DNA of 64,000 bases from Psammoneis japonica. Its lineage: Eukaryota. The position numbers were made by a program, and so were the translations under genes. The stretch spans positions 679,138 to 743,137 of the forward strand of contig QPGO01000006.1 of the NCBI GenBank assembly GCA_008632985.1, read 5' to 3'. The notes under the pieces are model-generated. The model worked only from the letters and a program-made list of their open reading frames with translations. It did no database searches and was not told the origin of the DNA. Position 1 is the first letter of the stretch. The number at the start of each line of letters is the position of its first letter. Shown one piece after another: positions 1 through 64,000 of the stretch.

Positions 1-1746
1 GGCAATCACCATGTGCTGCTGTCCATCAACTGGCAACACCCCCTGACAATTGTTTTCAGTTGCACCAGTGCTTGGCAACAAACAAAATGGGTGCAAACGG
101 GTGAGAAAATGGATGCAGGTGAGCACAATTGGGTGCAAATTGGGCACAACTGGGGTCACTGTAAAAAGCCAACAATGACCACACTCCACCAAAAAGCTTT
201 GCAGGAGTGCTCAACAGTCAAATGTGTTGCTGGGTTAAAAGACATGTGTCATTGTCAAATGCCCTGCAGCTGTTGTGAGTTGTCTTCATTCAATGGCAAA
301 TTTCACAACTGTTTGACATCATGTGCCCAAGTTGTGTCCAGTTTGTGTCCATTTTATTTGACCTTGTTTGCAGCCATTTGTGCAACAGTTGGGGGTCAGC
401 AAAAAATCCACATTGAATGTGATGCCATGCCATGATTTCAGTCAGACCCACCATTTTACATTTTTGCACACACTCTTGCACAACAGTGTCTCCCAACTTC
501 TCTCTCAACCTGACCTGCAATGCATGATGGTGCTGCATGTTGGAAGAGCTGTGTCAGCCCACAACACAGATGCTGCCACAAAGGCAAGCCACTGGCATGC
601 ATGCAACACCATCATGCACTGGCACAATTCACAAGGTCATCAGTTTTCATCACTTTCCCATTCCATTGCACTGCCACTCTTCTGTCCACAACATTGTGCA
701 ACGCATTTGTGGTGTCAGCATCATGTTTGGGGACAAAATTCCACAGCCCATCACATGCAGGGGAAATTTGATGCCAACTGCAATGGGAAAAGATCATCAT
801 TTTGTTGGCTGAGTCAATCAAGCTCAAGTGGCTTGGCAAGAATTGTTTCAATCAAATGGTTTGCATGGCTGCAGGCTGTGACACCATGGGAACTGCTGCC
901 ATTTGAGGTGTGCTTTTGCACTTCTTGTTGCCCTTGTTCTTTTGCTTCTTTGACAGAATGCTCACATGCTTCTTGCCCTCTTTTAGCTCCTCAACACAGT
1001 TGAAGAGTTTTTGGCTTGGAGCAAATGTGTGCAGTCTGATGTCACTGACCTTGAACACTGCAACCTTCTCCCAAGTCTTTTGATCTGGCATCTGGAACTC
1101 ATCCACCACTCAGTCATCACAAGTCACACAGCACTTGTTTTTTGTGTCCTGCAGGCCAAGGACATTTGCCATGGCTTTGTCCAATCCAAGCTGCATGTCT
1201 CTTAATCCTGGTGTTGTGCAGTCTTCATGCACTGGAGTGTCTCCTGCATCAGTTGACAGGTCAATCTTGATCCTTGCTGGCTGCATGTTGTGCACTGCTT
1301 TCTGACTTGCCACCATGCCAAGGGCAGAGCCATTGTCAAGGATGATCTCATCCAAATTGATGCTTGCATTGGCTTGAATCATGCTTGCCTCTGGTCTCAT
1401 GGCAACCAGCTGCATTCTGTGCCATGCAGCACCTCTGCTTCAGCCAGAACAGGCAGATTTTGATTAGATCTGGTGGTGTTGATGCTCACATTGTTGCTGT
1501 CCACCAATGAATTGTCAACATTTGTGCCTTGCATCTGTGCATGGCTCTTTGCCCTGACGTCCATTTTTTTTTTTTTCAACGTTCTTTCACCAAAATTGTC
1601 ACAAGCAATGTCACCTCTGTGGCCACATTCTGGGGACTTGTGGCCCTTCATTCCACAACAGTGACACATCAGTTTGTCACTCTGGTTGCTCTGTTGAGCA
1701 TGACTCTGGTCCTTCTGGATCTCTTGTTCAGTGTTCCAGTTGCCGC

Positions 1747-1781
<35 letters not shown>

Positions 1782-2740
1782 GTTGTTGTTGTTGTTCATT
1801 CCTGTCATTTTGGTTTTGATCATTTCTTGCAGAGGCACTCCATTGTTTGAGAAGATTGTTGTCCTTTGGATGGTCAAGCAGTTTGTCCATCACCTTGTCT
1901 GGGGTTCAAGCAGCAGGCATCCCAACCCAGACTGCAGTCTCTCACAAAGCTCTTCTTCAGGCTCTTGCAAAAGTGACCATCACTGTTCCCCATGAGCTGG
2001 TGCATTGTCCATGTCTCACATGTGGACACTCTCATGTCTTTCTGCTCCACATCATCAGCATCCGTGTGCTCCTCAGCATTGCAAACAAACACATCCTCTG
2101 GCATCTTGTCTCCCAGTGCTTCTTTGGAAGCATCTTGCTGGTTCTTGAATCTTGGCTGGTGGTCATTTGCTGGTGTTCATTGTCTTGTTGTCTCACATCT
2201 GTGATTCTCTTGAGGGCACCTTTGTGAGTGCATGGAACAGGACTCGACCTCTCAATGAGTCAAATGTGAGGGTCTGATTTGCAGGATCACCTTGCTTGCC
2301 ATCTCTGTTTCATCTGCTTGAAATGGCAGTTGTTCAAGATCTTGGTGAGTGCAGCAGTGTTGTCCTCTTCCAACTTCTTGATCTTCTTGTGGCAGTCATC
2401 ATGATCTGCTTTGTGCTGCATTTCCAGTCCTTCATCTTTGCTTTCTTTCATTCATCTGCAGAGTTCTTGTCATTCTCTCATCTTGTGGGGCTGTCTTGGA
2501 CCCCTCACAGATGGGCATTTTGGCCTTGAAGTTCCAGGGCTTCACATCTTGCATGGATCTTGCCAAGTGTGTGCTTTGATTGCACTCTTGCTGTGTGCAC
2601 CGGGCAATCTTTTCCTTGACTTTCTTGAAGGTTGCATTGCACCAAGAGTTGCTGTTCAGTGATGAAAGGTGGAACTTCATCTCAGCCTGACCGTGAAAGT
2701 GTTTCTTGTCATCAGTCTTCCTGCTCTTGTTCAATGACTT
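1..2740 (-). mobile_element. Heavily decayed Ty1/copia (CoDi-like) retrotransposon relic: gag, zinc knuckle, protease region
   Basis: Minus-strand fragments contain a CX2CX4HX4C knuckle (CHCCGMKGHKSPEC, ORF 1397-1669), a copia protease-like IILDNGSA...IDLSTDAG motif and AMANVLGL (ORFs 1110-1415). Many stops and frameshifts. TpA and CpG are nearly absent. Confidence 0.75.
1747..1796. repeat. (GTT)n / (AAC)n microsatellite inside the gag relic
   Basis: About 16 GTT units with one extra-T interruption. Confidence 0.9.
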
Positions 2741-2791
2741 CCATCACCCCTGCTGCAGTCATGTTCTTGGTCTGGACAGCTCTCTTGTCCT

Positions 2792-3346
2792 GACGTGTTC
2801 CAGTCCCAGGTGACGCACAAAACGACAATCGGATTTTGAATATAATTTATGTATGTTTTAGTGTATAAAGCATTTTAATAAAAACACTTAGACGGATTGA
2901 CTTTTATAGGCTTCTAGAGTATGGACATTTAAATAGTTTTTTGAGGGGTATTCAAATCGTCATGGGATATGTATCATAAACTTCCTCAGTAGACTCAATA
3001 CTGATTGTACGTCAGTAGATTTATACTGAGATTTTTTTGTAGGTAGAAAACCTACCAAGTAGCATCGTAGAAAGATATATTTAGGTAACATCAAAATAAC
3101 GGCAATATTTTCGCCGAAAATCTTCCGTTGTGTTACGAATCTTTTAACGCAATGAAAAACATAGATAGCACAATAACAATGACATTGCAACACTCACACG
3201 AGTCTTGTTAGTGTTGCAAAACATTTATATTTGTATAAATCTATACTTTTGGTGGTGAAAGTTCGATCGTAAGTTAGGGACCGCGCAAAAATCGCGCAAA
3301 TGTCGTTTTTGTGCACGATTTGGTTCACGTGCGGCTGGAACACGTC
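2792..3346. mobile_element. 555-bp AT-rich non-autonomous DNA transposon (MITE-like) with imperfect TIRs and a 4-bp TSD
   Basis: Left end gacgtgttccagtcccaggtga; reverse complement of the right end gacgtgttccagccgcacgtga; a subterminal gcacaaaa(a)cgaca is also shared. tcct flanks both sides (2788-2791, 3347-3350). No coding capacity. Confidence 0.8.
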
Positions 3347-4200
3347 TCCTGCAATCTCCTCTGCTGCTGATTGTGCAGGTTTTCTGTCATCTTGGCATTG
3401 GTGGTGGTCTTAAAGCAAATGAGTGCCAAATGCAGTGCTTCTAACTCTTTGGAGTGAGTGTTGAAGCAGCAAGTCAATGTTGCCAAAAGGGAGTCGAACA
3501 AGATCTCCTGTGCCACTCAACGCACTTGCCTTCTTGGCAGCCTGTTGTGTGAACCATGCAGCTGTGATGACAGGTGTCTCTCAATGCTGTCTGACAATTT
3601 TGCAAACCAAACAATGATTCACTCCAAAAAGTGAGACCAAAACACACGCAGATGGTGCTGATCTCATCGCAGAAGGTCACATCAACCAACCACATCAGGG
3701 TCAACACATCTTTCTTTTCAACATGTCTGGGTCACACAACGCGTCATCTGGGTCTCACATCTTGGTGTTCCAACACAAGAAGTGACACACCCTTCATCCC
3801 AAGGGGAAATGTTCTTTTTTTCTTTGGCTGGAAAGCCAGCTCACAAAAGAGTGTTTTTGCATGAAGCCATGTGAGCTTTGACACTGCCGACAAAGCACAC
3901 AGCAAGTTGGTCACCGAGGTGCCACTGCCACTTGTTGCTCCTTGGCAGCTGGCCATTTGATCATCACCCAGTCCATTGTGAAGCATCATGTTGACACTGG
4001 CCCCACTTGTCAGGAGTCAAAGCAGGCAAACAAGAGGTCTTGATTTCCAAATTTGAGGCATTTTTGAAAATGCAAATGTCTCAAATTAAAAAACCCAGGA
4101 ATTTCTAAAAATCTGAAATGAATTGTTTTCAAAATGACGGTTTTTTTTTTAGCAAAAATGACAGCAGTGCAGCTGTCGTTCGCACTGCTCTTAGACGAAA
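3347..4200. repeat. TpA/CpG-depleted decayed repeat, family not recognised
   Basis: Same compositional signature as 1-2790. Ends near a small hairpin agcagtgc-N11-gcactgct at about 4163-4189. Confidence 0.55.
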
Positions 4201-4375
4201 TCAACTTAAGAATGAAGGGGCCTTTCGCTCGTACCTTTGTTTGTTCGTAAGTGTTATTTCTAAACTAGCAGCGTCGACGTGACACTGTTTGCCACTTTAT
4301 TTTCTTGATAGTGTCGGTGGACTGGCTTCGTCCCTTTTTTCCGTGATGCAAACGATTTTTGGGGTTGCATCGTCG

Positions 4376-7243
4376 CTACCAAAAATTATCCTCTTCTTCT
4401 TCCAAATCTGGTTCTAATAGTTGCGCAGCAGTCGGTGCTGGGTTCGCCTCATGCTGTCCCGGTTGGTCATGATCCAGTTCTACGAATTCGTCGTGCACAA
4501 AGGACCCAGGATGAAGCGACGATGATCTCATCGCCGGGAGGGAACTAGACAAAGAAGCACCCTCTACTGATTCCAGAATCGTATCCTGAGTCGAGTTTCT
4601 GCGAAAACGTGGCTTATCCGCAACACCCGCTATGTTCTTCTTGCCGTGGCAGCTCGTGCTAGTAGTACTACTAGTGCTTGTACTTTGGATGGAACCACAG
4701 ACAGCGAGCAATCGGAGTGGGAGTTTGATGAGTAGCATGTCCATAGCATTCCATAAAAAGAGGAGCCCAGTACATGCCGTCATGCCTGCAATCGTTATGG
4801 TCAAAAAGTGTTCAATCATCCGAAAACCGACCAACATTCCCACCGCCAACAACGTATTGGATCCAATGAGAATGGAGATGGAAATCCATCCTACCTTGAC
4901 GCGATCTTCGACTTGGTGGTTTGCTTCCTTGCTGTTCTTTGTAGTAGTCGTATTCATGGTAGCACCACTGCAACTCGAATCTTCGGATGATAATTCTTCT
5001 TTTGTTGCCGCCTCCTCCCCCGCCTGGTGGACTTGACGGTTGCCCCACGAAAGATCGGAAATGCGCGCGGTGGCGTAGGCAGGAAGCCACACATAAAACC
5101 AAAAGGCAGACAATAAGGCAAAGGGGAGCGTCAGGAATATAATCTTGGCCGATCGAAACCACTGGTAGCCATGATGGGTTTTTCTAGACAAAACGATGCC
5201 GCCCACGAATGCAGCAACATAGGGCGCCACCCCAAAGAAGATTAGAATTTTCAAAAACACGGGGAGACCGCCCCATCCCAACATGACGGCAGAAGCGATT
5301 GCGACACATTGCATATAGAGCGCTGTAGCAGTGTTCAGCACGACTGCCACCGCCCATGCAATGGGATTAAATGAAGAGAAAGCATCTCCATTCGTGGCTC
5401 GAATTGAACGGGGTCGATGTACGATGAGGAACAACGCATAGATTGCCAAATACGCCGCCACAACAACAGAAGCAATCCAATGCATATCGGAATCATCATC
5501 TTCGCCCTTGGCCACTTGTTGCAGGGCTGTCGAATTCGTGCTAACTATATAGGGTGTCACGAGAATGGCAACGCACAATCCAACCGCCACAGTGGCGGCA
5601 CCCACCAACCGTACCATCACTCCGCTCAGCAGCTCGAGCGCAAGATAGGTACGGACAATGCTTTTCTTCCACCAGCTTGATGTGACTCGGCGATCCAACC
5701 TTTGTCACTACCACTGGTGTGTCTGTCTTCGCTGCTGTTGTCGCTATGATGATGCTTCTTGCTCCCACAGAAGACCCAATACGACGCAAGGAAGGCTCCG
5801 TTGATCCAACGACGACGCTGTCTTACGAGACGCGCCATTGGTTTTTCAGCGTCATAATAGAAGCACGCATCGTGTACATAGGAGACATGTGGTTTCACGG
5901 AGTCAGATAAGCCCGGTAGGTCTTTGCACTCCTCCTCCGATCGAAACGTAAGAAGGACCGGTGGAAACCGATCTTCAGCCAGTTGTACATTTCCTAAGAT
6001 AATTCGATCCATCATGTTCTTGTGAACATTAGTATCGTCCAAGGATTGGTTGCACAAGTCAAAATAGTCTGACATGACATTGCGACGATGAGGGCTGATA
6101 TTGATATCATCAGCACTATCCTTGTCGCTGCTATTGCTACTACCACTTTGGTTGGTCATGGTATCATTATACTCGGTTGTGAGTCCAAGATGTGCTGTTC
6201 GATAGAGGCAACATGGACCCGGAAGGACAGTTAAAAAGCCCATCGATTCTTGTGCCGATCGCATGGTGGCTTGCGAGATCTGCAGACATACAAAATTGTT
6301 TGATCAGCAAGCAAGCGCAATGATGTGAGTTTTGGATGGAAATGAGACACACAACATTTGCCATAGCAGTACTACCTACCTCCATGTCGTAACGCTGGAT
6401 TTGTCGCAAGGCAAATGCCGATGGATCCGAGAAGGCCTCGCCAAATCGCGAAGAGCGGTTATCCCCTTGTTTTTCGGCCGACATGACACGCATGAAGCCG
6501 GTTAAGGCCGAAACAGATGGCACCTGATCCATACGTTCAATTAACAACCGTAAACAGTGGTGATCGAAAATGATTCCACAGTCTGTGGCCCAGGCAAATT
6601 CAGCCATGGGAGCATGGGCCTGCATCCACCACATATGTGAATTGATTTTACCCTGATTGTGCCGTTTGAGAATTAGCGACAAGTGGACTTGGCCATCCTC
6701 CATCTTTGTGCGACGATCGGAACGAATTGGAGAATGTACGGCTTCAGGAATCCTCACAATGAGCGTGTTGCAGCTGCTCGTTTCGGCGCCTTCTTGCTTG
6801 GTGAGAAAGCTGTCGTCTGGACAACTGTTTGAACCTGATCCAAGTTCCAGGTCGGCTGGATCTTGATCGCCTGGAAATACAATTTGAAATTTGTCTTGGA
6901 GAAAGGCTTTCATGCTTGGTGTAATCTGTTTAGTACCATCCATGACAATGCAAACCTCGAGAATAACGGCGGAGTCTTGCTGGCTGCTGAACTGCTGCCA
7001 GTACAACGATTGCAAGGTCCGATCCAATTCTTCGTATTCTTCATTGTAACAGCAGATACAAACTGACACTACTCGATTCATTGGCACTTGATCGTCGCAC
7101 AGACCACCGCTAAAGTACCCTTGCCCTGCAATCGGTGACATCTCGGACCATCTTTCGCATTCCAACGACAAAGCGAAAGGCCCATGCTCTTTGTCTTTCT
7201 CCCGAGTGTCGGCGTACGAGGTGTAGCTTAACTGGGAGCTCAT
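4376..7243 (-). CDS. Chitin synthase (GT2 family)
   Basis: Motifs in canonical order: CCYNEE, VMDG, KRHNQGKINSH, ATDCG, LTVLPGPCCLYR, LAEDR, QRRRW, followed by several TM segments. GT-AG intron 6379-6280 joins RYDME to ISQATMRSA. One frameshift near 5680 (GWIAESH / SWWKKSIV). Confidence 0.92.
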
Positions 7244-7933
7244 TGAGTGATCGATAAAGTGATATCGACTAAAACAATGATGAATGATGGCTCCCACTTT
7301 TCAAGATAGTATCTCGTCTTTTGTGCGTGTGCTTGTTTTGATGGTCCAGGGCGACTTTTACAATACCGTATTTATGTTTCGTATCCAATCATCAGGGATC
7401 TTTTGCAATTGTGAGGTTCAAAAAGCCGGAATTTGTGTTGTTGTGGGTGACGTGTTGAGGGTTTTACGAATAGATACTACTTAGACCACATCTTGGAACG
7501 GACAAAACAGTTATGTCTACTGAAACTCGTACTGTAAAAAACTTCACGACTACAGTACATAAAGTAGATAGAGATAGAGACGATGTCCGTCCAATGATGA
7601 ATAGTCATCCCCCCAGTAAAGTAAGTAGTATGCTGTATTTAGAGAAATCGCTCGGGCAGTCATTTGTTTGTGCTGGAATCCTTTTTTATTTATTTAAAGA
7701 GTGCGAACGTGAAAATACCGTAGTCATAATTATTTTCCGTTGTGTATAAGCTACGAAGGAATCACAGTATGCCCCGTAGAAGCCGTATGCGCGGCTACGA
7801 GCACCTTCATACCTCTCGAGCCGAAACAAGCAGCAGCAGGCTCATTCTTTACGTTCAACGTACTTTTTCTTTCCATCTTCAATCTTCACCCAATTGCAAG
7901 ACCCCCCCGCCCCCCGCGTGTTCAGTGGTCACG

Positions 7934-10477
7934 ATGACGACCAGCAACGAGGAAGAAACGGCTGGTAACGGCGATACCAAAGACGTGTGGAACGAAAACG
8001 ACACCAAGTGCCAAGAGCTTGAAGAGGGCGCCTGTAACATCAGCGATCCCAAGAATGATGTAAGTGACAAAAGTACCGGCAAGAAGCAGCCCTTTTCTAC
8101 TCGTCGGTTGTGCGTCGCTGCTGTAGCATTGGTGGCAGTCATATTGCTTTGCATTGGATTGGGTGTCGGACTGTCACGGGATGGAGGGAGTCAGGATGAA
8201 AGCCAAGCGACTGTCGACGACGATGTCTGCAAGCGCAATAACGATTTGACGTCCGTACCACCATTCAACGATGATTTTCCTCCCTCCACGACGTCGCCGA
8301 TTGAATTACAAAAAACGCCCATGTTGGTTTCGATCGGATTCGATGATAATGGTCGATCGAATGGGATGGAATGGGTAATCAATGAGCTGGCCAAGAAGTG
8401 GAATACCGCGACGTCTCCGCCGTTGCAGTTCACGTTCTTTCAGACCACCACGTATGCTACCGACGTGCATTACGAGGAACCCGTTAACGTACGTCGTGCG
8501 TGGAGAGCTGCCTATGAACAAGGACATGAAATAGCGCTCCACACTCACACACATCCACATGGTTCCGAGTTTTCTACGGATCAGTGGGGAGACGAGTTCA
8601 AAATGTGTCACGAGACACTCACCCGAAGCTGGGAGGAAGGAGGGCTCGGCGTGGACCCCAAGGATATTTTGGGGTGGCGAGCTCCCTACCTGGAATCGAA
8701 TGCAGAAATGTTTGAAGTACTCCATGAAAATGGTGTATGGTATGATAGTTCCATCTACGATGGATTTCAGCCAGAACAAGATGGACGCAGCCATCAGTTC
8801 CCTTACACTACAAACCATGGATCAAAGCCCGCCGGATTTCCTATTAACCGATCCGGAATCTGGGAATTACCGTTACATGCATTGATCATCCCCCCCGACG
8901 ATGTAGCGGAGAAATACAATTTTGTTCCGGGCCTGAGACAACGATCAGCAGCAGCCATAAAGGTCACGAGTTTAGGTGCGTTTACCGGTTCTAGCAACAA
9001 TGGATTGCTATGACACTATGCTCATTTTTTTTTCGTCACATATTCAATTCTCGTCTTCCAGACTGGAACTTTTTTGCCGAATACGCCATGACAGGGCCTG
9101 AATTTGTGGCTACGCTCAAATACAATCTGGATCTACGGCTTGAGGGCAATCGAGCACCGTTTGTGTTTGGGGCTCACTCGGAGTATTATGCCACCGACAT
9201 TCCAAAACTTTCCAGCGACGAGATGTTCTGCGGAAGTAGCTGGACCGACGCAAATACATGCAAGACCCCATGTCCGGGTGGAACCGATTCTGAATGTCCC
9301 GACGGAGAATCCTGCTTTGCAAGTATCACGGTGGGTGTGAACCCAGTTCCAATACATCTTTCTGTGGAACGAGCTGGGCCGACGCAAATACATGCAAGAC
9401 CCCATGTCCGGGTGGAACCGATTCTGAATGCCCCGACGGAGAATCCTGCTTTGCAGATGTCACGGTGGGGTGTGAACCCAGTTCCAATACACTTTCTGTG
9501 GAACGAGCTGGGCCGACGCAAATACATGCAAGACCCCATGTCAGGGTGGAACCGATTCTGAATGCCCCGACGGAGAATCCTGCTTTGCAGATGTCACGGT
9601 GGGGTGTGAACCCAGTTCCAATACACTTTTCTGTGGAACGAGCTGGGCCGACGCAAATACATGCAAGACCCCATGTCAGGGTGGAACCGATTCTGAATGC
9701 CCCGACGGAGAATCCTGCTTTGCAGATGTCACGGTGGGGTGTGAACCCAGTTCCAATACATCTTTCTGTGGAACGAGCTGGGCCGACGCAAATACATGCA
9801 AGACCCCATGTCCGGGTGGAACCGATTCTGAATGCCCCGACGGGGAATCCTGCTTTGCAGATGTCACGGTGGGGTGTGAACCCAGTTCCAATACACTTTT
9901 CTGTGGAACGAGCTGGGCCGACGCAAACACATGCAAGACCCCATGTCCGAGAGGAACCGATTCTGAATGTCCCGACGGAGAATCCTGCTTTGCAGATGTC
10001 ACGGTGGGGTGTGAACGTAGGCTCAATACATTTTTCTGTGGAACGAGCTGGGTCGACGCAAATACATGCAAGACCCCATGTCCGGGAGTAACCGATTCTG
10101 AATGCCCCGACGGAGAATCCTGCTTTTCAGACGTCACGGTGGGATGTGATCTCAGTTCCAATACATTTTTCTGTGGAACGAGCTGGGCGGACGCAAATAC
10201 ATGCAAGACCCCATGTCCGAGAGTAAGCGATTCTGAATGCCCCGACGGAGAATCCTGCTTTTCACATGTCACGGCGGGGTGCGGGAACGAACCCGATCCC
10301 CTATGTAGCAATGGCAGAGTTCGTGACGGAGTGTTCCCCTGTAGTACCGCAGAAGAGCGCCGTGCGGCGATGGAAGCGTTCCTTGCGTATGCACTCTCCA
10401 AGGAGGAGGTTCGAGTAGTTCCAATGAGAAGTGTTATGGACTGGATGCGCGATCCTGTTCCGCTCCAGTGTCTTTAA
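7934..10477 (+). CDS. Membrane-anchored polysaccharide (chitin-type, CE4/NodB-like) deacetylase with eight inserted Cys-rich modules
   Basis: N-terminal TM (LCVAAVALVAVILLCIGLGVGL). CE4 motifs IGFDD, HEIALHTHTH, GWRAPYL, WYDSS, IWELP, NRAPFVFGAH. Intron 8976-9061 gives KVTSLDWNFF. Single-base slips in the first repeats break the frame. Confidence 0.88.
9225..10285 (+). repeat. Coding tandem array, 8 x 135 bp (45 aa: FCGTSWADANTCKTPCPGGTDSECPDGESCFADVTVGCEPSSNT)
   Basis: Units recur at about 9225, 9360, 9494, 9629, 9764, 9899, 10034 and 10169. They are nearly identical, with six Cys per unit. Confidence 0.95.
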
Positions 10478-11099
10478 TAGGACGGAGTGAATTGTCATAT
10501 TGTTAGGTAGGGTTGCGCTCAGCGTTGATTGAGCGGGCAATGGTAGCGGTTCATCGCAGAGGCTAGATTATATTGCGTTGCTTCCAACAGTTAAGGTATA
10601 AAGAAGTTGATAGTATTTTATCCTATGTCGAGTGCCTTCTATCCCATTTGTCTCTGACTAAAGCAAGTAGCGCTTGTTTTCTCCATCCCTAAATACTTTT
10701 CAATTAAGTTGATTCGCCGTGGTCCTGTCAGCTATGCAAATGCGGAAAAGCTAAAACTGCCAATACTAAGAGCCACCATGAATTGCAAGGCGTTTCCCGA
10801 CGTTGCCGTGCAGGGTCCCCAAGTCGAGGCTAGATTCTTGTTCGCCTCATCTTTATTCATCCAAAGTCGTTCCATCGAAAAAAACAACCAGAGTGCTCAG
10901 TCAGGAGCATCAGCCACTAGAGGAGAGCGAAGAGTCAGAGAGCGATAGAGGGCAATCGTCCAGCAATTGCCACGTTGTAGGGCCCATCTACCAGCATCTC
11001 CGATCTGCGCAGAAGACTTCTTCTACTCTCTAGCTAGAGAGTAGACTCTCTACTCTAGCTCTAAGTAGAGTAGCATCGGTAGAGACCAGTGCACATTTT

Positions 11100-12928
11100 T
11101 TAGATGCGCGACATACACGACGAGCGCGAGAAGTCGGCACAAACACGTCGCTGACGAAACCAGCACCCTCATGTTGCACTGGTCATCTGGTCATTGTTTT
11201 CATTCTCATTGTCTCACTTGCATCTCCCACACTGTGGCTTCCTCTTGTCAAGAAGGCTGCCTTTTTTTAGAGGATTGCGATGCACAGGCCAATGTGTGTT
11301 TTTTGTATGGTGTGAGTGAGCTTGTGCAAATGAGCAAGAGACAAAATGGTTTCTGCAGAAAATTGACTGGCTTTGGTTGCTGCAGCCCCAGCACCCGACC
11401 CACCACTTCTGCACTGCACCCTCATTTTTGCCTCTACACCAAAGTCATGCTGGCAGCAGCAAAAAAATGAGAAACATCAGCAGCCAAGCTGTCTTGCACC
11501 TCTCCATTGCCATCATGCGGGAGCGTCTTCAGGGCAGAGTGTTGAGCTTCTAGATGCCACACTTGGCATTCTGTCAAACTGTGCCACCTCACAACATGAT
11601 TCAGAAATGCTGCTTGAAAAACACTCCATGGTGCTTGGATTTCATCTGCCAAAGACCTGCAGAGCAGCAAAAGACAAGAGGGAACAAGAGGAGCATGATG
11701 AACCATGCTGTCTTGCATTTTCATTGCTGCTCTGCTGCAGTGGCTGGCTTTCAAGGGTGTGGTGCTGAGTTTTTTGGCACTGTGTTTGGCACTCCGTCTT
11801 GTGTGTTGCCAACTCACATGCTTTAAAAAACAGGCTTTGCACCCCACTGTGGTTGAAAACCAAGAGTCAAGTGCCCAACCTTCATGGTCTTCTTTTTTTT
11901 CAGCAAAGCTCTGCCACCAGCCACTGAGTTTCCTCTTCATGCCAAGTCATTGTGTCATGGAAAAAGAACCACACAGAGAACAAACACCAGGTCTGCAGAG
12001 CAACATTTCCTGGTTGTTGCTGCTGCCAGGTGCAATCACAGCATGAGAAGGGGGGGTTGGGGGGGAGAGTCAGACTCAACTAAAAGGAGTGAATGCACTG
12101 ATGTTGTGCAGGAAAAGTCAAAAAAGCACACCTTGAAAGTGCACTTTAAGTGTGCTCAAGCATGTTTGTGACTCTTGCACAGTGTTCTGCGGGGTGCTGG
12201 TTCACAGGCATTTTGTGCCAGCACACTGCTGCACACAATCTACAGCATTGCCATGCATGATGGGCTGATGATTTGCGTGTGAACAAACATGCAGAATTTG
12301 TGCCACAACAGCTGTTGGTTGACTTGCACATGATGGCATTTTTCACAAATTTTCATGTCATGCATGTGACAGAGTCAAAAAGAAAAAAAATGCAGGTTGT
12401 GACAAAAGTGAAAACCAAAAAATGTCGTTGAGCTGTGCGTGGGGGGAGATTGGGGAAGACTGCAGCAGCTGAGGTCAGCACCTTGTCAAATCAACTTTGC
12501 ATTGCTGGGCAGCTCCCAGTTGGCTGTTTTCAACTTTTTTTGGGGAAATGCTCAATCGCCTTCATGGAAATGTGTGGAAAATGTGCCAAGAACCTCCAAC
12601 CTTGTCTTTGGGGGTGCTCTGTTTGCAATGAAATGGAGCCAAATGACAAGCTCCATCTAGAAAGTGGGCAAATCTGAGAGGGTTAAAATGGCAGAGAAAG
12701 ACACTGTGAGCCAGAGAAGGGCATTGCAAGAAGATTTGCAAATGTGCAGCACTGGGCACTGATCGACAAGACCAAACACCACAGGGCTGTGGTGTTTGGC
12801 ATCAAAGGTGCTCTCAGCCTGCCATTTTTGTTTGGGAGAGAGTTGGGCAGGTTGGTGTGAAAATGCAGAAAGGAGTTGGTGAAGTGTTGCTAAAAATGTG
12901 AGCCAAGCCAACAATGTTGAGACAACGC
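11100..12928. repeat. TpA/CpG-depleted decayed sequence; left part of the island into which the copia element inserted
   Basis: Compositional signature. Continues at 20043-20800 on the other side of the TSD. Confidence 0.6.
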
Positions 12929-13206
12929 TGACAGAAATTGAAGGCAAATGGCAAGAATCCAAACAATGACTCCTTGCTGCTGTCTAAATGGCAGATGAGT
13001 CTCCGCTCAGAGACGGTCACAGGAGCCAAAAGATGTGTGAGTCGGCACAATCGGGCTGCTGTTGTCATTCTTGTGAGCCGTGTGGCTCGAAAGCAAACTG
13101 CGTCGCGTGCGCACGCATGGAACTAAAGAGCACACAAAACTGTGCGCGGCAAACTAAACAGCGCGCGACATTTTGTGCGCACCCAAATCCTGTTCAAATC
13201 CTGTCA
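12929..13206 (-). repeat. 3' LTR (278 bp)
   Basis: Colinear with 19765-20042; TG...CA termini. Confidence 0.95.
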
Positions 13207-16200
13207 CTCCCCAGTTTGCTTGAAGAGTCACAGAAACAGATTCAACTTCGGATTGAATGGAGTTCCAAAACATGAGGGGACGGAGAAGGTCCCAGATTTG
13301 GGAGCAACCCCAATGCTTGCTGAGAATGTCAGCAGGGTTGCGGGAGCCTTCGATGAAGTGGAGCTCAAGGTGGCCAGAGGCAATCGCCTCGCGCACACGA
13401 TGGAATGAGAGAGCGGTGTGTCGCTTGTGTAACTTGGAGTGCGGGATGGTGGCACTGTCCACAACCAACTTGTTGTCACCGAACATGCAACTGATGTCAC
13501 GGATCAGGACGCCAAGGTGACGCAGGGCAATGTGCAGGTCGACAATCTGCTCAACACAAGTCCTTGCGGCAACAAATTCAGACCCGAAGGTCGCAATCTC
13601 CATGGTGGCTTGCTTCTTAGAGAACCAATCAGCTGGGAATTTGTTGAGGAAGTGGAGCATTCCCATGACAGAGCATCCGGTGAGCATGCAATGATGCAAG
13701 TTTGCATCGACGCAGTGGGTGGCAGTGACAAACTTGCCAAGGGGTGGTGGAGCATCCTTCAGGATCATCTCCTCTGCGTCGCCTCACACGGAATGCATCC
13801 ATTCATGGGCCGGTGCAGGGAGATCCAAACAGTCGGACTCTTCCGTGCGAACGCGGAGAGCGCCGTGTCGCATCTTGGAAAGGCACCCACAGATGCATTT
13901 GGCACGATCCAAGTGGCCTTGACGGGGCGCAGCTCGGAAGCCAGACAGTGACATGATGGCCATGGCAATGTCAATTCGGCCAAGAGACACTGCCCATTGG
14001 AGGGAACCAACAAGAGACTGGAGCTGTTGAATGCCACTGGGCTCTGGCAGTTTGGAAGTGTCCAGTTCGGGGTGGTCACCCTTTTCCAGAGGGGACAGGA
14101 TGTTGGTGGCAGGTTTCTCCCCAAACAGTCATGTGTGGCTGTCGACCATGCATTCAATGCACTTGCACGGAGACAGACACAAGGTGCCATCAGGATCACG
14201 GGAGAAGTCGCAGCCCAGATGGAACTCAATCAGTCCCGCACCCTTGAGCTTGAACTTGCACTTTTCCGTGAGGGTGTCGACGAAAGATTGAGGATCCTTC
14301 ATGGCAATGGTGAGGTCATCCACACAAACGGCAGCACATTCGCAGTGGTCGCCGTTCCTGCACACCCAAATGTCGGGTTCGGCACGGCAGGGGAAGAAAC
14401 CTTCAGCTCGCAGGCAGTCGGCGAAGCGCTCGTGCCAGCGGAGACCGGAGCTGCGCAGTCCACACAGGGCCTTGTAGATGACAAGAATGTGGCCTTCAAG
14501 TTTGCCAAATTCGGGTCCAGCTGCAATGCACAGCTTCTCCTTGGTGGTGGCTTCAAGGCAGGCATTGCCAATGTTGGTGGCCCATGTCTCCAACTCGTTG
14601 AGTTCGGCCAGGAAAATCATCAGCCGAAGGCCACGAAGAGAGACTGCTCTGCAGTGATCACTGTCGATGGGTGCATCCGTGAGGTGTCCATCGGCTGCGA
14701 GTCGTGCCTTGTGGCGGCCGTCGTGTTTCACGTCGTGCACTGGGTGCACTCCGATCTTCTTGTGTCCTGCAGGAGGAGTGGAAGACTCGGAGGGCCCGCA
14801 GTCATGAAAGACTTCGTATTCATCGAGTTGGTCCATCTCAAGATTGGTTGCGTCTCCCCATTTGCGGTTGCCATTGCGTTCGTCTAGGGACATGGCGTGT
14901 TTGCAGTTCCGGGGAACTTTGCATCCGCACTTGTGGCAAGGTGCAGTGTGGAAGGAGCGAAGCTTGGCTTGGTTGGCCATGCGGAATGGCTTCTTCTGGC
15001 ACCTCGCGATGGTGCGGAACCGCTTCCAGCCATCAGTGTCGAGAAGTCCTTTCTCTCGTGCACAGATGGCGCAGGTGACAGGGTCGTCCTTGGCGATGAT
15101 GGCAAGAGGCTCGGACGTGATCTCCCCACTTTCCCATTCAAGCATGATGTTGTAGCTTGAGCCTTTCCAGGTTGGGTCATGAGGCTTCAGAGGTCCTTCG
15201 TGTGACACAATGCGTCGAAATTTCCAAACAGCAGTGTCTTCGTCTTCTTGCTCAATGTGATTCATGATGTCGTTGCAGGCCAGGACTTCCTTGCATTCGT
15301 CGTTGTTGACAGAGCAGACGAACTTGGTGAGCTCGGGGTTGCCGTTCACTTTCCATTCGTGATCCTTGACAGCCTTGATGATGCGAGCTCTGTGGCATTG
15401 TCCGTCCTCTTGTGGCTGCATGAGGAAGGTGTGTCCAATGATGTCTTGCGGATCGAAAACTGGCATCTTGGGTGTCCTGATCTGCCCATCAGGTGAATCG
15501 ACGGGGTTGTCGTCATGGTGAGATTTGATGATGGGTTCAGGTGGCTCCCCATCAGGAGGATCAAGATGCAGGTTTTGAACGGAAGGATCGGTGGCAGCGG
15601 ATCGTACGTTGGACCGGCAGAGGATCTTCTGAGTGTCGTCAGAAAGAATCTTAAAAGTCATCTGGTGGCCGACATGTTCCGCAATGCCAACAAAGCATCC
15701 AAGCAACTCATGGGATTCAGATGGCCAATCGGAGTCATCAAGGTGGAAGAACATGGGTTCCCACCAGTGAAAGCGAAGCAATGGGCTGATGTTCGGGGTG
15801 GAGCCAGTGAGGGTCTCGAGGGGCATGCGCCAGTGGAGACATGGGGACGCTGTGTGGTTGAGCATGAAGCAAACATGCATGAGCGCCAGCAGCCATGTGT
15901 GGGCAGGCGAACCGAAATGGTCCATGATGGTGTTCGCCATGCACTTCATGGTCTGGTGTCGGCATTCGGCAAAGTTTTGGTGTTGCTGGTGAGGCTCGCT
16001 TTGCCAGCTGGAGATGAAGAGGGCTCGTAGAATCCCGAGCACCTTGTTGCTGATCTCAACTTGAGCACGGTCGCTGATGAGTTTGGGTGGAGCACCGCGC
16101 TCACGGATCTGATCCTCGAGTGTGTTGACAAACTCTTTGTCGGTTTTGGTGCCGCAGACATCAGTGACGGTAGACTCGGTGCCAACAAACAGTTGGGCGC

Positions 16201-18832
16201 TGGTGCAACCAGAGTCGACGGCCGGGGTGTCGGCACAAATGGTGTCAGTGGCGACAGGCTCGTTGCGGCGGTGCACATTCAGGGCGGGGTTGGGCGATTT
16301 GCAGGCCTTCTTAAGGTGCGCACCAGCGGGCATGCGGGCGCATTGCGTGGTGCAGTCAAAAGTGCGACGGACCGCATCGGCAGGTGGGAAGCCAAAGCAA
16401 GGCCGAAGAGACTCGTGGGGGGGTCCTTGGGCTGCACAGTGCGCTCCGGGGGCGGAACGTCGTCATCCTTGGGGTCAATCGCGTGTAGATGACACTCGTA
16501 GAACACGTCGTCGTTCGGAATGAGATGATCATCGAGGGCGGACGCGTGATCGGCAGACAAGGAAGCGGACATGATGGCCTCGTTGACAACGACACGATGA
16601 CGGCAGTTGCCGCATTCGTCAAATGGGTTGGCAGTGGGATCGTCCTGCAGGTCTGAGATCGCGTCGTGCCACTGATCGTCATCAGTGACAGAGTGATCGA
16701 GGATGGAAGGGTCCCATGTGTCATCACCGGGCAAGGATGACATGTGGCAGGGTGTCCCATTCGTCGTCAGTGTGGGGCCGCATGGCAACACAAGGCAGGC
16801 CACCCTTGATGTCAATTGGGATGACATGGCCATCAGGAGTGGCGACACACTGCAAGCCGTTGGGCACCTTGACAGAGCGATCATTGACATCGTGTTTGCA
16901 CCATTCGAGCTGGCCACAGGAATGAATGGTCTTGCCCTTTCCCGTGTGTGCGCACTGATGGAGGATGGCGATGACGGGACCACGCTGTGTCTCAATGATG
17001 GCACCAGCAGTGACAATGGGGATGTCCACCAATTGATGGTCGTCAATGCCCTGAACGTCGACTTGGCGAGCGGTGTGTGCAATGACGTGAACGTCATCGC
17101 CAGCAATGCCGCCATTGGCTCCACGATCGACTGGAGCACCAGTGCGTGTGGAGCGATGAGCGGAGGCAGAGCAAATGACATTGTGGTCATCAACGCGGCG
17201 GCAAGTGCGGCCATTGAGTTCTGTGTCATCTGGAGGAGCAGGCGAGGTGGAGGGAGTGGCGGATGGGCCCGGTCGACTGGCTTTGGGGGCTTGGTTAGGA
17301 GACAACAGGCATTGCAGATCACCGGGTGGCAGTGGCTTGCGCTTGGTGAGATGTGCCAGAATGGGATTGTCTGAAGTGGCACCCACATTTGGAGTGGGAT
17401 CACCATAGTTAGCAAGAGTCATGTTGGGCAAGTTGACATCACCGTCACTCCCAAGTCGTTGGTCGTGAAGGTTCACCGCAACAGACTCATGCCAGTTGCC
17501 AGCTCGTGGGTTGCGAGGAGGCGGACGAGAATGCTCGAGGATGATCGCCTTGGAGGAATTGGGCAACGAATCCCAAATCCGTTGGTGGTCGGGAGGGAGA
17601 TGTTTCCATTGGTCGCCAGTGAGGCTGGGACCGCGGGCGCAGGCAGCGTCAGCCTGAAGGACGTCAATGTCGCTGTCGATGTCATGGAACACATCATCGG
17701 ATGGTTCCTCAGAGTGGACGTTTTGTGCGCACATGGCGCAGCGGGGAGCTCGAGGTGTCGTCTTGGGTTGAAACGTGCTGTCGCATTGAGCCGCCGCGGA
17801 GAGGAGCAAGCCACAACATTGATCGCATGTGAGGCTCTTGCCACTCTGTGTGCAATGTTGATCAGCTTGGTTCTTGACGGTGCGGAGTTCCTTGACAGGA
17901 TGCACGGCATTCTCGAGCATGATGCGCTTCTGTCCTTCAGAGAAGTGGTCACTGGCTGGGATGAGTGCCTTGCACCTGCGCAACTGATCCTGCCAATGAA
18001 GTGTGAACCCGTGGGTCGGACCTTTCCAAGTGCCATCACCAAGGCGTGCAGTGGTGAGGTGCGTGAGCAAGGTGGAGGACTCGACAGATGCACGGGTGGA
18101 GGTGAGTGCATGCTCAGACAAGGCACGGTGGACGGTCTGGGCATCAGAAGACCCCACATTTTCACGAATGAGGGCTTTGCCCTTGTTGGTGAGAAGGATG
18201 CGTTCGAAGACGGCGAACATGCACTTTTGCTGTTCAGCAAAGAGCAGTTTGTCTTCGGGGGTGGTTGGTTTGTGCGACGAGTCTAAAATGCACTCGACGT
18301 CTTGGGCACGGGCTTGTGCCACAAGTGAGGTGTGCCAAGTGTGCCACTGCTTGTCGGATTTGAGGGCCGTGAAAGCAGTGGGGTCACGCTTGATGCCTCG
18401 CTTGAAGTCTCGCACTGGGTCGCGTGCCTTGGTTGGGTTGGTGACATGCGGAGGTGCAAGAGGTGAGCTGCCGACAGACACAGAAGACATGCAGTCGGGG
18501 CTGAGGCGGCAGGCAAGGAACTCATCGTGTGTGAACAACGAGGAGTCATTGGCAACATCAAGCCCTTTGTGTGCTTTGACAATGTGCAGACCAACTAGAG
18601 CTGCTAACATGTTCACATGACCTCGGGGCAATGGGACCACATTGGTGCTGTTGTCACACTCAAGTGAGTCGATTTGGGAAGGTGTGAATGTGAACAGTTC
18701 TTGGCACGAGTCTGTGCCGTCATGGGTCAAAGCCAAACGGAGAGGGCTTCCAGCACCTTGGGCAAGCACAGTTCCAACAACATGCTCGAAACCATCAGTT
18801 TGTTGCTGACGAGTGAGAACCATGGCAGACAA
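13207..18832 (-). pseudogene. Degenerate gag-pol polyprotein (gag, protease, integrase, chromo-like segment, RT, RNase H)
   Basis: FKRGIKRD (gag), VDRGANGGIAG (PR), VATDT...SEPHQQHQNFAE (IN), DVKHDGRHKARL, KALCGL, AVCVDD (RT), DANL...ATFGSEF...NPADILSK (RH). Frameshifts and Tyr->Cys/His changes throughout. Confidence 0.93.
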
Positions 18833-19764
18833 AAGACGGCATCAGGACAAGCGATTTTGTCAGGACGCGGAGGCAGACTTGAAACTTGAGTGGAAATGGA
18901 CTTGGCTTGAAATGGACTTGACTTGAAATCTTCAACTGTCTTGAAATCAGAAGTTGCCAGGTTGTGCTGTCCCGTTCGTTGTCAAGTGCTAAACTTCCCA
19001 TCCGGTCTGTAGAGTTGTGCCGGCACGTCCGAACCCGCAGCCAGCGGCACTTGGGGTTGCTTGCGAGCGGAGTGGCGGGTTGTAAACCCCTGCAGGTGAG
19101 CTGACTGGAGGTGGACAAAACCCCCGAACCGTTCTTGTTTTATGTCGGTTGGATTTCCCGATCAGGCTGGCCAGTTGGCGCAGGCATCAGGCGCTGTGGA
19201 CGAACGAACAAATGTGGGAAAAACACCCTCGCCCCAACGCAGGCTGCAATCGCGGCTGCTTGCTCTCACAGTCATCCTCATGGACCCAGCAGAACTGCAG
19301 AGCACCAGCAGTCCGGGGCAGATCAGGTGCAATGGACTCGGTGTGCTTGTAGAGTGGTGGCAAAGCCGCAGTCCAAAGAGTGGGTTCAAGTTCTTGGCCG
19401 TGAAGACACACACACACATGTGTCTTCAGCGACAAAGATCTTGGAATGTGTGGGGTTCTTGACCGTTAACCGTTGAATGGGTGTGTCAAGGGATGAGGAT
19501 CAAGGACAGACTTGGACACAACCGTTGAATGTACGTCTTCAGCGACAAAAGGCAGTGTGATCAATCCAGACATCCAGCGGCAAGGAGACTTGACGGTGAC
19601 GTTAAATTCCTGCTGATGCCTGGTGTTGAATGCGCGCAGACTTGCCGATGTACGTAGAATGTGTGTGTGCAAAGGTCCATGCAGAATTGAAGTGGCATCG
19701 TCGGTAAATCAACGACGACGATGGCGGTTGCTCAATGGGTTGACAATGAGCAAGACTGTTAATC

Positions 19765-20042
19765 TGACAGAAATTGAAGGCAAATGGCAAGAATTCAAAC
19801 AATGACTCCTTGCTGCTGTCTAAACAGCAGATGAGTCTCCGCTCAGAGACCATTGCAGGAGCCGAAAGACGTGCAAGTTGGTGCAATCGGGCTGCTGTTG
19901 TTGTTCTTGTGAGCCGTGTGGCTCGAAAGCAAACTGCATCGCGCGCGCACGTGCGGAACTAAAGAGAACACAAAACTGTGCGCGGCAAACTAAACAGCGC
20001 GAGACATTTCGCGCGCACCCAAATCCTGTTCAAATCCTGTCA
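19765..20042 (-). repeat. 5' LTR (278 bp)
   Basis: Colinear with 12929-13206. On the minus strand it is followed by the candidate PBS gattaacagtc. Confidence 0.95.
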
Positions 20043-20254
20043 AACGCAGTGCATCACTCTGATGCTGCTGTTCTGTGGAACAACAATTTTCAGCAAATGA
20101 AGCTCCTCCCTGGCTTGTTTCTGCTCTGGGTCAACTGCAATGACACAATTTTTTCAAATCTGAAAATGGAGAAGCTTGTCACAAGTTTTTGTGGGCTGCT
20201 TGGCCCATTTTTTGTGGCGCCAAAGAGGCATCAAAACACAGCTGTCAGCATGCT

Positions 20255-20775
20255 GGCCATGGGCTGAAGAACAGAAGATGACCATGAGATGGGTCTTGTG
20301 TTTTGATGTTGTCATGTTGTCTCTCTTGGTGTCGAGAAAGGGCCCAAATCTCTCCGTCGTGCTCCCCAGCTGCTGCGAGTCTTTTGAGCCCTGCATGTGA
20401 CCCACACTTGACTCAAAAATTTTGGAAGAGCTGGCTGGACTTTGACCCCCACCAGAGCCACAAAAATGCACAAGATTTGGGCTTTCTCAGTCTCCCATTG
20501 TCCAAACCAGCATCTTGTGAAAGCGCAGTCTGCGAGTGCATTGTTCGTGGCATGGGGGGCATCTGACCCCCGCCCATCTGAGGGAGCCAACTTTTTGCTG
20601 AGCATCTTTGTCACATGAGAAGGCATGAGGGATGAATTTTAGTGACAGCTCTGCAACTAACGCGACCCTGTGCTTGCGACCCCAAAGTTGTTTTGGGAAC
20701 TTGGCACTGGCATGATGTCAGTCGGTTGATGTGTGCATTTTGTTGAAAACGGGGGGTTTGGTGAGTGCGGAACGG
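20255..20775 (+). repeat. Dispersed repeat, copy 1 (homologous to 52785-53215)
   Basis: Shared blocks such as atgggtcttgtg, ggtgtcgagaa, actttga-cccc-c-agagccacaaaa, aactaacgc, cttgcgac and gcatgatgt-agtcgg. Confidence 0.85.
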
Positions 20776-20968
20776 GGTTGGGCCTCATAGCAGCGTCGCC
20801 AAAACAGGAGCGTCGTCGGGCGGACAACCGCGCAGAAAAAAAATAAAGCGATAACACATCATAACACACAAGATAGACACGAGGCAAGGATGATGACACT
20901 TCCTTTCCCGCGCTACACCTGTTGTTGTCACTTCCCCGGAATGGACCAAGAGCTTGTCGTCATCTACA

Positions 20969-23382
20969 ATGGCAAGTGAGCCAAGTTCTTCTCGTTTTCC
21001 ACAGGGAACAAAGCGTAATTTTGATGCATTGATGGTCACTCCTTCACCTTCAAGAAGAACAAATCGTGATCATACATCGATCAAGAGAAGCAAACATTCC
21101 TCAGAAGTAGCACCCATTGTTGACAGTCTCATGACGCGTTTAGAATCCTCAAAAGAGTATGATGAGGTATCAAACAAGCAGCAGTTTCAGTCGGTGCCCG
21201 AGAATCAGATCCCATTAGAACAGAAAGAAACTCAAGGCATTCATGATCATACGTCAGACCCAGAAATCGAGGCAACCGCAAGAGTTTCCCTGGATTCCCT
21301 GGTGCACAAATCACTAGCTAATCACGATGATCGGAATCGTACATGTTCGAAAACTACGACCGCTAAAGTAGATTCCGTGGCACGTACACCGCTAGGCAGC
21401 CGAGAAGCCCACGAAAGAGGAGAAGCAAGAACAAATGAGCATATCAACAAACAATGTCAAAGCATTGAAACTGGACGAATGCTACTAAGTGCAGTCGATT
21501 CAATGTTGGGCAACAAAACTGATAATGTAGTTGTCAACGGCGATGGCTCTAATACTGATGACGACTCATTTGTTTCTGTCCCTGAAGAACAGATCACAGC
21601 ACAAGTGCCAAAAGCAAAAGCAACCGACACATATTCAACCAACAAGGAGCGCAAACTTCCACCAGTGTTTCGTCACTGTGCTGGTTGTACAGCCTTAGAA
21701 GTACCAGCAACGGTTTGGTGCTGCGAGTGTGCTCGCTGTCTCTGTTCTGACTGTGACAACCGTATGCACGACAACGACGCCCTTGATGCTCTAAGACGAC
21801 CCATGTGTTCCCATCGAGTGGAAATTATTGTAGATGGTGGCGGACTTCCGGTTCTCTCCCCCGTGTTGGAAATAGTGGTGCTTGCAGGGGCAATCGTTGC
21901 GTTCCGACCACTACTCTCGGGTGCAGGAACTATGCTCAATGTCGAATACTTTTTTGAGTCCGTATGCCCCATTGTTCAAAAGATTCGCCGTTTAGTTTTT
22001 CGGCTGGACCATGCTCTCTATCCAATTGTGAGAGGGACTCTTGGTTCATGGTGTGATACCGAAGATGCGTTTGTAAAAATATTTGTTGACGTGGTGAGTT
22101 TGACGATTGCATTGCACAACTTAAGATTGAATCAGCCTGTCAATGGACTTACAAGTTCTTTCCCTGCATTAATCTCTTCGTCATTAAGTGGGTGCGTGGT
22201 ATTCTGACCAGCACAGATTCTTTTGCGTTGCTTCTCATGAAGACACCTGCAACGATTGGGGCCATTTTTGTTGTTTTGGCACTTGCACCTTTACTTGCAA
22301 TCCCGTACGCGGTCGTGGCAACCGTCGTGCGTGTCCTGGAATTGATAATCTTTCGCAACTGGATAATAACGCGTATACTCGCCAAGTTGATTCGTTGCAT
22401 AAGCTTTCTTGTGTGGTTACCATGTCGAATTGCAGGCTGGCTGTGCAGGTCAACTGTGCTCGGTCTGGTCATGGACAATGATTATCGCCAGCATTTTCAT
22501 CGTCGCATGAAGATCCCTCCCAAGACGGGTCATCGGATACGACCAACCCCGTCGGATGGCCTCGAGGACATTTCCTTTGGAGCATTGACGCGCATCACAC
22601 GGATATTCTGGTACTTTCATCGAAAGGCTAGACGTGCGATTATTGGAGCGATTGTTACGGCCATATTTCTTGCAGTGACGGTTCGTGTTGTGCTTCTTAG
22701 CATGCCGCGGTGCGGAACTGGTATTTTGCCAAGCACGGTGCAGCAAGAGATGTGGACCATGCTTGCATCAGGGGAAGAGCAGGAGAACGAAGCGCCACCA
22801 CAATGCATGTCTGTTCATGCCGTAGTACGAAAACTTGCCGCAAGGATTGGGGTTGAGATGCCTGACTTTGATTCTTTAGGGGACGAAGGGTTTGTACTAG
22901 CACGTTTACAGGAAGCAACAGATGATGATTACATCGACTTGACCTTGCGGCATTTTTGCAGTGGGCTATTGAGGCGTTTTATGAGGCTGCCACTGTTCCT
23001 TAGAATAGGGGTGCTTGTGATCCTTTCCTGTTTAGTTTTCGCCGGTGTGCTTCGGCGCCTTGTATACTGGTCAGACCTGAAGCGCAGGTACAGGTATCGC
23101 CATATCCGAGATGCGGTTTTGAAGAGCACCGGTACGGACTTAAACGATGAATCGGACGGGAAATTGACTCGCAGCAGTAGAGACGAGGACGACAAGAACG
23201 ATGAGCAGCAAACAGACCACCAAGTTGCTCGCAACGACGGTCCAGTGCTCCCTAGAACAGCTTCTCTCCACCCACATTCGATTCCTCGACTCATGAAAGC
23301 AAAAATGAAAATGAAAAAAGCAAAGAAGAAGAAATCGAAAGACGTGCTGACTAGAATTGACTCTAGTGTGAGTAAGACTTGA
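20969..23382 (+). CDS. B-box-type zinc finger membrane protein, function unknown
   Basis: CAGC...VWCCECARCLCSDCDNRMH...H B-box pattern. Intron 22094-22188 (gtgagt...taag) joins ORFs 20954 and 22192 in frame. Several TM segments. Confidence 0.75.
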
Positions 23383-24378
23383 CCTTGTTTTCGAGCACAA
23401 CGCCACCGATGGAGTTTCTCAAATTATGGCCAACAAAGAAAAACTATGAGTGGCGTTGTTGGAAGAAAATTAGAGGGTTCTATCGTCAACCTTTGTCATG
23501 GAACTAAATTCTGACTTCACGATATCATGGTGAATTATACTGATGCGATAGCTAACAGGGGCGTGTTCCTGTTCGGGAAAATGTGGGTTCATCAACTCGC
23601 AGCGAACAGTTTGATCTTGTCAGAGATCTGTGTGGTGAATTCGTGTTCACATTCGTAACTCACGTCGTCAAGAAACGACAGTAGGACCCTAGGAGCTTCT
23701 CGTTAGCACGGCCATTTTATGGTGAGCACTATCGATGTAGTTGTACAGTTGCATTAACCCACAAAAAAATGCGACGTTTCGTGCAACGCCGTGGTCGAAC
23801 AACTACTATTCAATGGCGCCTATTCAGAGTCGTAACAAAATCGGCCTCCACGCCGACAACATCGACACCGAGCCAGTGCCACGCATTTGTCTAAAGTATA
23901 TGTTGATTTATGGGCCTTTGGATAGCAAGCGCTGAGTTCACCAAATTGGGCGACTTTCGCAACAAATATTGGCGGTGTATCTTGTTTTTGTCGTTTGTAG
24001 ACCAAGAATAAGTAACGGTAGTCAACCAATAAGTGCGCCCAAATGTAACACGTACACTCTTAGCATTCGAAAAAAGTCGCTTGGCTTTTCGAAATAAAGC
24101 AAAGGATTCTCTCCATGGGTTCATTTTTAATAGCAATTATTTGCAAGAACTCGTTGCACTGCTTCTTTGGATAGTCGCTCAGCTGTCGCAAGAGAAGGAG
24201 CTGGTGAATGAAAGGGGATGAGAATCATATCAACAAAGGCATCAAACTCGTCGAGGGAAACGAACCGAAGGAAGCATACAAAATGTCGTTCCCGGTATTC
24301 ATATCATTTTCAAATGGATTTGAATAGCATCCACTCGGGTTTTCATGGTTTGCAATGCGCACCATTGCGCCTAGTTTT

Positions 24379-25251
24379 CTATGGATCTGGCTCTAGAAGC
24401 AAGTGAGAAATTGCCAAAGCTCCAGTGTAGACCAAGGACACCATTGCCGCCGCACAAAGTTGATTCACAAAATGGAGATTCTTGGATTCTTCATAGGCAT
24501 ACAACAGTGCCGGTCCGAGCAAGGCTTCTCCTGGCAAGACATAGAGTGCCACGTGTCCCCACGTTTTTCGTACGGTTTGAGTGTTGCATTGCCAAATTTC
24601 AAGGGGGTAACAAAGCTGTTCCGCTAGACCAAAAACTACGACGGAAACGATAGCGGATCGAAGGTAATTACGCTGTGCTTGGCGACCTGGAGCAGCAGTT
24701 ATTGTCGTTCTGTCGTTGTTGCAGCACAAGTAGAGAATCCAAAGAAAGGGAATGGTCCACATTCCAGCCATGTACCAACTGATGGAACCTCCCACTTTCC
24801 AGGATGCCCAGTGTGACAATGACCAAGAGCTTTTATTTGGATGAAACGAGGGCGAGGAGGAGGATGGAAATACCAACGTGCCAAGTCGATGAGCCAGGAA
24901 CCAATCGGGAAAGATTTGAAACAGAGAGACCAGAGCAGCAAATTTCCAGTATGAATAGAGCCGCGTGTGTCCGATAGATTTTGTTAATAGAGCAAAGGCA
25001 ACGTTCCATCCCACAACCAAGGCGGAAATTTCTACATCGTTCTTCTGGCAAGGGTTGTCGCCATCGATGCTGTCTACGGATAGCGTCATGAGACATGGAA
25101 AGAGAGCTACGGCGGCTATCACAAAGAAGATAGTGTGAAATAAACAAACGAAAGAGCACTCATCCTTGGATGATGGCTCTTCTTCGGAGGATGGAGGAGA
25201 CTGCAGCTGATGCATCATTGAGCGTGGCTGGACCTTTTTCGAAGATAGCAT
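24379..25251 (-). CDS. Multi-pass membrane protein of unknown function (possibly DUF6989-like)
   Basis: 290-aa ORF with hydrophobic segments and FQIFPDWFL...LGTLVFP, YMAGMW motifs. The family name is from memory and was not searched. Confidence 0.7.
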   Translation of the reverse strand: MLSSKKVQPRSMMHQLQSPPSSEEEPSSKDECSFVCLFHTIFFVIAAVALFPCLMTLSVDSIDGDNPCQKNDVEISALVVGWNVAFALLTKSIGHTRLYSYWKFAALVSLFQIFPDWFLAHRLGTLVFPSSSSPSFHPNKSSWSLSHWASWKVGGSISWYMAGMWTIPFLWILYLCCNNDRTTITAAPGRQAQRNYLRSAIVSVVVFGLAEQLCYPLEIWQCNTQTVRKTWGHVALYVLPGEALLGPALLYAYEESKNLHFVNQLCAAAMVSLVYTGALAISHLLLEPDP

Positions 25252-25395
25252 GGGATCTGTTTATGATTTATGATAAGCTTATGCCATGAGGGTGGAGGGC
25301 GGCGAATTTGGAATTGGAAAATGTGGCGATGTCGGACCGCGGCATCCTTATTTTTATATGAAAACCTCCAGTCTTTAAATATATTTATATTCAAT

Positions 25396-26014
25396 ATGGG
25401 ACTTTCATGTCCTGATGTTTCAAATTTCGGAGGGAAAAATGAAATTCCAAAAAACGAACAGGCACAAGACGTGTTGTCGTTAGCCACACTTCCAAGTAAG
25501 TTGCTGAATCTACTGTCCTGTACAATGGAAGAACTTATGAATAAGGCCACAGATGCTGACTTGGGTGACAAGATGCCAGTGTGAAGCTTGTGTTGGTGGA
25601 CTCTTTTCCGTTCTCAACAAACGAATCGAGGACAAGGATCAAAAGGAAAAGATTTTTTGCAGCATCGAGGGCTCACAAAAGCTTGCAAAGAAATACAACC
25701 ATGTGGAGGTGGTCAAAAAGGTGGCTCCCAAGCCGAAGGATCTTTTACCCAGGCCTCCAGGAGCCAAGGGTCCACCCCCTCCCGAGGTGATTGGGGGTGT
25801 TGTTGGTGGTGTAAAGGCATTTTCTAAATCACGCCGGGACGACCAGGATGCCGTTGCAATGGAGGATTTTATGGAAGCGGTTACAACTGGACTTGGCGCT
25901 GTAGAGGTTGACAAGTTGAAGAACTTTATTCCGGTATTCGCTTCGTTTGTTCATGAGAAGAGTGGCGTTGATGTCAGCAGCATCCTTGTGGTCCCAACGA
26001 TGGAAGCTGAATAG
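25396..26014 (+). CDS. Hypothetical protein, probably two exons
   Basis: Protein-like ORF 25553-26014 and a possible donor gtaag at 25496. Exact structure uncertain. Confidence 0.45.
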
Positions 26015-27410
26015 TAAGGGGTATGTAATTTCCACTCCAAGGAAATCACATTGTAAAAATAGAATAAAAGGGTTTGCAATTTCGGGTTTGTTGTTTTCAT
26101 CTAGAGGAGATCACATCGTAAACGAGACAGACGAGAGATTTCTGCTGCTACAGGAATAGGTTTCTTTCGTTCGTTTTTTTTTTTCCACGGGCTAGTTCGA
26201 GGGATACAGCAACAACGCTTCTTCGCAACGACGCATTAGCGATAAAATCAAATTGTTATGGATGTTCAGGAGTGTCTGAGAGAGCTACAGTGCCAGGTTG
26301 TCCATCTAAAAAGTTTCTAGAAGTTGGGAAACAGAAACTCACTTTCTGCATGTCGGGTGGTAGCTCCGAAAAAAAAAAGAAGAGAGATGACTCAAAATCC
26401 AAATCCCGTTATCATGTCGCAAAGCTCACCTTGGATTTCCCCGAGCACCATCCGGACCATCCGGCGGTATTTACGAAGTGCCTGTAAAGTCAAGAAGAGA
26501 GCGGCGAAGGTTTCAGAAAGTGTTAGTGTCTGCCCCGTAACTGTCTCGGTCGCGGTTTGGCTGTATCGGACCAGGTAATACAAAAGGCATCATTGTCAAT
26601 CTAGGAGTTTAGAATCCATCAATCATGCCGTAGTTTACATGGTCGGCAGCTTGCATTGCGTAGGAGCATGATTCTTCTCCAACAAAGAGTCAGATTCACA
26701 AAGTGTTTTCTCACCCGTACAGCTTTTTCGTTCCTCGGTGGCATCGATTGTCTGGACCAAATTGGTGTTTCAATGAGCGAGAAGGCAGAAACGAAGGAAC
26801 ACAAGGGTTTCACCTGAACCGTGGCAGATCATGAAGGCTACTTCTATGGCTCTGGTTCCTGTACCACGACCCGTTTTTCATTTCTCAAAACCGGCGCGAT
26901 CTAGATTTGCCATGGAGCCGACTGGACAGTTCCATTTTCAATATCACATTTCGAAGCGTTGCTTTCCTGTTTTTCGAAGCGATGTTGGTTTACAGCATCG
27001 AGGTTCATGTCATGGTGTGTATTACCGTACGGTAAGTACTGTAGCAAGTTGAAGTTCGATGGATTTCGAAACTGATTTAACGGCCATCGAACACCGAATT
27101 TTCAAAAAAATTGCGCGCGCCAAGCGCTGCTCTCGCACAGTTCGTCTTGCACGCACGCGATGCGGAATACACGCGTCGTTGCCTGTTGCCGCCATCATGC
27201 ATCGTCCATCACCATCACCCATCACTATCTCGCCACTCTCGAGTAATTGCTCCAGCAGGATACGGTAGGACGACCGCTTCAAAGGTGGAGGAATTTCGTC
27301 ATTCGTAGGTTAAGACGAGCGGAAATGTCAAGAGGTGCTGAGAGCTCTTGCATGGAGTCTCGAAGCTTCGTTAGTCCCTGTTTTCTTTGCTGCAACACAA
27401 AAGAACAAAA

Positions 27411-30400
27411 ATGTCACAACTCTCAGGGGCTCTGACCGTTCTCCTCATCCTTTCTCTCTCGCAACTTTGTTGCACCTCTACCTATGCTTCGTTCACCAAC
27501 CGGCAGCGCCATGGTCTGCATGGGGCTGATCCAGCTTCTTTAAGTCATATCCTGAATATGATCAGAGTCCTCTCGGGTGGAGCAGACGAAGAAGAGCTTA
27601 GCGTAATTCGCACCACGGACAATGACGCTTCATGGAACACACATGAAACCCATAAAACAATGAAACAAGGCATCAGGAGGCATCAACTCTCACATTTGAT
27701 TTCGTCCACTTGCGAACCTGATCCCATTACTCAAGAATCCTTTGAACTGAGAAAGGTATTTTGACTCGAACAAACGAATATTTGGAAGATCTTTTGACGA
27801 CAATGGGAATCAACCTAAAAAGCTACTGCACAGCATTGCGAGTCGTATCCCTGCAATCAAGCATTCTCCAGATTTCAGATTAAAGATTACTTCTGCACGA
27901 CCAACGGTCGATGCCGGAATTGCTGCCTTTTCGATTGGGCGGTTGCCCGAGCTTGTGAATTGTACCAGGCAAGAGCTCTACTGCAACGAAACAACGGGAG
28001 GAATCCACCAACGATGCAGCCTCTGACATTGTTGCAGATCGTCGCTTTGAGCAGCTCGTTGAATGTGTTTTATGTGGTGTCGATGTCAGAAAATCAAAGC
28101 AACAGGCAAAAGAAGCTTAGTACAAAGGAGAAGAGCGATAAAGCGGAAATCAACAACGAAGACGAAAGCACTGCCGAGGACAACCTTTCTGACAAAGAAG
28201 ACGAATTAGACTATTCTGAGGAAGAAGTTGCACAAATTTCCGAAGGTCTTTCGGTTAGAGATTCGTGTCGGGCTGCTTGGGGGTTGCATTGTTAGCGCGA
28301 AGAAGAGAAAAAAGCGAACAAATTGGAGGAGAAACCATTAACGACATTATTGTTGCTCTCGCCACCAGAAGTCGAGAATTGCTAATTACTCGATTGAAAT
28401 CGTTGAAAGGAAGCGCTCATGTCGAAGCACCGTCGCGATCTGAGAGGAAGGAAATTTCGAAGGGCCTGGCTCAGGATGCCGCATGCGCCATGTGGACGTT
28501 CGCTTGTGTTGATGCTTGTACGGGCATCAAGAGCTATAATCTATTCCAAGATTGCTGTTCGCTACTGTGTGAAGTTCCTCACCCGCATATCGACCTGGAG
28601 GCTGGTTTGGATGATTCGAACTATGCGGTCGATGAAGTGTTGGATCGTTTGGAAAATCGGAGGATGTTGGAGGCCCTGTTGATGGCGATTTGAAAGACGA
28701 ACACGAGAATCGCGACGCTGCTACTGACATTCTTTTGGACTCTCTCTCACCAAATGAGCTCACCGACGTTCTGTGGTCCATTGCCATGCATGGAACTGAA
28801 GCAGACGAAGCATCTGGTGCACAATCATCCGAGACGTCTTTGTTACGGGAAGAAGATCGGACGCTACCTGAAACTGTTGAGGCGCTGAGGGAGGTTGCAT
28901 TTGACCGTCTGGTGGCGTGGCTTCGTCGAGATCTCGCATTAGTATCTCGTAAAATCACAAGAACGGTACAAGCTCAGGTGAAGAGATGCCACTGGTTGAC
29001 GAAGAATCGCAGGTGGGTAATGATGGTATTGCCACATCCTCAGAAGACGCAACCACTGTTCCGGCTACGGCCGAGAATATAGAAACGACTGTTGATGAAT
29101 CGCTAATACTCTCTCATGGAGATGATTTGCAGCAAGGAGAAGAAGTAGAAGTTGTCGATGCCGCCACTCTTCTTGGTTTGTCCGCTGAGAATGATGTAGA
29201 CACCAATTTGGATGATGGCGGATCTGATAGCGCACCAATAGAGAGTTCCGAAAGCCCTGATTCATACGAGATTGATGGCCCCGTTGATGTCGAAGCGACG
29301 GTTGTTGACGAACCACCCGATCAATCGACTTTCCGGCTCTTTTCTGTGCACGATTTGTGCTCCATTGCATGGGCAGTCACTGATTTGCGCGATACTTTAC
29401 GTTTCTTGGTTGTGGATTTGGTCACCCAAATCTTTGCAGAGTTATCATCTGAGGGTTTGAAACGCCTACCTGGCTTTGACAAATCAAATCTTGTGTGGGC
29501 CATTGCAAGATGCTCAAGTAGGAAGCCACCTGAAACCGAAATGGAAGCACCTTTATCTCTCATGGTCGCCGAATGGGTGGCAGAGTCATGCCTGATTCAA
29601 TCTCAACCAAAAATAGACGACGACAATATCGCTTCTCACTCGAACTTGCTTGGAATCTTACGGCCACCTGAATTAAGTCGTCTTATGTGGTCCATGGCGT
29701 GCATTGTAAGATCTCATGGCGGGAAAACGACCGAAGAATCTGCAATTAGCAAACTGTCTCTTCATGCTCTCTGTGTTGCCAGCTCCAACTTGTCAATGTT
29801 TGTAACAGAGGACTTGGTACGACCACCGAACCATGCAGCTATTGTTATCCTTTTGAAGATACCTTGCACTGAGCACAATTGTTTTGTTTTGTCTTGTGTA
29901 TAGGCTCGAATTGGTTGGGCATATCTCGAACTTTGGGATTCGGACTACTTGACATCAGATGTCATCACTTCGCAGGCGCTTGGTAGAATAGTAGCCACGA
30001 TTGAAACCTCCTTACTGCGTTGGGAGAGTGGTCAGAAGAGTGATCAGTACTCGAGTAAATCTTCGGGAGAGAAGAAGAAAGCCTCTCATTCCGTACGCCA
30101 TACGACATTCTTCGGGAGACCACGTCTGTCAAAACTCATCCGACCCATGCTCGAACAAAGACTTGGTGGAGTAGATGAAGAGGACGAGGAAGATAGCGAA
30201 TCATTTTCTGTACCTCAGTCAACTACTCTTCCGCTACTTCGAGATCTCACGGTTGATCCATCAACTCTTTGCAAATTTGCGTCTGGGCTATGCAAATATG
30301 CAAAGCACAACAACGCTTTGGAGGATGTATGGACGACACTACGAGTGGCTGTGCGTCTTTTGACATCAAAGAACGGGCAGCTGCTAAAGCAGTGCGGTAT

Positions 30401-31744
30401 CCATAATATCGTACATCTCTGTCATGCTTGTGCGACTTTTCAAGGTGTCCCGACGACAGAGAATTGATATTGCGGCTAATGAGTCGTCGCACGGTTCAAG
30501 TCTTGAATGAATCATTTGAAGCTCAACGAGCGGCGAATGCTACTGTAGCCCCTTTGTTAGAGGCAGCTGCTCCGTGGGAGCTGTGCACTCTTTACTGGTC
30601 ACTGGGAAGGCTTGGAACTCGCCATTGTGTGAGCGACAAGAATGTTAGAATGGCGCATCGAAGGCTGCACCTTGTGACATCGTCCCCGCTTCTTTCAGAG
30701 GATCAACTAGTGGACCTTTCCTTTACTTCGCTTATAGAGTTGGTGAGTCTTCTTCGCGAACGATGACCATGCTCTGTCGACATCCTAACCTTTCCTGCCT
30801 CTTTGCGAAGCTACATGGTATGGTATCCATGAACACAGAAGACAGAGCCTTGCTCAAACGGGTACTGGCTATGTTACGATCCAAGGCTTCGAGTTCTTCA
30901 CGATTCGGTGACTTGTGCGACCTGACAGAGTGCGTCGCTAGAGCGCAACGTGTAATTGCCCACCCCGCCTTGCTTCGATCAGGCAAAGGTATCTATCAAG
31001 TTCAGAAAGAGAAGAAGATACCCGAAAATGCGAGTCTGACGCCACTGATTTGACGAAAGGCGAAGGGTTGTCTAGAGTTATCAATGGCAACGAAACCGAA
31101 AATGAGTTGACATTAGCATTGGCCAATTCCTCCGATACCGAAAACGCGACTTTTGATTTGTGCAGTTCTCTCTTGGCAGACGTTGCCGAGAAGGCAATGG
31201 AAGAGCTACCATCCAGCACTGCATCGGAAATGAAGCGGCTCTTACTTGTTTACTCTGTTCTCCCTCTCAGGATGGATGAGCTTGTCGATGCAATAGAAAA
31301 ACAAGTCCGTTTCCGAGTGACTGCATTGAATCTGGCCACGTCTACAAACAGCAGTCCCGACATCAAGTCATTGGTGAAAGACGCGCTGACGACGCCGTGG
31401 AAGCAGCAAATGCCATTACTGAACGTTCAGATCAAGTTGAAATTCTCCACGACACCAATGAATACTCCAACTCATCCGCCTTGATCCATCGAAGTGCAGC
31501 ATCTGCATGCGAAGCTGTAGCTAGATTGGAACGGTTGGAACGAGGCGTAAACACCAATGCAGAAACAATATGTTCTCGTGTAGAAGAAAAGGCTGCTTTT
31601 GAGCTCGGAAGGTGTCAAGAGTTGATTGCAAGTTATCGCCGAATAGATTTCGGTACGGGTACTCGCGAAAGCCGTTATGACAAGAAACGAGGGTTTGGTA
31701 TTCAGGAATTGGCTCTCAGTCGTTTGCTTCCATTTGATGAATAA
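27411..31744 (+). CDS. Large hypothetical alpha-helical protein with signal peptide, split by introns and frameshifts
   Basis: Chain of protein-like ORFs (27387, 27960, 28265, 28690, 28986, 29949, 30428, 31050, 31397) with recurring E/DLxxxxWS/A helical motifs. Likely introns at about 29817-29903 and 30744-30810. Confidence 0.65.
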
Positions 31745-31855
31745 AGACACACAGATCCTACCTATGAACGTTCTTCGAGCACTTATTCCAGTTCCATCTT
31801 CCATAGAAACACATTGACCTGCCTGCAACAGTGGTGCACAGTCACACAGCAGCAT

Positions 31856-31878
31856 TCACACACACACACACACACACA
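31856..31878. repeat. (CA)n microsatellite
   Basis: About 11 CA units. Confidence 0.9.
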
Positions 31879-32101
31879 AGTCGTCATTGCTAGCTACTAC
31901 CGGTAGAGGGATAGAGTAGTACAGTAGCGACTCGACTCCAAAAAAGATGGCACAGTCTGTCTGTGCACCGGCGACAGATCGCCGACAGCACAGAGAACCA
32001 CATCAGCAAACCACCATGGCACATCAACAGTCAGCCGACGAGGACTGTTAGCACACGCCACGGCTCCCCCATAATTTAATTTTGCTACCAAACAAGATAC
32101 T

Positions 32102-32732
32102 ATGCATATCACTACGCTGTTCACACTTTGCCTGACGGTTGGCACCTGTCGTGGATTTGTGGCCCCACAACTCAAATCACGGCTGAATCTGTGCTTTTTA
32201 TGCGAACAGTTAGTAATTCGATGGAAACTGGGAATAACAACGAAGCGTCAGACACGTCTCTCGTTCAGCCTCATGCTTCGCGACGTTCGTTTGTACAGGC
32301 TGCTATAGCTGGAGCAGGCATGCTCACTAGTTTTCCTGCCTTTGCTGCCGCCGATTCGGTAGATAGCCTCTTGGCCGATTTGGAAGCTTCCAGGAAAAGC
32401 TCTCCACTGTACCCGATTTGTTACAGAGCGAAAAGTGGGATGAAGTCAGAAGCATTCTAAAGGTACCTCCTATTAACTATCTTTGGAACATGGGCGACGG
32501 GCAAAATACGCTGCTCAAGCTAGCAAGAGCCGTCGACAACCCGGAATTGATCGATCTGAAGGACGAACTTAGTCTTTCGATACAAATGTGTGATCAATTG
32601 ACGTATGACAATGTCTTTGTGTACTTCCAACCAGGAAATGGTAAGGTGAAGATTAAGGAACCAGTAGAACTGGCGGTCAAGGCAAACAAGCAGCTTACTG
32701 AAGCAATTCAATTGGCCAAGGAATCCTTGTAA
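32102..32732 (+). CDS. Plastid thylakoid-lumen protein (bipartite signal plus Tat RR motif), PsbQ-like helical fold suspected
   Basis: Signal peptide ending CRG-F, SRRSFVQAAIAGAGML...PAFAA lumen signal, mature part WDEVRSILK...TYDNVFVYFQPGNGK. Two frameshifts. Confidence 0.7.
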
Positions 32733-32864
32733 GCGCCGCAACACCAATACGCGTTGCTGTGACACGTAGAGGATTTCCATTAAGCAGTTTAGGGTCTCTC
32801 CGCTTTTCTAGAGATATCACAGCAAATAGAAGAAAAATTACAGGATCATCTGTTCGAATCATGA

Positions 32865-34039
32865 CTATGATTTTGCTTTATCCTTCTTCATTTCATCCTC
32901 TTTTACTTCTTTCACATCGTGAGCATCAATAATTTCATTCCGCAGTTTATTGGCTCCCTTTTCATCTCCCAGCACGGTCAAGAGCTCAGCCAAGCTGTGC
33001 TTGGTCGCCACCAAATCGGGATGACCTTCGTGCAGCAACTGAGATCGAACGTTGAGGGCAGCCTCATAGTATTGTTTGGCTTGCATCAATCTTCCTTGTC
33101 CTTGTTCTTGGTCATTGTCGATCGGCATTTGATAAAGACGGCTAGATTCTGTGCCGCAGATGCAGCCGAGAGCGTTGCAACTTTATTTTTTGCAAGTTTG
33201 CTAGAGATGCGCTTTCCTCGTGGATTCTCAATCGCGGTTTGCACGAAGCCTGCAAATGGCCATAAGCGACTTCCCACTGTTTCTTTGTTAATTTTGATGG
33301 ATTATTCTTTGTAGCTGAAAGTTGTTGTATGACTTGTGTCGCGATGGTTGCTCCAAGATTCGACGGGACGCCACGGTGTGAGGGTGTTCCGCTCCAAGCT
33401 CTACTTGGCGAATGTTTAGCGCCTCTTGTAGATACTCCATGGCTGCCTCGTTATGCTGTAATCTCTCCATGGAGGTTAGCGAGTCGTCTAGGAGAACTTG
33501 AGATCGATTGAGATTGCCCAAATTATGCAGCGCAGCAGCATACGATGCGTGATCTTCCCCACAACGTCGCCATAAATCCGCAACGCCTCGTGATAGGCTT
33601 TGCGTGAGTCTCCAAACGATCCCAACAACTTGCGCATGAGACCAATATTGTTGTACGCTGTCGCGGTTGCCGGATGGTTCCTTCCAAAATGATCCTGAGT
33701 GACTGTTAATAATTTCAGTGAGGATTCCAACGCACCGCTGTAATCACCGTGCTTGTGTGCGAGACGAACATGAGTCTGCAATTCCAAAATTTCTTCCTCC
33801 TTTTCACGATCCACCACGACCCCTTCTGACATGCCTCCATCATGAGGCTTAACGTCGTCTGCACGGGTTTCAGTCACTTTAATATCATTGGCAATACCGC
33901 GATGTTGTTGTTGTTGTTGATAAGAAGTAGGAAGAAACTGCTGGTGTCGCAAAAGCACCGCAGCTCGATGACGTGTCAGCGGCTGTTGCACCACTCTCCA
34001 GGTGGCTAACCTTAGAGTAGTTATCCTTGTAAAGAACAT
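32865..34039 (-). CDS. TPR protein (kinesin light chain-like repeats) with a mitochondrial-type presequence
   Basis: HPATATAYNNIG, EALNIRQVELGAEHPHT and HPDLVATKHSLAELL repeats across frameshifted ORFs. Confidence 0.8.
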
Positions 34040-34420
34040 TTTGTGAAATAGACGATATGCTCTGATGTGATGTGCGACAGGAGGTGGCGAGTGGCGACAC
34101 AACAACAAGCAACAGCAACAATAATAAGGTCTGCAGCGCCAGCAGCCAGCAGTGATGTCGGTGGGTCAAGACAGACAGACAGACAGTGGGCCTAAATAAA
34201 TGAGGTCATTTTATTATTGCCCTCAAATGACAAGGTTGCAGTTCGGACATTTTTGGAATTTATGCTGGTCACTTTTTGCCGTTTCCCTTCTTCTCTCAAA
34301 GGCCTTTCTCGTTTCTCATCAGGAACTGCTTCTGACAACGAGGTGTTCATGAAACCGCAATCTTCTGACTCAGTCTCAATGGTGTCAGCTGCATTGAAAT
34401 GAATTGAGACCACCGTGACG

Positions 34421-35897
34421 ATGCGTTTACCTACTATTGTTAGCGTTTGTCTCTCGATCCGTTTCTTGTGGAGCGTTGTTCACGCTCAATCGGTAACCAC
34501 CGTCGCTGTCTTCTTTCCGTTTGAGTCCTTTGACGTTCATGAAACATGCTACTCATGTGAAGACAGTCGAGATGAATGTCTTGAGTGGGCCAACGCCGGT
34601 TACTGTGAAGACTATGCGTACTACATGATTAAGAATTGCCGGCGGAGTTGTCATGCGTGTGAGAATGAAACAGAGTGAGTCATGCCTCGTACTGCGTCAT
34701 TGTTTAGCCTGAATGCACACACCATAATCTCACACATTGAAAAACTTTCGCGATGAGAAAGTTTTGAATTCGACATTGGAGCACCGCAAATACTTCATGA
34801 CTTTGAGTATGGTGACGAAGAGTTCACCGAGGATCTCCTGGATCTCTACGAAGAATCAGAAGAACACCTGAGGGCAGTAGCAAGAAATCCCATGATCCGA
34901 TTTGTTTTGCCATTGTGTAAGAATCTTGAAGAAGAATGCACATACTGGGCATTGTCAGGACGGTGTGATGAGGACGAATACTACATGCAAACCCACTGTT
35001 GCCCAGCCTGCCAAGCTGCTGGTCAATTGGCGTTTTTATCAAGATGCCCAATGGATCCTGATGAGCCCAACGCATGGGAATCTGGTGATCTTGACGACCT
35101 TTTTGAGAAAATTACAACAATGGAGGAATTCAAAGTGTTCCAGCCTCGTATTCATTCGCGGCCAACATTCCTCCCTGGGGACACTCGACGGACTGCAGGC
35201 TACACGCTGGGTCCATGGGTTGTAACATTGGAGGAATTCCTGTCTCAAGAAGAAACGGATCATCTTATCAAGTTGGCGGAAGAGACGGGCCTTGAGCGGA
35301 GCCTTGACGGTGGCGAGATGCGTCCCGATGGTACATCCGAAGCAGTCGAAATCGAAGGACGCACTTCCATGCAAACGTACTGCGAAGACGATTGCTACGA
35401 GGATCCGATAATGCAAAATGTTACCGATCGCATCACCTGGATGACCAACATTCCTGAAGAAAACGCAGATTACTTCCAGATGCTGCGATACCGTGTTGGC
35501 GAACGCTATCACACGCATCACGATTACCATAGCTACCAAATGTACACAGCATCAGGGGTACGTATGCTGACGGTCTACATATATCTCAATGATGTGGAGA
35601 TGGGAGGTGGGACGAATTTCCCGGGATTGGATATAACGATACAGCCAAAGCGAGGGAAAGCTTTATTATGGCCTAACGTCTTGAACGAAGACCCAGATAA
35701 AATTGACGAACGGCTACATCATGAAGGTGAGAGCTTAAAGACTTTCCTAGCGACCTTTCTTCCTGTCATTTTGATGTGCTAACGTGTGTGTGTGTCGTCC
35801 AGCACTTCCCGTAATCAAGGGATGTAAGTACGGGATAAACCTCTGGCTGCATCGACGAGGATTTAAGGCGCCCGCTGAGTTTGGCTGTGCGGAATAG
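34421..35897 (+). CDS. Prolyl 4-hydroxylase-like 2OG-Fe(II) dioxygenase with ShK domains, copy 1 (two introns)
   Basis: Signal peptide, two ShK-like CxxWAxxGxC modules, GRTS, HTHHDY, YLNDVEMGGGTNF, HE-ALPV..KY. Introns at about 34675-34761 and 35727-35802. Confidence 0.9.
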
Positions 35898-36314
35898 TTA
35901 ACCTGCTAGTTGCAATATTACAGCTAGCTAGACTACGTAATCGTGCTTCGATCTTCCCATACAAACCTGCCTGTTGGGAATGCGATCTTAGGTACTCAGC
36001 AACGCAACTTCAACTTTCGATTTCTCTCCACCTCAACGTCTTCCCTGTTTTCATTAGAATGCAGGGAGGCGAGAATGGGAGAATTGGAAATGTTGATGGG
36101 ACTGCTACATAAAGCCGTGGTCGCGGTTCACGATAGAAACCAGAATACATTATTTTTGTACTTGAATAACAAATACATGGCGCTAGAAAGCACTCCACAA
36201 ATCTCTTTCAAACGCAATTCGCCTCATCACATTTCTCCCTGACACCCTTACCCCCCTTCCCATGCCTTTCATCAACAAATCACGCTGCAAAAGCAACCAC
36301 AACAGCGGTTTCCC

Positions 36315-37640
36315 ATGTTGCATTCACGATCATCATCACTACTACTTGTGCTTTCGACTGCTCTGAGCTTGGCTCAAGCACAAGTTTGTTCGCGCCATCC
36401 AATCTTCTTTCCCAAGGAAGAGTTCGACATTCATGAAACGTGCTACTCATGCGAGGACCACTTCAAAGACGAGTGTATTGATTGGGCTTCAGTTGGCCAC
36501 TGCGAGAAAAGCCCTCACTTTATGATTAAAAATTGTCGGAGGAGTTGCCACGCCTGTGAGAACGAAAGTTTCGAGTTCGATCTAGGCGTGCCGCAGGTAC
36601 TCAAACTAAAAGGTATGCTTGATGAAGATGACAAAGAGTTCGAAGAAGAATTGATGGAAATTTACAATGACTCTCAGAAGCACTTACGAGCCGCAGCTAG
36701 AAATCCTGATATTCGGCATTTGTTGCCCAAATGCAAGAATAAGTACGAGGAGTGCACGGTTTGGGCAGCCGAAGGAGACTGCGACGAAAAGGAGTACTTT
36801 ATGAACACGAACTGCTGCCCGGCCTGTCAAGCGACTGGGCAGCTTGAGTTTCTTTTGAGATGCCCCATGAATCCTGATGAGCCGAGTGCATGGGAGCCAG
36901 GAGATGTGAACAGGTTCTTTGAACGGTTGACAACTCTGAAAGATTTCAAAAAGTACAAGCCTCAAGTCCATTCACGCCCGAAATACCTTCCCGGCGACAA
37001 GCCAAGCTCGACGACCTATCAGGATGGACCGTGGGTTGTTACCTTGGAGGAGTTCTTGACCGAAGATGAGACGGAGCGTCTCATTGAACTGGCTGAAGAA
37101 GAAGGACTTGAGAGGAGCCTTGACGGCGGAGAGATGCGTCCAGATGGCACTGCGGACGCCGTGGAGATTGAAGGACGCACCTCAATGCAGACTTACTGTG
37201 ATAGCGATTGCTTTCATGATCCAGTAGTACAAAACGTGACGGAACGCCTCACTAATTTGACACTCATTCCAGAAGATAATGGCGATTACCTCCAAATGCT
37301 GAGATACCGAGAGGGAGAACGTTATCACACGCATCATGATTATCATAGCTACCAAATGTACACGGCGTCAGGAGTTAGGATGTTGACAATCTATATGTAC
37401 CTGAATGATGTTGAGGAGGGAGGCGGGACACGTTTTCCTGATTTGAACATTACCGTAACGCCTAAACGAGGAAAAGCCCTAATTTGGCCAAGCGTGCTAG
37501 ACGACGATCCGGACTTGGAAGATGAACGACTCAGTCATGAAGCACTTCCAGTAATCAAGGGAATTAAGTACGGAACGAATTTGTGGTTCCACCAGCGGGA
37601 CTTCAAGACTCCAGCCGAGTACGGTTGCGCAGAAGACTGA
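36315..37640 (+). CDS. Prolyl 4-hydroxylase-like dioxygenase with ShK domains, copy 2 (intronless)
   Basis: Intact 441-aa ORF with the same architecture and long blocks identical to copy 1. Confidence 0.93.
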   Translation: MLHSRSSSLLLVLSTALSLAQAQVCSRHPIFFPKEEFDIHETCYSCEDHFKDECIDWASVGHCEKSPHFMIKNCRRSCHACENESFEFDLGVPQVLKLKGMLDEDDKEFEEELMEIYNDSQKHLRAAARNPDIRHLLPKCKNKYEECTVWAAEGDCDEKEYFMNTNCCPACQATGQLEFLLRCPMNPDEPSAWEPGDVNRFFERLTTLKDFKKYKPQVHSRPKYLPGDKPSSTTYQDGPWVVTLEEFLTEDETERLIELAEEEGLERSLDGGEMRPDGTADAVEIEGRTSMQTYCDSDCFHDPVVQNVTERLTNLTLIPEDNGDYLQMLRYREGERYHTHHDYHSYQMYTASGVRMLTIYMYLNDVEEGGGTRFPDLNITVTPKRGKALIWPSVLDDDPDLEDERLSHEALPVIKGIKYGTNLWFHQRDFKTPAEYGCAED

Positions 37641-37810
37641 GTTGGTAGGGCCCTAGCTTTGCGCAGTTTGTTAAATTCATAAGTATCAGTGGGTTAGCCT
37701 TTACGTCTGATTATGCAAGTACCAAGGGTTGCTTCGCGTTGACTCTTACTAATCTGAGCTTTTTGTAGAGGCGGCAACTAGAAGCTTACCAATTTCTACG
37801 CCTAAATCCT

Positions 37811-38590
37811 CTATTTCTTGGTTTGCGCATCTTGCCCCATTTTCAACACCATCCTTCGTGGCAAGAGCGGAATGACCCACTGAAGAATAAAGGACAAATC
37901 CCATTTGTTGACAACCACTAACCTTTTCTGCATCATGGCGTCGTACCCAATTTGCGCTACTCTTTCGGGCGTATCTCCATTTTTCACGAGCTCTATTCCC
38001 TCCAAATTGGCAACCTTTGCAAACTCCGTTTCAACGTACCCAGGACAAAGAACAGTAGATGTGATCCCTGAATCTCGCAATTCTTGATCGACCGCCTGCG
38101 AAAAGGAATTGACAAAGGCTTTTGTTGCAAAGTACGTGGCTTGCATTGGACCCGGCATGAATCCGGCAGTACTTCCTACATTCAAGACCTTTCCAGTGCC
38201 ACCACGCTTTTTTATGTCTCCCGCAAAGAGGTGTGTCAGCGTGACGAGGGACACGATATTCACCATGATCATGCTGACATCTTCTTCCACAGCCCGTTCG
38301 ACAATGGTTCCGTGTCCACCAAATCCGGCGTTGTTGATTAAAATGTCCACCACAAGGTTTCTCTTCTGTATTTCCTTCCAAAGCTCTTCTGCTGCGCCGG
38401 CTTTGGATAGATCTGATGTGACAACGTGTGCCTTGATGCTGTATTCGACCTCGAGCTCCTTCTTAAGTGCATCAAGCGCTTCTTTGCGACGCGCCGACAA
38501 TATCACGTCCCCACCTTGTTTGGCGTGGTAGACGGCGAGTGCCTTGCCAATACCCGCAGAGGCTCCTGTGATGAGTGCAGTGCTTGGCAT
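37811..38590 (-). CDS. Short-chain dehydrogenase/reductase
   Basis: TGASAGIG, NNAGFG, GSTAG and the catalytic YFATK motif. Confidence 0.93.
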   Translation of the reverse strand: MPSTALITGASAGIGKALAVYHAKQGGDVILSARRKEALDALKKELEVEYSIKAHVVTSDLSKAGAAEELWKEIQKRNLVVDILINNAGFGGHGTIVERAVEEDVSMIMVNIVSLVTLTHLFAGDIKKRGGTGKVLNVGSTAGFMPGPMQATYFATKAFVNSFSQAVDQELRDSGITSTVLCPGYVETEFAKVANLEGIELVKNGDTPERVAQIGYDAMMQKRLVVVNKWDLSFILQWVIPLLPRRMVLKMGQDAQTKK

Positions 38591-39291
38591 GATTATTAAT
38601 ATTGCGTCCTTTTGTGTGTGTGTGTGACTTGAAGTGATCAACAACAGAAAACACCCTGTAGTTGTTCTGTGACTCAGATGTGATGCGTGTGCAATTTGCG
38701 ACGAATGCAAACGACGGGGAAAAATGTGACGCCAGTTTTGCTCGCAATGAGTCAGATTTATGTATTATACAAATATTGAGAAATGGATTCACGTAAACAC
38801 GTCACGAGCTTCATTATCATCGTACAGTACGGGTTTACCGGTACCAGTTGCAGACGACTGCGAATTCTCTCCTCCAGTGCAGTAGCTCTAGAACTACAAT
38901 AAGGCTCTCTAGAGCTGTCAGCTATAGCGCAGTAGAGCCTGATTACCTAGGTTTTTGAGAAACTGCACGTCGACAATAGAATCAATCAAAACACAGCAGC
39001 AGGACAGAGGTCGCCCCTGAAGCTGCAAAGCCGCAACATTTGGGCTGCATACATAACTTCTCTCGAGACAAGCTTCGTATAGGTAAAACATTTGGCACAA
39101 AAAAGTATTGAAGCGAGAGCGACCATGATGCACGTCCCTTGTAAAGGTCGACATGACGTGAGACAAAAGAACAGCAAGTGGCAACTGATTGAATGCTCTA
39201 GACGAGCGCGCCTAGTGCCAACGAGTGGAGAGAGGAAGTTCGTTGCAGAAGACCACGATCATCTAAGAGAAGATTCAGGGTCAGATGGCAA

Positions 39292-40760
39292 TCATAGCAG
39301 TCCAGTCATATCCGGTACGGATGAGAGCGTTTGAACATCTTTTTCCTTGGAGAATGGTTTCCGCTGCATCTGCAGCAGCCAATCCAAGCATTCAACTGCG
39401 GTCGGTCGTTCCACCGGATTTGGATTCATGCAAGTCTCCTGTAACTGGTGCAAATCATCCGCATGAGATATGGGAACATCTACATGGGCATTGACAAGTA
39501 GAAACCCAATGCTCCAAATGTCCACAGAAGTGGTATGCTCCTTGTACTTGACGTCGTCGGAAGATGATGACGAGGCAAACATTTCAGGCGCATGATTTCC
39601 ATGCACCAACAATGACTCTTGACCAAAGGATGGTTGGGGCGACTTAGCTGCATACTCAAAGTCAAACAGGACGAATTCTCTGGTAAAGGATAGTTCATTA
39701 TTCTTGTCAAGAGCATGAAAGACATTGGCCCATCGAATATCTCGATGCATAATTTTGTGGCTGTGCAATACTACCAACGCTTGCGTGACACAAACAAGAG
39801 CATCCAACAATTCCTCCACATTCATTGGCAAGTAACTTCTACCAATGGGTGCGAATTGACAGACTGTCGTATTGGTTGATGAGTCGGTTTCAAGAGAAAC
39901 TAGTTGATCCGTGTGAGGAACATGGAAGTCGGCAATCGTCTTGTAAATCTGAACCATGTTTTCGACCGTCGAAATGCCACAGATTGAATCATCTTTATAG
40001 ACCTTTTGCACACGTATATCATTCACAAGACTTCGCTTTGCAGGACTGCAGGTGAGAGGTACTGCATAATGAATCAGACAATTGAGGATTCTTGTCATGT
40101 TGGTAAGTAGGATGCAACACTTTAAACGCCAATCGTCGTCTGCAAAAGATACTTCAACAACCCGGTGAAACGCCTTCTTGTCATCGTGCAAATGATAGCC
40201 AAAAATGAGTTGTTTCCCGCCTTGGTCATAGTGGCATCGAAGTAGATAAAAGCTCTCACTAATGACCATTGTGTCAAGTTCAGCGGCAAGTTCCGCGTCA
40301 CGGGACGAAGTTGCCAAGAACAAGTGCGTTTCGTGTGAAATCAACGAAATGGTACCATAATGTGACTCATGAATACCAACTTGATGTAACAGTAAGTGCT
40401 TGAGACAATTCGCCACGTCGTGATGGGGGTCAAAGAACGGAGACCGTGAGTCCGAAAAACTAAAGTAGGGTTGTAGCTTTACGGTGCTTCTGCCATCGCC
40501 GTTAGCGTCACGATTGCTAATACTGGCACTCTTCCAATCCATCATCGTCTCAAACAACGGTGTATGAGATTGGTCCTTCCAGTGAGCGAGAGTAATTGGG
40601 TCACTTGTGTGACAGGCAAACGCACATTCCAGGGTGTCAAAAGTTGCGCACGCAAATCTTCTGCACAAGGCGCGACCATCAGAGGCGTCGTAAGGGCTCG
40701 CATGTACGCCAGTGTGCCGTCGCTATTGTTTTCAGCAGCTTGCTGACTTTCTTTCGCCAT
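39292..40760 (-). CDS. Protein kinase-like protein (resembles Crinkler-associated / atypical kinase domains)
   Basis: HRDIRWANV, LFDFE, HAPE, DIWSIG, NPVERPTA. The N-terminus needs one frameshift near 40660. Confidence 0.8.
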
Positions 40761-41296
40761 TGTTGAATTATGCATTCGAAAGCAGTATTATTGAAAGAAG
40801 AGAGAGGGGCAAGTACTGCGTACGGTAGAACAAACATGCTCTTCGGTGGTTGATGATGCTGCTCGCTGCTCGAAATCAATTTTTGGAATTTTCGATTCGG
40901 CTGGCTCGATGCCCGTAGAAAACATACGACGTGTAACGTAGCGTCCCCCGCGTCTCAACGCACCCCGGGAATCAAGACCCGCCACAACAACGCACAACGC
41001 TCTCTTCCAACGCACCCCTGACAAGTAGAATGAACCCTTGGGCATTTTCAAAATATCCAATTCCTTACATAAACATGTTAACAATAGAAACTATCGGATA
41101 TTTTAAAAAGATTTTGAATCGCACACGTACGTATCATAGTCCCACTGCAAGAGAATTATCCCTGGTCAGGGGAGCCGTTTCATTATTCTTCCAATGTTCG
41201 ATGATGTTCAGTGTCAATGTACCGTACAGCCTCACCACTCACCACCTTTCACTTTACTACTTGTCGCTTTGTTGTGTAATACGTGTTGTTTTCAGC

Positions 41297-42598
41297 ATGA
41301 CGAGACTCATTGTTGGGATTCTTCTGATTGCTCATTGCATCTTTGCCTTCGCATATTTCCTCTGCGGAGGTGTTTATTTTGTCAGCCACGTATACGGGCC
41401 ATCCTTGGAGCTTCATGACTTGAAAGATAAAGAGGGTCTCGGTCAATGCGGGCCAACTACTGACATGTTGGAGGACCTAATCGTAGATGCAAACATGTCG
41501 GAACAAGAAGCATACGAGTTGGCTCGAGTGCACGGTTCTGCAATTGTTCCATCCGTACTCTCCGAGAAAACCGCGAGTATCTTTCGAGAATACGTGTTGG
41601 ATGCCAATGAAAAGCTCGAGTCTGCCTTTGTCCTTGCTAAGGAGCATCGCCATCGCATCACGCCACCGCACACAGAACCGATTGTCCAACACGTCTTCAA
41701 GGAGATTTTTCAGCACGAGACTTTGCGGCCCTTGATTGACTCACTCGCTGGGCCTGAGGCCTCGCTTATCGCCTTCTCTGTCATCACTAGCAAAAAGGGT
41801 GCCGAAATGCAGGGATATCATCCGGACACGACTTCGTCTTCCGCCAAGTATCCGGACTTGTTTGTTCCAGAATACACACTGGCAATTGCCCTGCAAAACA
41901 CAACGCGAGCCATGGGAGCGACGGGACTCTGTCCCGGAACTCATGTGTGCGAAGAACCCGATTTTGATTATGATGCCATGGAAAAGGAGTTTCGTAGTAA
42001 CAAAGCGTTGCTTGAGCAGTACGAAGACGACTTTGATGACTACGTCAGTTACAATATGCCCTGCAAGGTGTTTGCTGAAGTAAAACAAGGCGATGCTTTG
42101 CTTTACAACACAGACATGTTTCATACAGGAGGCGAGCATACAGACGAGCTGGAACGCGCCCAGCTGTTTATCACACTTGCATCCACCCGTCAGGGTCCAA
42201 ACGACAATCGCCATCTACCCCACGGAAAGGTTTACTCGCTAGATTGGAAAATGTGGGGACAGACACTTAGCGACTTGACTACGATCCAAGAGCGTCCGTG
42301 GAGGGTGTGGCATACGGTTGGGCTCTTTAACGGCAAGCAAAACATTCGACCGTGGACACTGATTGATGCATTTTTCTACATCTATCAAAACGAGAATGGC
42401 GTTGCCGACTTTATTTCAAATGAGTTTGATGCGGATCACATGCGTGACATTGCAAGTATGCTGTTGGTTGGTATAATTGTTGTTGGTGGCCTTTATGTCG
42501 CACTTTCATTGCCGTTCTTCTTGATTGTTGCGTGGTATGCTACGACGAGACTACAAGCGCCTATTGGTAGAGTTCAATTGCAATACAAGATGGAGTGA
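41297..42598 (+). CDS. Phytanoyl-CoA dioxygenase (PhyH)-like 2OG-Fe(II) enzyme, membrane anchored
   Basis: QGYHPD, IALQNTTRAMGATGLCPGTH, GDALLY...HTGG...R motifs. TM segments at both ends. An upstream exon is possible. Confidence 0.85.
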   Translation: MTRLIVGILLIAHCIFAFAYFLCGGVYFVSHVYGPSLELHDLKDKEGLGQCGPTTDMLEDLIVDANMSEQEAYELARVHGSAIVPSVLSEKTASIFREYVLDANEKLESAFVLAKEHRHRITPPHTEPIVQHVFKEIFQHETLRPLIDSLAGPEASLIAFSVITSKKGAEMQGYHPDTTSSSAKYPDLFVPEYTLAIALQNTTRAMGATGLCPGTHVCEEPDFDYDAMEKEFRSNKALLEQYEDDFDDYVSYNMPCKVFAEVKQGDALLYNTDMFHTGGEHTDELERAQLFITLASTRQGPNDNRHLPHGKVYSLDWKMWGQTLSDLTTIQERPWRVWHTVGLFNGKQNIRPWTLIDAFFYIYQNENGVADFISNEFDADHMRDIASMLLVGIIVVGGLYVALSLPFFLIVAWYATTRLQAPIGRVQLQYKME

Positions 42599-42699
42599 AA
42601 GTTAATTGGTCGGAAAGAAAAAAGTGAATCCCTAAACCATGCCTCCAACATACCGGTAATAACTACGAAATAAACTAGGAACGTATTAGATCATACTTA

Positions 42700-45600
42700 A
42701 AATTGGCCCTGTGGCTTCAGTGGCTGACTTGCTCGACGACGAGTCGCGTCAGCAAGTGTTTCAGCGTAAACCGAAGGAAGAAAAGAAGGCACAAATGACA
42801 AAAGGGTAGATCCATGCAGCAGCTGTTTTTGGCTTCCTTGAAAGAATCGGCCGTTTAGAAACATGTGCTTAGCATCTTTTACATCCTAACAAAACAAACC
42901 ACTTGCACTCCAGTTCAACCTCATTTACATTGTGGACAGAAGTTTTGCGTCTGGATTGGCTGCAAATGGCTCTTTCTCTGGCCTTGAAATTTGAACTAGC
43001 AACTCTAGCCTCTGTCATTGTGACCTTCTGTTTCCATCATTCCCTCATTCTTCATTCTTGCATCCTTTGGGATTGTCTCCTGGCAGCCCTTCTTTGGCTG
43101 CCAGTGCACACAGGAGCTGTGGTTGCTGAAAGGATCAATTTGTCAGGACAATGCTGCACCTTTGCTTGTCAAGAAGCTTGACAGCATCTGCCAATGCAAT
43201 TTGTTCCATGGACACCAAGCAGCTCCTGCTGCAACAAGCCCAGATCAATTTTGTCCAACCACCTTGCTGTTTTTTTTTTGTGTTGGTTTTGGATTGCTGC
43301 AAAAACTCACGGTGTTCTTCCCAGTTGGCTCCAAGCATGTTGCAGTCAGCATGATCTGCACCGCATGCAGCCAGGTGATGGATGCCCGCATTTGTCTCTT
43401 TTTTGTTTTGGTCATTTCTCAAACTTGACTGGGGCACATTTCACTCATTGTCGGGGTGTGTGTCACACCATCCAACAGGAGGTGCAGCCAACCAAGGCAA
43501 CTTTTCCACAGGTGGCTCCTCTGGTTGCTTGAATGGGGGCCCAGTTGAAAGCACATCATTGACAGCACTGATCCAGACCCAAGGAAGATCTGCTTGTCAT
43601 TGCTTTCCTTGCATTTGCCAGTTTTGTTCTGTGGCATTGTTGGCCATCATTGCACTGTCTTTTTTGTTTTGTTGTCACCCATTGCTTGCATCTTGAGACT
43701 TGAGCATGCACACATTTTGTGTCTTGCTTCAGTTGTTTCCATTGTTCTTTGCTTCTCTTTTTGCTCTCTTTGCTTGCCTTTTTTTGTTGCTCCCTCTGCT
43801 TTTCTCCTCAGAAGTTCTTTGAGGTCAATCTCAGGAGTGGATGACAGGCCTGGTTCTGCCCAGTGCTTTGCAGTTTCCCATCATGTGTGCACTTGCACTC
43901 AACCCAAGCAAGCATTTGTTGAGCTGTGGGATGAGTTGCTTGTGGTTTGAGCCTGCTGTCCCAGGCCCAGCTGCTCTTTTGACTTCTTTCTTTGAGCTGC
44001 TTTCAACAAGAGCTGGCCACTCAAGAGTGGGCCCACAAGACTGTGCAAACTTTGTGGCTTTGAGTTGAGCTGCCACCACAATGCAGCATCAACAACATCC
44101 ACAAATCCCCATGGAACAAATGCTTTGACATTTGCATTTGCAGCTCCATCACATCATGGCCAGGGGGGTTCTAAAAAATGCATTGTCACTTTGGAGGCCC
44201 ACAACATGTGTTTGTTTGAGGAAAACAACAAATGCACAGGAGAGCTTCTTGTGTGCTGACAAACAACATGGTGTGCACAAGCTCTCTGTGTTGGAAACAA
44301 AAGCCCTCAATGCTGTGACACAGCGAGGACCCCAGCGGCTTGCAGAACAACATGCAAAGCCATGCACTGAACTGAGAGTTGTTTTGGTGTGCCTGGTCCC
44401 AGGGCAAGACATCCTTTGGCAGGGCCACATGTGTGCCCAGCCTCTCATGTCACATTGCACCAGCATGTGCACAAGCAATGCATCCTCCAGCAGCACAAAG
44501 TTGTCACCACAAGTGCCCACAGTTGCTTTTAGAATCAAGAACACATGCTCAGTGCATGCACTTGAAACCTGCACAAGAGCAGTGAATCTCACAGCAAAAA
44601 AAAACATGCAGTCAGCCAGATGATGGCTGACAAGGTGCAGCATTGTGCACTGTCATCATTGTTGCAAGTGATGACATTCATGAGCAACAATGAAGGGTGC
44701 CAACTCAGTGGCTCATCAACCTGCCACAGCCTCATGACATCAGCTTGTGCAAAGGACCCAGCACAGTTTCTGCACAGTGGCATCCCCTGCCACTCACTGC
44801 AGAAGCAATCTGTGTGATTGCACATTTTGCACATGTGTGCCCAAAGTTGAGCACATGTTTTCCAAGATCCAAGGCATGGCTGATGCCTGAGCAGCACTCT
44901 GAGAAAAGACATCAGTGCTTCTTGCAATGAGAAGAAGGGAGAGGGTGCAAAAGAAGCACACTGCCAAAGCAACAGCCCAAGGCAGCTGATGCTGTTGGGT
45001 TCCATCCTGAGTCCTCCTTTTCTGTGGTTCAGGTGGGTCTCAGTGTCAATGCCTGGGCTGTCTTGCCATTTCTGTCAATCTTTTTGTTTGAGAATTTTCT
45101 GTGCAGCTGTGCACCTCTTGTGTGCCATGGCCACAAGAACCTCCATGGCCCTGTTCCAAGAAATGAGAAGAGACTTTTTGAGATCTTCCTTGCAGAAGTC
45201 TTGTTGACCTGGTTTCTGCAGTTCATTGGTGCTGCTCTTGCCATTCTCTTTGCTGCCAGCCATGATGGTTGTGTTCCAGTTTCAGATTTTCATGCACAGA
45301 CAAGAAATGGGGCATCGCGCAACTCATGCAAAGGGCCATCATTGGCTTGGCATTGGAACATGACACAAAAGACCCCAATTTTGAGATTGTCCATCCCCCA
45401 ATTTGCAGAGGAGGCTGTTGCTGAAAGAGGGTCAATTTGTCAGGACAATGCTGCACCTTTTCTTGAAAAGCTTGACAGCATCTGGCAATGGCGCTCATTT
45501 CATGGACACTGACACAGCTGCTGCCACAAGCCCAGATTGATTTTTTCCTGCTGCACAATGAAAAACCACCTTGCTGTTTTTTGTGTTGTTTTTGGCTTGC

Positions 45601-47550
45601 TGCAAAAACTCACTCATGACATTCTTCCCAACTGTGGCTCCAAGCACATTGCAGTCTGCACAACATGCACAGCAACAGGAGCCAGGTGAGGCCACTCTTG
45701 TCATTCTTTTTGCATCATTTCTTGATCTTGATTGGGGTGCATTTTGTGTTCATGGTCAGGACATGTGTTGTGCCAAGCTGCACATCAATTGGAGAGACTG
45801 CAAATGCCACCAATGTCTGACAGGCACCAGAGCCACAGAAAAATTTCTGCAGGCAGCTCCTCTGGCCAACAAAAATGTCCAGTTGAAAGCACACTGTTGA
45901 CAGCAGCATTGATCCAGGCCCAAGGGAGATCCACTTGTTGCTGTTTTTCTTGTGCTTGTTTTTGCTGCTTCACAGCATCATTGGCCAATGTGCTGTTGCT
46001 TTTTGTCATGTCGTCACTTGTCACCTGCATTTCATCACTTGAAAGTTCACGCGTTTTGTGCCACCATGCTTGATTTTTTCCATGGCTCTTGACTTTTTTG
46101 CCTCTTTTGTTTTCTTCTTTGCTCTCTCTGCCTTTCTCCTTGCAAGTTCTTTAAGATCAATGTTGGGAATGGGTGCAAGGCCCAGTTCCATCCTTGGCCC
46201 AACTGCTTTTTTGACTTTTGAGCAGCTTTCAAGAGCCTGGCAGCCACTCTCTGGAGCAAACCAACAAGACTGTGCAAACTTTCTGGCCTGATGTTGAGCT
46301 GCCACATTTCAGTGTCAACATTTTCCACAACTCCCCTCTTGGAACAAATGCTTTGAGCACTTTTTGCAGCTCCATCACATCCCAGCTGGAGCCTGCGAAG
46401 GACTTGAGAAGATTGGTGTTCTCGGAAGGGAGTCAACAATGGCACAAAACCACACTGCTGAAGCAGCAAGTTGAGCCAATGCTGTTGGGTTCCAGCCTCT
46501 TTTTCTGCATTTTGCACAGGTCTCAGTGTCAAAGCTGAGGACTGTCTTGCCATTCATTGTTGCTGTCCTTTTGTTTGAGAATTTTCTGTGTTGCAGGCGT
46601 GCACTTCTGTGATGGCACATCTCAAGAACCTCCCTGTGTCCATGCCAAGAAATGAGAGGACAAGCATGAGCTCTGCTGGTTCATCCCAAGCTTGAGCTGT
46701 GAGCTCCACTGAATCACCAAGCTTGTTGGGTCGCTGCAAATGACAAACACAGCAGCGCTGATGCTGCAGCTCGTAGAGACAGCCACTTTAACAACAAAAA
46801 ATTCATGAACACATTTCTGACAATGCCAACAATTTTTAAAACACTTGCAACTCAGCTGGTCTAGACTGCTCATTGCAAGATGAAACAGCACACCTGGCTT
46901 TGCCAACGTTGCCCTTGTTGCTGTTTTTGCAGCACAGCCGACATCCCCCCCCCCCGTGGCATCAGAGCACACACTTCTTGTGATGCCTCTCTTGGGCCAC
47001 TTCTGCAGCTGCATGGTGCTGCCCAACTCCACAGACTGAATCTTTGCTTGGAGCTTGGAAACCAAGTCATCCTTTTTGCTTTTGTCTGGGTTGAGCTCTG
47101 TGGCTGCCCGATGACTCACAATGGCAATTTGCTGGTGCGAGACCCCTTCTTGCAATGCTCTCCCCAATGTTGCCACTTTTCACCTGCAACCCTGTCTTTG
47201 TGGCTGGACATGGCTCTTGCAGCTCTCATTTCTTCCTTCTCATTTGCATCTTCTGTGAATTCCAGACGCCCAGCCCATCGTGGGAAGCAAGCAACAGAGA
47301 CCTCCCCTGCCAGTCTGATTGTGTTGAGACAACATGCGCAGCCATGGGTGGGCGGTGGTCTCATTTTGACACTTGCCCCCCCATTGCTGTGTTTTGGGGG
47401 GCTTCAAAGGCGGCGCCATGGTTGATTTTTGAAAGAGAAAGGGATGTGCCAATCCTTGTTGGCATTAAAAAAAAATGACAACAACAAAGGAATTGCGGAG
47501 TCGGACATTTTTTTCCTGGCCAGCGCGATGAGATCTTTCATTTGCACGCT
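42700..47550. repeat. TpA/CpG-depleted island containing an old tandem duplication
   Basis: 43110-44160 is homologous to 45410-46390, and 44985-45180 to 46475-46660. No intact ORF. Confidence 0.8.
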
Positions 47551-47790
47551 TCAAAAGGGCGGGAAAATGGAACATTGAAGTTGTACAGGTCTGCATTAAA
47601 AAATTTCTTAGCTCTTCCTGATCGATCCCGCCGATTTCAGATTTGGCTTTGGAATTGGATTTCAGATGGTTTCAGATTGCCGACAAGTTGGGTGCACCAC
47701 ATATTCATGGCATTGGTCGAGCTGACTGTGTCCTGTGCAGCGATCACAACACGGCCCGACAAGGTGACAAGGGAATCATCGTCGTACACC

Positions 47791-49284
47791 ATGAACTCAG
47801 TCAAGAAGGAGTCGGCGGAGGCTCTTTTTTCAGCGCGGAGCTCCAACATCCTCAAAGGGATTACTCTCCCCATATCTTCAGGTGGGCTGCTTAAGCTCGA
47901 AGATGGGCATCCTACCATCACTCTCAAGAAAAACAAGCAGTCGTTTTCCATCGAACCAGCAAAGTATGAGAAAACCGGTGGCTGGGAATCTTCAGATGTG
48001 AAAAAAGTCAAGAAGATTGCTCGTCAGGTTGAAAACCTGAAAGGACTGATTGAGCAGATGCCACAGGCGGCCTTTGGACACGGCCAAGAGACAGTCTACG
48101 ACACATCGATTCGCGATGCTCTTCAGCTCAAAGCTGAGGAATTCGACATCAGCATCCCTCAAGAGAAACTCGACCAAGTCCTTGTTCAAGTCAAAAAGGA
48201 TCTTTGTCTCCAGACCGACATTACCGCCGAGCTTTACAGTCTCAACGTTTACCAGAAAGGCGGCAAGTTTGTGAAGCATAAAGACACGCCCCGTGGAGAC
48301 GACATGATTGGAACACTTCTGTTTTGTTTGCCTTCGCTATTTCAGGGAGGAGAATTCTCGTTGTCTATGGGCCATCTCAGCCCCACCTACTTCAACGTCA
48401 ATCGAAGTTATTCTTGGGATAAGGATGCCGACGGAGGCTGCTACTCGTGGTGGAGCGATACCCCAGATGCAAGCATTCCCTGGTGTGCCTTTTACGCCGA
48501 TGTTGATCACGAGATTGCAGAAGTCACGTCAGGCATCCGAATGACCGTCGCCTACCTCATTCGACGCAAGGAAGAACCACAAGTTGCCCCGGGAACCGCA
48601 GTTGCTCCTCCCATCCTTCCTCGTGAGGTCAATGAGGGAGAACAGGCCGAAGTCTTGCGTAACGAGCTTGGCGATGCGTTGCGCAATCCAGACTTTTTGA
48701 GTGACGGAGGAAAGATCGGTTCGCCATGTCTTCACTTGTACACAAACAAAGAGATCTTTCCTGGTAAGAAGGAAAGCGGCGACGCCTTGACGACCAAGCA
48801 GATCAAGAAGCTAAAGGGACGCGATTTGATCCTGGCCATGGTGGCCGAATCATTCGGTCTCGACGTCTTTCTTGTTCCTTATTTGTCGCATGAGTGTCAG
48901 GGCGACATGAGTGATTTGCGTCTCACCAAGTTCCCCAAAAAGAAGCGATGCCCCCAGTACATGAGCGAAGACGATGTGGAAACTTTCTTCGAAGGAGATC
49001 GTCCAAAGGAAACGGAAGATTCTTTCTTTGGTGACCCTGTCGAGAAAGATGCAGATGTGTGGATCCTAGAATATGGGGATAGCGAACAACCCGAAACTCA
49101 AGTAGGAAGTACTAACAACTACAACTACGAAGGATACTTTGGAAATGAAGCCAGTTACACGAGCTTCTACGTCAAGTCGAATCTCTTTCTGAAAGTTCCA
49201 GAGTATACGGAGAATCGGGGAGAGTGCTTTAAAAGCGATGGCGAAAATCAAAAGCCCGAAGCTAAAAAGAAGAAGGCCGCCTGA
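47791..49284 (+). CDS. 2OG-Fe(II) oxygenase superfamily protein
   Basis: LYSLNVY..GGKFVKHKDTP (HxD), GTLLFCLPS...GGE, FYADVDHEI (distal H), SGIRMTVAY. Basic C-terminal KKKK. Confidence 0.88.
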   Translation: MNSVKKESAEALFSARSSNILKGITLPISSGGLLKLEDGHPTITLKKNKQSFSIEPAKYEKTGGWESSDVKKVKKIARQVENLKGLIEQMPQAAFGHGQETVYDTSIRDALQLKAEEFDISIPQEKLDQVLVQVKKDLCLQTDITAELYSLNVYQKGGKFVKHKDTPRGDDMIGTLLFCLPSLFQGGEFSLSMGHLSPTYFNVNRSYSWDKDADGGCYSWWSDTPDASIPWCAFYADVDHEIAEVTSGIRMTVAYLIRRKEEPQVAPGTAVAPPILPREVNEGEQAEVLRNELGDALRNPDFLSDGGKIGSPCLHLYTNKEIFPGKKESGDALTTKQIKKLKGRDLILAMVAESFGLDVFLVPYLSHECQGDMSDLRLTKFPKKKRCPQYMSEDDVETFFEGDRPKETEDSFFGDPVEKDADVWILEYGDSEQPETQVGSTNNYNYEGYFGNEASYTSFYVKSNLFLKVPEYTENRGECFKSDGENQKPEAKKKKAA

Positions 49285-50579
49285 GAGATGAAACTTTCCT
49301 CAATCCGTGATGAGGCGCACGAGTATTACTTGCATCTCTTGTCAATCATGTAGTCACACGATAAGGCCAAAATTATCGACACAATATGTTCTTTGCCTCT
49401 TGCAACGCGGAGCAATTTATGTGGCCAGTCTCTCGAGATAAGACACATGAAAAGAAGGAGTAACATGTGAACCACATACACTACTCTGTATCCTTGCGTA
49501 CTTCGACAGACCCTCTTTTGTGGATGCTCTTAGTGTCCGACTAATCTTTTAAAACAGGGGCTTCTCAGAAGCGTGACCCATCGTGACCACCCCACCACAT
49601 GTGCTCAAAAGAAATTGCACAAGCCCAATTTTGTGAATGAGTCTGTGAATTCTGTCATCAACAACACAGAGAGCAACATGACACTGTGTGCGCATCCAGC
49701 TGAAAGCCCCCCCCTCCCCCCAAAAAACAAAATTGCATCAGTTGTTGCAGCCGACAAACTGGTTGACCCACGCTGGCATTTTGAACAGTGGTGGCATCTT
49801 GGAGGTTGCACAAGCTGACAAATTTGGCAAAAAGAGGCATTTGGGCTGGGAATGCACACATGTCATCTGCAACAGCAACATTTTTGTCGCCAGACAGGCA
49901 ACCTCCTGACATGATGTTTCTCTTGCTGTGCACACGACTCATGCAATGCATGACAGCACCTCACTGTGACCACATGCTCTGCCTTGAAAGTTGATCATGT
50001 TGAATGATCATTGCTCCTGGAGACCAAAGCAGCATTGTGCCAAAGTTGTAAAATGGAGCCATGATCGAGCGGCGGAGCAGGCGGCAGTCAGCAAAAAAAG
50101 TCATTCAGACGAACCCACCCTGCATGGCTTTCTCATCACAGCAATCTTTGCTCTCCTCATGCCCACTGTGGCACCAGCAAACCACTGCAATGACACAAAA
50201 TGTAACTGCATGGAAGGGCAAGAGGAGAGAGCAACCAACAAAGCATTGCTGACAAGCGCCAGTGGCTGTCATCGTCGTCTGCAGTGATGAGTGTTTTTCA
50301 CCTGCTGTGAACTGCAGATGTGCTGCAATTTGGCTGCAGTGGTTGAGTTGGGGGCACTCCCAACATGGGAGGTTGAGTTGAGAACAAAGTGGCTTCCATT
50401 TTCCATTTTGAAGCTTTGCCAAGGAGGAGCTTCTCTTGAGGCAAGAGTCGTCCAGAACAGAGGAGAGCTGTGTGTCTCAGAGATTGCCGCCCACATGTCC
50501 TCACACCCTCTCATGCTTGCAGCTGTTTCTGTCTCACAAAATTCAACCAAGAAAAACAAAAACAGCAACAACAATCAAA

Positions 50580-50800
50580 AATGCTGGCTCCAAGGGCAGC
50601 ATCCACGTGGTCCCGTCACCCACGCCTGCAAGACAGAAGAAACAAGCATCGCTGGGAACAACCCCCCTCCTCAGATGCACAAGGTCATCAAAGTCTGCTT
50701 TTCCTTCCATGATGAGACAGCGGAAGCTTCCAAAATGTTCAAAGTGGCCTTTGAACAAACGTTTCATCTAGATGGATTTCGTTGTCGAATCCTGAGATCT
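50580..50800 (+). pseudogene. Mutated fragment paralogous to the gene at 53505
   Basis: QMHKVIKVCFSFHDETAEASKMFKVAFEQTFHLD versus QMRMLERYFSIFDGTPDAAAKFKAAFEETFHTD. Both copies have a CAA-rich 5' leader. Confidence 0.75.
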
Positions 50801-52784
50801 TTCATGCTGGCATGCCGCCGCATCGTTCGAAATCGAAAGCTCGCCGCCATGGGTCCCAACCCTTGAGCAAATCCAAACTGGCATGGCAGGCACACTCCTG
50901 ATGAGCGCACAGACCATCACTGTGGTGCTGTCGTGAGGAAGTTGATCAAATCTTGCACCGACGATGATGATTGTTGTGACGATGTGAAAGTCATCTAAAC
51001 CTTTGTTTCTGCAAGAACACATTTGGCACATTGTCAATTGGCACCTGTTTGACAGGAATCTAAATGTGTTCTTGGCGATCAGTGGCGCAGCCAGACCAAA
51101 TCAACTGGGGGTGCCAAACAAACAACTGCGAACGAAGCAAGCACACGCCCACACCATCGGTGCCGCAAAGCGGCGCCCTTCCCCCAAGAGTGGGGAACCG
51201 AGGGGGTTGACAGCCTCGCCGGGGAACGAGGCTCCCGCGGAGTGGAAAAAATTGCACACATGCAACATTTTTGCTCATTTTTAGCACATTTTCACGACTT
51301 GAACTGCTTGCCTGCTGGAGTTAAAATCAAGCGAAATTGCCGCGCCACTTCTTTGCCATTTCCTCCAAGTCTAGAGGGCCAGTTGACATTCATGCGGCAA
51401 CCCAGAGCAAACAAAGAGACCGCCGACATGCCTGGAAAAATCAAAATTCGGAAAGAGGAGGTGGGTCGCACCACCTGCAGTGCAAATTGACGCGACTTCT
51501 GCGCAAGTGCGACTGAGAAGTGATGTTCGTTGTGTGATTTCACATGGTTTCTATGCAGAAACAGTCTTTCAGCAATGTGGCAAGAGAGCGCGATGCAGTG
51601 CAAGAGGTTTTTTAGAGCTCATCATGTGGCTCATGAACTGGCAAGTTTTCTCAAAGACTGGGGGTGCTGAACACCCTCCAGCACACCCCTGGCTGTGCCA
51701 CTGTCCACGATTTTGATTTTGTGGCAAGCCATTGATGAACATGCCAATTCAGTCATTCGTGATGCCATGTCACATGCCGGTTCTGTGTCCACCACCCACA
51801 GGCCGGATTTTCAGCACCTGCTGAGAGCAAAAGCCAGCGGTCATGTAAAGGCAAGTGACATGTGATCGAAATGGTGTCGTCAATGTGCCAAAGTCTCACC
51901 ACTTGTTGTCTCACTCAACTGTCACGCAGATGCAGCCAATTCACACTGTCAATCCTCGTGTGAGCTCATCGACGAATCCAGCATCGCAGTCATGCAGTCA
52001 AACCCGTTTTAGCAATGCCAATGACAAGAGGAACATTTTTAAAGACTTTGACAAAGCAACTGCAATGCGATCAGCCAAGTGTTTTTGAGTGGGAGAGGGT
52101 GGGGCGTGGGTCAGATTTTGGAGCAAAAATGCAGAGTGAAGTTGGCGCACTGTTGAAAAGAAGCAGTCAAACAACATTGACAAAGTTGCACATTGATGAC
52201 ACTCTCCTGCAGAAGAACAAATTTGTGTGATGGAAGTGCCCCCTTGCTTGTGCACACTCTAAATTGATCGCAAAAACACAAATGTCAAATCTGAAAACAG
52301 GAGTGTGTTGCTTGCAATGAGTTTTTGTGGATCACTTGGCAACGGGTTCCAGTCCCAGGTGGGACTCCGTGTGACATTGGGCCCACAGAATTCCATGTGC
52401 AAGCTCTGCAGCAAATTCATCAAGCAATGAAAACACAAATGATCGCCAACAGAAAAAGAGGCAATTTTACGAACGTGTCTCCTCCTTCACACTTGAAGTG
52501 CATCATTGACAGTTTGCCCGGGCATGTTCTTCAGACACCAAAGAACACATCCAGTGCATTTTCATTCTCATGAATGTTGAAAATAGAAAGCCTTTGGCTT
52601 TGCAAAACAGGGAGCATGAAACAATTTCACAGAATTTGACACGTGGAAATGTGTGTGTGCGACATGCGACGCGATCCAAAAAACTGTTGATGTCACAGTG
52701 CAGCAGTGCGAGGTCCCACCTGGAGCTGGAGCACGTCTGGCCTGTCTGTGGCATGAAAGAGGTCAAGTGCAGTTGTTGCGAGGC

Positions 52785-53215
52785 CAGCCATGGATTAGAG
52801 AATGGAGCACAGCCATGAAATGGGTCTTGTGTTGATGTTGTCATCTGGGCAATCTCGGTGTCGAGAACACTTCATCGTGCAGCGAGTCGCGTGTCTTGAA
52901 TCCCGCATGACCCACTCGACTCAACATTTTTGGCAGAGTTGGCTAGACTTTGATCCCCGCTAGAGCCACAAAACACACAAGATGTGAGCATTGTCAGTCT
53001 CCTGACCTTCAAAACAATGTCTTGCGAGGGTGGATTGGGTGTGCATTGTTCATGGTGTCGGGCATTTGAAGATGGAGCTGACATTTCGCGGAGCACCTAT
53101 AACTAACGCAGCCCTCTACTTGCGACACCAAAAGTTATCGGGAACTTTGTATTAGCATGATGTTAGTCGGCTGGAAATGCATTTGGTAAAAAATGGGGGG
53201 GTTGTGATTACACGT
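52785..53215 (+). repeat. Dispersed repeat, copy 2 (homologous to 20255-20775)
   Basis: Colinear similarity; this copy retains more TpA toward its right end. Confidence 0.85.
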
Positions 53216-53504
53216 GGAAGCATTCCACAGCCGCGCGCCAAGTTGAAATGATGACGCAAACATGACGTCGAGTCACGTTTCGAAGACAGCGCGGCCGCCA
53301 AAAAACTGACAACGGCAAAGCGTGATCAAAGTCGCTCACTTTTTGGAGTGATGTCCGTCGCGAGAAGTTGAGAAGTGACCATGGAGACGACTTGCCCGTC
53401 GTTTCGCACGATCTCTTTTCTGCCAGCTCATTCTTTCATCCCATAAAATTCAATTGAGAACAAAAAACAAAATCAACAACAACAAAACAAACAACCTTAC
53501 AATC

Positions 53505-54772
53505 ATGGTTCATGTCCAAAACAACAACAACAGTGCCTACGTTAGCACTTCCTCTACCACCGAGAAGCTGTCCAAAGACACCATCACCAATCAGATGCGC
53601 ATGCTTGAACGCTACTTTTCCATCTTTGATGGTACACCCGATGCTGCTGCGAAATTCAAGGCGGCCTTTGAAGAAACGTTTCACACGGATCTAGTCGTTG
53701 AAAATCCTGGAGGAAAAGATCTTTCGTATGACGCTACCATGGCTTTGATTCAGTCCATGTGCAACCAAGGCTTCTACGCCGACTTGGAGAGCATTGTCGA
53801 TAACGGTGATGGATCAGCGACAATGACCATTAACAATCACATTCCTGGTGGTCCAGAGAATGATGTGACTCGACAGGTTGTGGGCTTTAAGGACGAAAAG
53901 GTTGTGAGTGTCCGTCCGATGGATCCTGATACCGCCCAGTTTGGTGCGTTGGTCAAGCGAGCCTTGGTTTTTTCAAACAAAGCATTGCTGAAAGACATGC
54001 CGCCATGATTGCCTGTTTTGATGGCTCTCCCGACGCGTTTGCCAAGGCTGAACCAATTATCAATGAAATCGTAGACAAGGACGTTGTCATTCAGCACGGA
54101 AACAAAACAATGGGCTTTGACGATTTTCTAACGTGGGCCAAGACGTTTTCCGATGAACGAAATGTTGCAAAGCTTGAAAGCACGACAAGCAATGAGAATG
54201 AGATTTGTGTAACGATTCGAAACAAGGTGAACGGGATCGACCAAGGTGCTGTGGAACAAAAGGGCGTCATTCGGAATGGCAAGATTGTGTATTGGTCTGC
54301 CGCGACCCCGGAGAATGAAGCAGGCTTTGAGAATCTGGTATCGAGTGTTGCATCCAAAACAGAGGGAATGCTGGGAAATATCCAGCGTCTTTGCGACTAC
54401 TTTTCAGCGTTTGATGGGTCTCCAGATGCCTGGGACCGAGTCGAACCTCATATTGAACGAGTTCTTGCCCGAGACTTTGTTTTGGAAGATGACACGGGTT
54501 CTGTACAGATGCGGTACGACGAAGTTATTGCCATGATTCGCGACAAGTATATTCCCAACGGATGCTATCCAGTGCTCGAATCGTTTAAAGACAACAAAGA
54601 TGGTAGCCTCACGATTATTGTCAAGAACCACCTCCCTGGAGAAGATGGTAATGTGTCTCGTAAAATTGCGCACTATGGGGATGATGATCGCATCCATCGC
54701 CTAGTTTCGACCAGTGACTTTGTTGACATGTGCAATCGCATTCGGGCCTTACCAAGCAACGACAATGCCTAA
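53505..54772 (+). CDS. Hypothetical protein with three tandem homologous ~130-aa domains (NTF2/SnoaL-like fold suspected)
   Basis: FDG[TS]PDA motif three times, each followed by a helix and beta strands. One frameshift near 53995. Confidence 0.75.
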
Positions 54773-54949
54773 AGAGAACGAGAACAATGATAAGAAGAGT
54801 AACTCATAGTGAGACAACATCTAGACTACGACAGCTCAACAAAGATACATTTGACGTCTGTATTGACAACATCTGCCTGACTGTCGGATCCAAAAAGCTT
54901 AGATGCGCTTCCAAGGGTGAATCAATAACTTTTCATGTTGACTGATGCA

Positions 54950-55270
54950 AGCGAAAGCTTGTGCAGCGTTTGGAAAGCTTGGTGAGGTAGTCAATCATCC
55001 AGATAAAGCTATTCAAATCGAGAATGGAGAGTGCGATGCAAAGAACGAGCTACTGAGGTATCTCGAAAGTGTTCGACGCGTTCACGAAGACTTACGGCAG
55101 CATCGATAGTCGAGCATACCAATGAAAGGCCAAGGCCGGGAAGTTGGAGGCGTATCTCTAGAAATTGCTTATCGCAGAGACGATGATCGCATCCATCGCC
55201 TTATATAAGTCGATCAGCGACTTTGTTGATGCGTGCAATCGATTTCTGGCACTACCCAACATGGATGTTT
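54950..55270 (+). pseudogene. Degenerate duplicate of the last domain of the upstream gene
   Basis: gatgatcgcatccatcgcct...gactttgttga..gtgcaatcg at 55183-55240 repeats 54683-54739. Left limit approximate. Confidence 0.65.
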
Positions 55271-56189
55271 AGGCAAAAGAATAGACTTCAATTGTGGAAT
55301 ATCAAATTCCAGAAAACCGGCTCTAAATTGTCTATTTTTGACCGGCTGGCACATGTATCTTAATCTCCAACAACCTCTTGTTGAAGCCCCTTTCGCGGCC
55401 ATCATTCCTCTGTAGAGTAGCTTATCTCGTCCAGGCGGAAAATACAGCGAGATAATCATCAAGAGGCGAACGTCCAATAAGAGAGCGTATGGTTCGTCTT
55501 GGCATCGTACGGCTTTTCTTCCTCACTTTGCTTGTCCGTGTCGCACACTTGGGAAGAAATCACTTGATACTCGATCGGACGGTTCTTGACATCATTGCAT
55601 GGATTGTGAGAATATTTCTTTTTAGGCGTTTGCTTTTTGCTTCTTACTTGTTGATGATTTCTTCTTTGGTAAGTGGAGCAATCACCTTGAGAGGACAAGA
55701 ATTGTCGAGACGACACGACCTTTCTGTCGGCATGCACGACACCGCATCGACGACCGCCACAGGAACCAGCAGTAGTTCGCAGACAAGGAACAAAAACAAG
55801 GACTTGATCAATGACGCCATCTTCTTTCCTGGACTCGACAAAAATAATGAAGCAGAAGAAAATGCCCTTGTGCAATCCGTTGTGGGAACAATAGAATCGG
55901 ATTCAAGTGTCGCCGAAATTGTGAGTGGAAGATTTCAATTCTAGGCGTTGAACGCACACGAATTCAAAATTTCAAACTGTGCGGACGCCGTACGGACATT
56001 AGATATGGTGACAGACAGACTTCGGGATCTTCGTGAACGCATCATATATCTGTGTAATCAAGCATGTATAAAAACATAAAACGGCACTTTTGCCGATTCC
56101 CGATCTTCCGTCGTTTCTGCGATGGGCACCACTTTATTTCCCGTTGCAGCGACGCTCCGCAAAACGCCACTGCGGTGCGACCTGTCACC

Positions 56190-59100
56190 ATGACGTCTCA
56201 ATCACGCTTATTGCGTGCCGCGGCAAGCCGTGCTTCCATGCTGAAACGAAGCAGCGCACGCAGCAGAGTTTTGTTTAGCACTCAACCGGCTGCGTTTGAA
56301 GAGCACGAATCCGAGTCATTTCTTACCGGCACTTCTTCCATCTATGCCGAGCAGCAGTTTGAGCTCTATCAACGTGATCCCAATAGCGTACACGAAAGTT
56401 GGCGTACCTACTTTGATAACTTACAGAGCGGTGTGGCCTATGAGGAATCGCTCTTTAGTTCTCCCACCGCTGTGCCTCCTTCGCGAGCGAAAAAAGCAAC
56501 GGCAGTGGCTGTAAGTGTCTCTCCAGTCGGCATATGATGTTCTATGATGCGTCCTATGAACTTGTCTCTCACTATCCTATGTCTACATGTCATTCTCAGG
56601 ATTCGACTCCGTCTGACTCGCTCGGTATTTCGCACATGATTCGTGCGTACCAAGTCAATGGCCATTCTGCAGCCAATCTCGATCCGCTCGGCTTGCACTC
56701 CAAACTGTCCTTTCCGGGCCGTCCCAGCAACACGCGTGATGAATTGCCGGGTGGATTTCCCGTCGAACTGACTCCGGAATTTCATGGTTTTACCGACAAG
56801 ACTATGACAGACGTCTCAACCTCAAAGGCCGGAGTACGGGTGGAAATAAGGGCTATCTCGAAGAATTGGCATCGGCACCAGGAAAAGTGACGCTCCGGAA
56901 CATTGTAGACACGCTCAGGACAACCTATTGCGGGACACTGGGAGTCGAGTATATGCATATCGGCGACACGGTCAAGTGCAATTGGATTCGAGAACGCGTC
57001 GAGAATCCCCGGTGGCACTACTACGATAAGGAGAAAAAGCAGCACATTTTTGAACGTCTCTGCTTTGCCGATACGTTTGAGAATTTCTTGGCACAAAAGT
57101 TCAATACCACGAAGCGATTTGGATTGGATGGTGGCGAAGCGATTGTTCCCGCACTCAAGGATGGCATTGATCGAGCTTCGGAATTGGGAGCACACTCCTT
57201 CATCATTGGCATGCCCCATCGGGGACGGCTCAACGTGCTGGCCAATGTCATGCGCAAGCCCATGCCTTTGATTTTTGCCGAATTTCAGGGCAAACACTTT
57301 TCTTTGGACGATCACACCAAGGCGAACAACAAGTGGGGAACCAGTGGGGATGTCAAGTACCACTTGGGGAGCAGCATGGATCGGACCTATCCTGACGGAC
57401 GAACGATTCATTTGAGTTTGGTGGCCAATCCGTCACACCTCGAGTGTGTCAATCCAGTCGTGGTTGGTAAAACTAGAGCTAAGCAGTATTACTGTGGTAA
57501 TCGGTAAGTGGTGGGATGGTGTCCTTTTTTGTCTGGGTGCTTTAGCAGAGTCCCTCACAATCTTTTTTCAGCCCTGAAGACGTTCAGAACTGCGTCCCCA
57601 TTTTGCTTCATGGCGATGCCGCCTTTGCGGGTCAGGGTGTCGTCTATGAGACCATGCAAATGTCCAAGGTGTCTGACTTTGATACGGGCGGCACCATTCA
57701 CGTTGTTGTCAACAACCAGATTGGTTTCACCACCAACCCACTTAACTCACGCAGTACGCCCTATTGCAGCGATTTGGGCAAGGCCTTCAATTGTCCCATT
57801 TTTCATTGCAATGGCGACGATCCCCTCGCGGTGTCTACCGCGTTGGAAACAGCCGTCGAATGGCGTCACGAATGGGGCACGGATGTGATTATTGACATGG
57901 TGTGCTACCGACGCAATGGGCACAACGAGTTGGATCAACCTGCCTTTACGCAACCCAAGCTCTACAAGGAAATCAGTCGTCATCCGACGACTCTTCAAAT
58001 CTTTGAAAAGCGCTTGATCCAGGAAGGAACGCTCACCAAGGAGGAATGTGATGAGATTCGCCAGTTCACTCTCGACAGTTACGAGGCTGACTTTGAAGCC
58101 AGCAAGACTTATGAGAAGAAAGAAACCGACTGGCTTAGTAGTCGTTGGTCCGGATTCAAAAGTCCCAAACAACAGAGTCGTGTCCGTCAGACGGGTGTGG
58201 AGCCGGAAATTTTGCGTGATGTTGGAATCAAAGCGGGCACCGTCCCCGAAGGATTCAAGCTTCACCGTCAAATGGCGAAAATCTTCAAGGCTCGTCGTGA
58301 AATGGCGGAACGAGGCGACGGCATTGATTGGGGCACAGCCGAAGCCATGGCGTTTGGTAGCTTGTTGTTGGAAGGCAATCATGTACGCATCACGGGACAA
58401 GATGTTCAGCGTGGAACCTTTTCTCACCGTCATGCCGTGGTTAAGGATCAACAAACCGAAGACGAGTACGTGCCACTCAACAACTTGACCAAGATTCTCG
58501 ATCCTTCCTCGCCGATTGAAGAAATGGCCAAACCCGACAGTCAAGCGGGATTTACCTGTAGAAACTCGATTCTCTCCGAATTTGGTGTCTTGGGCTTTGA
58601 GTTGGGCTACAGTCTGGAAAACCCCAATGCTCTCATTTTGTGGGAGGCCCAATTTGGTGACTTTGTCAACGGCGCCCAAACTATTATTGATCAGTTCATT
58701 AGTGCGGGCGAAGACAAGTGGCTCCGTCAAGCCGGTCTCGTCATGCTTTTGCCGCACGGCTATGACGGACAGGGTGCCGAGCACTCGTCGTGCCGTGTTG
58801 AGCGCTTCTTGCAGCAGGTAGATGAAGATCCGCATCACATTCCCGCCATGGCGCGAAACGACCGCATGCAAATCCAAAACTGCAACTGGCAAGTCGTCAA
58901 TTGCACCACGCCCGCCAACTACTTTCATTGTCTCCGTCGTCAGATTCATCGGGATTTCCGCAAACCACTCGTTGTGATTTCACCCAAGAATTTGTTGCGA
59001 AACAAGCGCTGTGTGTCGAGTCTGGAAGAAATGGGACCCGACACGTCCTTTAAGCGTGTCTTGCACGAGACGGATGAAGAAATCTTCAACAATCCGGATG

Positions 59101-59569
59101 ATGTCAAGGTAAGGCATGAAAGGTAGTGAAGCAAGATGTGCTGTTGAGGCCTCGTCATGTGTGTAATTAAACTGCTTCCCTCCACGTGTATTGTTAGACT
59201 CTTGTCTTTTGCTCGGGTCAGATTTACTACGAGCTTTTGGTGGAGCGTGAGAAGCAAGAACGTAAGGATGTTGCCTTGATTCGGTTGGAGCAGATTGCAC
59301 CCTTCGCCTTTGATCAGGTTGCCAAAGATTGCAAGTACTACAAGAATGCCGAGATTGTGTGGGCACAGCAGGAACCGAAAAACATGGGAGCTTATGCGTA
59401 TGTCAATCCTAGGATCATGACGGCCACCCGCGAACTGAACGAAGACGAAAAGCGCGCTCGTTACGTTGGGCGGGCCGTGAGCGCTGCGCCAGCCACGGGT
59501 ATCGCCAAGGTCCATCAGGAGGAGTACCAAGCCATTCTGGAAGGTGTGTTTGGCAAAATAGCAGAGTAG
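56190..59569 (+). CDS. OGDH: 2-oxoglutarate dehydrogenase E1 component, mitochondrial
   Basis: IRAYQVNGH, KRFGLDGGE, GMPHRGRLN, GDVKYHLG, HGDAAFAGQG, NNQIGFTT, GQDVQRGTFSHRH, WEAQFGDF, LPHGYDGQGAEHSS, QEPKNMG. Introns at about 56511-56599, 57504-57571 and 59109-59197. One base missing near 56798. Confidence 0.97.
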
Positions 59570-59939
59570 AGAGATGAGTAGAATGCTAGTGTAGCGCGAG
59601 TGGAGGATGCAAATGCGTTCGTGACTTTGAACGATAGTGATGGAACGAAACGGAAATGATTTGAGCGTTTCTGTTTTGTATGTACACTAGTAGAATATTC
59701 CTATGTAAAAATCGTCTGCCAAACTTCGTCTGGGAATATGCTACTGTCATGGTCCCAATGCACGGCTTCTTTTGTCATACCATACTCATCGACGAGAAAC
59801 CGATAGAACAACTTGACGTGTTCTACCTTAGTCGAGATACAGTCCTACAGCTGGGTAGGATGGATAAGACCTCGGAGGTTGGTAGCAATATGAATAGCAC
59901 AGAGGTAAACAGACGCTTGTTCAAAGTCGTTGTCTAAAA

Positions 59940-62900
59940 ATTATGACGAATGTCGTTGCTTCTGTTTGAATCGATTTTGTGATGAGCCAATTATTTCGAA
60001 GAGAAAATCTGAGTCTGGGTTGTAGTCGTGAGATGCGACCAGAATGACGTTGAGTCGTGACTCTCCCTCTCAACCGAGAGAGCTTGCCAGCCCATAAGAG
60101 CCTTTCTACCCGCACGGAACGCATCGGTCCGTAGTCCCTTCGTGAACTGATCGGCTAGTTGCTCTAGAGTGCTGACAGGTTGGATGTCGATCTCCAATTG
60201 TTCGACTTTAGTCCTAAACCAGTGGTGCGGGATGCCGATGTGTTTGGTTCGCGGAGACAACTTGGGCATGCGTGCGAACTTGAGGCACGCGGAGTCACCC
60301 TTGCACACAACGGATGCAGGCAGGACATTCTGCTCTACAGGCGAGTCATCGGTGCCTTGGTTTGCGAGCTCAAAAGCCTTGGAGTGAGTCGTGATGGGAT
60401 TTTGGCGGTCAGACTTTCCGAGTGCGTGGTGGTTGAGTTCCTTGAGAACTTCACGAACAGGGATGAGATCGCGCATGGCTTGAGAAAGTGCGACATGTTC
60501 CGCTTCCACAGTCGACAATGCCACAAGAGTCCGCAGCTTGGACACCCAGACAAGCGGGCAGCCGGCGCAGCAGATGAGGCATCCAGTCCTGGACTTGACA
60601 GAAACTGGGTCTTGACCATCTTCCACACCAAATGACCCCGCGAAGTCAGAACCGACACAACAATCAACTCAATGATCTTGCGCAGGCTTGAGAATGAGAC
60701 CTTCAGCAGCAGTTGCTTTGAGGTGTCGGAGCATCCGCTTCACTGCAGCAGCGTGGGACGCTCGGGGTGCAAACGAGAATCGAGCCACTTGATGTGTGGC
60801 ACATGCAATGTCTGGCCGGCTGTTCGCTGCCAAGTGCATCAACATTCCAACAACTGAGCAACAATCGCAGGGTTCATCAAAAGGCAGGCCGTCCATGTCG
60901 GCACCAACAGCCGCAGGCAGAGCTGGAGCAGATGCTCCATTGCAATCCTGCATCTGTGCGGCACGCAGGACCTTGTCAATTAGACCGGGTTGAGTGAGCA
61001 GAAATCGACCCTCGGAGAGCTTTTTGATCTTGATGCCGAGAAAGTCACCGACTTCTCCTTCGTCTCTCAGTTCAAATGCGTGGCGATGTTCGTCGTTGGA
61101 GACTCCTAACTTGTGAATTTCTGCTTCCAGAGCTTCAGCTGAAACTCCAGCAAATGCGGTGTCGTCGACGTGCACCACACACATCACACCCTCTTTGAAA
61201 TGCAAACAGGGATCTATGGCTGAAGGCACCCATCCGCGCTCGGTTAAACCAGCTCGTAACTTCTCGCAGAAGCCCTTGGGAGACTGTTTTGGGCCGCACA
61301 GTCCTTTCAAAAGTTTGAGAACCATGTTGAGTCCCGACCTCGGCGCAAATCCCTTCGGCGGTGTTGCACAAACTTCCTCGGCGACATCAGCTTGGCAAAA
61401 GGCTGTGGCACAGTCCACCTGACGTGCAGTCCATCCCTCCTTTAATGCCGCAGTGAGCATGAGTCGGATGCTGGACCATTGCACAACCGGCGTGCAGGTT
61501 TCGAAGCAGTCGACTCCTTCTTTCTGTAAATCACCGCGGACGCAGCATCGGGCCTCACACTTGAGAGGGGTTCCATCTGGGAGTCTCTTGAGCTTGAGTG
61601 CCCATGCACCTGGAAGCACATTCATGTGCGGCTGACGCTCGACTGCTTTCCAGGCTCGACGATGTGTGAGTGCGTTGACTTCAATTTTCATCGCCTCAAT
61701 CCATTCGTCGGCGTCCGGACCTTTCAGAGCATTGTGCAACGAAGGCATGTCAGGGTCCTTGGTTTTCTTGCTAGCTGCGCAGGCTCGTGGATCGCCGACA
61801 TTGATGGCGCCACTGTCCAAATCCGTCTCGAGAGTCGCCAGATGTGCCAGTTGAGCCTCGTGTCCGATCGGCAGTGGCATTTCCTTGACGGAGCTGAGGT
61901 GGACCTCATCTGCAAACTTGGCAGAGTTGAGCTGTCCCTTGGTTGACCGTGAAGACTGTCGCAGCCCTGGTGCTCCCTCTGGATTCGTCATGGGAGGTGT
62001 CTCAAACTGGGGGAGGAGCTGTTGGTTCCGTCAGCACTTTGGGTGGCGGAAGTTCGTCACTGTCTTGAGGTTCAGGTGGCTGAATTGGTGTAGAGTCCAC
62101 AGAGTCTGCAGGAGTTTGAGTTGCAGGTGGGGCTGGTGGCGTTGGCTGCTGAGTCGCAGGTGCGACTCGATCGGCAACGTCGTCGCGAGAAGTGGGTGAA
62201 TCCGGCACAGCAATCGATGGAGCAGGCTCAAAATGGCCGCAAACACAATGTTGCTCTGGCCAGTTCTCGCTCTTTACGTTGACGCTCTGGAGGGGCAAGC
62301 CACTCATCGTGTGAATGAACTGCTTGATCCTTCTCCAGAGGGATGCATGTCGATTGGTTGAGGCACAAGTGTTCCCAGTGATCAGGTGGATCCGTCTCCC
62401 TCTTGATTGATGGCACGGTTGTGAAGAGATCGTCAAAGACCACATGATGCTGAGGAGTGACACTGCCAGTTTGTAGATTGAGGACCAAAGGAACCTCACT
62501 GGAATGGATGGCACTGAGTCCCACGAACAAAGCGCGATGAGTGCGAGGTTCCCAACGCGGGAGTTTCGTTCTGGAAGCAAGGGTCGGATCAAGTGCGTGT
62601 GCTGGACATCCCCATGTGTGAATGTCTCGCAGTCGATGTCTTGGCACTGTCGAGCTGGTGAAAATGTCCGCTGGGCAATGTCCCTTGGAATTTGGGGTGA
62701 CATTGTAGATGTGCGTGGCACAAGAAACAGCCATGGGCCATGGGGAGCTGTCAACTCCCCCTTTCCAGTGGATTGATGCATGAAGCAACATCGCTCTTGC
62801 CGTGTTGGAGATGCTTCGGATGCCCCGCTCTGCGACGCCGTTCTGATGATGGGCGTTGGTTCCACAAAAACAGAGACGTTGTCTGTGGTCTCATGCACGT

Positions 62901-64000
62901 TGTGCAAAAGCGTTGGCCTTGAAAGCACCACTGTCGGCAAGAAATTCTTGGACGATGACACCGTGGTCCAAAGCATGTTTCTCAAACGCTTGCTTCGCTC
63001 GAATCGTCTCAACAGCGGAGAAACCAAGTTGGTGCTCGACCTGGACACATCCAGAGGCATGGTCGACAAAGATGCAACCGCCCTTGAATTGCTTGGATGT
63101 GGCTTTGCCACAGGAGTCGAAGGTTCGGCCCAAAAGGCGCGACTCAAAATGATCAACGCTGACAGCCTGACCCGGTCGAAGATGGTCAGCTCGAAGGGCC
63201 CCGTTGCGTTCAGGGACTGTCGACTTGTGAGTGGATCCAAGGGAGCGTCTGTGACCTTTAGCACACTCACATGCCTCGCATCTTGGGTGGTCACACTTCG
63301 CTGCGGACTTGAAACGGTTCGAAAGGAACGGAACTGCGCGGAGAAGTGCTTGGACGCGACCAAAGTTCAAATGGCCGAAACGGGCGTGCATTTCGATGAG
63401 AAGCTTCTGGCCTGCCGTGAGGTTTTGATTCTCCTCGTCAAGGATCTGTAGATTCACTTGTGGAGTGGCAGATGCGCCCTTGGTCATCAACGCAACAGGT
63501 GAGTGGCTTGATTGATGATGTGGCATGACCAACTTGCCTGTCCCGTCAACATGTAAACGGAAAGTGGTTTCATCGCCCTCACACTTCCCACGCACCCCCT
63601 TCTCTTCGTTGAAGAGGCATTGAGGCGACAGCAGGCGTTGACGGGCTCCAGGGACTGGTGTGCCATGGTGTTCAGTTGGATGGCAGCGCCACTCGGCGTT
63701 GTGAACACCCACGCAACCGGACCGGTGCCCTGGATGGTTAGACCGTTGGCAATCCCATTGATCTGCAAGGGTTTCTTGGGAACAGTCATGGGCCCCGTAA
63801 AATCATCTTTGTCGGGGGCAACAGCCAGCGTGGCACCAGTGTCCATGACGACCGTGAGAGCCTCGTCCAACAGGCCGATGAGTGCCTGCAGATCGGATGC
63901 AAGGAGGTCGGCTTGAGATTGTCCGGTGAGTAGTTGGATGGTGGAGGCATTGTAGACGACGGGTCTAACACTTGCTTCCTCCAACAGTTCCACAGGATCT
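59940..64000 (-). mobile_element. Second Ty1/copia retrotransposon (different lineage), cut by the window end, inactivated
   Basis: VMDTGA (PR), HARFGH...CEAC (IN zinc finger), VSVDHFES (IN), KRLPDG, VVHVDD (RT), SRTG...SKL..ALSTVEAE...ADQFTK (RH). PPT-like gagagggag near 60062-60072. 3' LTR limits not resolved. Confidence 0.93.

What the first reader, a model, noticed from the sequence alone, without database searches (positions are those of the whole stretch)
1..64000. Repeat-targeted TpA->TpG/CpA hypermutation: a candidate 'reverse RIP' genome-defence system
Seen: six sharply bounded islands (about 1-2790, 3350-4200, 11100-20800, 42700-47550, 49560-53250, 60050-64000) are nearly devoid of TpA. 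I count only about seven in the first 2790 bp, while neighbouring genes and intergenic DNA have plenty. The islands coincide with transposons and decayed duplications. Established: fungal RIP and 5mC deamination are C->T processes; RIP creates TpA and CpG decay does not remove it. Inference: a separate A:T->G:C mutator acts on silenced or repeated DNA. Candidate mechanisms are a DNA-acting TadA/ADAT-like adenine deaminase, a modified base at TpA, or Pol-eta-type error-prone repair (WA->WG) coupled to methylated chromatin. I do not know of a described system like this in diatoms but could not search the literature.
Basis: partly seen in the sequence, partly recalled or inferred. Interest (0 to 1): 0.95.

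Follow-up and report, generated by a model that had tools for sequence, protein, structure and literature searches.

The report
TpA-erasing hypermutation of diatom transposons
In this diatom genome, old transposon copies have had almost every TA step rewritten to TG or CA after they inserted, a rare A:T-to-G:C "editing" of foreign DNA so far reported only once, in an unrelated alga, and whose enzyme is still unknown.

Summary
In the six islands TpA observed/expected is 0.04-0.14, against 0.56 in the rest of the window, and CpA/TpG are 1.4-2.2.

The direction of change is shown. Two islands are Ty1/copia retrotransposons. Their conserved tyrosines (TAY codons) have become Cys (TGY) or His (CAY), including YVDD to CVDD/HVDD, while other conserved residues are 87-100% kept. 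Related elements elsewhere have normal TpA and about 4% Tyr.

The change happened in the chromosome after integration and on both strands. The two LTRs of one element, which has a perfect target-site duplication, carry six TG-versus-CA double differences and no unmutated partner.

Flanking bases matter: TAT/ATA sites are gone and YTAR sites partly survive.

The host is a diatom. The same TpA to TpG/CpA hypermutation of integrated viruses was reported in 2026 in Bigelowiella natans. I found no diatom report.

My verdict is a new member of a recently described kind. The enzyme, possibly a DNA adenine deaminase, is inferred only.

The parts
1..2791 (.). Island 1: unclassified old repeat, nearly free of TpA and CpG
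   Evidence: 7 TpA (O/E 0.04) and 9 CpG (0.06) in 1-2790. The segmentation block is 3-2838. None of 10 ORFs has a Pfam hit. X1 contigs reproduce it.
2792..3346 (.). MITE-like insertion with normal TpA, an internal unmutated control
   Evidence: It has 22-nt terminal inverted repeats at 2792-2813 and 3325-3346, flanked by TCCT on both sides. The TA share of TA+TG+CA steps is 0.505 in 2841-3276. TpA O/E is 0.68-0.90 and CpG about 1.0. The summed word depth is about 18,000, against about 56 for unique DNA.
3347..4083 (.). Island 2: continuation of island 1 beyond the MITE
   Evidence: 2 TpA in 181 TA+TG+CA steps over 3286-4083. CpG O/E is 0.28.
11116..12928 (.). Island 3, left flank: older TpA- and CpG-poor DNA into which the Copia element inserted
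   Evidence: TpA O/E is 0.05-0.12 and CpG 0.07-0.17. None of 6 ORFs has a Pfam hit. Depth in X1 is single-copy, and one contig covers 10889-12952 with 3 other letters.
12929..20042 (-). Hypermutated Ty1/copia LTR retrotransposon. LTRs lie at 12929-13206 and 19765-20042 (TGACAG...CTGTCA). The target-site duplication AACGC lies at 12924-12928 and 20043-20047.
   Evidence: RVT_2 hit at E 6.4e-17. tblastn of relative P0121 matches 16423-13265 at 62%. Of 16 conserved Tyr columns, 1 is kept (8 Cys, 4 His). The RT motif reads CVDD.
20043..20787 (.). Island 3, right flank: the same older TpA-poor DNA. It is related to 52813-53069 at 70% identity.
43013..47550 (.). Island 4: unclassified decayed repeat with an internal direct duplication of about 2.3 kb. 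The low-TpA tract runs on to about 48220 by segmentation.
   Evidence: 17 TpA (O/E 0.05) and CpG 0.16. The duplication pairs 45417-46188 with 43122-43856 at 67%, with 29 TG/CA double differences. None of 23 ORFs has a Pfam hit.
49555..53095 (.). Island 5: unclassified TpA-poor DNA
   Evidence: 29 TpA (O/E 0.12) and CpG 0.54. The block is recovered by segmentation. None of 15 ORFs has a Pfam hit.
60220..64000 (-). Island 6: second, unrelated Ty1/copia element, cut by the end of the window
   Evidence: RVT_2 hit at E 9.1e-29 in 60669-62030. The motif reads HVDD and Tyr is 0%. None of 5 conserved Tyr columns is kept (3 His, 2 Cys).

Best explanation
After integration, transposon-derived and probably silenced DNA in this diatom was hit by a DNA-level mutator. 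The mutator converts A:T to G:C almost only at TpA steps, on either strand, so TA becomes TG or CA. It runs to near saturation.

Sites with a T 3' of the A (TAT, which reads ATA on the other strand) are lost first. YTAR sites are the most resistant.

The process removes every tyrosine codon and the TAA/TAG stop codons. By codon logic it can never create a stop codon from a sense codon, so it cripples the elements by missense changes while leaving long ORFs.

It is the same kind of process as the TpA to TpG/CpA hypermutation measured in Bigelowiella natans.

The most likely chemistry is enzymatic deamination of adenine to hypoxanthine in DNA by a TadA/ADAT-type or other deaminase-fold enzyme recruited to silent chromatin. 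This step is inferred, not shown.

Shown here: the signature, the polarity, the post-integration timing, action on both strands, and the context dependence. Inferred: the enzyme, the targeting cue, and a defence role.
For: Polarity
- At 16 columns where at least 80% of 59 relatives have Tyr, the island-3 Copia keeps 1 (8 Cys, 4 His, 2 Phe, 1 Trp).
- At 25 columns with at least 60% Tyr, it has 14 Cys, 6 His, 2 Phe, 1 Trp and 2 Tyr.
- The island-6 Copia keeps 0 of 5 (3 His, 2 Cys).
- The RT motifs read CVDD and HVDD. That the canonical motif is YVDD is recalled.

Specificity
- In the same alignment Lys is kept 12/12, Asn 14/14, Gln 7/7, His 9/9, Pro 19/19 and Gly 31/32.
- Only Arg (17/24, the losses mostly to Cys/His, which is CpG decay) and Val (11/16) also drop.

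Not native to the family
- 120 relatives have median Tyr 4.1%, against 0.4% in the window copy.
- 78 of 80 related metagenome loci have TpA O/E 0.49-1.0.

After integration, on both strands
- The LTR pair was compared over 279 columns and differs at 25 positions.
- These are 6 TG/CA double differences (12 positions), 8 CpG-versus-TG/CA, and 5 others.
- 13 CpG are kept in both LTRs. The 3 TpA kept in both are all CTAAA. No site has TA in one LTR and TG/CA in the other.
- The target-site duplication AACGC is perfect.
- From the CpG singles I infer about 0.3-0.4 opposite-direction double hits would be expected from CpG decay, so most of the 6 come from ancestral TA.
- There are no strand-coordinated runs of TG versus CA (z from -0.7 to +1.4 in 8 blocks).

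Context
- Survival relative to 67 relatives' loci is 9.3% overall.
- By context: CTAA 31%, TTAA 21%, CTAC 19%, GTAA 12%, CTAG 11%, GTAC 6%, ATAG 2.7%, ATAA 1.2%, ATAC 1.1%, ATAT 0%.

Seen elsewhere
- L068 has 3 TpA in 2766 bp. At 14 conserved Tyr columns it has 8 His, 2 Cys, 3 Phe and 1 Tyr.
- P0154 has Tyr 0.88%.
- 4 of 139 representative relatives of the island-6 RT have Tyr below 1%, including a 2061-aa ORF with 0.05% Tyr.

Precedent
- In mutation-accumulation lines of B. natans, 230 of 231 mutations in two viral inserts were A to G or T to C.
- The authors state that all of these fall on TpA, and they give a rate of about 6e-7 (I read the Results and Discussion sections).
Against: - No enzyme is identified. 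No whole genome is held for this window and no deaminase gene lies in the window.
- No de novo events are observed here, only the end state.
- The flank rule cannot be assigned to one strand from the survivors. A Y at +1 and an R at -2 are mirror images at a palindromic TpA. The product contexts only weakly favour TAY to TGY. In the old islands the four -2Y/+1Y product tetramers listed as CTGC, CTGT, TTGT, TTGC have inside/outside O/E ratios of 2.19-1.58, against 1.13-1.34 for the mirror products. In the Copia elements the picture is mixed.
- The Cys:His ratio at Tyr codons differs between copies: 14:6 here, 2:8 in L068 and 5:7 in P0154.
- The high-depth MITE inside the tract is untouched. So either the process has stopped or is episodic, or it is not aimed at every repeat.
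- Of the 40 best-supported differences between the window copy and other family copies in X1, 3 are TA-versus-TG/CA with the TA in the other copies, and 17 are private CpG decay. 411 further rows were not shown. Independent mutation of each copy is therefore not demonstrated family-wide.
- Only 1-2 of 80 related metagenome loci show the signature.
Confidence: 0.6

Rival explanations
1. Thymine-side chemistry. A JBP/TET-like dioxygenase or another enzyme modifies the T of TpA in silent DNA, for example to 5-hydroxymethyl- or 5-formyl-uracil. The modified base then mispairs with G at replication or is repaired with errors. On a palindromic TpA this gives T to C, the same TG/CA products.
For: TpA is palindromic, so T to C on one strand cannot be told from A to G on the other. 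Every result here is symmetric between the two routes. That 5-formyluracil mispairs with G, and that dinoflagellate 5hmU is enriched at TpA, is recalled and not checked here.
Against: No modified base is known from these data. The three 2OG-Fe(II) oxygenase genes in the window match the prolyl-hydroxylase-type family 2OG-FeII_Oxy_3, and one carries a ShK domain; none gave a JBP/TET family hit. The B. natans authors favour adenine deamination.
Confidence: 0.13
2. Passive regional mutability. In heterochromatin a general lesion at TpA goes unrepaired or is bypassed by an error-prone polymerase such as Pol eta at WA motifs. The lesion could be spontaneous or UV-induced TA damage. No dedicated mutator is involved.
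For: The islands are TE-derived, and several are CpG-depleted, which fits long-term methylation and silencing.
Against: ApA is not depleted (O/E 1.23 inside, 1.11 outside), so a WA motif does not fit. Untranscribed AT-rich intergenic DNA next to genes keeps TpA at O/E 0.86-1.07 (7251-7750, 35251-35750). The MITE inside the tract is intact. TpA sites are saturated while the LTRs differ at only 5 other positions in 279 columns. In B. natans the process is switched on in only 11 of 15 lines.
Confidence: 0.1
3. RNA editing fixed by reverse transcription. An ADAR/ADAT-like enzyme edits UA in retrotransposon RNA, and the edited RNA is copied into new insertions.
For: Two of the islands are retrotransposons. 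ADAR favours U 5' of the edited A, as cited in the preprint's Discussion.
Against: The two LTRs of one insertion are identical at integration, yet they differ by six TG/CA doubles. Both strands are affected almost equally. The older flanks and islands 1, 2, 4 and 5 show no retroelement signature. A Tyr-free RT/IN could hardly propagate (inference). In B. natans the targets are integrated DNA viruses mutating in situ.
Confidence: 0.04
4. Artefact. A modified base in TE DNA is systematically misread, so the TG/CA calls are really TA.
For: The run that reproduces the sequence (X1) may be the same sample, and its platform is not on record.
Against: X1 contigs, at about 56-75x word depth and up to 315 kb long, match the islands with 0-3 other letters. 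TpA is read normally in the MITE embedded in the tract. Identical local contexts give TG in one LTR and CA in the other. The same signature occurs in unrelated public assemblies: L068, P0154, P0355, P0330 and P0368. The B. natans events were called from Illumina reads.
Confidence: 0.03
5. Native composition or adaptive purge. The TE families evolved to avoid TpA while still active.
For: Some Tyr-free relatives keep very long ORFs, for example P0355 at 2061 aa.
Against: Tyr codons cannot exist without TpA, and the conserved Tyr positions, including the RT catalytic motif, are replaced. Relatives have normal TpA and Tyr. The long ORFs are expected anyway, because TA to TG/CA removes TAA/TAG and cannot create an in-frame stop (codon logic).
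Confidence: 0.02

Closest known systems
TpA to TpG/CpA hypermutation of integrated NCLDV and virophage DNA in Bigelowiella natans (Mettrop et al., bioRxiv 10.64898/2026.01.13.699255; I read the abstract, Results and Discussion)
   Same: Both are A:T to G:C transitions confined to TpA. Both give TpG and CpA products. Both are sharply local and aimed at foreign or mobile DNA. [quoted passage not shown] The adenine-deaminase hypothesis is the same.
   Different: The host here is a stramenopile (diatom), not a rhizarian. The recognisable targets here are Copia LTR retrotransposons and old repeats. The end state here is near saturation (TpA O/E 0.04-0.14), whereas the B. natans NCLDV region is at rho 0.45. 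Here the evidence is comparative; there it comes from mutation-accumulation lines. A flank preference (TAT/ATA most sensitive, YTAR resistant) is seen here; the words trinucleotide and context do not occur in the preprint's main text. Its supplementary tables could not be read.
Repeat-induced point mutation (RIP) of ascomycete fungi
   Same: It is also a post-integration, DNA-level, dinucleotide-biased transition hypermutation that ruins transposons and leaves compositional islands.
   Different: RIP is C to T (CpA to TpA). It creates TpA and stop codons, and it needs duplicated sequence and the sexual cycle. Here TpA is destroyed and no stop codons can be created. Dependence on duplication is not shown and is partly contradicted.
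APOBEC3 (C to U on cDNA) and ADAR (A to I on dsRNA) hypermutation of retroelements and viruses in animals
   Same: Deaminase-type editing used against mobile or viral nucleic acid. ADAR also prefers U 5' of the edited A (as cited in the preprint).
   Different: Those act on single-stranded cDNA or on RNA before integration and mark one strand. Here both strands of integrated DNA are changed after integration.
TadA/ADAT2 tRNA adenosine deaminases and TadA-derived adenine base editors
   Same: They would give A to I, read as G. Their natural substrate is an A preceded by U, in U33-A34 of the anticodon loop (recalled). The preprint cites DNA activity of ADAT2 in amphioxus and Trypanosoma.
   Different: No such gene could be examined for this organism. 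Natural DNA editing at TpA by these enzymes has not been demonstrated.
CpG decay through 5-methylcytosine deamination
   Same: It is also present in the islands (CpG O/E 0.06-0.80) and also ends in TpG/CpA.
   Different: It cannot remove TpA. The two signatures are uncoupled across elements.

Membership tests
B. natans-type TpA hypermutation of foreign DNA | The changes are A:T to G:C transitions confined to TpA | tested here: met
   Tyr goes to Cys/His at 12 of 16 and 5 of 5 conserved columns, while Lys, Asn, Gln and His are fully kept. TpA O/E is 0.09 and ApA is unchanged.
B. natans-type TpA hypermutation of foreign DNA | Both TpG and CpA products occur, so either strand is hit | tested here: met
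   Cys and His outcomes are both seen. The LTRs carry TG/CA doubles. There is no run clustering.
B. natans-type TpA hypermutation of foreign DNA | It acts in situ on integrated DNA, within sharply bounded foreign or mobile regions | tested here: met
   LTR divergence after a single insertion with a perfect target-site duplication. Stepwise boundaries. Two Copia elements. The origin of islands 1, 2, 4 and 5 is unknown.
B. natans-type TpA hypermutation of foreign DNA | De novo events are observed at a rate about 1000-fold above background | not testable with these tools
   Only an end state is available. TpA is saturated while the LTRs differ at 5 other positions in 279 columns. From this I infer a rate at least about 100-fold above background.
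B. natans-type TpA hypermutation of foreign DNA | Shared enzyme (an ADAT2-like candidate) | not testable with these tools
   No genome is held. The enzyme is also unproven in B. natans.
Fungal RIP | C to T at CpA, which raises TpA and lowers CpA/TpG | tested here: not met
   The direction is opposite: TpA 0.09, CpA 1.72, TpG 1.58.
Fungal RIP | Triggered by sequence duplication | tested here: inconclusive
   The Copia family is at very high summed depth, but the MITE at high summed depth is untouched, and the old flanks are at single-copy depth.
ADAR/APOBEC-type pre-integration editing of retroelements | Editing happens before integration, so both LTRs carry identical changes and one strand is marked | tested here: not met
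   The LTRs differ by six TG/CA doubles. Both strands are hit.
Pol eta-type WA to WG mutagenesis | Both ApA and TpA are targeted | tested here: not met
   ApA O/E is 1.23 in the islands and 1.11 outside.
Ty1/copia LTR retrotransposon (islands 3 and 6) | RVT_2 reverse transcriptase, LTRs with TG...CA ends, and a 5-bp target-site duplication | tested here: met
   RVT_2 hits at E 6.4e-17 and 9.1e-29. The LTRs and the duplication AACGC are shown for island 3. Island 6 is cut by the end of the window, so its LTR pair cannot be seen.

The most novel reading that the evidence does not exclude
Diatoms have a dedicated, chromatin- or small-RNA-guided DNA editing defence that deaminates adenine at TpA (preferring T-A-T) in newly silenced transposons and viruses. 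It erases tyrosine codons, TATA-like and AATAAA-like signals and TAA/TAG stops without ever creating nonsense codons. It is homologous to the B. natans system, which would make it an ancient SAR-wide innate genome immunity run by an as yet unidentified natural DNA adenine deaminase.
Probability: 0.3. Interest if true: 0.9.

Novelty: new member of a known kind. Interest (0 to 1): 0.78.

Why it matters
A natural mutator that writes A:T to G:C in DNA at a defined dinucleotide is very rare. The only report I found is a 2026 preprint on one rhizarian alga.

Finding the saturated form of the same signature in a diatom moves it into a second supergroup-level lineage and into one of the most important groups of marine primary producers.

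It also shows that LTR retrotransposons are targets, gives a flank preference that any candidate enzyme must reproduce, and offers natural clocks (LTR pairs) for measuring the rate.

Practical consequences follow. TE and gene annotation in such genomes will be misled by long Tyr-free ORFs. TE dating by LTR divergence must exclude TpA-derived sites. The responsible enzyme, if it is a natural DNA adenine deaminase, would interest genome-defence biology and base-editing technology.

Tried and rejected
- **Whole genome.** None is held. So there is no genome-wide TpA map, no family consensus and no search for deaminase paralogs.
- **Islands 1, 2, 4, 5 and the island-3 flanks.** All 58 ORFs of at least 90 aa gave no Pfam hit at E up to 0.01. 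tblastn with 7 Copia relatives hit only islands 3 and 6; I printed the rows of two of the queries. Their origin stays unknown.
- **Family copies from reads.** Read laying showed only 40 of 451 difference rows. A polarised spectrum across copies could not be built.
- **Expression.** No RNA holder was listed for the Copia stretch. Nothing can be said about expression.
- **Organism names.** The sources name no organism for the other Tyr-poor proteins.
- **Strand assignment of the flank rule.** Product tetranucleotides and Tyr codons gave mixed signals.
- **CpG next to surviving TpA.** 10 of 58 here against 2427 of 22402 in relatives. The effect is too weak to interpret.
- **Earlier notes of this scan.** Nothing relevant turned up; the hits were phage composition cases.
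- **Literature.** Seven searches found only RIP papers and the B. natans preprint. The bioRxiv supplements, with the mutation tables and their contexts, are closed, so I cannot compare flank preferences.
- **Failed scripts.** One search had a formatting error and timed out in MAFFT. Both were rerun.

Full report
**1.

Over the whole window TpA is at 0.39 of expectation, and CpA and TpG are at 1.38 and 1.37. The deficit is not diffuse.

That is 7, 6, 53, 17, 29 and 28 TpA. The remaining 38,165 bp hold 1486 TpA, an O/E of 0.56.

CpA and TpG rise to 1.4-2.2 inside the blocks. ApA and ApT barely move: AA is 1.23 inside and 1.11 outside, and AT is 0.86 inside and 0.97 outside.

A two-state segmentation on the share of TA among TA+TG+CA steps returns the same blocks with stepwise edges. 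They are 3-2838, 3286-4083, 11116-20787, 43013-48220, 49555-53095 and 60220-63994. The TA share is 1-3% inside and 20-50% in the normal segments between them. The segmentation also marks four short low-TpA stretches inside host genes or a tandem repeat, which I take as ordinary composition.

**2. The host**

The 2-oxoglutarate dehydrogenase E1 ORF at 57546-59126 is 80-82% identical to proteins whose sources name Grammatophora oceanica, Bacillariaceae sp. and Cylindrotheca fusiformis. It is 61% identical to a Triparma protein.

Other host genes fit a diatom: chitin synthase, polysaccharide deacetylase, a kinase, PhyH, an SDR and three 2OG-Fe(II) oxygenases.

**3. What the islands are**

*Island 3* contains a complete Ty1/copia LTR retrotransposon on the minus strand at 12929-20042.
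- It has an RVT_2 hit at E 6.4e-17.
- Its 278-bp LTRs lie at 12929-13206 and 19765-20042, with TGACAG...CTGTCA ends.
- A perfect 5-bp target-site duplication, AACGC, lies on both sides.
- It sits inside older DNA (11116-12928 and 20043-20787) that is also poor in TpA and much poorer in CpG.

*Island 6* is a second, unrelated Copia element with RVT_2 at E 9.1e-29. It is cut by the end of the window.

*Islands 1, 2, 4 and 5* gave no Pfam hit in 58 ORFs. They showed no similarity to Copia proteins. Island 4 carries a decayed internal direct duplication.

*Islands 1 and 2* are one tract split by a MITE-like element of about 555 bp at 2792-3346. It has 22-nt inverted ends and is flanked by TCCT. 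Its TpA and CpG are normal.

**4. The polarity is TA to TG/CA**

Tyrosine is encoded only by TAY, so TpA-free DNA cannot encode it. ORFs in the islands have 0-0.4% Tyr with raised Cys and His. Six host ORFs have 1.9-4.7% Tyr.

For the island-3 polyprotein:
- 120 relatives have a median of 4.1% Tyr.
- At the 16 columns where at least 80% of 59 relatives have Tyr, the window has Cys 8, His 4, Phe 2, Trp 1 and Tyr 1.
- At the 25 columns with at least 60% Tyr, it has Cys 14, His 6, Phe 2, Trp 1 and Tyr 2.
- Every other conserved residue class is kept at 87-100%, with two exceptions. Arg is kept 17/24, with losses mostly to Cys/His, which is the CGN to TGN/CAN signature of CpG decay. Val is kept 11/16.
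- Residues that A to G outside TpA would change are untouched: Lys 12/12, Asn 14/14, Gln 7/7 and His 9/9.

The RT catalytic motif reads CVDD in island 3 and HVDD in island 6. That the canonical form is YVDD is recalled.

The island-6 RT repeats the result. None of 5 conserved Tyr columns is kept (His 3, Cys 2), against 135 relatives.

**5. The state is not native to the family**

Of 80 metagenome loci encoding relatives of the island-3 protein, 78 have TpA O/E 0.49-1.0. One has 0.36. One, L068, has 0.02.

Several relatives are strongly CpG-depleted (0.05-0.24) yet keep TpA at 0.49-0.70. CpG decay therefore does not bring TpA loss with it.

**6. The change happened after integration, in DNA, on both strands**

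The two LTRs are identical when an element integrates. Over 279 compared columns they now differ at 25 positions:
- 6 adjacent TG-versus-CA doubles (12 positions)
- 8 CpG-versus-TpG/CpA
- 3 transversions
- 2 other transitions

13 CpG survive in both LTRs. The 3 TpA that survive in both are all CTAAA. No site has TA in one LTR and TG/CA in the other.

A TG/CA double can arise from an ancestral TA or from an ancestral CG hit in opposite directions. With 8 single CpG losses and 13 CpG retained, I estimate only about 0.3-0.4 such CpG doubles (inference). Most of the six therefore mark ancestral TpA that was mutated independently in both LTRs, once through each strand.

TpA is thus saturated in an element whose LTRs differ at only 5 other positions. 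I infer a rate at least about two orders of magnitude above background.

TG and CA products are interleaved without strand-coordinated runs (z from -0.7 to +1.4 in 8 blocks). That argues against a single processive pass on one strand and against RNA editing.

**7. Flanking bases matter**

Density of surviving TpA was compared with 67 relatives' loci of normal composition. Survival in the two Copia elements is 9.3% overall:

| Context | Survival |
|---|---|
| CTAA/TTAG | 31% |
| TTAA | 21% |
| CTAC/GTAG | 19% |
| GTAA/TTAC | 12% |
| CTAG | 11% |
| GTAC | 6% |
| ATAG/CTAT | 2.7% |
| ATAA/TTAT | 1.2% |
| ATAC/GTAT | 1.1% |
| ATAT | 0% |

The same order appears against the window's own non-island DNA. 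So an A with T on both sides is the best target, and Y-TA-R is the worst.

TpA is palindromic, so survivors cannot tell a 3' pyrimidine rule from a -2 purine rule. Product contexts lean weakly towards TAY to TGY in the old islands but are mixed in the Copia elements. The Cys:His ratios also differ between copies.

**8. A consequence of the codon table**

This is logic, not a call. TA to TG/CA can never turn a sense codon into a stop codon.
- TAY gives TGY or CAY.
- NTA gives NTG or NCA.
- NNT|ANN gives NNT|GNN or NNC|ANN.

It does remove TAA (to TGA or CAA) and TAG (to TGG or CAG). This explains the long ORFs in all frames of the islands. It also explains a 2061-aa Copia polyprotein ORF with 0.05% Tyr in another public assembly (P0355).

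Inactivation is therefore by missense change and probably by loss of TA-containing signals, which is the opposite of RIP.

**9. It is not an artefact**

Contigs of public run X1 cover unique genes at about 56x word depth. They reproduce island 1 and the island-3 flank with 0-3 other letters.

TpA is read normally in the MITE embedded in the tract. The two LTRs give different products in identical local contexts.

The same signature is present in unrelated public data:
- L068 has 3 TpA in 2766 bp. At 14 conserved Tyr columns it has His 8, Cys 2, Phe 3 and Tyr 1, with other residues kept.
- P0154 shows it.
- 4 of 139 representative relatives of the island-6 RT have Tyr below 1%.

Caveat: X1 may be the source sample, and its platform is not on record.

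**10. What limits the "repeat-induced" idea**

The island-3 Copia family lies at a summed depth of 37,000-143,000 in X1, against about 56 for unique DNA. The tool warns this is not a copy number, but the family is clearly abundant.

The MITE is also at high depth (about 18,000) and is unmutated. The older flanks are at single-copy depth.

Among the 40 best-supported differences between the window copy and other copies:
- 17 are private CpG decay of the window copy.
- 3 have TA in the other copies where the window has TG/CA.
- 1 is the reverse.

411 rows were not shown.

So the cue is more likely silencing or foreignness, or an episodic activity that predates the MITE, than copy number as such.

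**11. Comparison with what is known**

A bioRxiv preprint (10.64898/2026.01.13.699255) reports mutation-accumulation lines of Bigelowiella natans. I read the abstract, Results and Discussion.
- 231 of 302 nuclear single-nucleotide mutations fell in an integrated NCLDV and a virophage.
- 230 of these 231 were A to G or T to C. The authors state that all of them fall on TpA.
- The rate was about 6e-7, and the process was active in only some lines.
- There were 124 TpA-depleted, CpA+TpG-enriched clusters, and TpA-poor CDS were enriched in RT and DDE domains.
- The authors propose an ADAT2-like DNA adenine deaminase.

The text does not mention diatoms or stramenopiles, and the words trinucleotide and context do not occur in it. 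Its supplements could not be read.

Seven literature searches found no report of this signature in diatoms. About 1.7 million PMC articles and the subscription journals are not searched.

**12. Verdict**

The core inference, a TpA-specific A:T to G:C mutator acting on mobile DNA, is supported and is now polarised and timed.

It belongs to the kind just described in B. natans, so it is not categorically new. It is a new lineage, a new target class, and the saturated end state, with a flank rule.

The enzyme and the targeting signal remain inferred. I put about 0.9 on the phenomenon as described, about 0.45 on adenine deamination as its chemistry, and 0.6 on the combined statement.

Noticed in passing
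window 2792-3346: A MITE-like element of about 555 bp with 22-nt terminal inverted repeats (GACGTGTTCCAG...) and a TCCT flanking duplication. It is AT-rich and lies at a very high summed depth in run X1, so it looks like a young, abundant non-autonomous DNA transposon family.
   Followed up: partly
window 9226-10281: A tandem array with a 135-bp period (about 7.8 copies at 86-94% identity) lying inside long ORFs on both strands (for example 9476-10474 +). It is probably a repeat-containing protein downstream of the polysaccharide deacetylase gene.
   Followed up: no
window 34757-35779, 36243-37637, 47479-49281: Three paralogous 2OG-Fe(II) oxygenase (2OG-FeII_Oxy_3, prolyl-hydroxylase-type) genes. 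One carries a ShK domain. 34813-35726 and 36629-37542 are 69% identical at the DNA level. The first roughly 250 codons of the third ORF run through the TpA-poor tract and may be a false extension.
   Followed up: partly
window 4379-7300 (-) and 7730-9010 (+): A chitin synthase gene and a polysaccharide (chitin) deacetylase gene lie head to head, which suggests a chitin/chitosan module.
   Followed up: no
P0355 / P0395 (ENA contigs of about 8.4 kb): Two 2061-aa Copia polyprotein ORFs with a single tyrosine (0.05%). They appear to be fully hypermutated yet still uninterrupted, as expected if the mutator cannot create stop codons. The host is unknown.
   Followed up: partly
window 311: The window reads TG where the X1 contig reads TA, at full depth. 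This is a possible recent or allelic TA/TG difference inside island 1.
   Followed up: no
L061, L040, L007, L001, L056: Related Copia loci from metagenomes with very low CpG (O/E 0.05-0.24) but ordinary TpA. These hosts appear to methylate the elements without showing the TpA process.
   Followed up: partly

Follow-up and report, generated by a model that had tools for sequence, protein, structure and literature searches.

Flanking-base bias among the TpA steps that survive in TpA-depleted transposon islands of a 64-kb genomic window

Described systems and the TpA-poor islands

The system considered here has its closest described counterpart in Bigelowiella natans, where integrated giant-virus and virophage DNA is hypermutated at TpA only (Mettrop et al., bioRxiv 10.64898/2026.01.13.699255). 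The preprint presents the process as ongoing and episodic, with a high rate of about 6e-7 per site per generation in living lines, and TpA-poor, CpA- and TpG-rich coding sequences as enriched in reverse-transcriptase and DDE domains. A term search of its main text returned none of the words 'context', 'flanking', 'trinucleotide' and 'tetranucleotide', so that a rule based on flanking bases is not described in that part of the work. It is the one prior report of a TpA-erasing mutator of foreign DNA, and it concerns an unrelated alga.

RIP, as known from Neurospora and other ascomycetes, converts CpA to TpA, and shares with the present case a DNA-level, repeat-directed and dinucleotide-specific transition mutagenesis that wrecks transposons. 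ADAR hyper-editing of repeat-derived double-stranded RNA is similar in its clustered A>G changes in repeats and in its preference for U at -1.

In the window, by which we mean the whole 64-kb stretch of DNA that was analysed, nearly all TA steps of transposon-rich DNA have been replaced by TG or CA, and dinucleotide counts show this loss to be specific to TpA. Six islands (24,155 bp) contain 114 TpA as against 1,401 in the 36,845 bp outside them, or 4.7 versus 38 per kb, an approximately 8-fold depletion; within the islands the TpA o/e is about 0.05 and that of CpA and TpG is 1.5-2.3. As in B. natans, the changes are A:T>G:C transitions found only at TpA, giving TpG or CpA, and they lie in sharply bounded foreign or repeat DNA, with mobile DNA affected and host genes spared: the gene-bearing segment 20900-42600 has a TpA o/e of 0.3-1.0 together with Pfam domains. 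Two genes of the window encode 2OG-Fe(II) oxygenases, which are prolyl-hydroxylase-like (PF13640 plus ShK) and not Tet_JBP. B. natans is, however, a different lineage, the nearest named relatives here being diatoms, and whereas the targets described in its preprint are giant-virus and virophage DNA, those in the window are LTR retrotransposons and old repeats, mutated to near saturation and often with loss of CpG as well. Relative to RIP the chemistry is reversed, TpA being destroyed and CpA and TpG being raised. RIP itself, which implies C>T at CpA and an excess of TpA, was considered and rejected in view of the depletion of TpA.

The islands consist of two copia elements and degenerate repeats. 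The first (1..2600; 7 TpA, 4 YTAR) is depleted of TpA and CpG alike and contains no recognisable coding domain, and the second is small (3400..3950; 2 TpA, both YTAR). The third (11150..20600; 48 TpA, 27 YTAR) comprises an inserted element, copia 1, and older repeat DNA flanking it at 11150-12923 and 20048-20600, from which both CpG and TpA are gone; in 400-bp windows across this island the TpA o/e ranges over 0.00-0.32 and that of CA/TG over 1.2-2.3. Downstream lie an island that has lost TpA and CpG and is without a Pfam match (42850..47300; 14 TpA, 11 YTAR), one in which CpG is lost in part (49550..52800; 18 TpA, 12 YTAR), and the copia 2 island (60150..64000, minus strand; 25 TpA, 12 YTAR).

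The two copia elements and the timing of TpA loss

Copia 1 (12929..20042, minus strand; RVT_2, E 6e-17) is a complete, TpA-hypermutated retrotransposon. Its 278-bp LTRs, both on the minus strand, occupy 12929..13206 (3' in element orientation) and 19765..20042 (5'), and a 5-bp target-site duplication, AACGC, can be read directly at 12924..12928 and 20043-20047; together with the TG..CA ends of the LTRs and the RVT_2 match, these are the features of a Ty1/copia element. At least 120 homologues are listed, at 54-65% identity, and tblastn coverage extends over 13166-18835. The codon boundaries of copia 1 read C|A in 122 cases and T|G in 9.

The two LTRs, identical at integration, now differ at 25 of 278 positions. 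Twelve of these mismatches form six adjacent pairs with TG in one LTR and CA in the other, and eight are CpG decay in a single copy only; from these eight single decays we estimate that opposite-direction double CpG decay would be expected at about 0.2 LTR sites. Opposite products in the two LTRs place the TpA changes after insertion and at the DNA level, and a pre-integration change on the transcript strand, which was also entertained, is contradicted by this comparison.

The same evidence bears on ADAR-like editing of the retrotransposon transcript prior to reverse transcription, in which the context bias would reflect ADAR neighbour preferences. The affected elements are retrotransposons, and the discussion of the B. 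natans preprint names U at -1 as preferred by ADARs (bioRxiv 10.64898/2026.01.13.699255). Nevertheless, we regard RNA editing as extremely improbable: besides the six opposite LTR products, the changes involve both DNA strands, one and the same strand carries both CA and TG products (46 Cys and 26 His codons, see below), and the non-retroelement flanks 11150-12923 and 20048-20600 as well as the domain-less islands are erased too. Furthermore, TAG is among the refractory contexts here, whereas it is the favoured ADAR triplet, G at +1 being favoured by ADARs.

Only three TpA remain in each LTR, and all are common to both: TCTAAA at 12985..12986 (partner at 19821), ACTAAA at 13124..13125 (19960) and ACTAAA at 13155..13156 (19991). 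The earlier note had listed gtctaaa, aactaaag and aactaaac as kept in both LTRs, and these are indeed three shared CTAA sites. Being common to both copies, they were retained and not re-created.

Copia 2 (60150..64000, minus strand; RVT_2, E 9e-29) is a second, unrelated and TpA-hypermutated Ty1/copia element, which continues past the window end; it also has gag_pre-integrase and SH3_retrovirus matches and was compared with 78 homologues. At Tyr columns (for copia 1, positions with Tyr in at least 50% of homologues), copia 1 today has 31 Cys, 15 His and 2 Tyr, and copia 2 has 15 Cys, 11 His and 1 Tyr, so that 72 of the 75 columns now carry a TGY or CAY codon (46 Cys, 26 His). Conserved residues other than Tyr are mostly retained. 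Hence, TpA was formerly present in these elements.

A further explanation dispenses with mutator specificity altogether and invokes native TpA avoidance, selection on stop codons or signals, or re-creation of YTAR by other mutations. The skewed codon boundaries of copia 1 could stem from silent TpA loss in an active lineage, and 18 of the 40 aligned copia survivors are unchanged Leu YTA codons. We consider this very unlikely, as the homologues contain 3.1-3.8% Tyr as against the 3 of 75 columns that keep Tyr in the window, the relatives have 54.9 TpA per kb compared with 4.7 and 6.5 here, and the LTR survivors were retained.

Flanking bases of the surviving TpA

The survivors are strongly biased in context. 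YTAR accounts for 68 of 114 TpA inside the islands and 239 of 1,401 outside (odds ratio 7.2, p 5e-22), and its enrichment is seen in 6/6 islands, including those without coding potential and without CpG, which again speaks against an absence of mutator specificity. The count of NTAN tetramers inside and outside the islands, which the earlier note had set as the check on its reading, gives unequal depletion across the ten strand-collapsed classes (chi2 142.3, 9 d.f., p 3.5e-26). Its statement that the remaining TpA are mainly ctaa, ttaa, ttag and ctag also holds: in 11100-20800, 30 of 53 TpA are YTAR (CTAA 12, TTAA 8, TTAG 6, CTAG 4). The other 23 comprise GTAG 9, GTAA 3, GTAC 3, CTAC 2, GTAT 2, ATAG 2, ATAC 1 and TTAT 1, with no ATAT among the 53; the note, judging by eye, had described some ctac and gtag as left and tata, gtac, atat and atac as rare.

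Over all islands, the ratio of inside to outside density (n=113, since one of the 114 sites lies at an island edge) falls from 0.60 for CTAA, 0.47 for TTAA, 0.39 for TTAG and 0.29 for CTAG, through 0.23 for GTAG, 0.19 for GTAA and 0.09 for TTAC, to at most 0.04 for all ATAN, all NTAT, GTAC and CTAC. TpA loss is graded by the number of sensitive flanks. Outside the islands, RTAY, mixed and YTAR sites occur at 11.15, 20.38 and 6.49 per kb; islands that have kept CpG show 0.31, 2.39 and 2.86 (2.8%, 11.7% and 44% of outside), and the older islands that have lost it 0.10, 0.80 and 2.00 (0.9%, 3.9% and 31%).

These counts were described by an additive Poisson model with two half-sites per TpA, taking the host DNA outside the islands as baseline, and the model reproduces the tetramer counts. 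The +1 base is highly significant (LRT chi2 139, p 6e-30) and the +2 base adds to it (chi2 96, p 1e-20), being about as important as +1. In the +1-only model, -ln survival per half-site is 0.37 for A, 0.54 for G, 1.60 for C and 3.15 for T. At +2, T is preferred over C or G, and A is protective within +1 = A, C or G (odds ratios 3.5-4.5, p <=3e-6). Both positions also matter in the two copias alone (+1, p 2e-11; +2, p 7e-8) when measured against a transposon baseline of 62 unmutated copia relatives (286,429 bp; 54.9 TpA per kb); no overall strand factor is needed in this copia-versus-relatives model (p 0.75). The bias is reproducible, the ranking of the 16 half-sites in islands 1-19763 agreeing with that in an independent set, islands 42850-64000 (Spearman 0.91, p 1e-6).

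The choice of baseline affects some of these values. With either one, T outweighs C at +1, at 3.15 (host) or 2.52 (transposon), and the effect of C falls from 1.60 against host DNA to a mildly sensitising 0.50 against the transposon relatives. Likewise, T-Y-T-A-R-A would appear untouched when judged by the host-DNA baseline, with 20 in 23.3 kb of islands versus 29 in 36.8 kb of host DNA, whereas the two copias contain 2 against about 8.9 expected from the transposon baseline. Since every count is taken from a single 64-kb window near saturation, the rates given for the most sensitive classes are only lower bounds.

With respect to the target, the earlier note had proposed about 5'-TAY-3'. Sensitivity is indeed higher where -1 is R or +1 is Y, i.e. 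TAY on either strand, and the six LTR sites mutated independently in both copies (ATAG, TTAC, GTAA, GTAC, TTAT and GTAY) are all non-YTAR; however, T far exceeds C at +1, and the +2 base matters.

The converted base, candidate activities and implications

The reading that we favour, with a probability of roughly four in five, is a post-integration process on genomic DNA that turns TpA into TpG or CpA at a rate set by the flanks. The elements, which together with repeat DNA form the islands, integrated first and would then have been converted almost to saturation. The rate would be set by the two bases 3' of A on each strand (equivalently, the two before T on the opposite strand), with the fastest loss at T at +1 (TAT, or ATA on the opposite strand) or T at +2, intermediate loss at C at +1 or at C or G at +2, and TA followed by R-A being refractory, C-A or A-C less so. 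A site would be retained only where both half-sites are poor substrates, so survivors would be mainly YTAR and frequently T-Y-T-A-R-A. A base-modifying enzyme that prefers certain short sequences around its target would be expected to leave such a pattern, and we infer that the bias is due to the specificity of an enzyme and not to repair.

One possible activity, tentatively put at somewhat below even odds, is a TadA/ADAT-type DNA adenine deaminase that would turn the A of 5'-T-A-Y into inosine, the survivors being TAR on both strands because TAR would be a poor substrate. The requirement for T at -1 is absolute and Y at +1 is sensitising, as in TadA and ADAT2-ADAT3, which need U/T 5' of the edited A and yield A>G, and an ADAT2-like candidate is put forward in the B. 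natans preprint (bioRxiv 10.64898/2026.01.13.699255). The natural substrate of these enzymes is, however, an RNA hairpin loop and not genomic DNA. The likeness to the bacterial TadA motif UACG (as given in PMC10027721), which the earlier note had invoked, extends only to T at -1 and in part to +1. At +2 the motif has G; the survivors place G about equal to C, with T over both and A protective, and at +1 T beats C. TACG even survives above TACC and TACT (0.10 versus <=0.017), a comparison confounded by CpG decay, and the A or G preferred at +1 by fungal ADAT-type mRNA editing (PMC10027721) is opposite to the pattern here.

The direction of change gives a divided answer. In copia 2, His (sense-strand T>C) occurs only after R (11 of 17), all 9 columns after Y being Cys (Fisher p 0.0024), as expected if the A of TAY is converted, and the survivor-derived rates predict direction (AUC 0.83, p 0.002). 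In copia 1, direction does not follow the -1 base (5 His versus 15 Cys after R, 10 His versus 16 Cys after Y; p 0.36; prediction AUC 0.45), and for the two copias combined Fisher p is 0.23. Addition of the +2 rates makes prediction no better (AUC 0.57, p 0.17). The proposal of a TAY/RTA target is therefore partly right; the converted base tracks the flank in one copia and not in the other. At Tyr sites, conversion of the A on a strand is associated with G at its +2 position (26 Cys and 8 His, compared with 4 Cys and 10 His for C at +2); where exactly one half-site is T-A-C-G, that strand carries the product in 15 of 18, in favour of the deaminase. A half-mutated metagenome relative, L074, also speaks for it, 9 of the 11 mutated TAC codons listed having become TGC. 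L074 does not fit the flank rule: 12 of its 49 TpA are YTAR, versus 19% in the baseline, and 5 of 15 TAT codons are mutated as against 12 of 17 TAC codons.

Every one of the tetramer and half-site counts can also be read as RTA with the T mutated, through TET/JBP-type oxidation to 5-hydroxymethyluracil or excision with misrepair giving T>C; this footprint equals that of adenine deamination on the other strand, and sequence cannot separate the two. In dinoflagellates and kinetoplastids, most reported hydroxymethyluracil and base J is at TpA. We nonetheless hold thymine chemistry to be unlikely, as 5-hydroxymethyluracil forms a pair with A and is only a weak mutagen, and neither oxygenase gene of the window is of the Tet_JBP type.

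The contexts of surviving TpA constitute a fingerprint of the mutating activity, and a flank rule that can be reproduced makes a usable mutational signature out of what was an oddity of composition. It lends itself to direct comparison with the list of new mutations from the Bigelowiella study and to tests of candidate deaminases or thymine-modifying enzymes on oligonucleotides, and could serve to date or rank insertions by the emptying of sensitivity classes. For annotators of such genomes, Tyr-to-Cys and Tyr-to-His changes are a sign of dead elements, and long open frames in repeats are artefacts, because TAA and TAG have been lost. A bolder and rather doubtful possibility is that diatoms possess a heterochromatin-directed enzyme that edits genomic TpA with four-base specificity and disables transposons as a reverse RIP; equally speculative is that it would read T-A and favour T, then C, then purine at +1 and anything except A at +2. 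If this is true, the fingerprint would serve as the signature for tracking down the enzyme and tying it to the Bigelowiella system, and diatoms would have a natural A:T-to-G:C editor of chromosomal DNA.

Islands of TpA loss and the elements they carry

Six TpA-poor islands of the window, which is eukaryotic DNA (1-2600, 3400-3950, 11150-20600, 42850-47300, 49550-52800 and 60150-64000) together span 24,155 bp. Within them the observed/expected (o/e) ratio of TpA descends to ~0.05 and those of CpA and TpG rise to 1.5-2.3, and most CpG is likewise gone from four of the six; TpA in the remainder of the window stands at 0.3-1.0. The genes recognized outside the islands encode a short-chain dehydrogenase, two prolyl-hydroxylase-like oxygenases, a kinase and a PhyH protein.

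Two islands contain Ty1/copia retrotransposons. The first, copia 1 (12929-20042, minus strand), is complete, with an RVT_2 reverse transcriptase, a pair of 278-bp LTRs with TG..CA ends (12929-13206 and 19765-20042, minus strand) and a 5-bp target duplication, AACGC (12924-12928 and 20043-20047). The second, copia 2 (60150-64000, minus strand), is unrelated to copia 1 and extends past the end of the window. A Pfam search of the four islands without a copia gave no match. Among named species, two diatoms, Fragilaria crotonensis and Fistulifera solaris, provide the closest relatives of the mobile elements, and a host gene matches the diatom Mayamaea beside many unnamed or bacterial sequences; a diatom-like source is therefore suggested. 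In a public sequencing run, words of the copia 1 family (window 12900-20100) reach summed depths of ~46,000-150,000 versus ~56 for single-copy flanks; the family is thus very abundant. Differences to the copia 1 copy in this run comprise 204 A>G, 165 T>C, 137 G>A and 112 C>T changes and 128 transversions, with the TpA-relevant rows, ~10 among 40 listed of 777, being too few to supply ancestral states.

Both copias have retained CpG (o/e 0.5-1.2), and the island parts 1-2600, 11150-12800, 42850-47300 and 49550-50500 have ratios of 0.00-0.25. This contrast indicates that two decay processes, CpG>TpG/CpA and TpA>TpG/CpA, converge on the same products, and that the extent of CpG loss can give an approximate age scale for them. 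The island DNA around the copia 1 insertion is older and depleted of TpA and CpG alike.

The LTRs of copia 1 differ at 25 of 278 positions, and 12 of these mismatches form six adjacent pairs, in which TG of one copy faces CA of the other. Such pairs are ancestral TpA sites struck independently in each LTR; mimicry through opposite decay of one CpG, estimated from the 8 mismatches that represent CpG decay in a single copy, would account for ~0.2 sites. Two further transitions and three transversions complete the set. The changes arose after insertion and at the DNA level: the opposite products in the two LTRs rule out editing of a pre-integration transcript as their main source, and ADAR editing is excluded by the same comparison. 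The six sites have the contexts ATAG, TTAC, GTAA, GTAC, TTAT and GTAY, none of them YTAR. The earlier note had named three sites kept in both LTRs; these are indeed present in each, and are the sole TpA of either.

Several other features of the window lie outside the islands. A tandem array of ~eight 135-bp units, 90-94% alike (9226-10281), was considered as a before/after series and rejected, being simply a TpA-poor, unmutated repeat. The genes of the two 2OG-Fe(II) oxygenases are neighbours (34757-35782 and 36243-37640, both plus strand) with 69% DNA identity over ~920 bp, one of them bearing a ShK domain; as the enzymes are prolyl-hydroxylase-like and not of the Tet_JBP type, no link to the mutator is seen. 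The short-chain dehydrogenase (37811-38764, minus strand) has named relatives mostly in Roseobacter-group bacteria (~60% identity), one diatom protein match (Mayamaea, 58%) and unnamed best matches at 70-74%, and is possibly of bacterial origin in diatoms.

Flanking bases of the surviving TpA sites

The islands retain 114 TpA, and 1,401 remain in the 36,845 bp outside. Relative to the outside density, survival is highest for CTAA (0.60), followed by TTAA (0.47), TTAG (0.39), CTAG (0.29), GTAG (0.23), GTAA (0.19) and TTAC (0.09), and is at most 0.04 for CTAC, GTAC, every ATAN and every NTAT; ATAA, ATAC and ATAT are entirely absent from the islands. Depletion across NTAN contexts is thus unequal (ten strand-collapsed classes, inside versus outside: χ2 142.3, 9 d.f., p 3.5e-26). 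The order of contexts is unchanged when TpA is expressed as TpA/(TA+CA+TG+CG) with identical flanks, a measure independent of flank composition. As proposed from inspection by eye, the survivors are mainly YTAR: 68 of 114, against 239 of 1,401 outside, with enrichment in each island (in order 4/7, 2/2, 27/48, 11/14, 12/18 and 12/25) and 30 of 53 in the range 11100-20800, for which the proposal was made. The noted rarity of ATAT, ATAC and GTAC is equally evident in these ratios.

To express these preferences per strand, each TpA was scored as two half-sites, each consisting of the two bases 3' of the A on one strand (+1 and +2). Survivors show an excess of A or G at +1, and A occupies +2 in 61% of survivor half-sites versus 25% outside. 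In a Poisson model that sums the contributions of both half-sites to give a site's log survival (higher values denoting greater loss), the +1 term against the host-DNA baseline is strongly supported (likelihood-ratio χ2 139, p 6e-30), as is +2 on top of it (χ2 96, p 1e-20). The +1-only contributions are A 0.37, G 0.54, C 1.60 and T 3.15; with both positions they become A -0.34, G -0.06, C 0.85 and T 2.15 at +1 and, relative to A, C 1.05, G 1.06 and T 1.67 at +2. Protection by A at +2 holds separately within +1 = A, C and G (odds ratios 3.5-4.5). TAAA, TAGA, TAAC and TACA are the commonest half-sites among survivors, with TATA, TATC, TACT, TACC and TATT absent or nearly so, and two non-overlapping groups of islands give concordant rankings of all 16 (Spearman 0.91). 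These results confirm the bias described earlier and sharpen it to a two-base half-site rule.

The loss is also graded by flank class. Grouped by their number of sensitive flanks, sites with two (RTAY), one (mixed) or none (YTAR) occur outside at 11.15, 20.38 and 6.49/kb. The CpG-keeping islands have 0.31, 2.39 and 2.86/kb (2.8%, 11.7% and 44% of outside), and the older, CpG-lost islands 0.10, 0.80 and 2.00/kb (0.9%, 3.9% and 31%). Retention therefore follows the order RTAY < mixed < YTAR, as unequal rates of loss among the classes would produce. The hexamer class TYTARA, in which the A is followed by RA on either strand, is undepleted relative to host DNA (20 in 23.3 kb of islands versus 29 in 36.8 kb outside), and the two copias hold 2 against ~8.9 expected from a transposon baseline; it can be called the least depleted class, but not with confidence an immune one.

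Transposon baseline and the converted base

A transposon baseline was adopted because host DNA is unlike the pre-mutation state of the elements. Eighty related copia loci were gathered from metagenome contigs, and the 62 with TpA o/e of at least 0.6 were used (286,429 bp, 54.9 TpA/kb); the two copias of the window have 4.7 and 6.5 TpA/kb. DNA identity to these relatives does not exceed 70%, so that they supply no DNA-level ancestor, and the presence of Tyr in the locus search patterns leaves hypermutated copies under-sampled. For the 56 copia survivors both positions remain significant (+1 p 2e-11, +2 p 7e-8), with contributions of A 0.14, G 0.07, C 0.50 and T 2.52 at +1 and C 0.73, G 0.84 and T 1.70 at +2. 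The overall pattern resembles that against host DNA, C at +1 being weaker. The TAY target suggested earlier is hence approximate: TAT and TANT stand out clearly as targets, with TAC intermediate.

The copia model needs no overall strand factor (p 0.75). On the plus strand of both copias RTAR apparently exceeds YTAY, an excess mostly explained by the +2 effect, since TACA is fairly refractory. The commonest survivor hexamer in both is TCTACA on the coding strand, with nine copies (plus-strand TGTAGA at 14475, 16486, 19010, 19350, 62091, 62474, 62706, 63449 and 63953). Together with three TTTACA these make 12, versus ~6 expected from the relatives, and the opposite orientation remains once; the excess mostly reflects A at +2, and a residual strand effect may contribute. 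Book-keeping of TA loss against CA/TG gain by flank was discarded as too baseline-dependent, the flanks themselves mutating, and the window itself has too few repeats to be of use.

Survivor counts are blind to whether the sensitising flank adjoins the converted base pair. Tyrosine codons can reveal the converted base because they are always N-TA-Y. Using tblastn alignments to copia 1 (120 homologues) and copia 2 (78), we examined columns with Tyr in at least half of the homologues, leaving out those with Phe, Trp, Leu or stop (9 and 6, respectively). These columns today hold 31 Cys, 15 His and 2 Tyr in copia 1 and 15 Cys, 11 His and 1 Tyr in copia 2, and other conserved residues are largely retained. 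Arg has become Cys or His in 11 of 62 cases in copia 1, which reads as the mark of CpG decay.

If TAY is the substrate, as the earlier note proposed, its A, equivalently the T of RTA on the other strand, would be the base converted. Copia 2 agrees: codons after a purine gave 11 His (T>C on the sense strand) and 6 Cys, those after a pyrimidine 9/9 Cys (Fisher p 0.0024), and +1 rates derived from survivors predict the direction (AUC 0.83, p 0.002). Copia 1 does not (5 His/15 Cys after R, 10 His/16 Cys after Y; p 0.36, AUC 0.45), and the pooled link has a Fisher p of 0.23. A distal-flank model, with conversion at the base farther from the sensitising flank, fits the pooled data less well (log-likelihood -59.6 versus -47.1 for the proximal model). 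In post hoc counts of small size, sites with G at +2 tend to have the A of that strand converted (26 Cys, 8 His), those with C at +2 show the reverse tendency (4 Cys, 10 His), and of 18 sites in which exactly one half-site is TACG, 15 carry the product on the TACG strand.

At codon junctions followed by a conserved codon that starts with A, copia 1 (13166-18835, minus strand) has 122 C|A, 9 T|G and 3 T|A, T making up ~36% of third-position pyrimidines elsewhere. Silent TpA loss could already have accrued in the active copia 1 lineage. Codon-boundary T|A sites were kept out of the rates, as they require an assumed third-position T share.

Known systems and a half-mutated relative

The closest parallel is in Bigelowiella natans, where A:T>G:C hypermutation, likewise only at TpA, targets integrated viral DNA (bioRxiv 10.64898/2026.01.13.699255), with 231 new mutations reported from mutation-accumulation lines; the words context, flanking, trinucleotide and tetranucleotide are absent from the main text of that preprint as available. 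A full-text literature search for TpA hypermutation with Bigelowiella, diatoms or transposable elements found no further description, and one for DNA adenine deaminases and sequence context returned only engineered editors and cytosine deaminase toxins. RIP has the opposite chemical direction to the TpA loss of the islands. Bacterial TadA, from which the earlier note had judged a deaminase-like origin plausible, is described as editing U-A-C-G (PMC10027721); the islands agree with this motif at -1 and partly at +1. Fungal ADAT-type editing, reported in the same source to prefer A or G at +1, is the reverse of the islands in this respect. The earlier interpretation as a whole is partly supported.

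One of the 80 metagenome copia loci (L074; 2,759 bp) is itself half mutated, with TpA o/e of 0.31. Its 30 strongly conserved Tyr columns hold 14 Tyr, 9 Cys and 6 His, and every other locus listed has at most one Cys in such columns. YTAR is not enriched among its TpA (12 of 49, versus 19% in the baseline), and TAC codons have changed in 12 of 17 cases, mostly to TGC, versus 5 of 15 for TAT, on what is a single short contig of another organism. The +1 ranking may accordingly differ between lineages or stages. Mutation of this type therefore occurs in at least one other organism, perhaps with a different flank preference.

Follow-up and report, generated by a model that had tools for sequence, protein, structure and literature searches.

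Why does a copia retrotransposon of the diatom Psammoneis japonica read cysteine or histidine where its relatives read tyrosine? The element (element 1) lies on the minus strand of a 64,000-nucleotide stretch of DNA (QPGO01000006.1:679138-743137, hereafter the window), and an earlier reading of that sequence (the original prediction) attributed the erased tyrosines to loss of TpA after insertion. We conclude that a TpA-specific A:T-to-G:C hypermutation, acting in the integrated copy, has probably rewritten element 1 along with all other transposons and transposon relics of the window. A TpA-erasing pattern has been reported so far only once, in an unrelated alga, Bigelowiella natans.

Element 1 is a dead Ty1/copia retrotransposon

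Element 1, a dead diatom LTR retrotransposon of the Ty1/copia type, comprises the following features, with ORFs read on the minus strand in the standard code from stop to stop.

20043..20047, minus strand: target-site duplication GCGTT, upstream copy (5' LTR flank ...ACTGCGTT)
19765..20042, minus strand: 5' LTR, 278 bp, TGACAG...CTGTCA, a direct repeat with 12929-13206 at 91% identity
16724..18841, minus strand: gag-protease ORF, 705 aa, 1 Tyr, stop to stop; tblastn of the relatives P0003 and P0019 spans 16736-17698
16416..16733, minus strand: stretch between two frameshifts, from the change of tblastn frame; each frameshift is missing in some or most other copies
14129..16462, minus strand: integrase-RT ORF (integrase putative), 777 aa, 3 Tyr, with RVT_2 and the 24-relative alignment; in-frame TGA at its end
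13154..14128, minus strand: rest of pol (C-terminal part of the RT, RNase H region), in frame with the preceding ORF and broken by a second TGA (13784-13786)
13207..13212, minus strand: candidate polypurine tract GGGGAG, adjoining the 3' LTR on its upstream side, from reading of the sequence
12929..13206, minus strand: 3' LTR, 278 bp, unlike the 5' LTR in 25 of 278 columns
12924..12928, minus strand: target-site duplication GCGTT, downstream copy (3' LTR flank GCGTTGTC...)

As in copia elements, the two LTRs share one orientation and have TG...CA ends, and the 5-bp target duplication GCGTT is found at both ends. The reverse transcriptase is of the copia type (Pfam RVT_2, E = 6.4e-17; 62.4 bits, cut-off 31.6). 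Upstream of RVT_2, a stretch of about 560 residues shows homology to the corresponding part of the relatives and matches no integrase Pfam model at E <= 0.01; a Pfam search of the gag-protease ORF gave no match. A tblastn of P0001 returned one HSP (16423-13265) across both parts of pol, the last 209 aa of which (13154-13783) contain no Tyr. Among the best 120 relatives, those with an organism name come from diatoms (Fistulifera solaris, Nitzschia sp.), save two metagenome bins labelled bacterial. Two in-frame TGA stops and two frameshifts break this copy and make it non-functional. It is therefore dead regardless of its tyrosine loss, which by itself would be expected to cripple the RT.

Tyrosine and TpA are depleted together in element 1

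The original prediction counted three Tyr in a 734-aa ORF and one in a 702-aa ORF; these are the same frames as the 777- and 705-aa ORFs, counted from the start codon. We aligned element 1 with 24 relatives (44-61% identity), in which Tyr makes up 2.2-5.0% of residues. At the 21 columns where 17 or more of the 24 relatives carry Tyr, element 1 reads Cys 12 times, His 5 times, Phe twice and Tyr twice; the claimed replacement of conserved Tyr by Cys or His thus holds at 17 of 21 columns. The remaining residue classes are kept at 68-100% of conserved columns, except for Met (1/2, 50%, from two columns only), and conserved Arg columns read Cys three times and His four times (7/31). The Tyr of YVDD and LYGL, described as near-invariant in copia RT, is indeed present in 23 of 24 relatives. 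The quoted motifs AVCVDD, KALCGL, IGNACLEA, CAICARE, KCGCKVPRNCKHA, LRHLGV, SCMFGDN and HWGCSQIW all occur in the translations. VHDVKHDG occurs as well, but the relatives' consensus at that place is Phe and not Tyr.

The relatives have Tyr (TAY) where element 1 has TGY or CAY, which agrees with the predicted direction of change, a loss of TpA. As judged from end states, the changes are A>G and T>C, with Tyr to Cys or His at 17/21 columns in element 1 and 10/11 in a second element described below. Both strands are affected, again as predicted: Tyr to Cys is a sense A>G change and Tyr to His a sense T>C change, and where 12 or more of the 24 relatives have Tyr, element 1 reads Cys 17 times and His 7 times.

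The observed/expected ratio (o/e) of TA is 0.07-0.10 in element 1 versus 0.57 in host DNA elsewhere in the window. Over 13207-18832 it is 0.07, with CG at 0.75, TG at 1.42 and CA at 1.73; AA (1.02), AT (1.07) and TT (1.05) are unaffected, and the loss is restricted to TpA. The four YpR dinucleotides sum to 3.97 in element 1 against 3.94 in host DNA, and this unchanged sum fits conversion inside the YpR class. Both strands of the element hold 26 TAA, 26 TAG and 302 TGA, and all six frames contain open stretches because TAA and TAG are gone. That no new stops were created, another point of the original prediction, follows from the genetic code alone, as TA to TG or CA gives no in-frame TAA, TAG or TGA.

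YTAR contexts are over-represented among the TAs that survive (CTAA/TTAG 3.7-fold, TTAA 4-fold). A simple flank rule drawn from this enrichment failed, with three His outcomes after a purine and four after a pyrimidine.

TpA depletion is confined to transposon blocks

Six blocks, making up 26.3 of the 64 kb, have a TA o/e of 0.04-0.13, near saturation, versus 0.57 in the remaining 37.7 kb, and a YpR o/e sum of 3.77-4.11 versus 3.94. Their edges are sharp to tens of bases (11114 to 11268, 20788 to 20844, 42887 to 42926, 60215 to 60336). Host genes sit in TA-normal DNA, and the depletion is confined to foreign or selfish DNA. Besides element 1, the depleted DNA consists of the following.

1..2800, no strand assigned: block with neither TA (o/e 0.04) nor CG (0.07); CA 2.22, TG 1.79
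3301..4200, no strand assigned: TA-depleted block (TA 0.09, CG 0.37)
11201..12928, no strand assigned: flank depleted in TA and CG, probably an old TE relic, at single-copy read depth
20043..20800, no strand assigned: TA-depleted flank, of which 20282-20566 is 70% identical to 52813-53069
42901..47465, no strand assigned: TA- and CG-depleted block with an old duplicated pair (43122-43856 / 45417-46188)
49501..53500, no strand assigned: TA-depleted block (TA 0.13, CG 0.60)
60201..63900, minus strand: second, unrelated copia element (element 2) with HVDD and LCGPKQ (TA o/e 0.11, CG 0.80)

No recognisable protein domains were found in four of the six blocks, and a Pfam search of two ORFs in 1..2800 was without match. 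Element 2 matches RVT_2 (E = 9.1e-29, 60672-62030) and gag_pre-integrs (62894-63802). Its 11 conserved-Tyr columns read Cys 6 times, His 4 times, Trp once and Tyr never, yet Arg is kept at 15/16 conserved columns and CG o/e is 0.80, which indicates that TA is lost faster than CpG. The duplicated pair in 42901..47465 differs by 31 CA/TG discordant dinucleotides per 704 aligned bases, as opposed to 3 in a host paralogue pair. Read depth is 55-111 over the 11201..12928 flank and 33,763-169,150 over element 1; depletion thus extends to flanks at single-copy depth, and targeting need not depend on repetition.

Timing of the change relative to integration

The LTR pair and the other copies of the element mostly speak for change after integration. 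Between them, the LTRs differ by eight single changes of CG versus CA/TG and by six double differences of CA versus TG, with no private TA; 13 CG are shared, and differences that are neither of the CG nor of the TA type occupy 3 of 278 columns. Each LTR retains the same three TAs, all in TTTAG. CpG decay alone would yield 0.6-2.2 of the CA/TG discordances (2.7 under an all-category fit) against the six observed, and a CpG-only model that assumes one rate for all CpGs is rejected (G test, G = 7.46, p = 0.006). A class of CpGs with very high rates might also account for the six discordant sites.

States of other copies were drawn from 40 of the 585 variable places in the lay-out of reads from four runs of one sample, possibly the assembly's own source. 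Codon 776 is CAC in element 1, while other copies have TGC (about 70% of depth) or TAC (at least 14%); position 17249 is TG in element 1 and TA in all other copies. Copy-specific states are also seen at 19546 and 13519. The lesions of element 1 vary too. At 14131, 73% of other-copy depth has a G that gives CGA in place of the TGA ending 14129..16462; one base is missing at frameshift 16733 in 74% of other-copy depth, and an extra A follows 16416 in 42%.

From the excess of LTR discordances and the copy-private states we infer a process acting on the integrated chromosomal copy and, with it, that the bulk of the TA loss took place after integration. The predicted loss after insertion thereby gains indirect support, from the six discordances and from other copies with TA or TAC. 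Some of the loss may be shared by all copies and could in that case predate this insertion.

The same signature in relatives elsewhere

As independent data, we used 80 loci of relatives from metagenome contigs. TA o/e over the matched region is 0.35-1.02 in 79 of them, which places the 0.07 of element 1 far outside the family range. The remaining locus (L060) has an o/e of 0.01, with 3 TA in 2766 bp, and at positions where P0001 has Tyr it shows His 13 times, Cys 7 times, Phe 9 times and Tyr once. Two part-depleted loci are half-way (L042 and L065; TA o/e 0.35 and 0.38, with 14 Tyr each), and a control locus (L001) retains Tyr at 31 sites. Two database proteins (P0035, P0074) have the same pattern of Tyr loss. 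The Cys:His ratio varies by copy, from 17:7 in element 1 to 7:13 in L060.

Alternative explanations

Similar end states could be reached before integration if an adenosine deaminase edited retrotransposon RNA, cDNA or an RNA:DNA hybrid, in the manner of ADAR or APOBEC, and the edited copies then integrated, perhaps with the proteins of intact elements. Both classified targets are retroelements, a weak sense-strand bias exists (Cys 17 versus His 7, binomial p = 0.064), and the TA-poor state is apparently common to many copies, with transitions in each direction at 85-149 places, which makes a majority of TA-retaining copies hard to accommodate. However, editing of one strand with LTRs identical at integration does not match what we see: Cys and His both occur, the bias is reversed in L060, no strand-coordinated runs of either outcome were found (P = 0.11, 0.78 and 1.0), and the LTRs carry six CA/TG discordances. 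Blocks without a recognisable retroelement and single-copy-depth flanks are depleted equally, and the B. natans signature arises in situ, on integrated DNA viruses present in single copy. We consider such editing unlikely. An in-place alternative is modification of thymine at TpA in silenced DNA, for example oxidation to 5-hydroxymethyl- or 5-formyl-uracil mispairing with G. 5-Formyluracil mispairs with G, and A>G on one strand is indistinguishable by sequence alone from T>C on the other. Moreover, 5-hydroxymethyluracil is reported to silence dinoflagellate transposons (PMC11572971). The window contains 2OG-Fe(II) oxygenase genes, which fit the superfamily profile PF13640 (2OG-Fe(II) oxygenase) and are probably prolyl-hydroxylase-like and not TET/JBP-like. 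We regard thymine oxidation as rather improbable.

It is very improbable that TA loss is absent from the DNA itself and results from miscalled modified bases or a polishing error. Diatom transposons are methylated (PMC5124317), and the run records carry no library type; yet k-mer contigs from run X1 (up to 315 kb) repeat the TA-poor flank with three other letters and two gaps over 1752 bases, the signature recurs in data of other origin (three unrelated metagenome contigs, two database proteins), graded intermediate states exist, and the Bigelowiella case was measured with Illumina reads. We give hardly any credence to TA avoidance as a selected or compositional property of a functional lineage, such as escape from a TA-cutting nuclease or a shift in codon usage. 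The long open frames that persist would suit it, but six-frame openness is explained by the missing TAA and TAG. Besides, catalytic-motif Tyr found in nearly all relatives is replaced, element 1 carries its stops and frameshifts, non-coding LTRs and relics are depleted as well, and other copies have different states at the same site.

Proposed mechanism

Under TpA-specific hypermutation, the process would hit either strand of the integrated chromosomal copy and turn TA into TG or CA until nearly no TA is left. TAY codons would then read Cys (TGY) or His (CAY), and TAA and TAG would be lost from all six frames while new in-frame stops would not originate. Methylated CpG would decay to TG or CA in parallel and more slowly. 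The host presumably carries out the TA loss as a genome defence. As putative chemistry we prefer the hypothesis of the Bigelowiella preprint (bioRxiv 10.64898/2026.01.13.699255), adenine deamination to hypoxanthine in a TpA context.

Comparison with known systems

In diatoms, methylation falls mainly on CpG (PMC5124317), and decay of methylated CpG shares with the window the change of CG to TG or CA, as in the Arg to Cys or His changes (7/31) and in a CG o/e as low as 0.07 in the oldest blocks. However, it cannot remove TA, and TA loss is complete where most CpG is kept (element 2). APOBEC/ADAR editing is likewise a deaminase-type transition hypermutation of LTR retroelements (PMC4866542), and ADAR prefers a 5' U according to the Discussion of the Bigelowiella preprint. 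It acts on one strand of a replication intermediate, whereas here both strands are affected, sister LTRs differ and non-retroelement relics are included.

Fungal RIP resembles the process in the window in its in-place mutational inactivation of transposons, action on both strands, dinucleotide preference and sharp confinement. RIP changes C:G to T:A, mostly at CpA, and makes TpA and stop codons (RIPCAL paper, PMC2621366), whereas here the direction is opposite, and TpA and stops are removed. Element 1 has neither the raised TpA nor the lowered CpA and TpG of RIP (TA 0.07, CA 1.73, TG 1.42). If diatoms do possess a targeted defence of this kind, which we hold to be less likely than not, it would be the chemical mirror image of RIP, would leave integrated transposons without Tyr codons, TAA or TAG, and would account for the many cryptic ORFs predicted in repeat-rich diatom genomes.

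The closest likeness is with the chlorarachniophyte B. natans (Mettrop et al., bioRxiv 10.64898/2026.01.13.699255, 14 Apr 2026). Two integrated viral regions in its mutation-accumulation lines gained 231 mutations, of which 230 were A>G or T>C and lay without exception at TpA; the per-generation rate was about 1000 times background, with activity in some lines only, and low-TpA coding sequences were enriched in reverse-transcriptase and DDE domains. Shared by both cases are changes almost exclusively of the A>G and T>C type within TpA, which yield TpG or CpA according to strand, confinement to foreign integrated DNA, and clustered TpA depletion with gain of CpA and TpG. They differ in host (a diatom, hence a stramenopile, here and a rhizarian there) and in target (LTR retrotransposons and relics here, a giant-virus or virophage insert there); the available part of the preprint mentions neither diatoms nor retrotransposons. 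Depletion is near saturation here (o/e 0.04-0.13), compared with a Rho of 0.45 in the viral region there, and it stands alongside strong CpG decay; moreover, we see end states where the rate was measured in B. natans. We interpret the window as showing a process of this same kind, carried to saturation, in diatom LTR retrotransposons. More tentatively, and with doubts that outweigh our confidence, a diatom genome defence that rewrites TpA in integrated transposons may be the same system as that of Bigelowiella, and hence old and widespread in the SAR supergroup.

Structure and state of element 1

Element 1, encoded on the minus strand, is a complete LTR retrotransposon with both LTRs present and the following features.

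12929-13206 and 19765-20042, minus strand: LTRs of 278 bp each, 91% identity, with ends TGACAG...CTGTCA
Flanking both LTRs: perfect 5-bp target duplication, GCGTT
Abutting the 3' LTR, minus strand: GGGGAG tract, read from the sequence
16724-18841, minus strand: gag-protease frame, 705 aa, 1 Tyr
14129-16462, minus strand: frame with a copia-type reverse transcriptase (Pfam RVT_2, E = 6.4e-17), 777 aa, 3 Tyr
Same frame as the reverse transcriptase, down to 13154, minus strand: remainder of pol, its last 209 residues with no Tyr

Among its best 120 relatives, the closest shows 61% identity; the few that carry an organism name are diatoms (Fistulifera, Nitzschia), save two metagenome bins labelled bacterial. 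The copy is dead, because pol contains two in-frame TGA codons (14129-14131 and 13784-13786) and gag-protease and pol are split by two frameshifts (near 16733 and 16416).

Tyrosine loss in element 1

The original prediction held that conserved tyrosines of element 1 had become Cys or His through TpA loss after insertion, on both strands. Tyr is indeed erased from the frames (1 of 705, 3 of 777 and 0 of 209 residues), and all the motifs quoted in support occur in the translations. One of them, VHDVKHDG, is not clean evidence of Tyr loss, as Phe is the consensus of the relatives at that site. In YVDD and in LYGL, 23 of 24 relatives have the Tyr.

The 777-aa frame was aligned to these 24 relatives, whose Tyr content is 2.2-5.0%. 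Tyr is present in 17 or more of the relatives at 21 columns, and of these element 1 has Cys at 12, His at five, Phe at two and Tyr at two. The remaining conserved residue classes are retained at 68-100% of their columns, except for Met (one of two). Conserved Arg in this alignment is replaced by Cys three times and by His four times, which is the mark of CpG decay. Over 13207-18832, observed/expected (o/e) ratios are 0.07 for TA, 0.75 for CG, 1.42 for TG and 1.73 for CA, and 1.02-1.07 for AA, AT and TT.

The relatives have TAY where element 1 has TGY or CAY, so the direction of change is the predicted loss of TA. Read on the sense strand, A>G turned TA into TG and T>C turned it into CA. Both strands were changed, as element 1 has 17 Cys and 7 His at the columns where 12 or more of the 24 relatives have Tyr. 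A sense-strand bias (17 Cys versus 7 His, p = 0.064) is not stable and is reversed in a relative's metagenome locus, L060. The outcomes in element 1 do not support a flank rule in which a 5' purine is required for T>C and a 3' pyrimidine for A>G; the preceding base is a purine three times and a pyrimidine four times for His, and eight and nine times for Cys. Surviving TAs are overrepresented in YTAR (CTAA/TTAG 3.7-fold, TTAA 4.0-fold) and scarce in RTAY, and some of them may be new ones arisen from the abundant CA and TG. Strand-coordinated clusters of Cys or His were not found by a runs test in the window (P = 0.11) or in three metagenome loci of relatives (L060, P = 0.78; L042, P = 1.0; L065, P = 0.71).

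TA-depleted blocks across the window

Six blocks, including both copia elements of the window, have a TA o/e of 0.04-0.13 (26.3 kb of 64 kb), compared with 0.57 in the other 37.7 kb, and their edges are sharp, resolved to tens of bases, as at 2841, 11114-11268 and 60215-60336. Host genes are sited in TA-normal DNA (a chitin synthase fragment, a polysaccharide deacetylase, a short-chain dehydrogenase, a kinase, 2OG oxygenases and the 2-oxoglutarate dehydrogenase E1). Identity of the latter is 80-82% to diatom proteins (Grammatophora, Bacillariaceae, Cylindrotheca) and 61% to a bolidophyte protein, so the genome belongs to a diatom. Summed over the four YpR dinucleotides, o/e is 3.77-4.11 in the blocks versus 3.94 in host DNA, and a constant sum is what conversion of TA and CG to TG and CA predicts.

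The second copia element (element 2, 60.2-64 kb) is only 22-23% identical to the relatives of element 1, and its reverse transcriptase motifs read HVDD and LCGPKQ. None of its 11 conserved Tyr columns, defined against 60 relatives, retains Tyr (Cys at six, His at four, Trp at one), while conserved Arg is kept at 15 of 16 columns. CG o/e is 0.80 in element 2 and 0.75 in element 1, both with nearly all TA gone, and TA and CG are both lost only in the oldest-looking blocks; TA disappears faster than CpG. Counted over its two strands, the stop triplets of element 1 are 26 TAA, 26 TAG and 302 TGA. Because TAA and TAG are nearly absent, long open frames abound in each of the six frames (33 reach 100 aa or more in the 8 kb of 12000-20000).

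Several other features of the window were noted. An island of 435 bp (2841-3275) with 51 TA and with CpGs lies between two nearly TA-less blocks (no TA in 1466-2840, two in 3276-4086), with edges defined to within a few bases; a later insertion or untouched host DNA may account for it. A repeat of 257-285 bp (70-76% identity) is common to the flank of element 1 (20282-20566) and the 49.5-53.5 kb block (52813-53069), with two direct TA-versus-TG/CA differences between the copies. A tandem array at 9226-10281 (135-bp period, about eight copies, 86-94% identity) lies in TA-normal DNA, and several of its frames are open on each strand. There are three genes with a 2OG-Fe(II) oxygenase domain (PF13640): 34757-35779 and 36243-37637, which share 69% DNA identity and of which the second additionally has a ShK domain, and 47479-49281, which adjoins a TA-free block. 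The chitin synthase fragment and the polysaccharide deacetylase (6170-7300 and 7730-9010) are neighbours on opposite strands.

Timing of the TA loss

Sister LTRs are identical when integrated. Those of element 1 now differ at 25 of 278 columns, through eight single CG versus CA/TG changes, six dinucleotides at which one LTR has CA and its sister TG, a single TG/CC site and three differences of other kinds. They have 13 CG and three TA sites in common (the latter all in TTTAG), and neither LTR has a private TA. The ancestor of a CA/TG discordance may be either CG or TA. If every CpG decays at one rate, a CpG-only model predicts 0.6-2.2 discordances from the 13 intact and eight single sites, or 2.7 with a fit to all three categories; given the six observed, this origin is rejected (G = 7.46, p = 0.006). 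About ten ancestral TAs, decayed fully and independently in each LTR, would yield six discordances. The discordances are suggestive of TA decay after integration but fall short of proof, because CpG sites of a very fast class could produce them too. An old direct duplicate pair in a TA-free block (43122-43856 and 45417-46188; 72% identity), which lacks both TA and CG, shows 31 CA/TG discordances over 704 aligned bases, compared with three in a host paralogue pair of similar divergence. The duplicates may be what is left of the LTRs of a short, now decayed element of about 2.3 kb.

Other copies of the element 1 family, at least 85% alike to it, were found in contigs of four runs from one sample, possibly the source of the assembly. 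The family is highly repeated, as summed contig depth (which does not equal copy number) is 33,763-169,150 over element 1 versus 55-158 in its flanks. Repetition need not be the targeting signal, because these flanks of single-copy depth are TA-depleted as well. Of the 585 variable places, copy states were compared at 40. Codon 776, where 22 of 24 relatives have Tyr, is CAC in element 1, and in the other copies it is TGC in about 70% of depth and TAC in at least 14%. Position 17249 reads TG in element 1 and TA in all other copies, and a minority of copies retain TA at 19546, 19559 and 13519. The stop at 14129-14131 is CGA in 73% of other-copy depth, the extra base of the frameshift at 16733 is missing from 74%, and 42% carries the additional A after 16416. 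The predicted change after insertion is supported, indirectly, by the LTR discordances and by the copy-specific states at codon 776 and 17249, while some of the TA loss may be shared by the whole family.

Independent instances in metagenomes and databases

Search patterns without Tyr yielded 80 loci of relatives in public metagenome contigs, of which 79 have a TA o/e of 0.35-1.02 over the match. The remaining one, L060, has a TA o/e of 0.01 (three TA in 2766 bp, 1-2766) and one frame open across 872 aa. Opposite the Tyr of a relative's protein, P0001, it has 13 His, 7 Cys, 9 Phe and 1 Tyr, His thus outnumbering Cys. L042 (TA o/e 0.35) and L065 (0.38) show the same change of Tyr to Cys or His at an intermediate, about half-way stage, with 14 Tyr retained each; a control locus, L001, retains Tyr at 31 sites. 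This shows that graded states of TA loss exist among the relatives. The database protein P0035 carries Cys at six, His at seven, Phe at three and Tyr at two sites, with Arg intact, and P0074 has the same signature in part. Close relatives of the Tyr-poor P0035 were also sought in metagenome contigs, where none of 67 pattern matches was confirmed. The metagenome and database instances argue against an artefact of a single assembly.

Discussion

We consider it likely that the integrated transposons of the window were hypermutated in place, from A:T to G:C and specifically at TpA, and that CpG decay of the ordinary kind ran alongside. The chemistry could be deamination of adenine or modification of thymine. 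CpG decay alone is rejected as the cause of TA loss, since element 2 is without its conserved Tyr yet keeps a CG o/e of 0.80. A functional lineage that avoids TA is rejected as well, the element 1 copy being dead, with two TGA and two frameshifts. Fungal RIP is likewise rejected as the cause; the TA loss lacks its defining features, and also those of one-strand editing of replication intermediates.

Two viral regions integrated in the genome of Bigelowiella natans, followed in mutation-accumulation lines, have a mutation rate about 1000 times that of the remaining genome; among 231 mutations in them, 230 are A>G or T>C, all 230 at TpA, and the hypermutation is confined to some lines (bioRxiv 10.64898/2026.01.13.699255). 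The genome has 324 low-TpA coding sequences, enriched for reverse-transcriptase and DDE domains, and the authors propose an ADAT2-like DNA adenine deaminase acting in defence against foreign DNA (bioRxiv 10.64898/2026.01.13.699255). Neither diatoms nor retrotransposons are mentioned in that preprint. A literature search found no report of TpA loss in diatom transposons, and term look-ups in PMC2806351, PMC5124317 and bioRxiv 10.1101/2025.10.24.684338 gave no match.

If our reading is true, TpA-directed hypermutation, described in 2026 from one chlorarachniophyte strain, is no oddity of that alga. It would also shape the transposon load in diatoms, which are a major group of phytoplankton, reaching saturation there, and a second, genetically tractable lineage would be at hand for seeking the enzyme and the targeting signal. 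TA-free transposon relics, in which nearly every stop is TGA, hold long open stretches in each of the six frames and would therefore probably be called as genes, giving Cys/His-rich, Tyr-free predicted proteins. Tyr-poor, Cys/His-rich 'proteins' in metagenome catalogues become recognisable as products of such relics. The age of a relic is overestimated from LTR divergence unless TA- and CG-derived sites are removed (in element 1, 3 of 25 differences are of other kinds).

Compared with fungal RIP, the TA loss works like a mirror image: the chemistry is opposite, TpA is lowered rather than raised, and stops are removed rather than made. The TA loss works like the Bigelowiella process, and we rate it as belonging to this only very recently described kind. 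The window has the end state that a Bigelowiella-type process would be expected to leave, in another lineage and at saturation.
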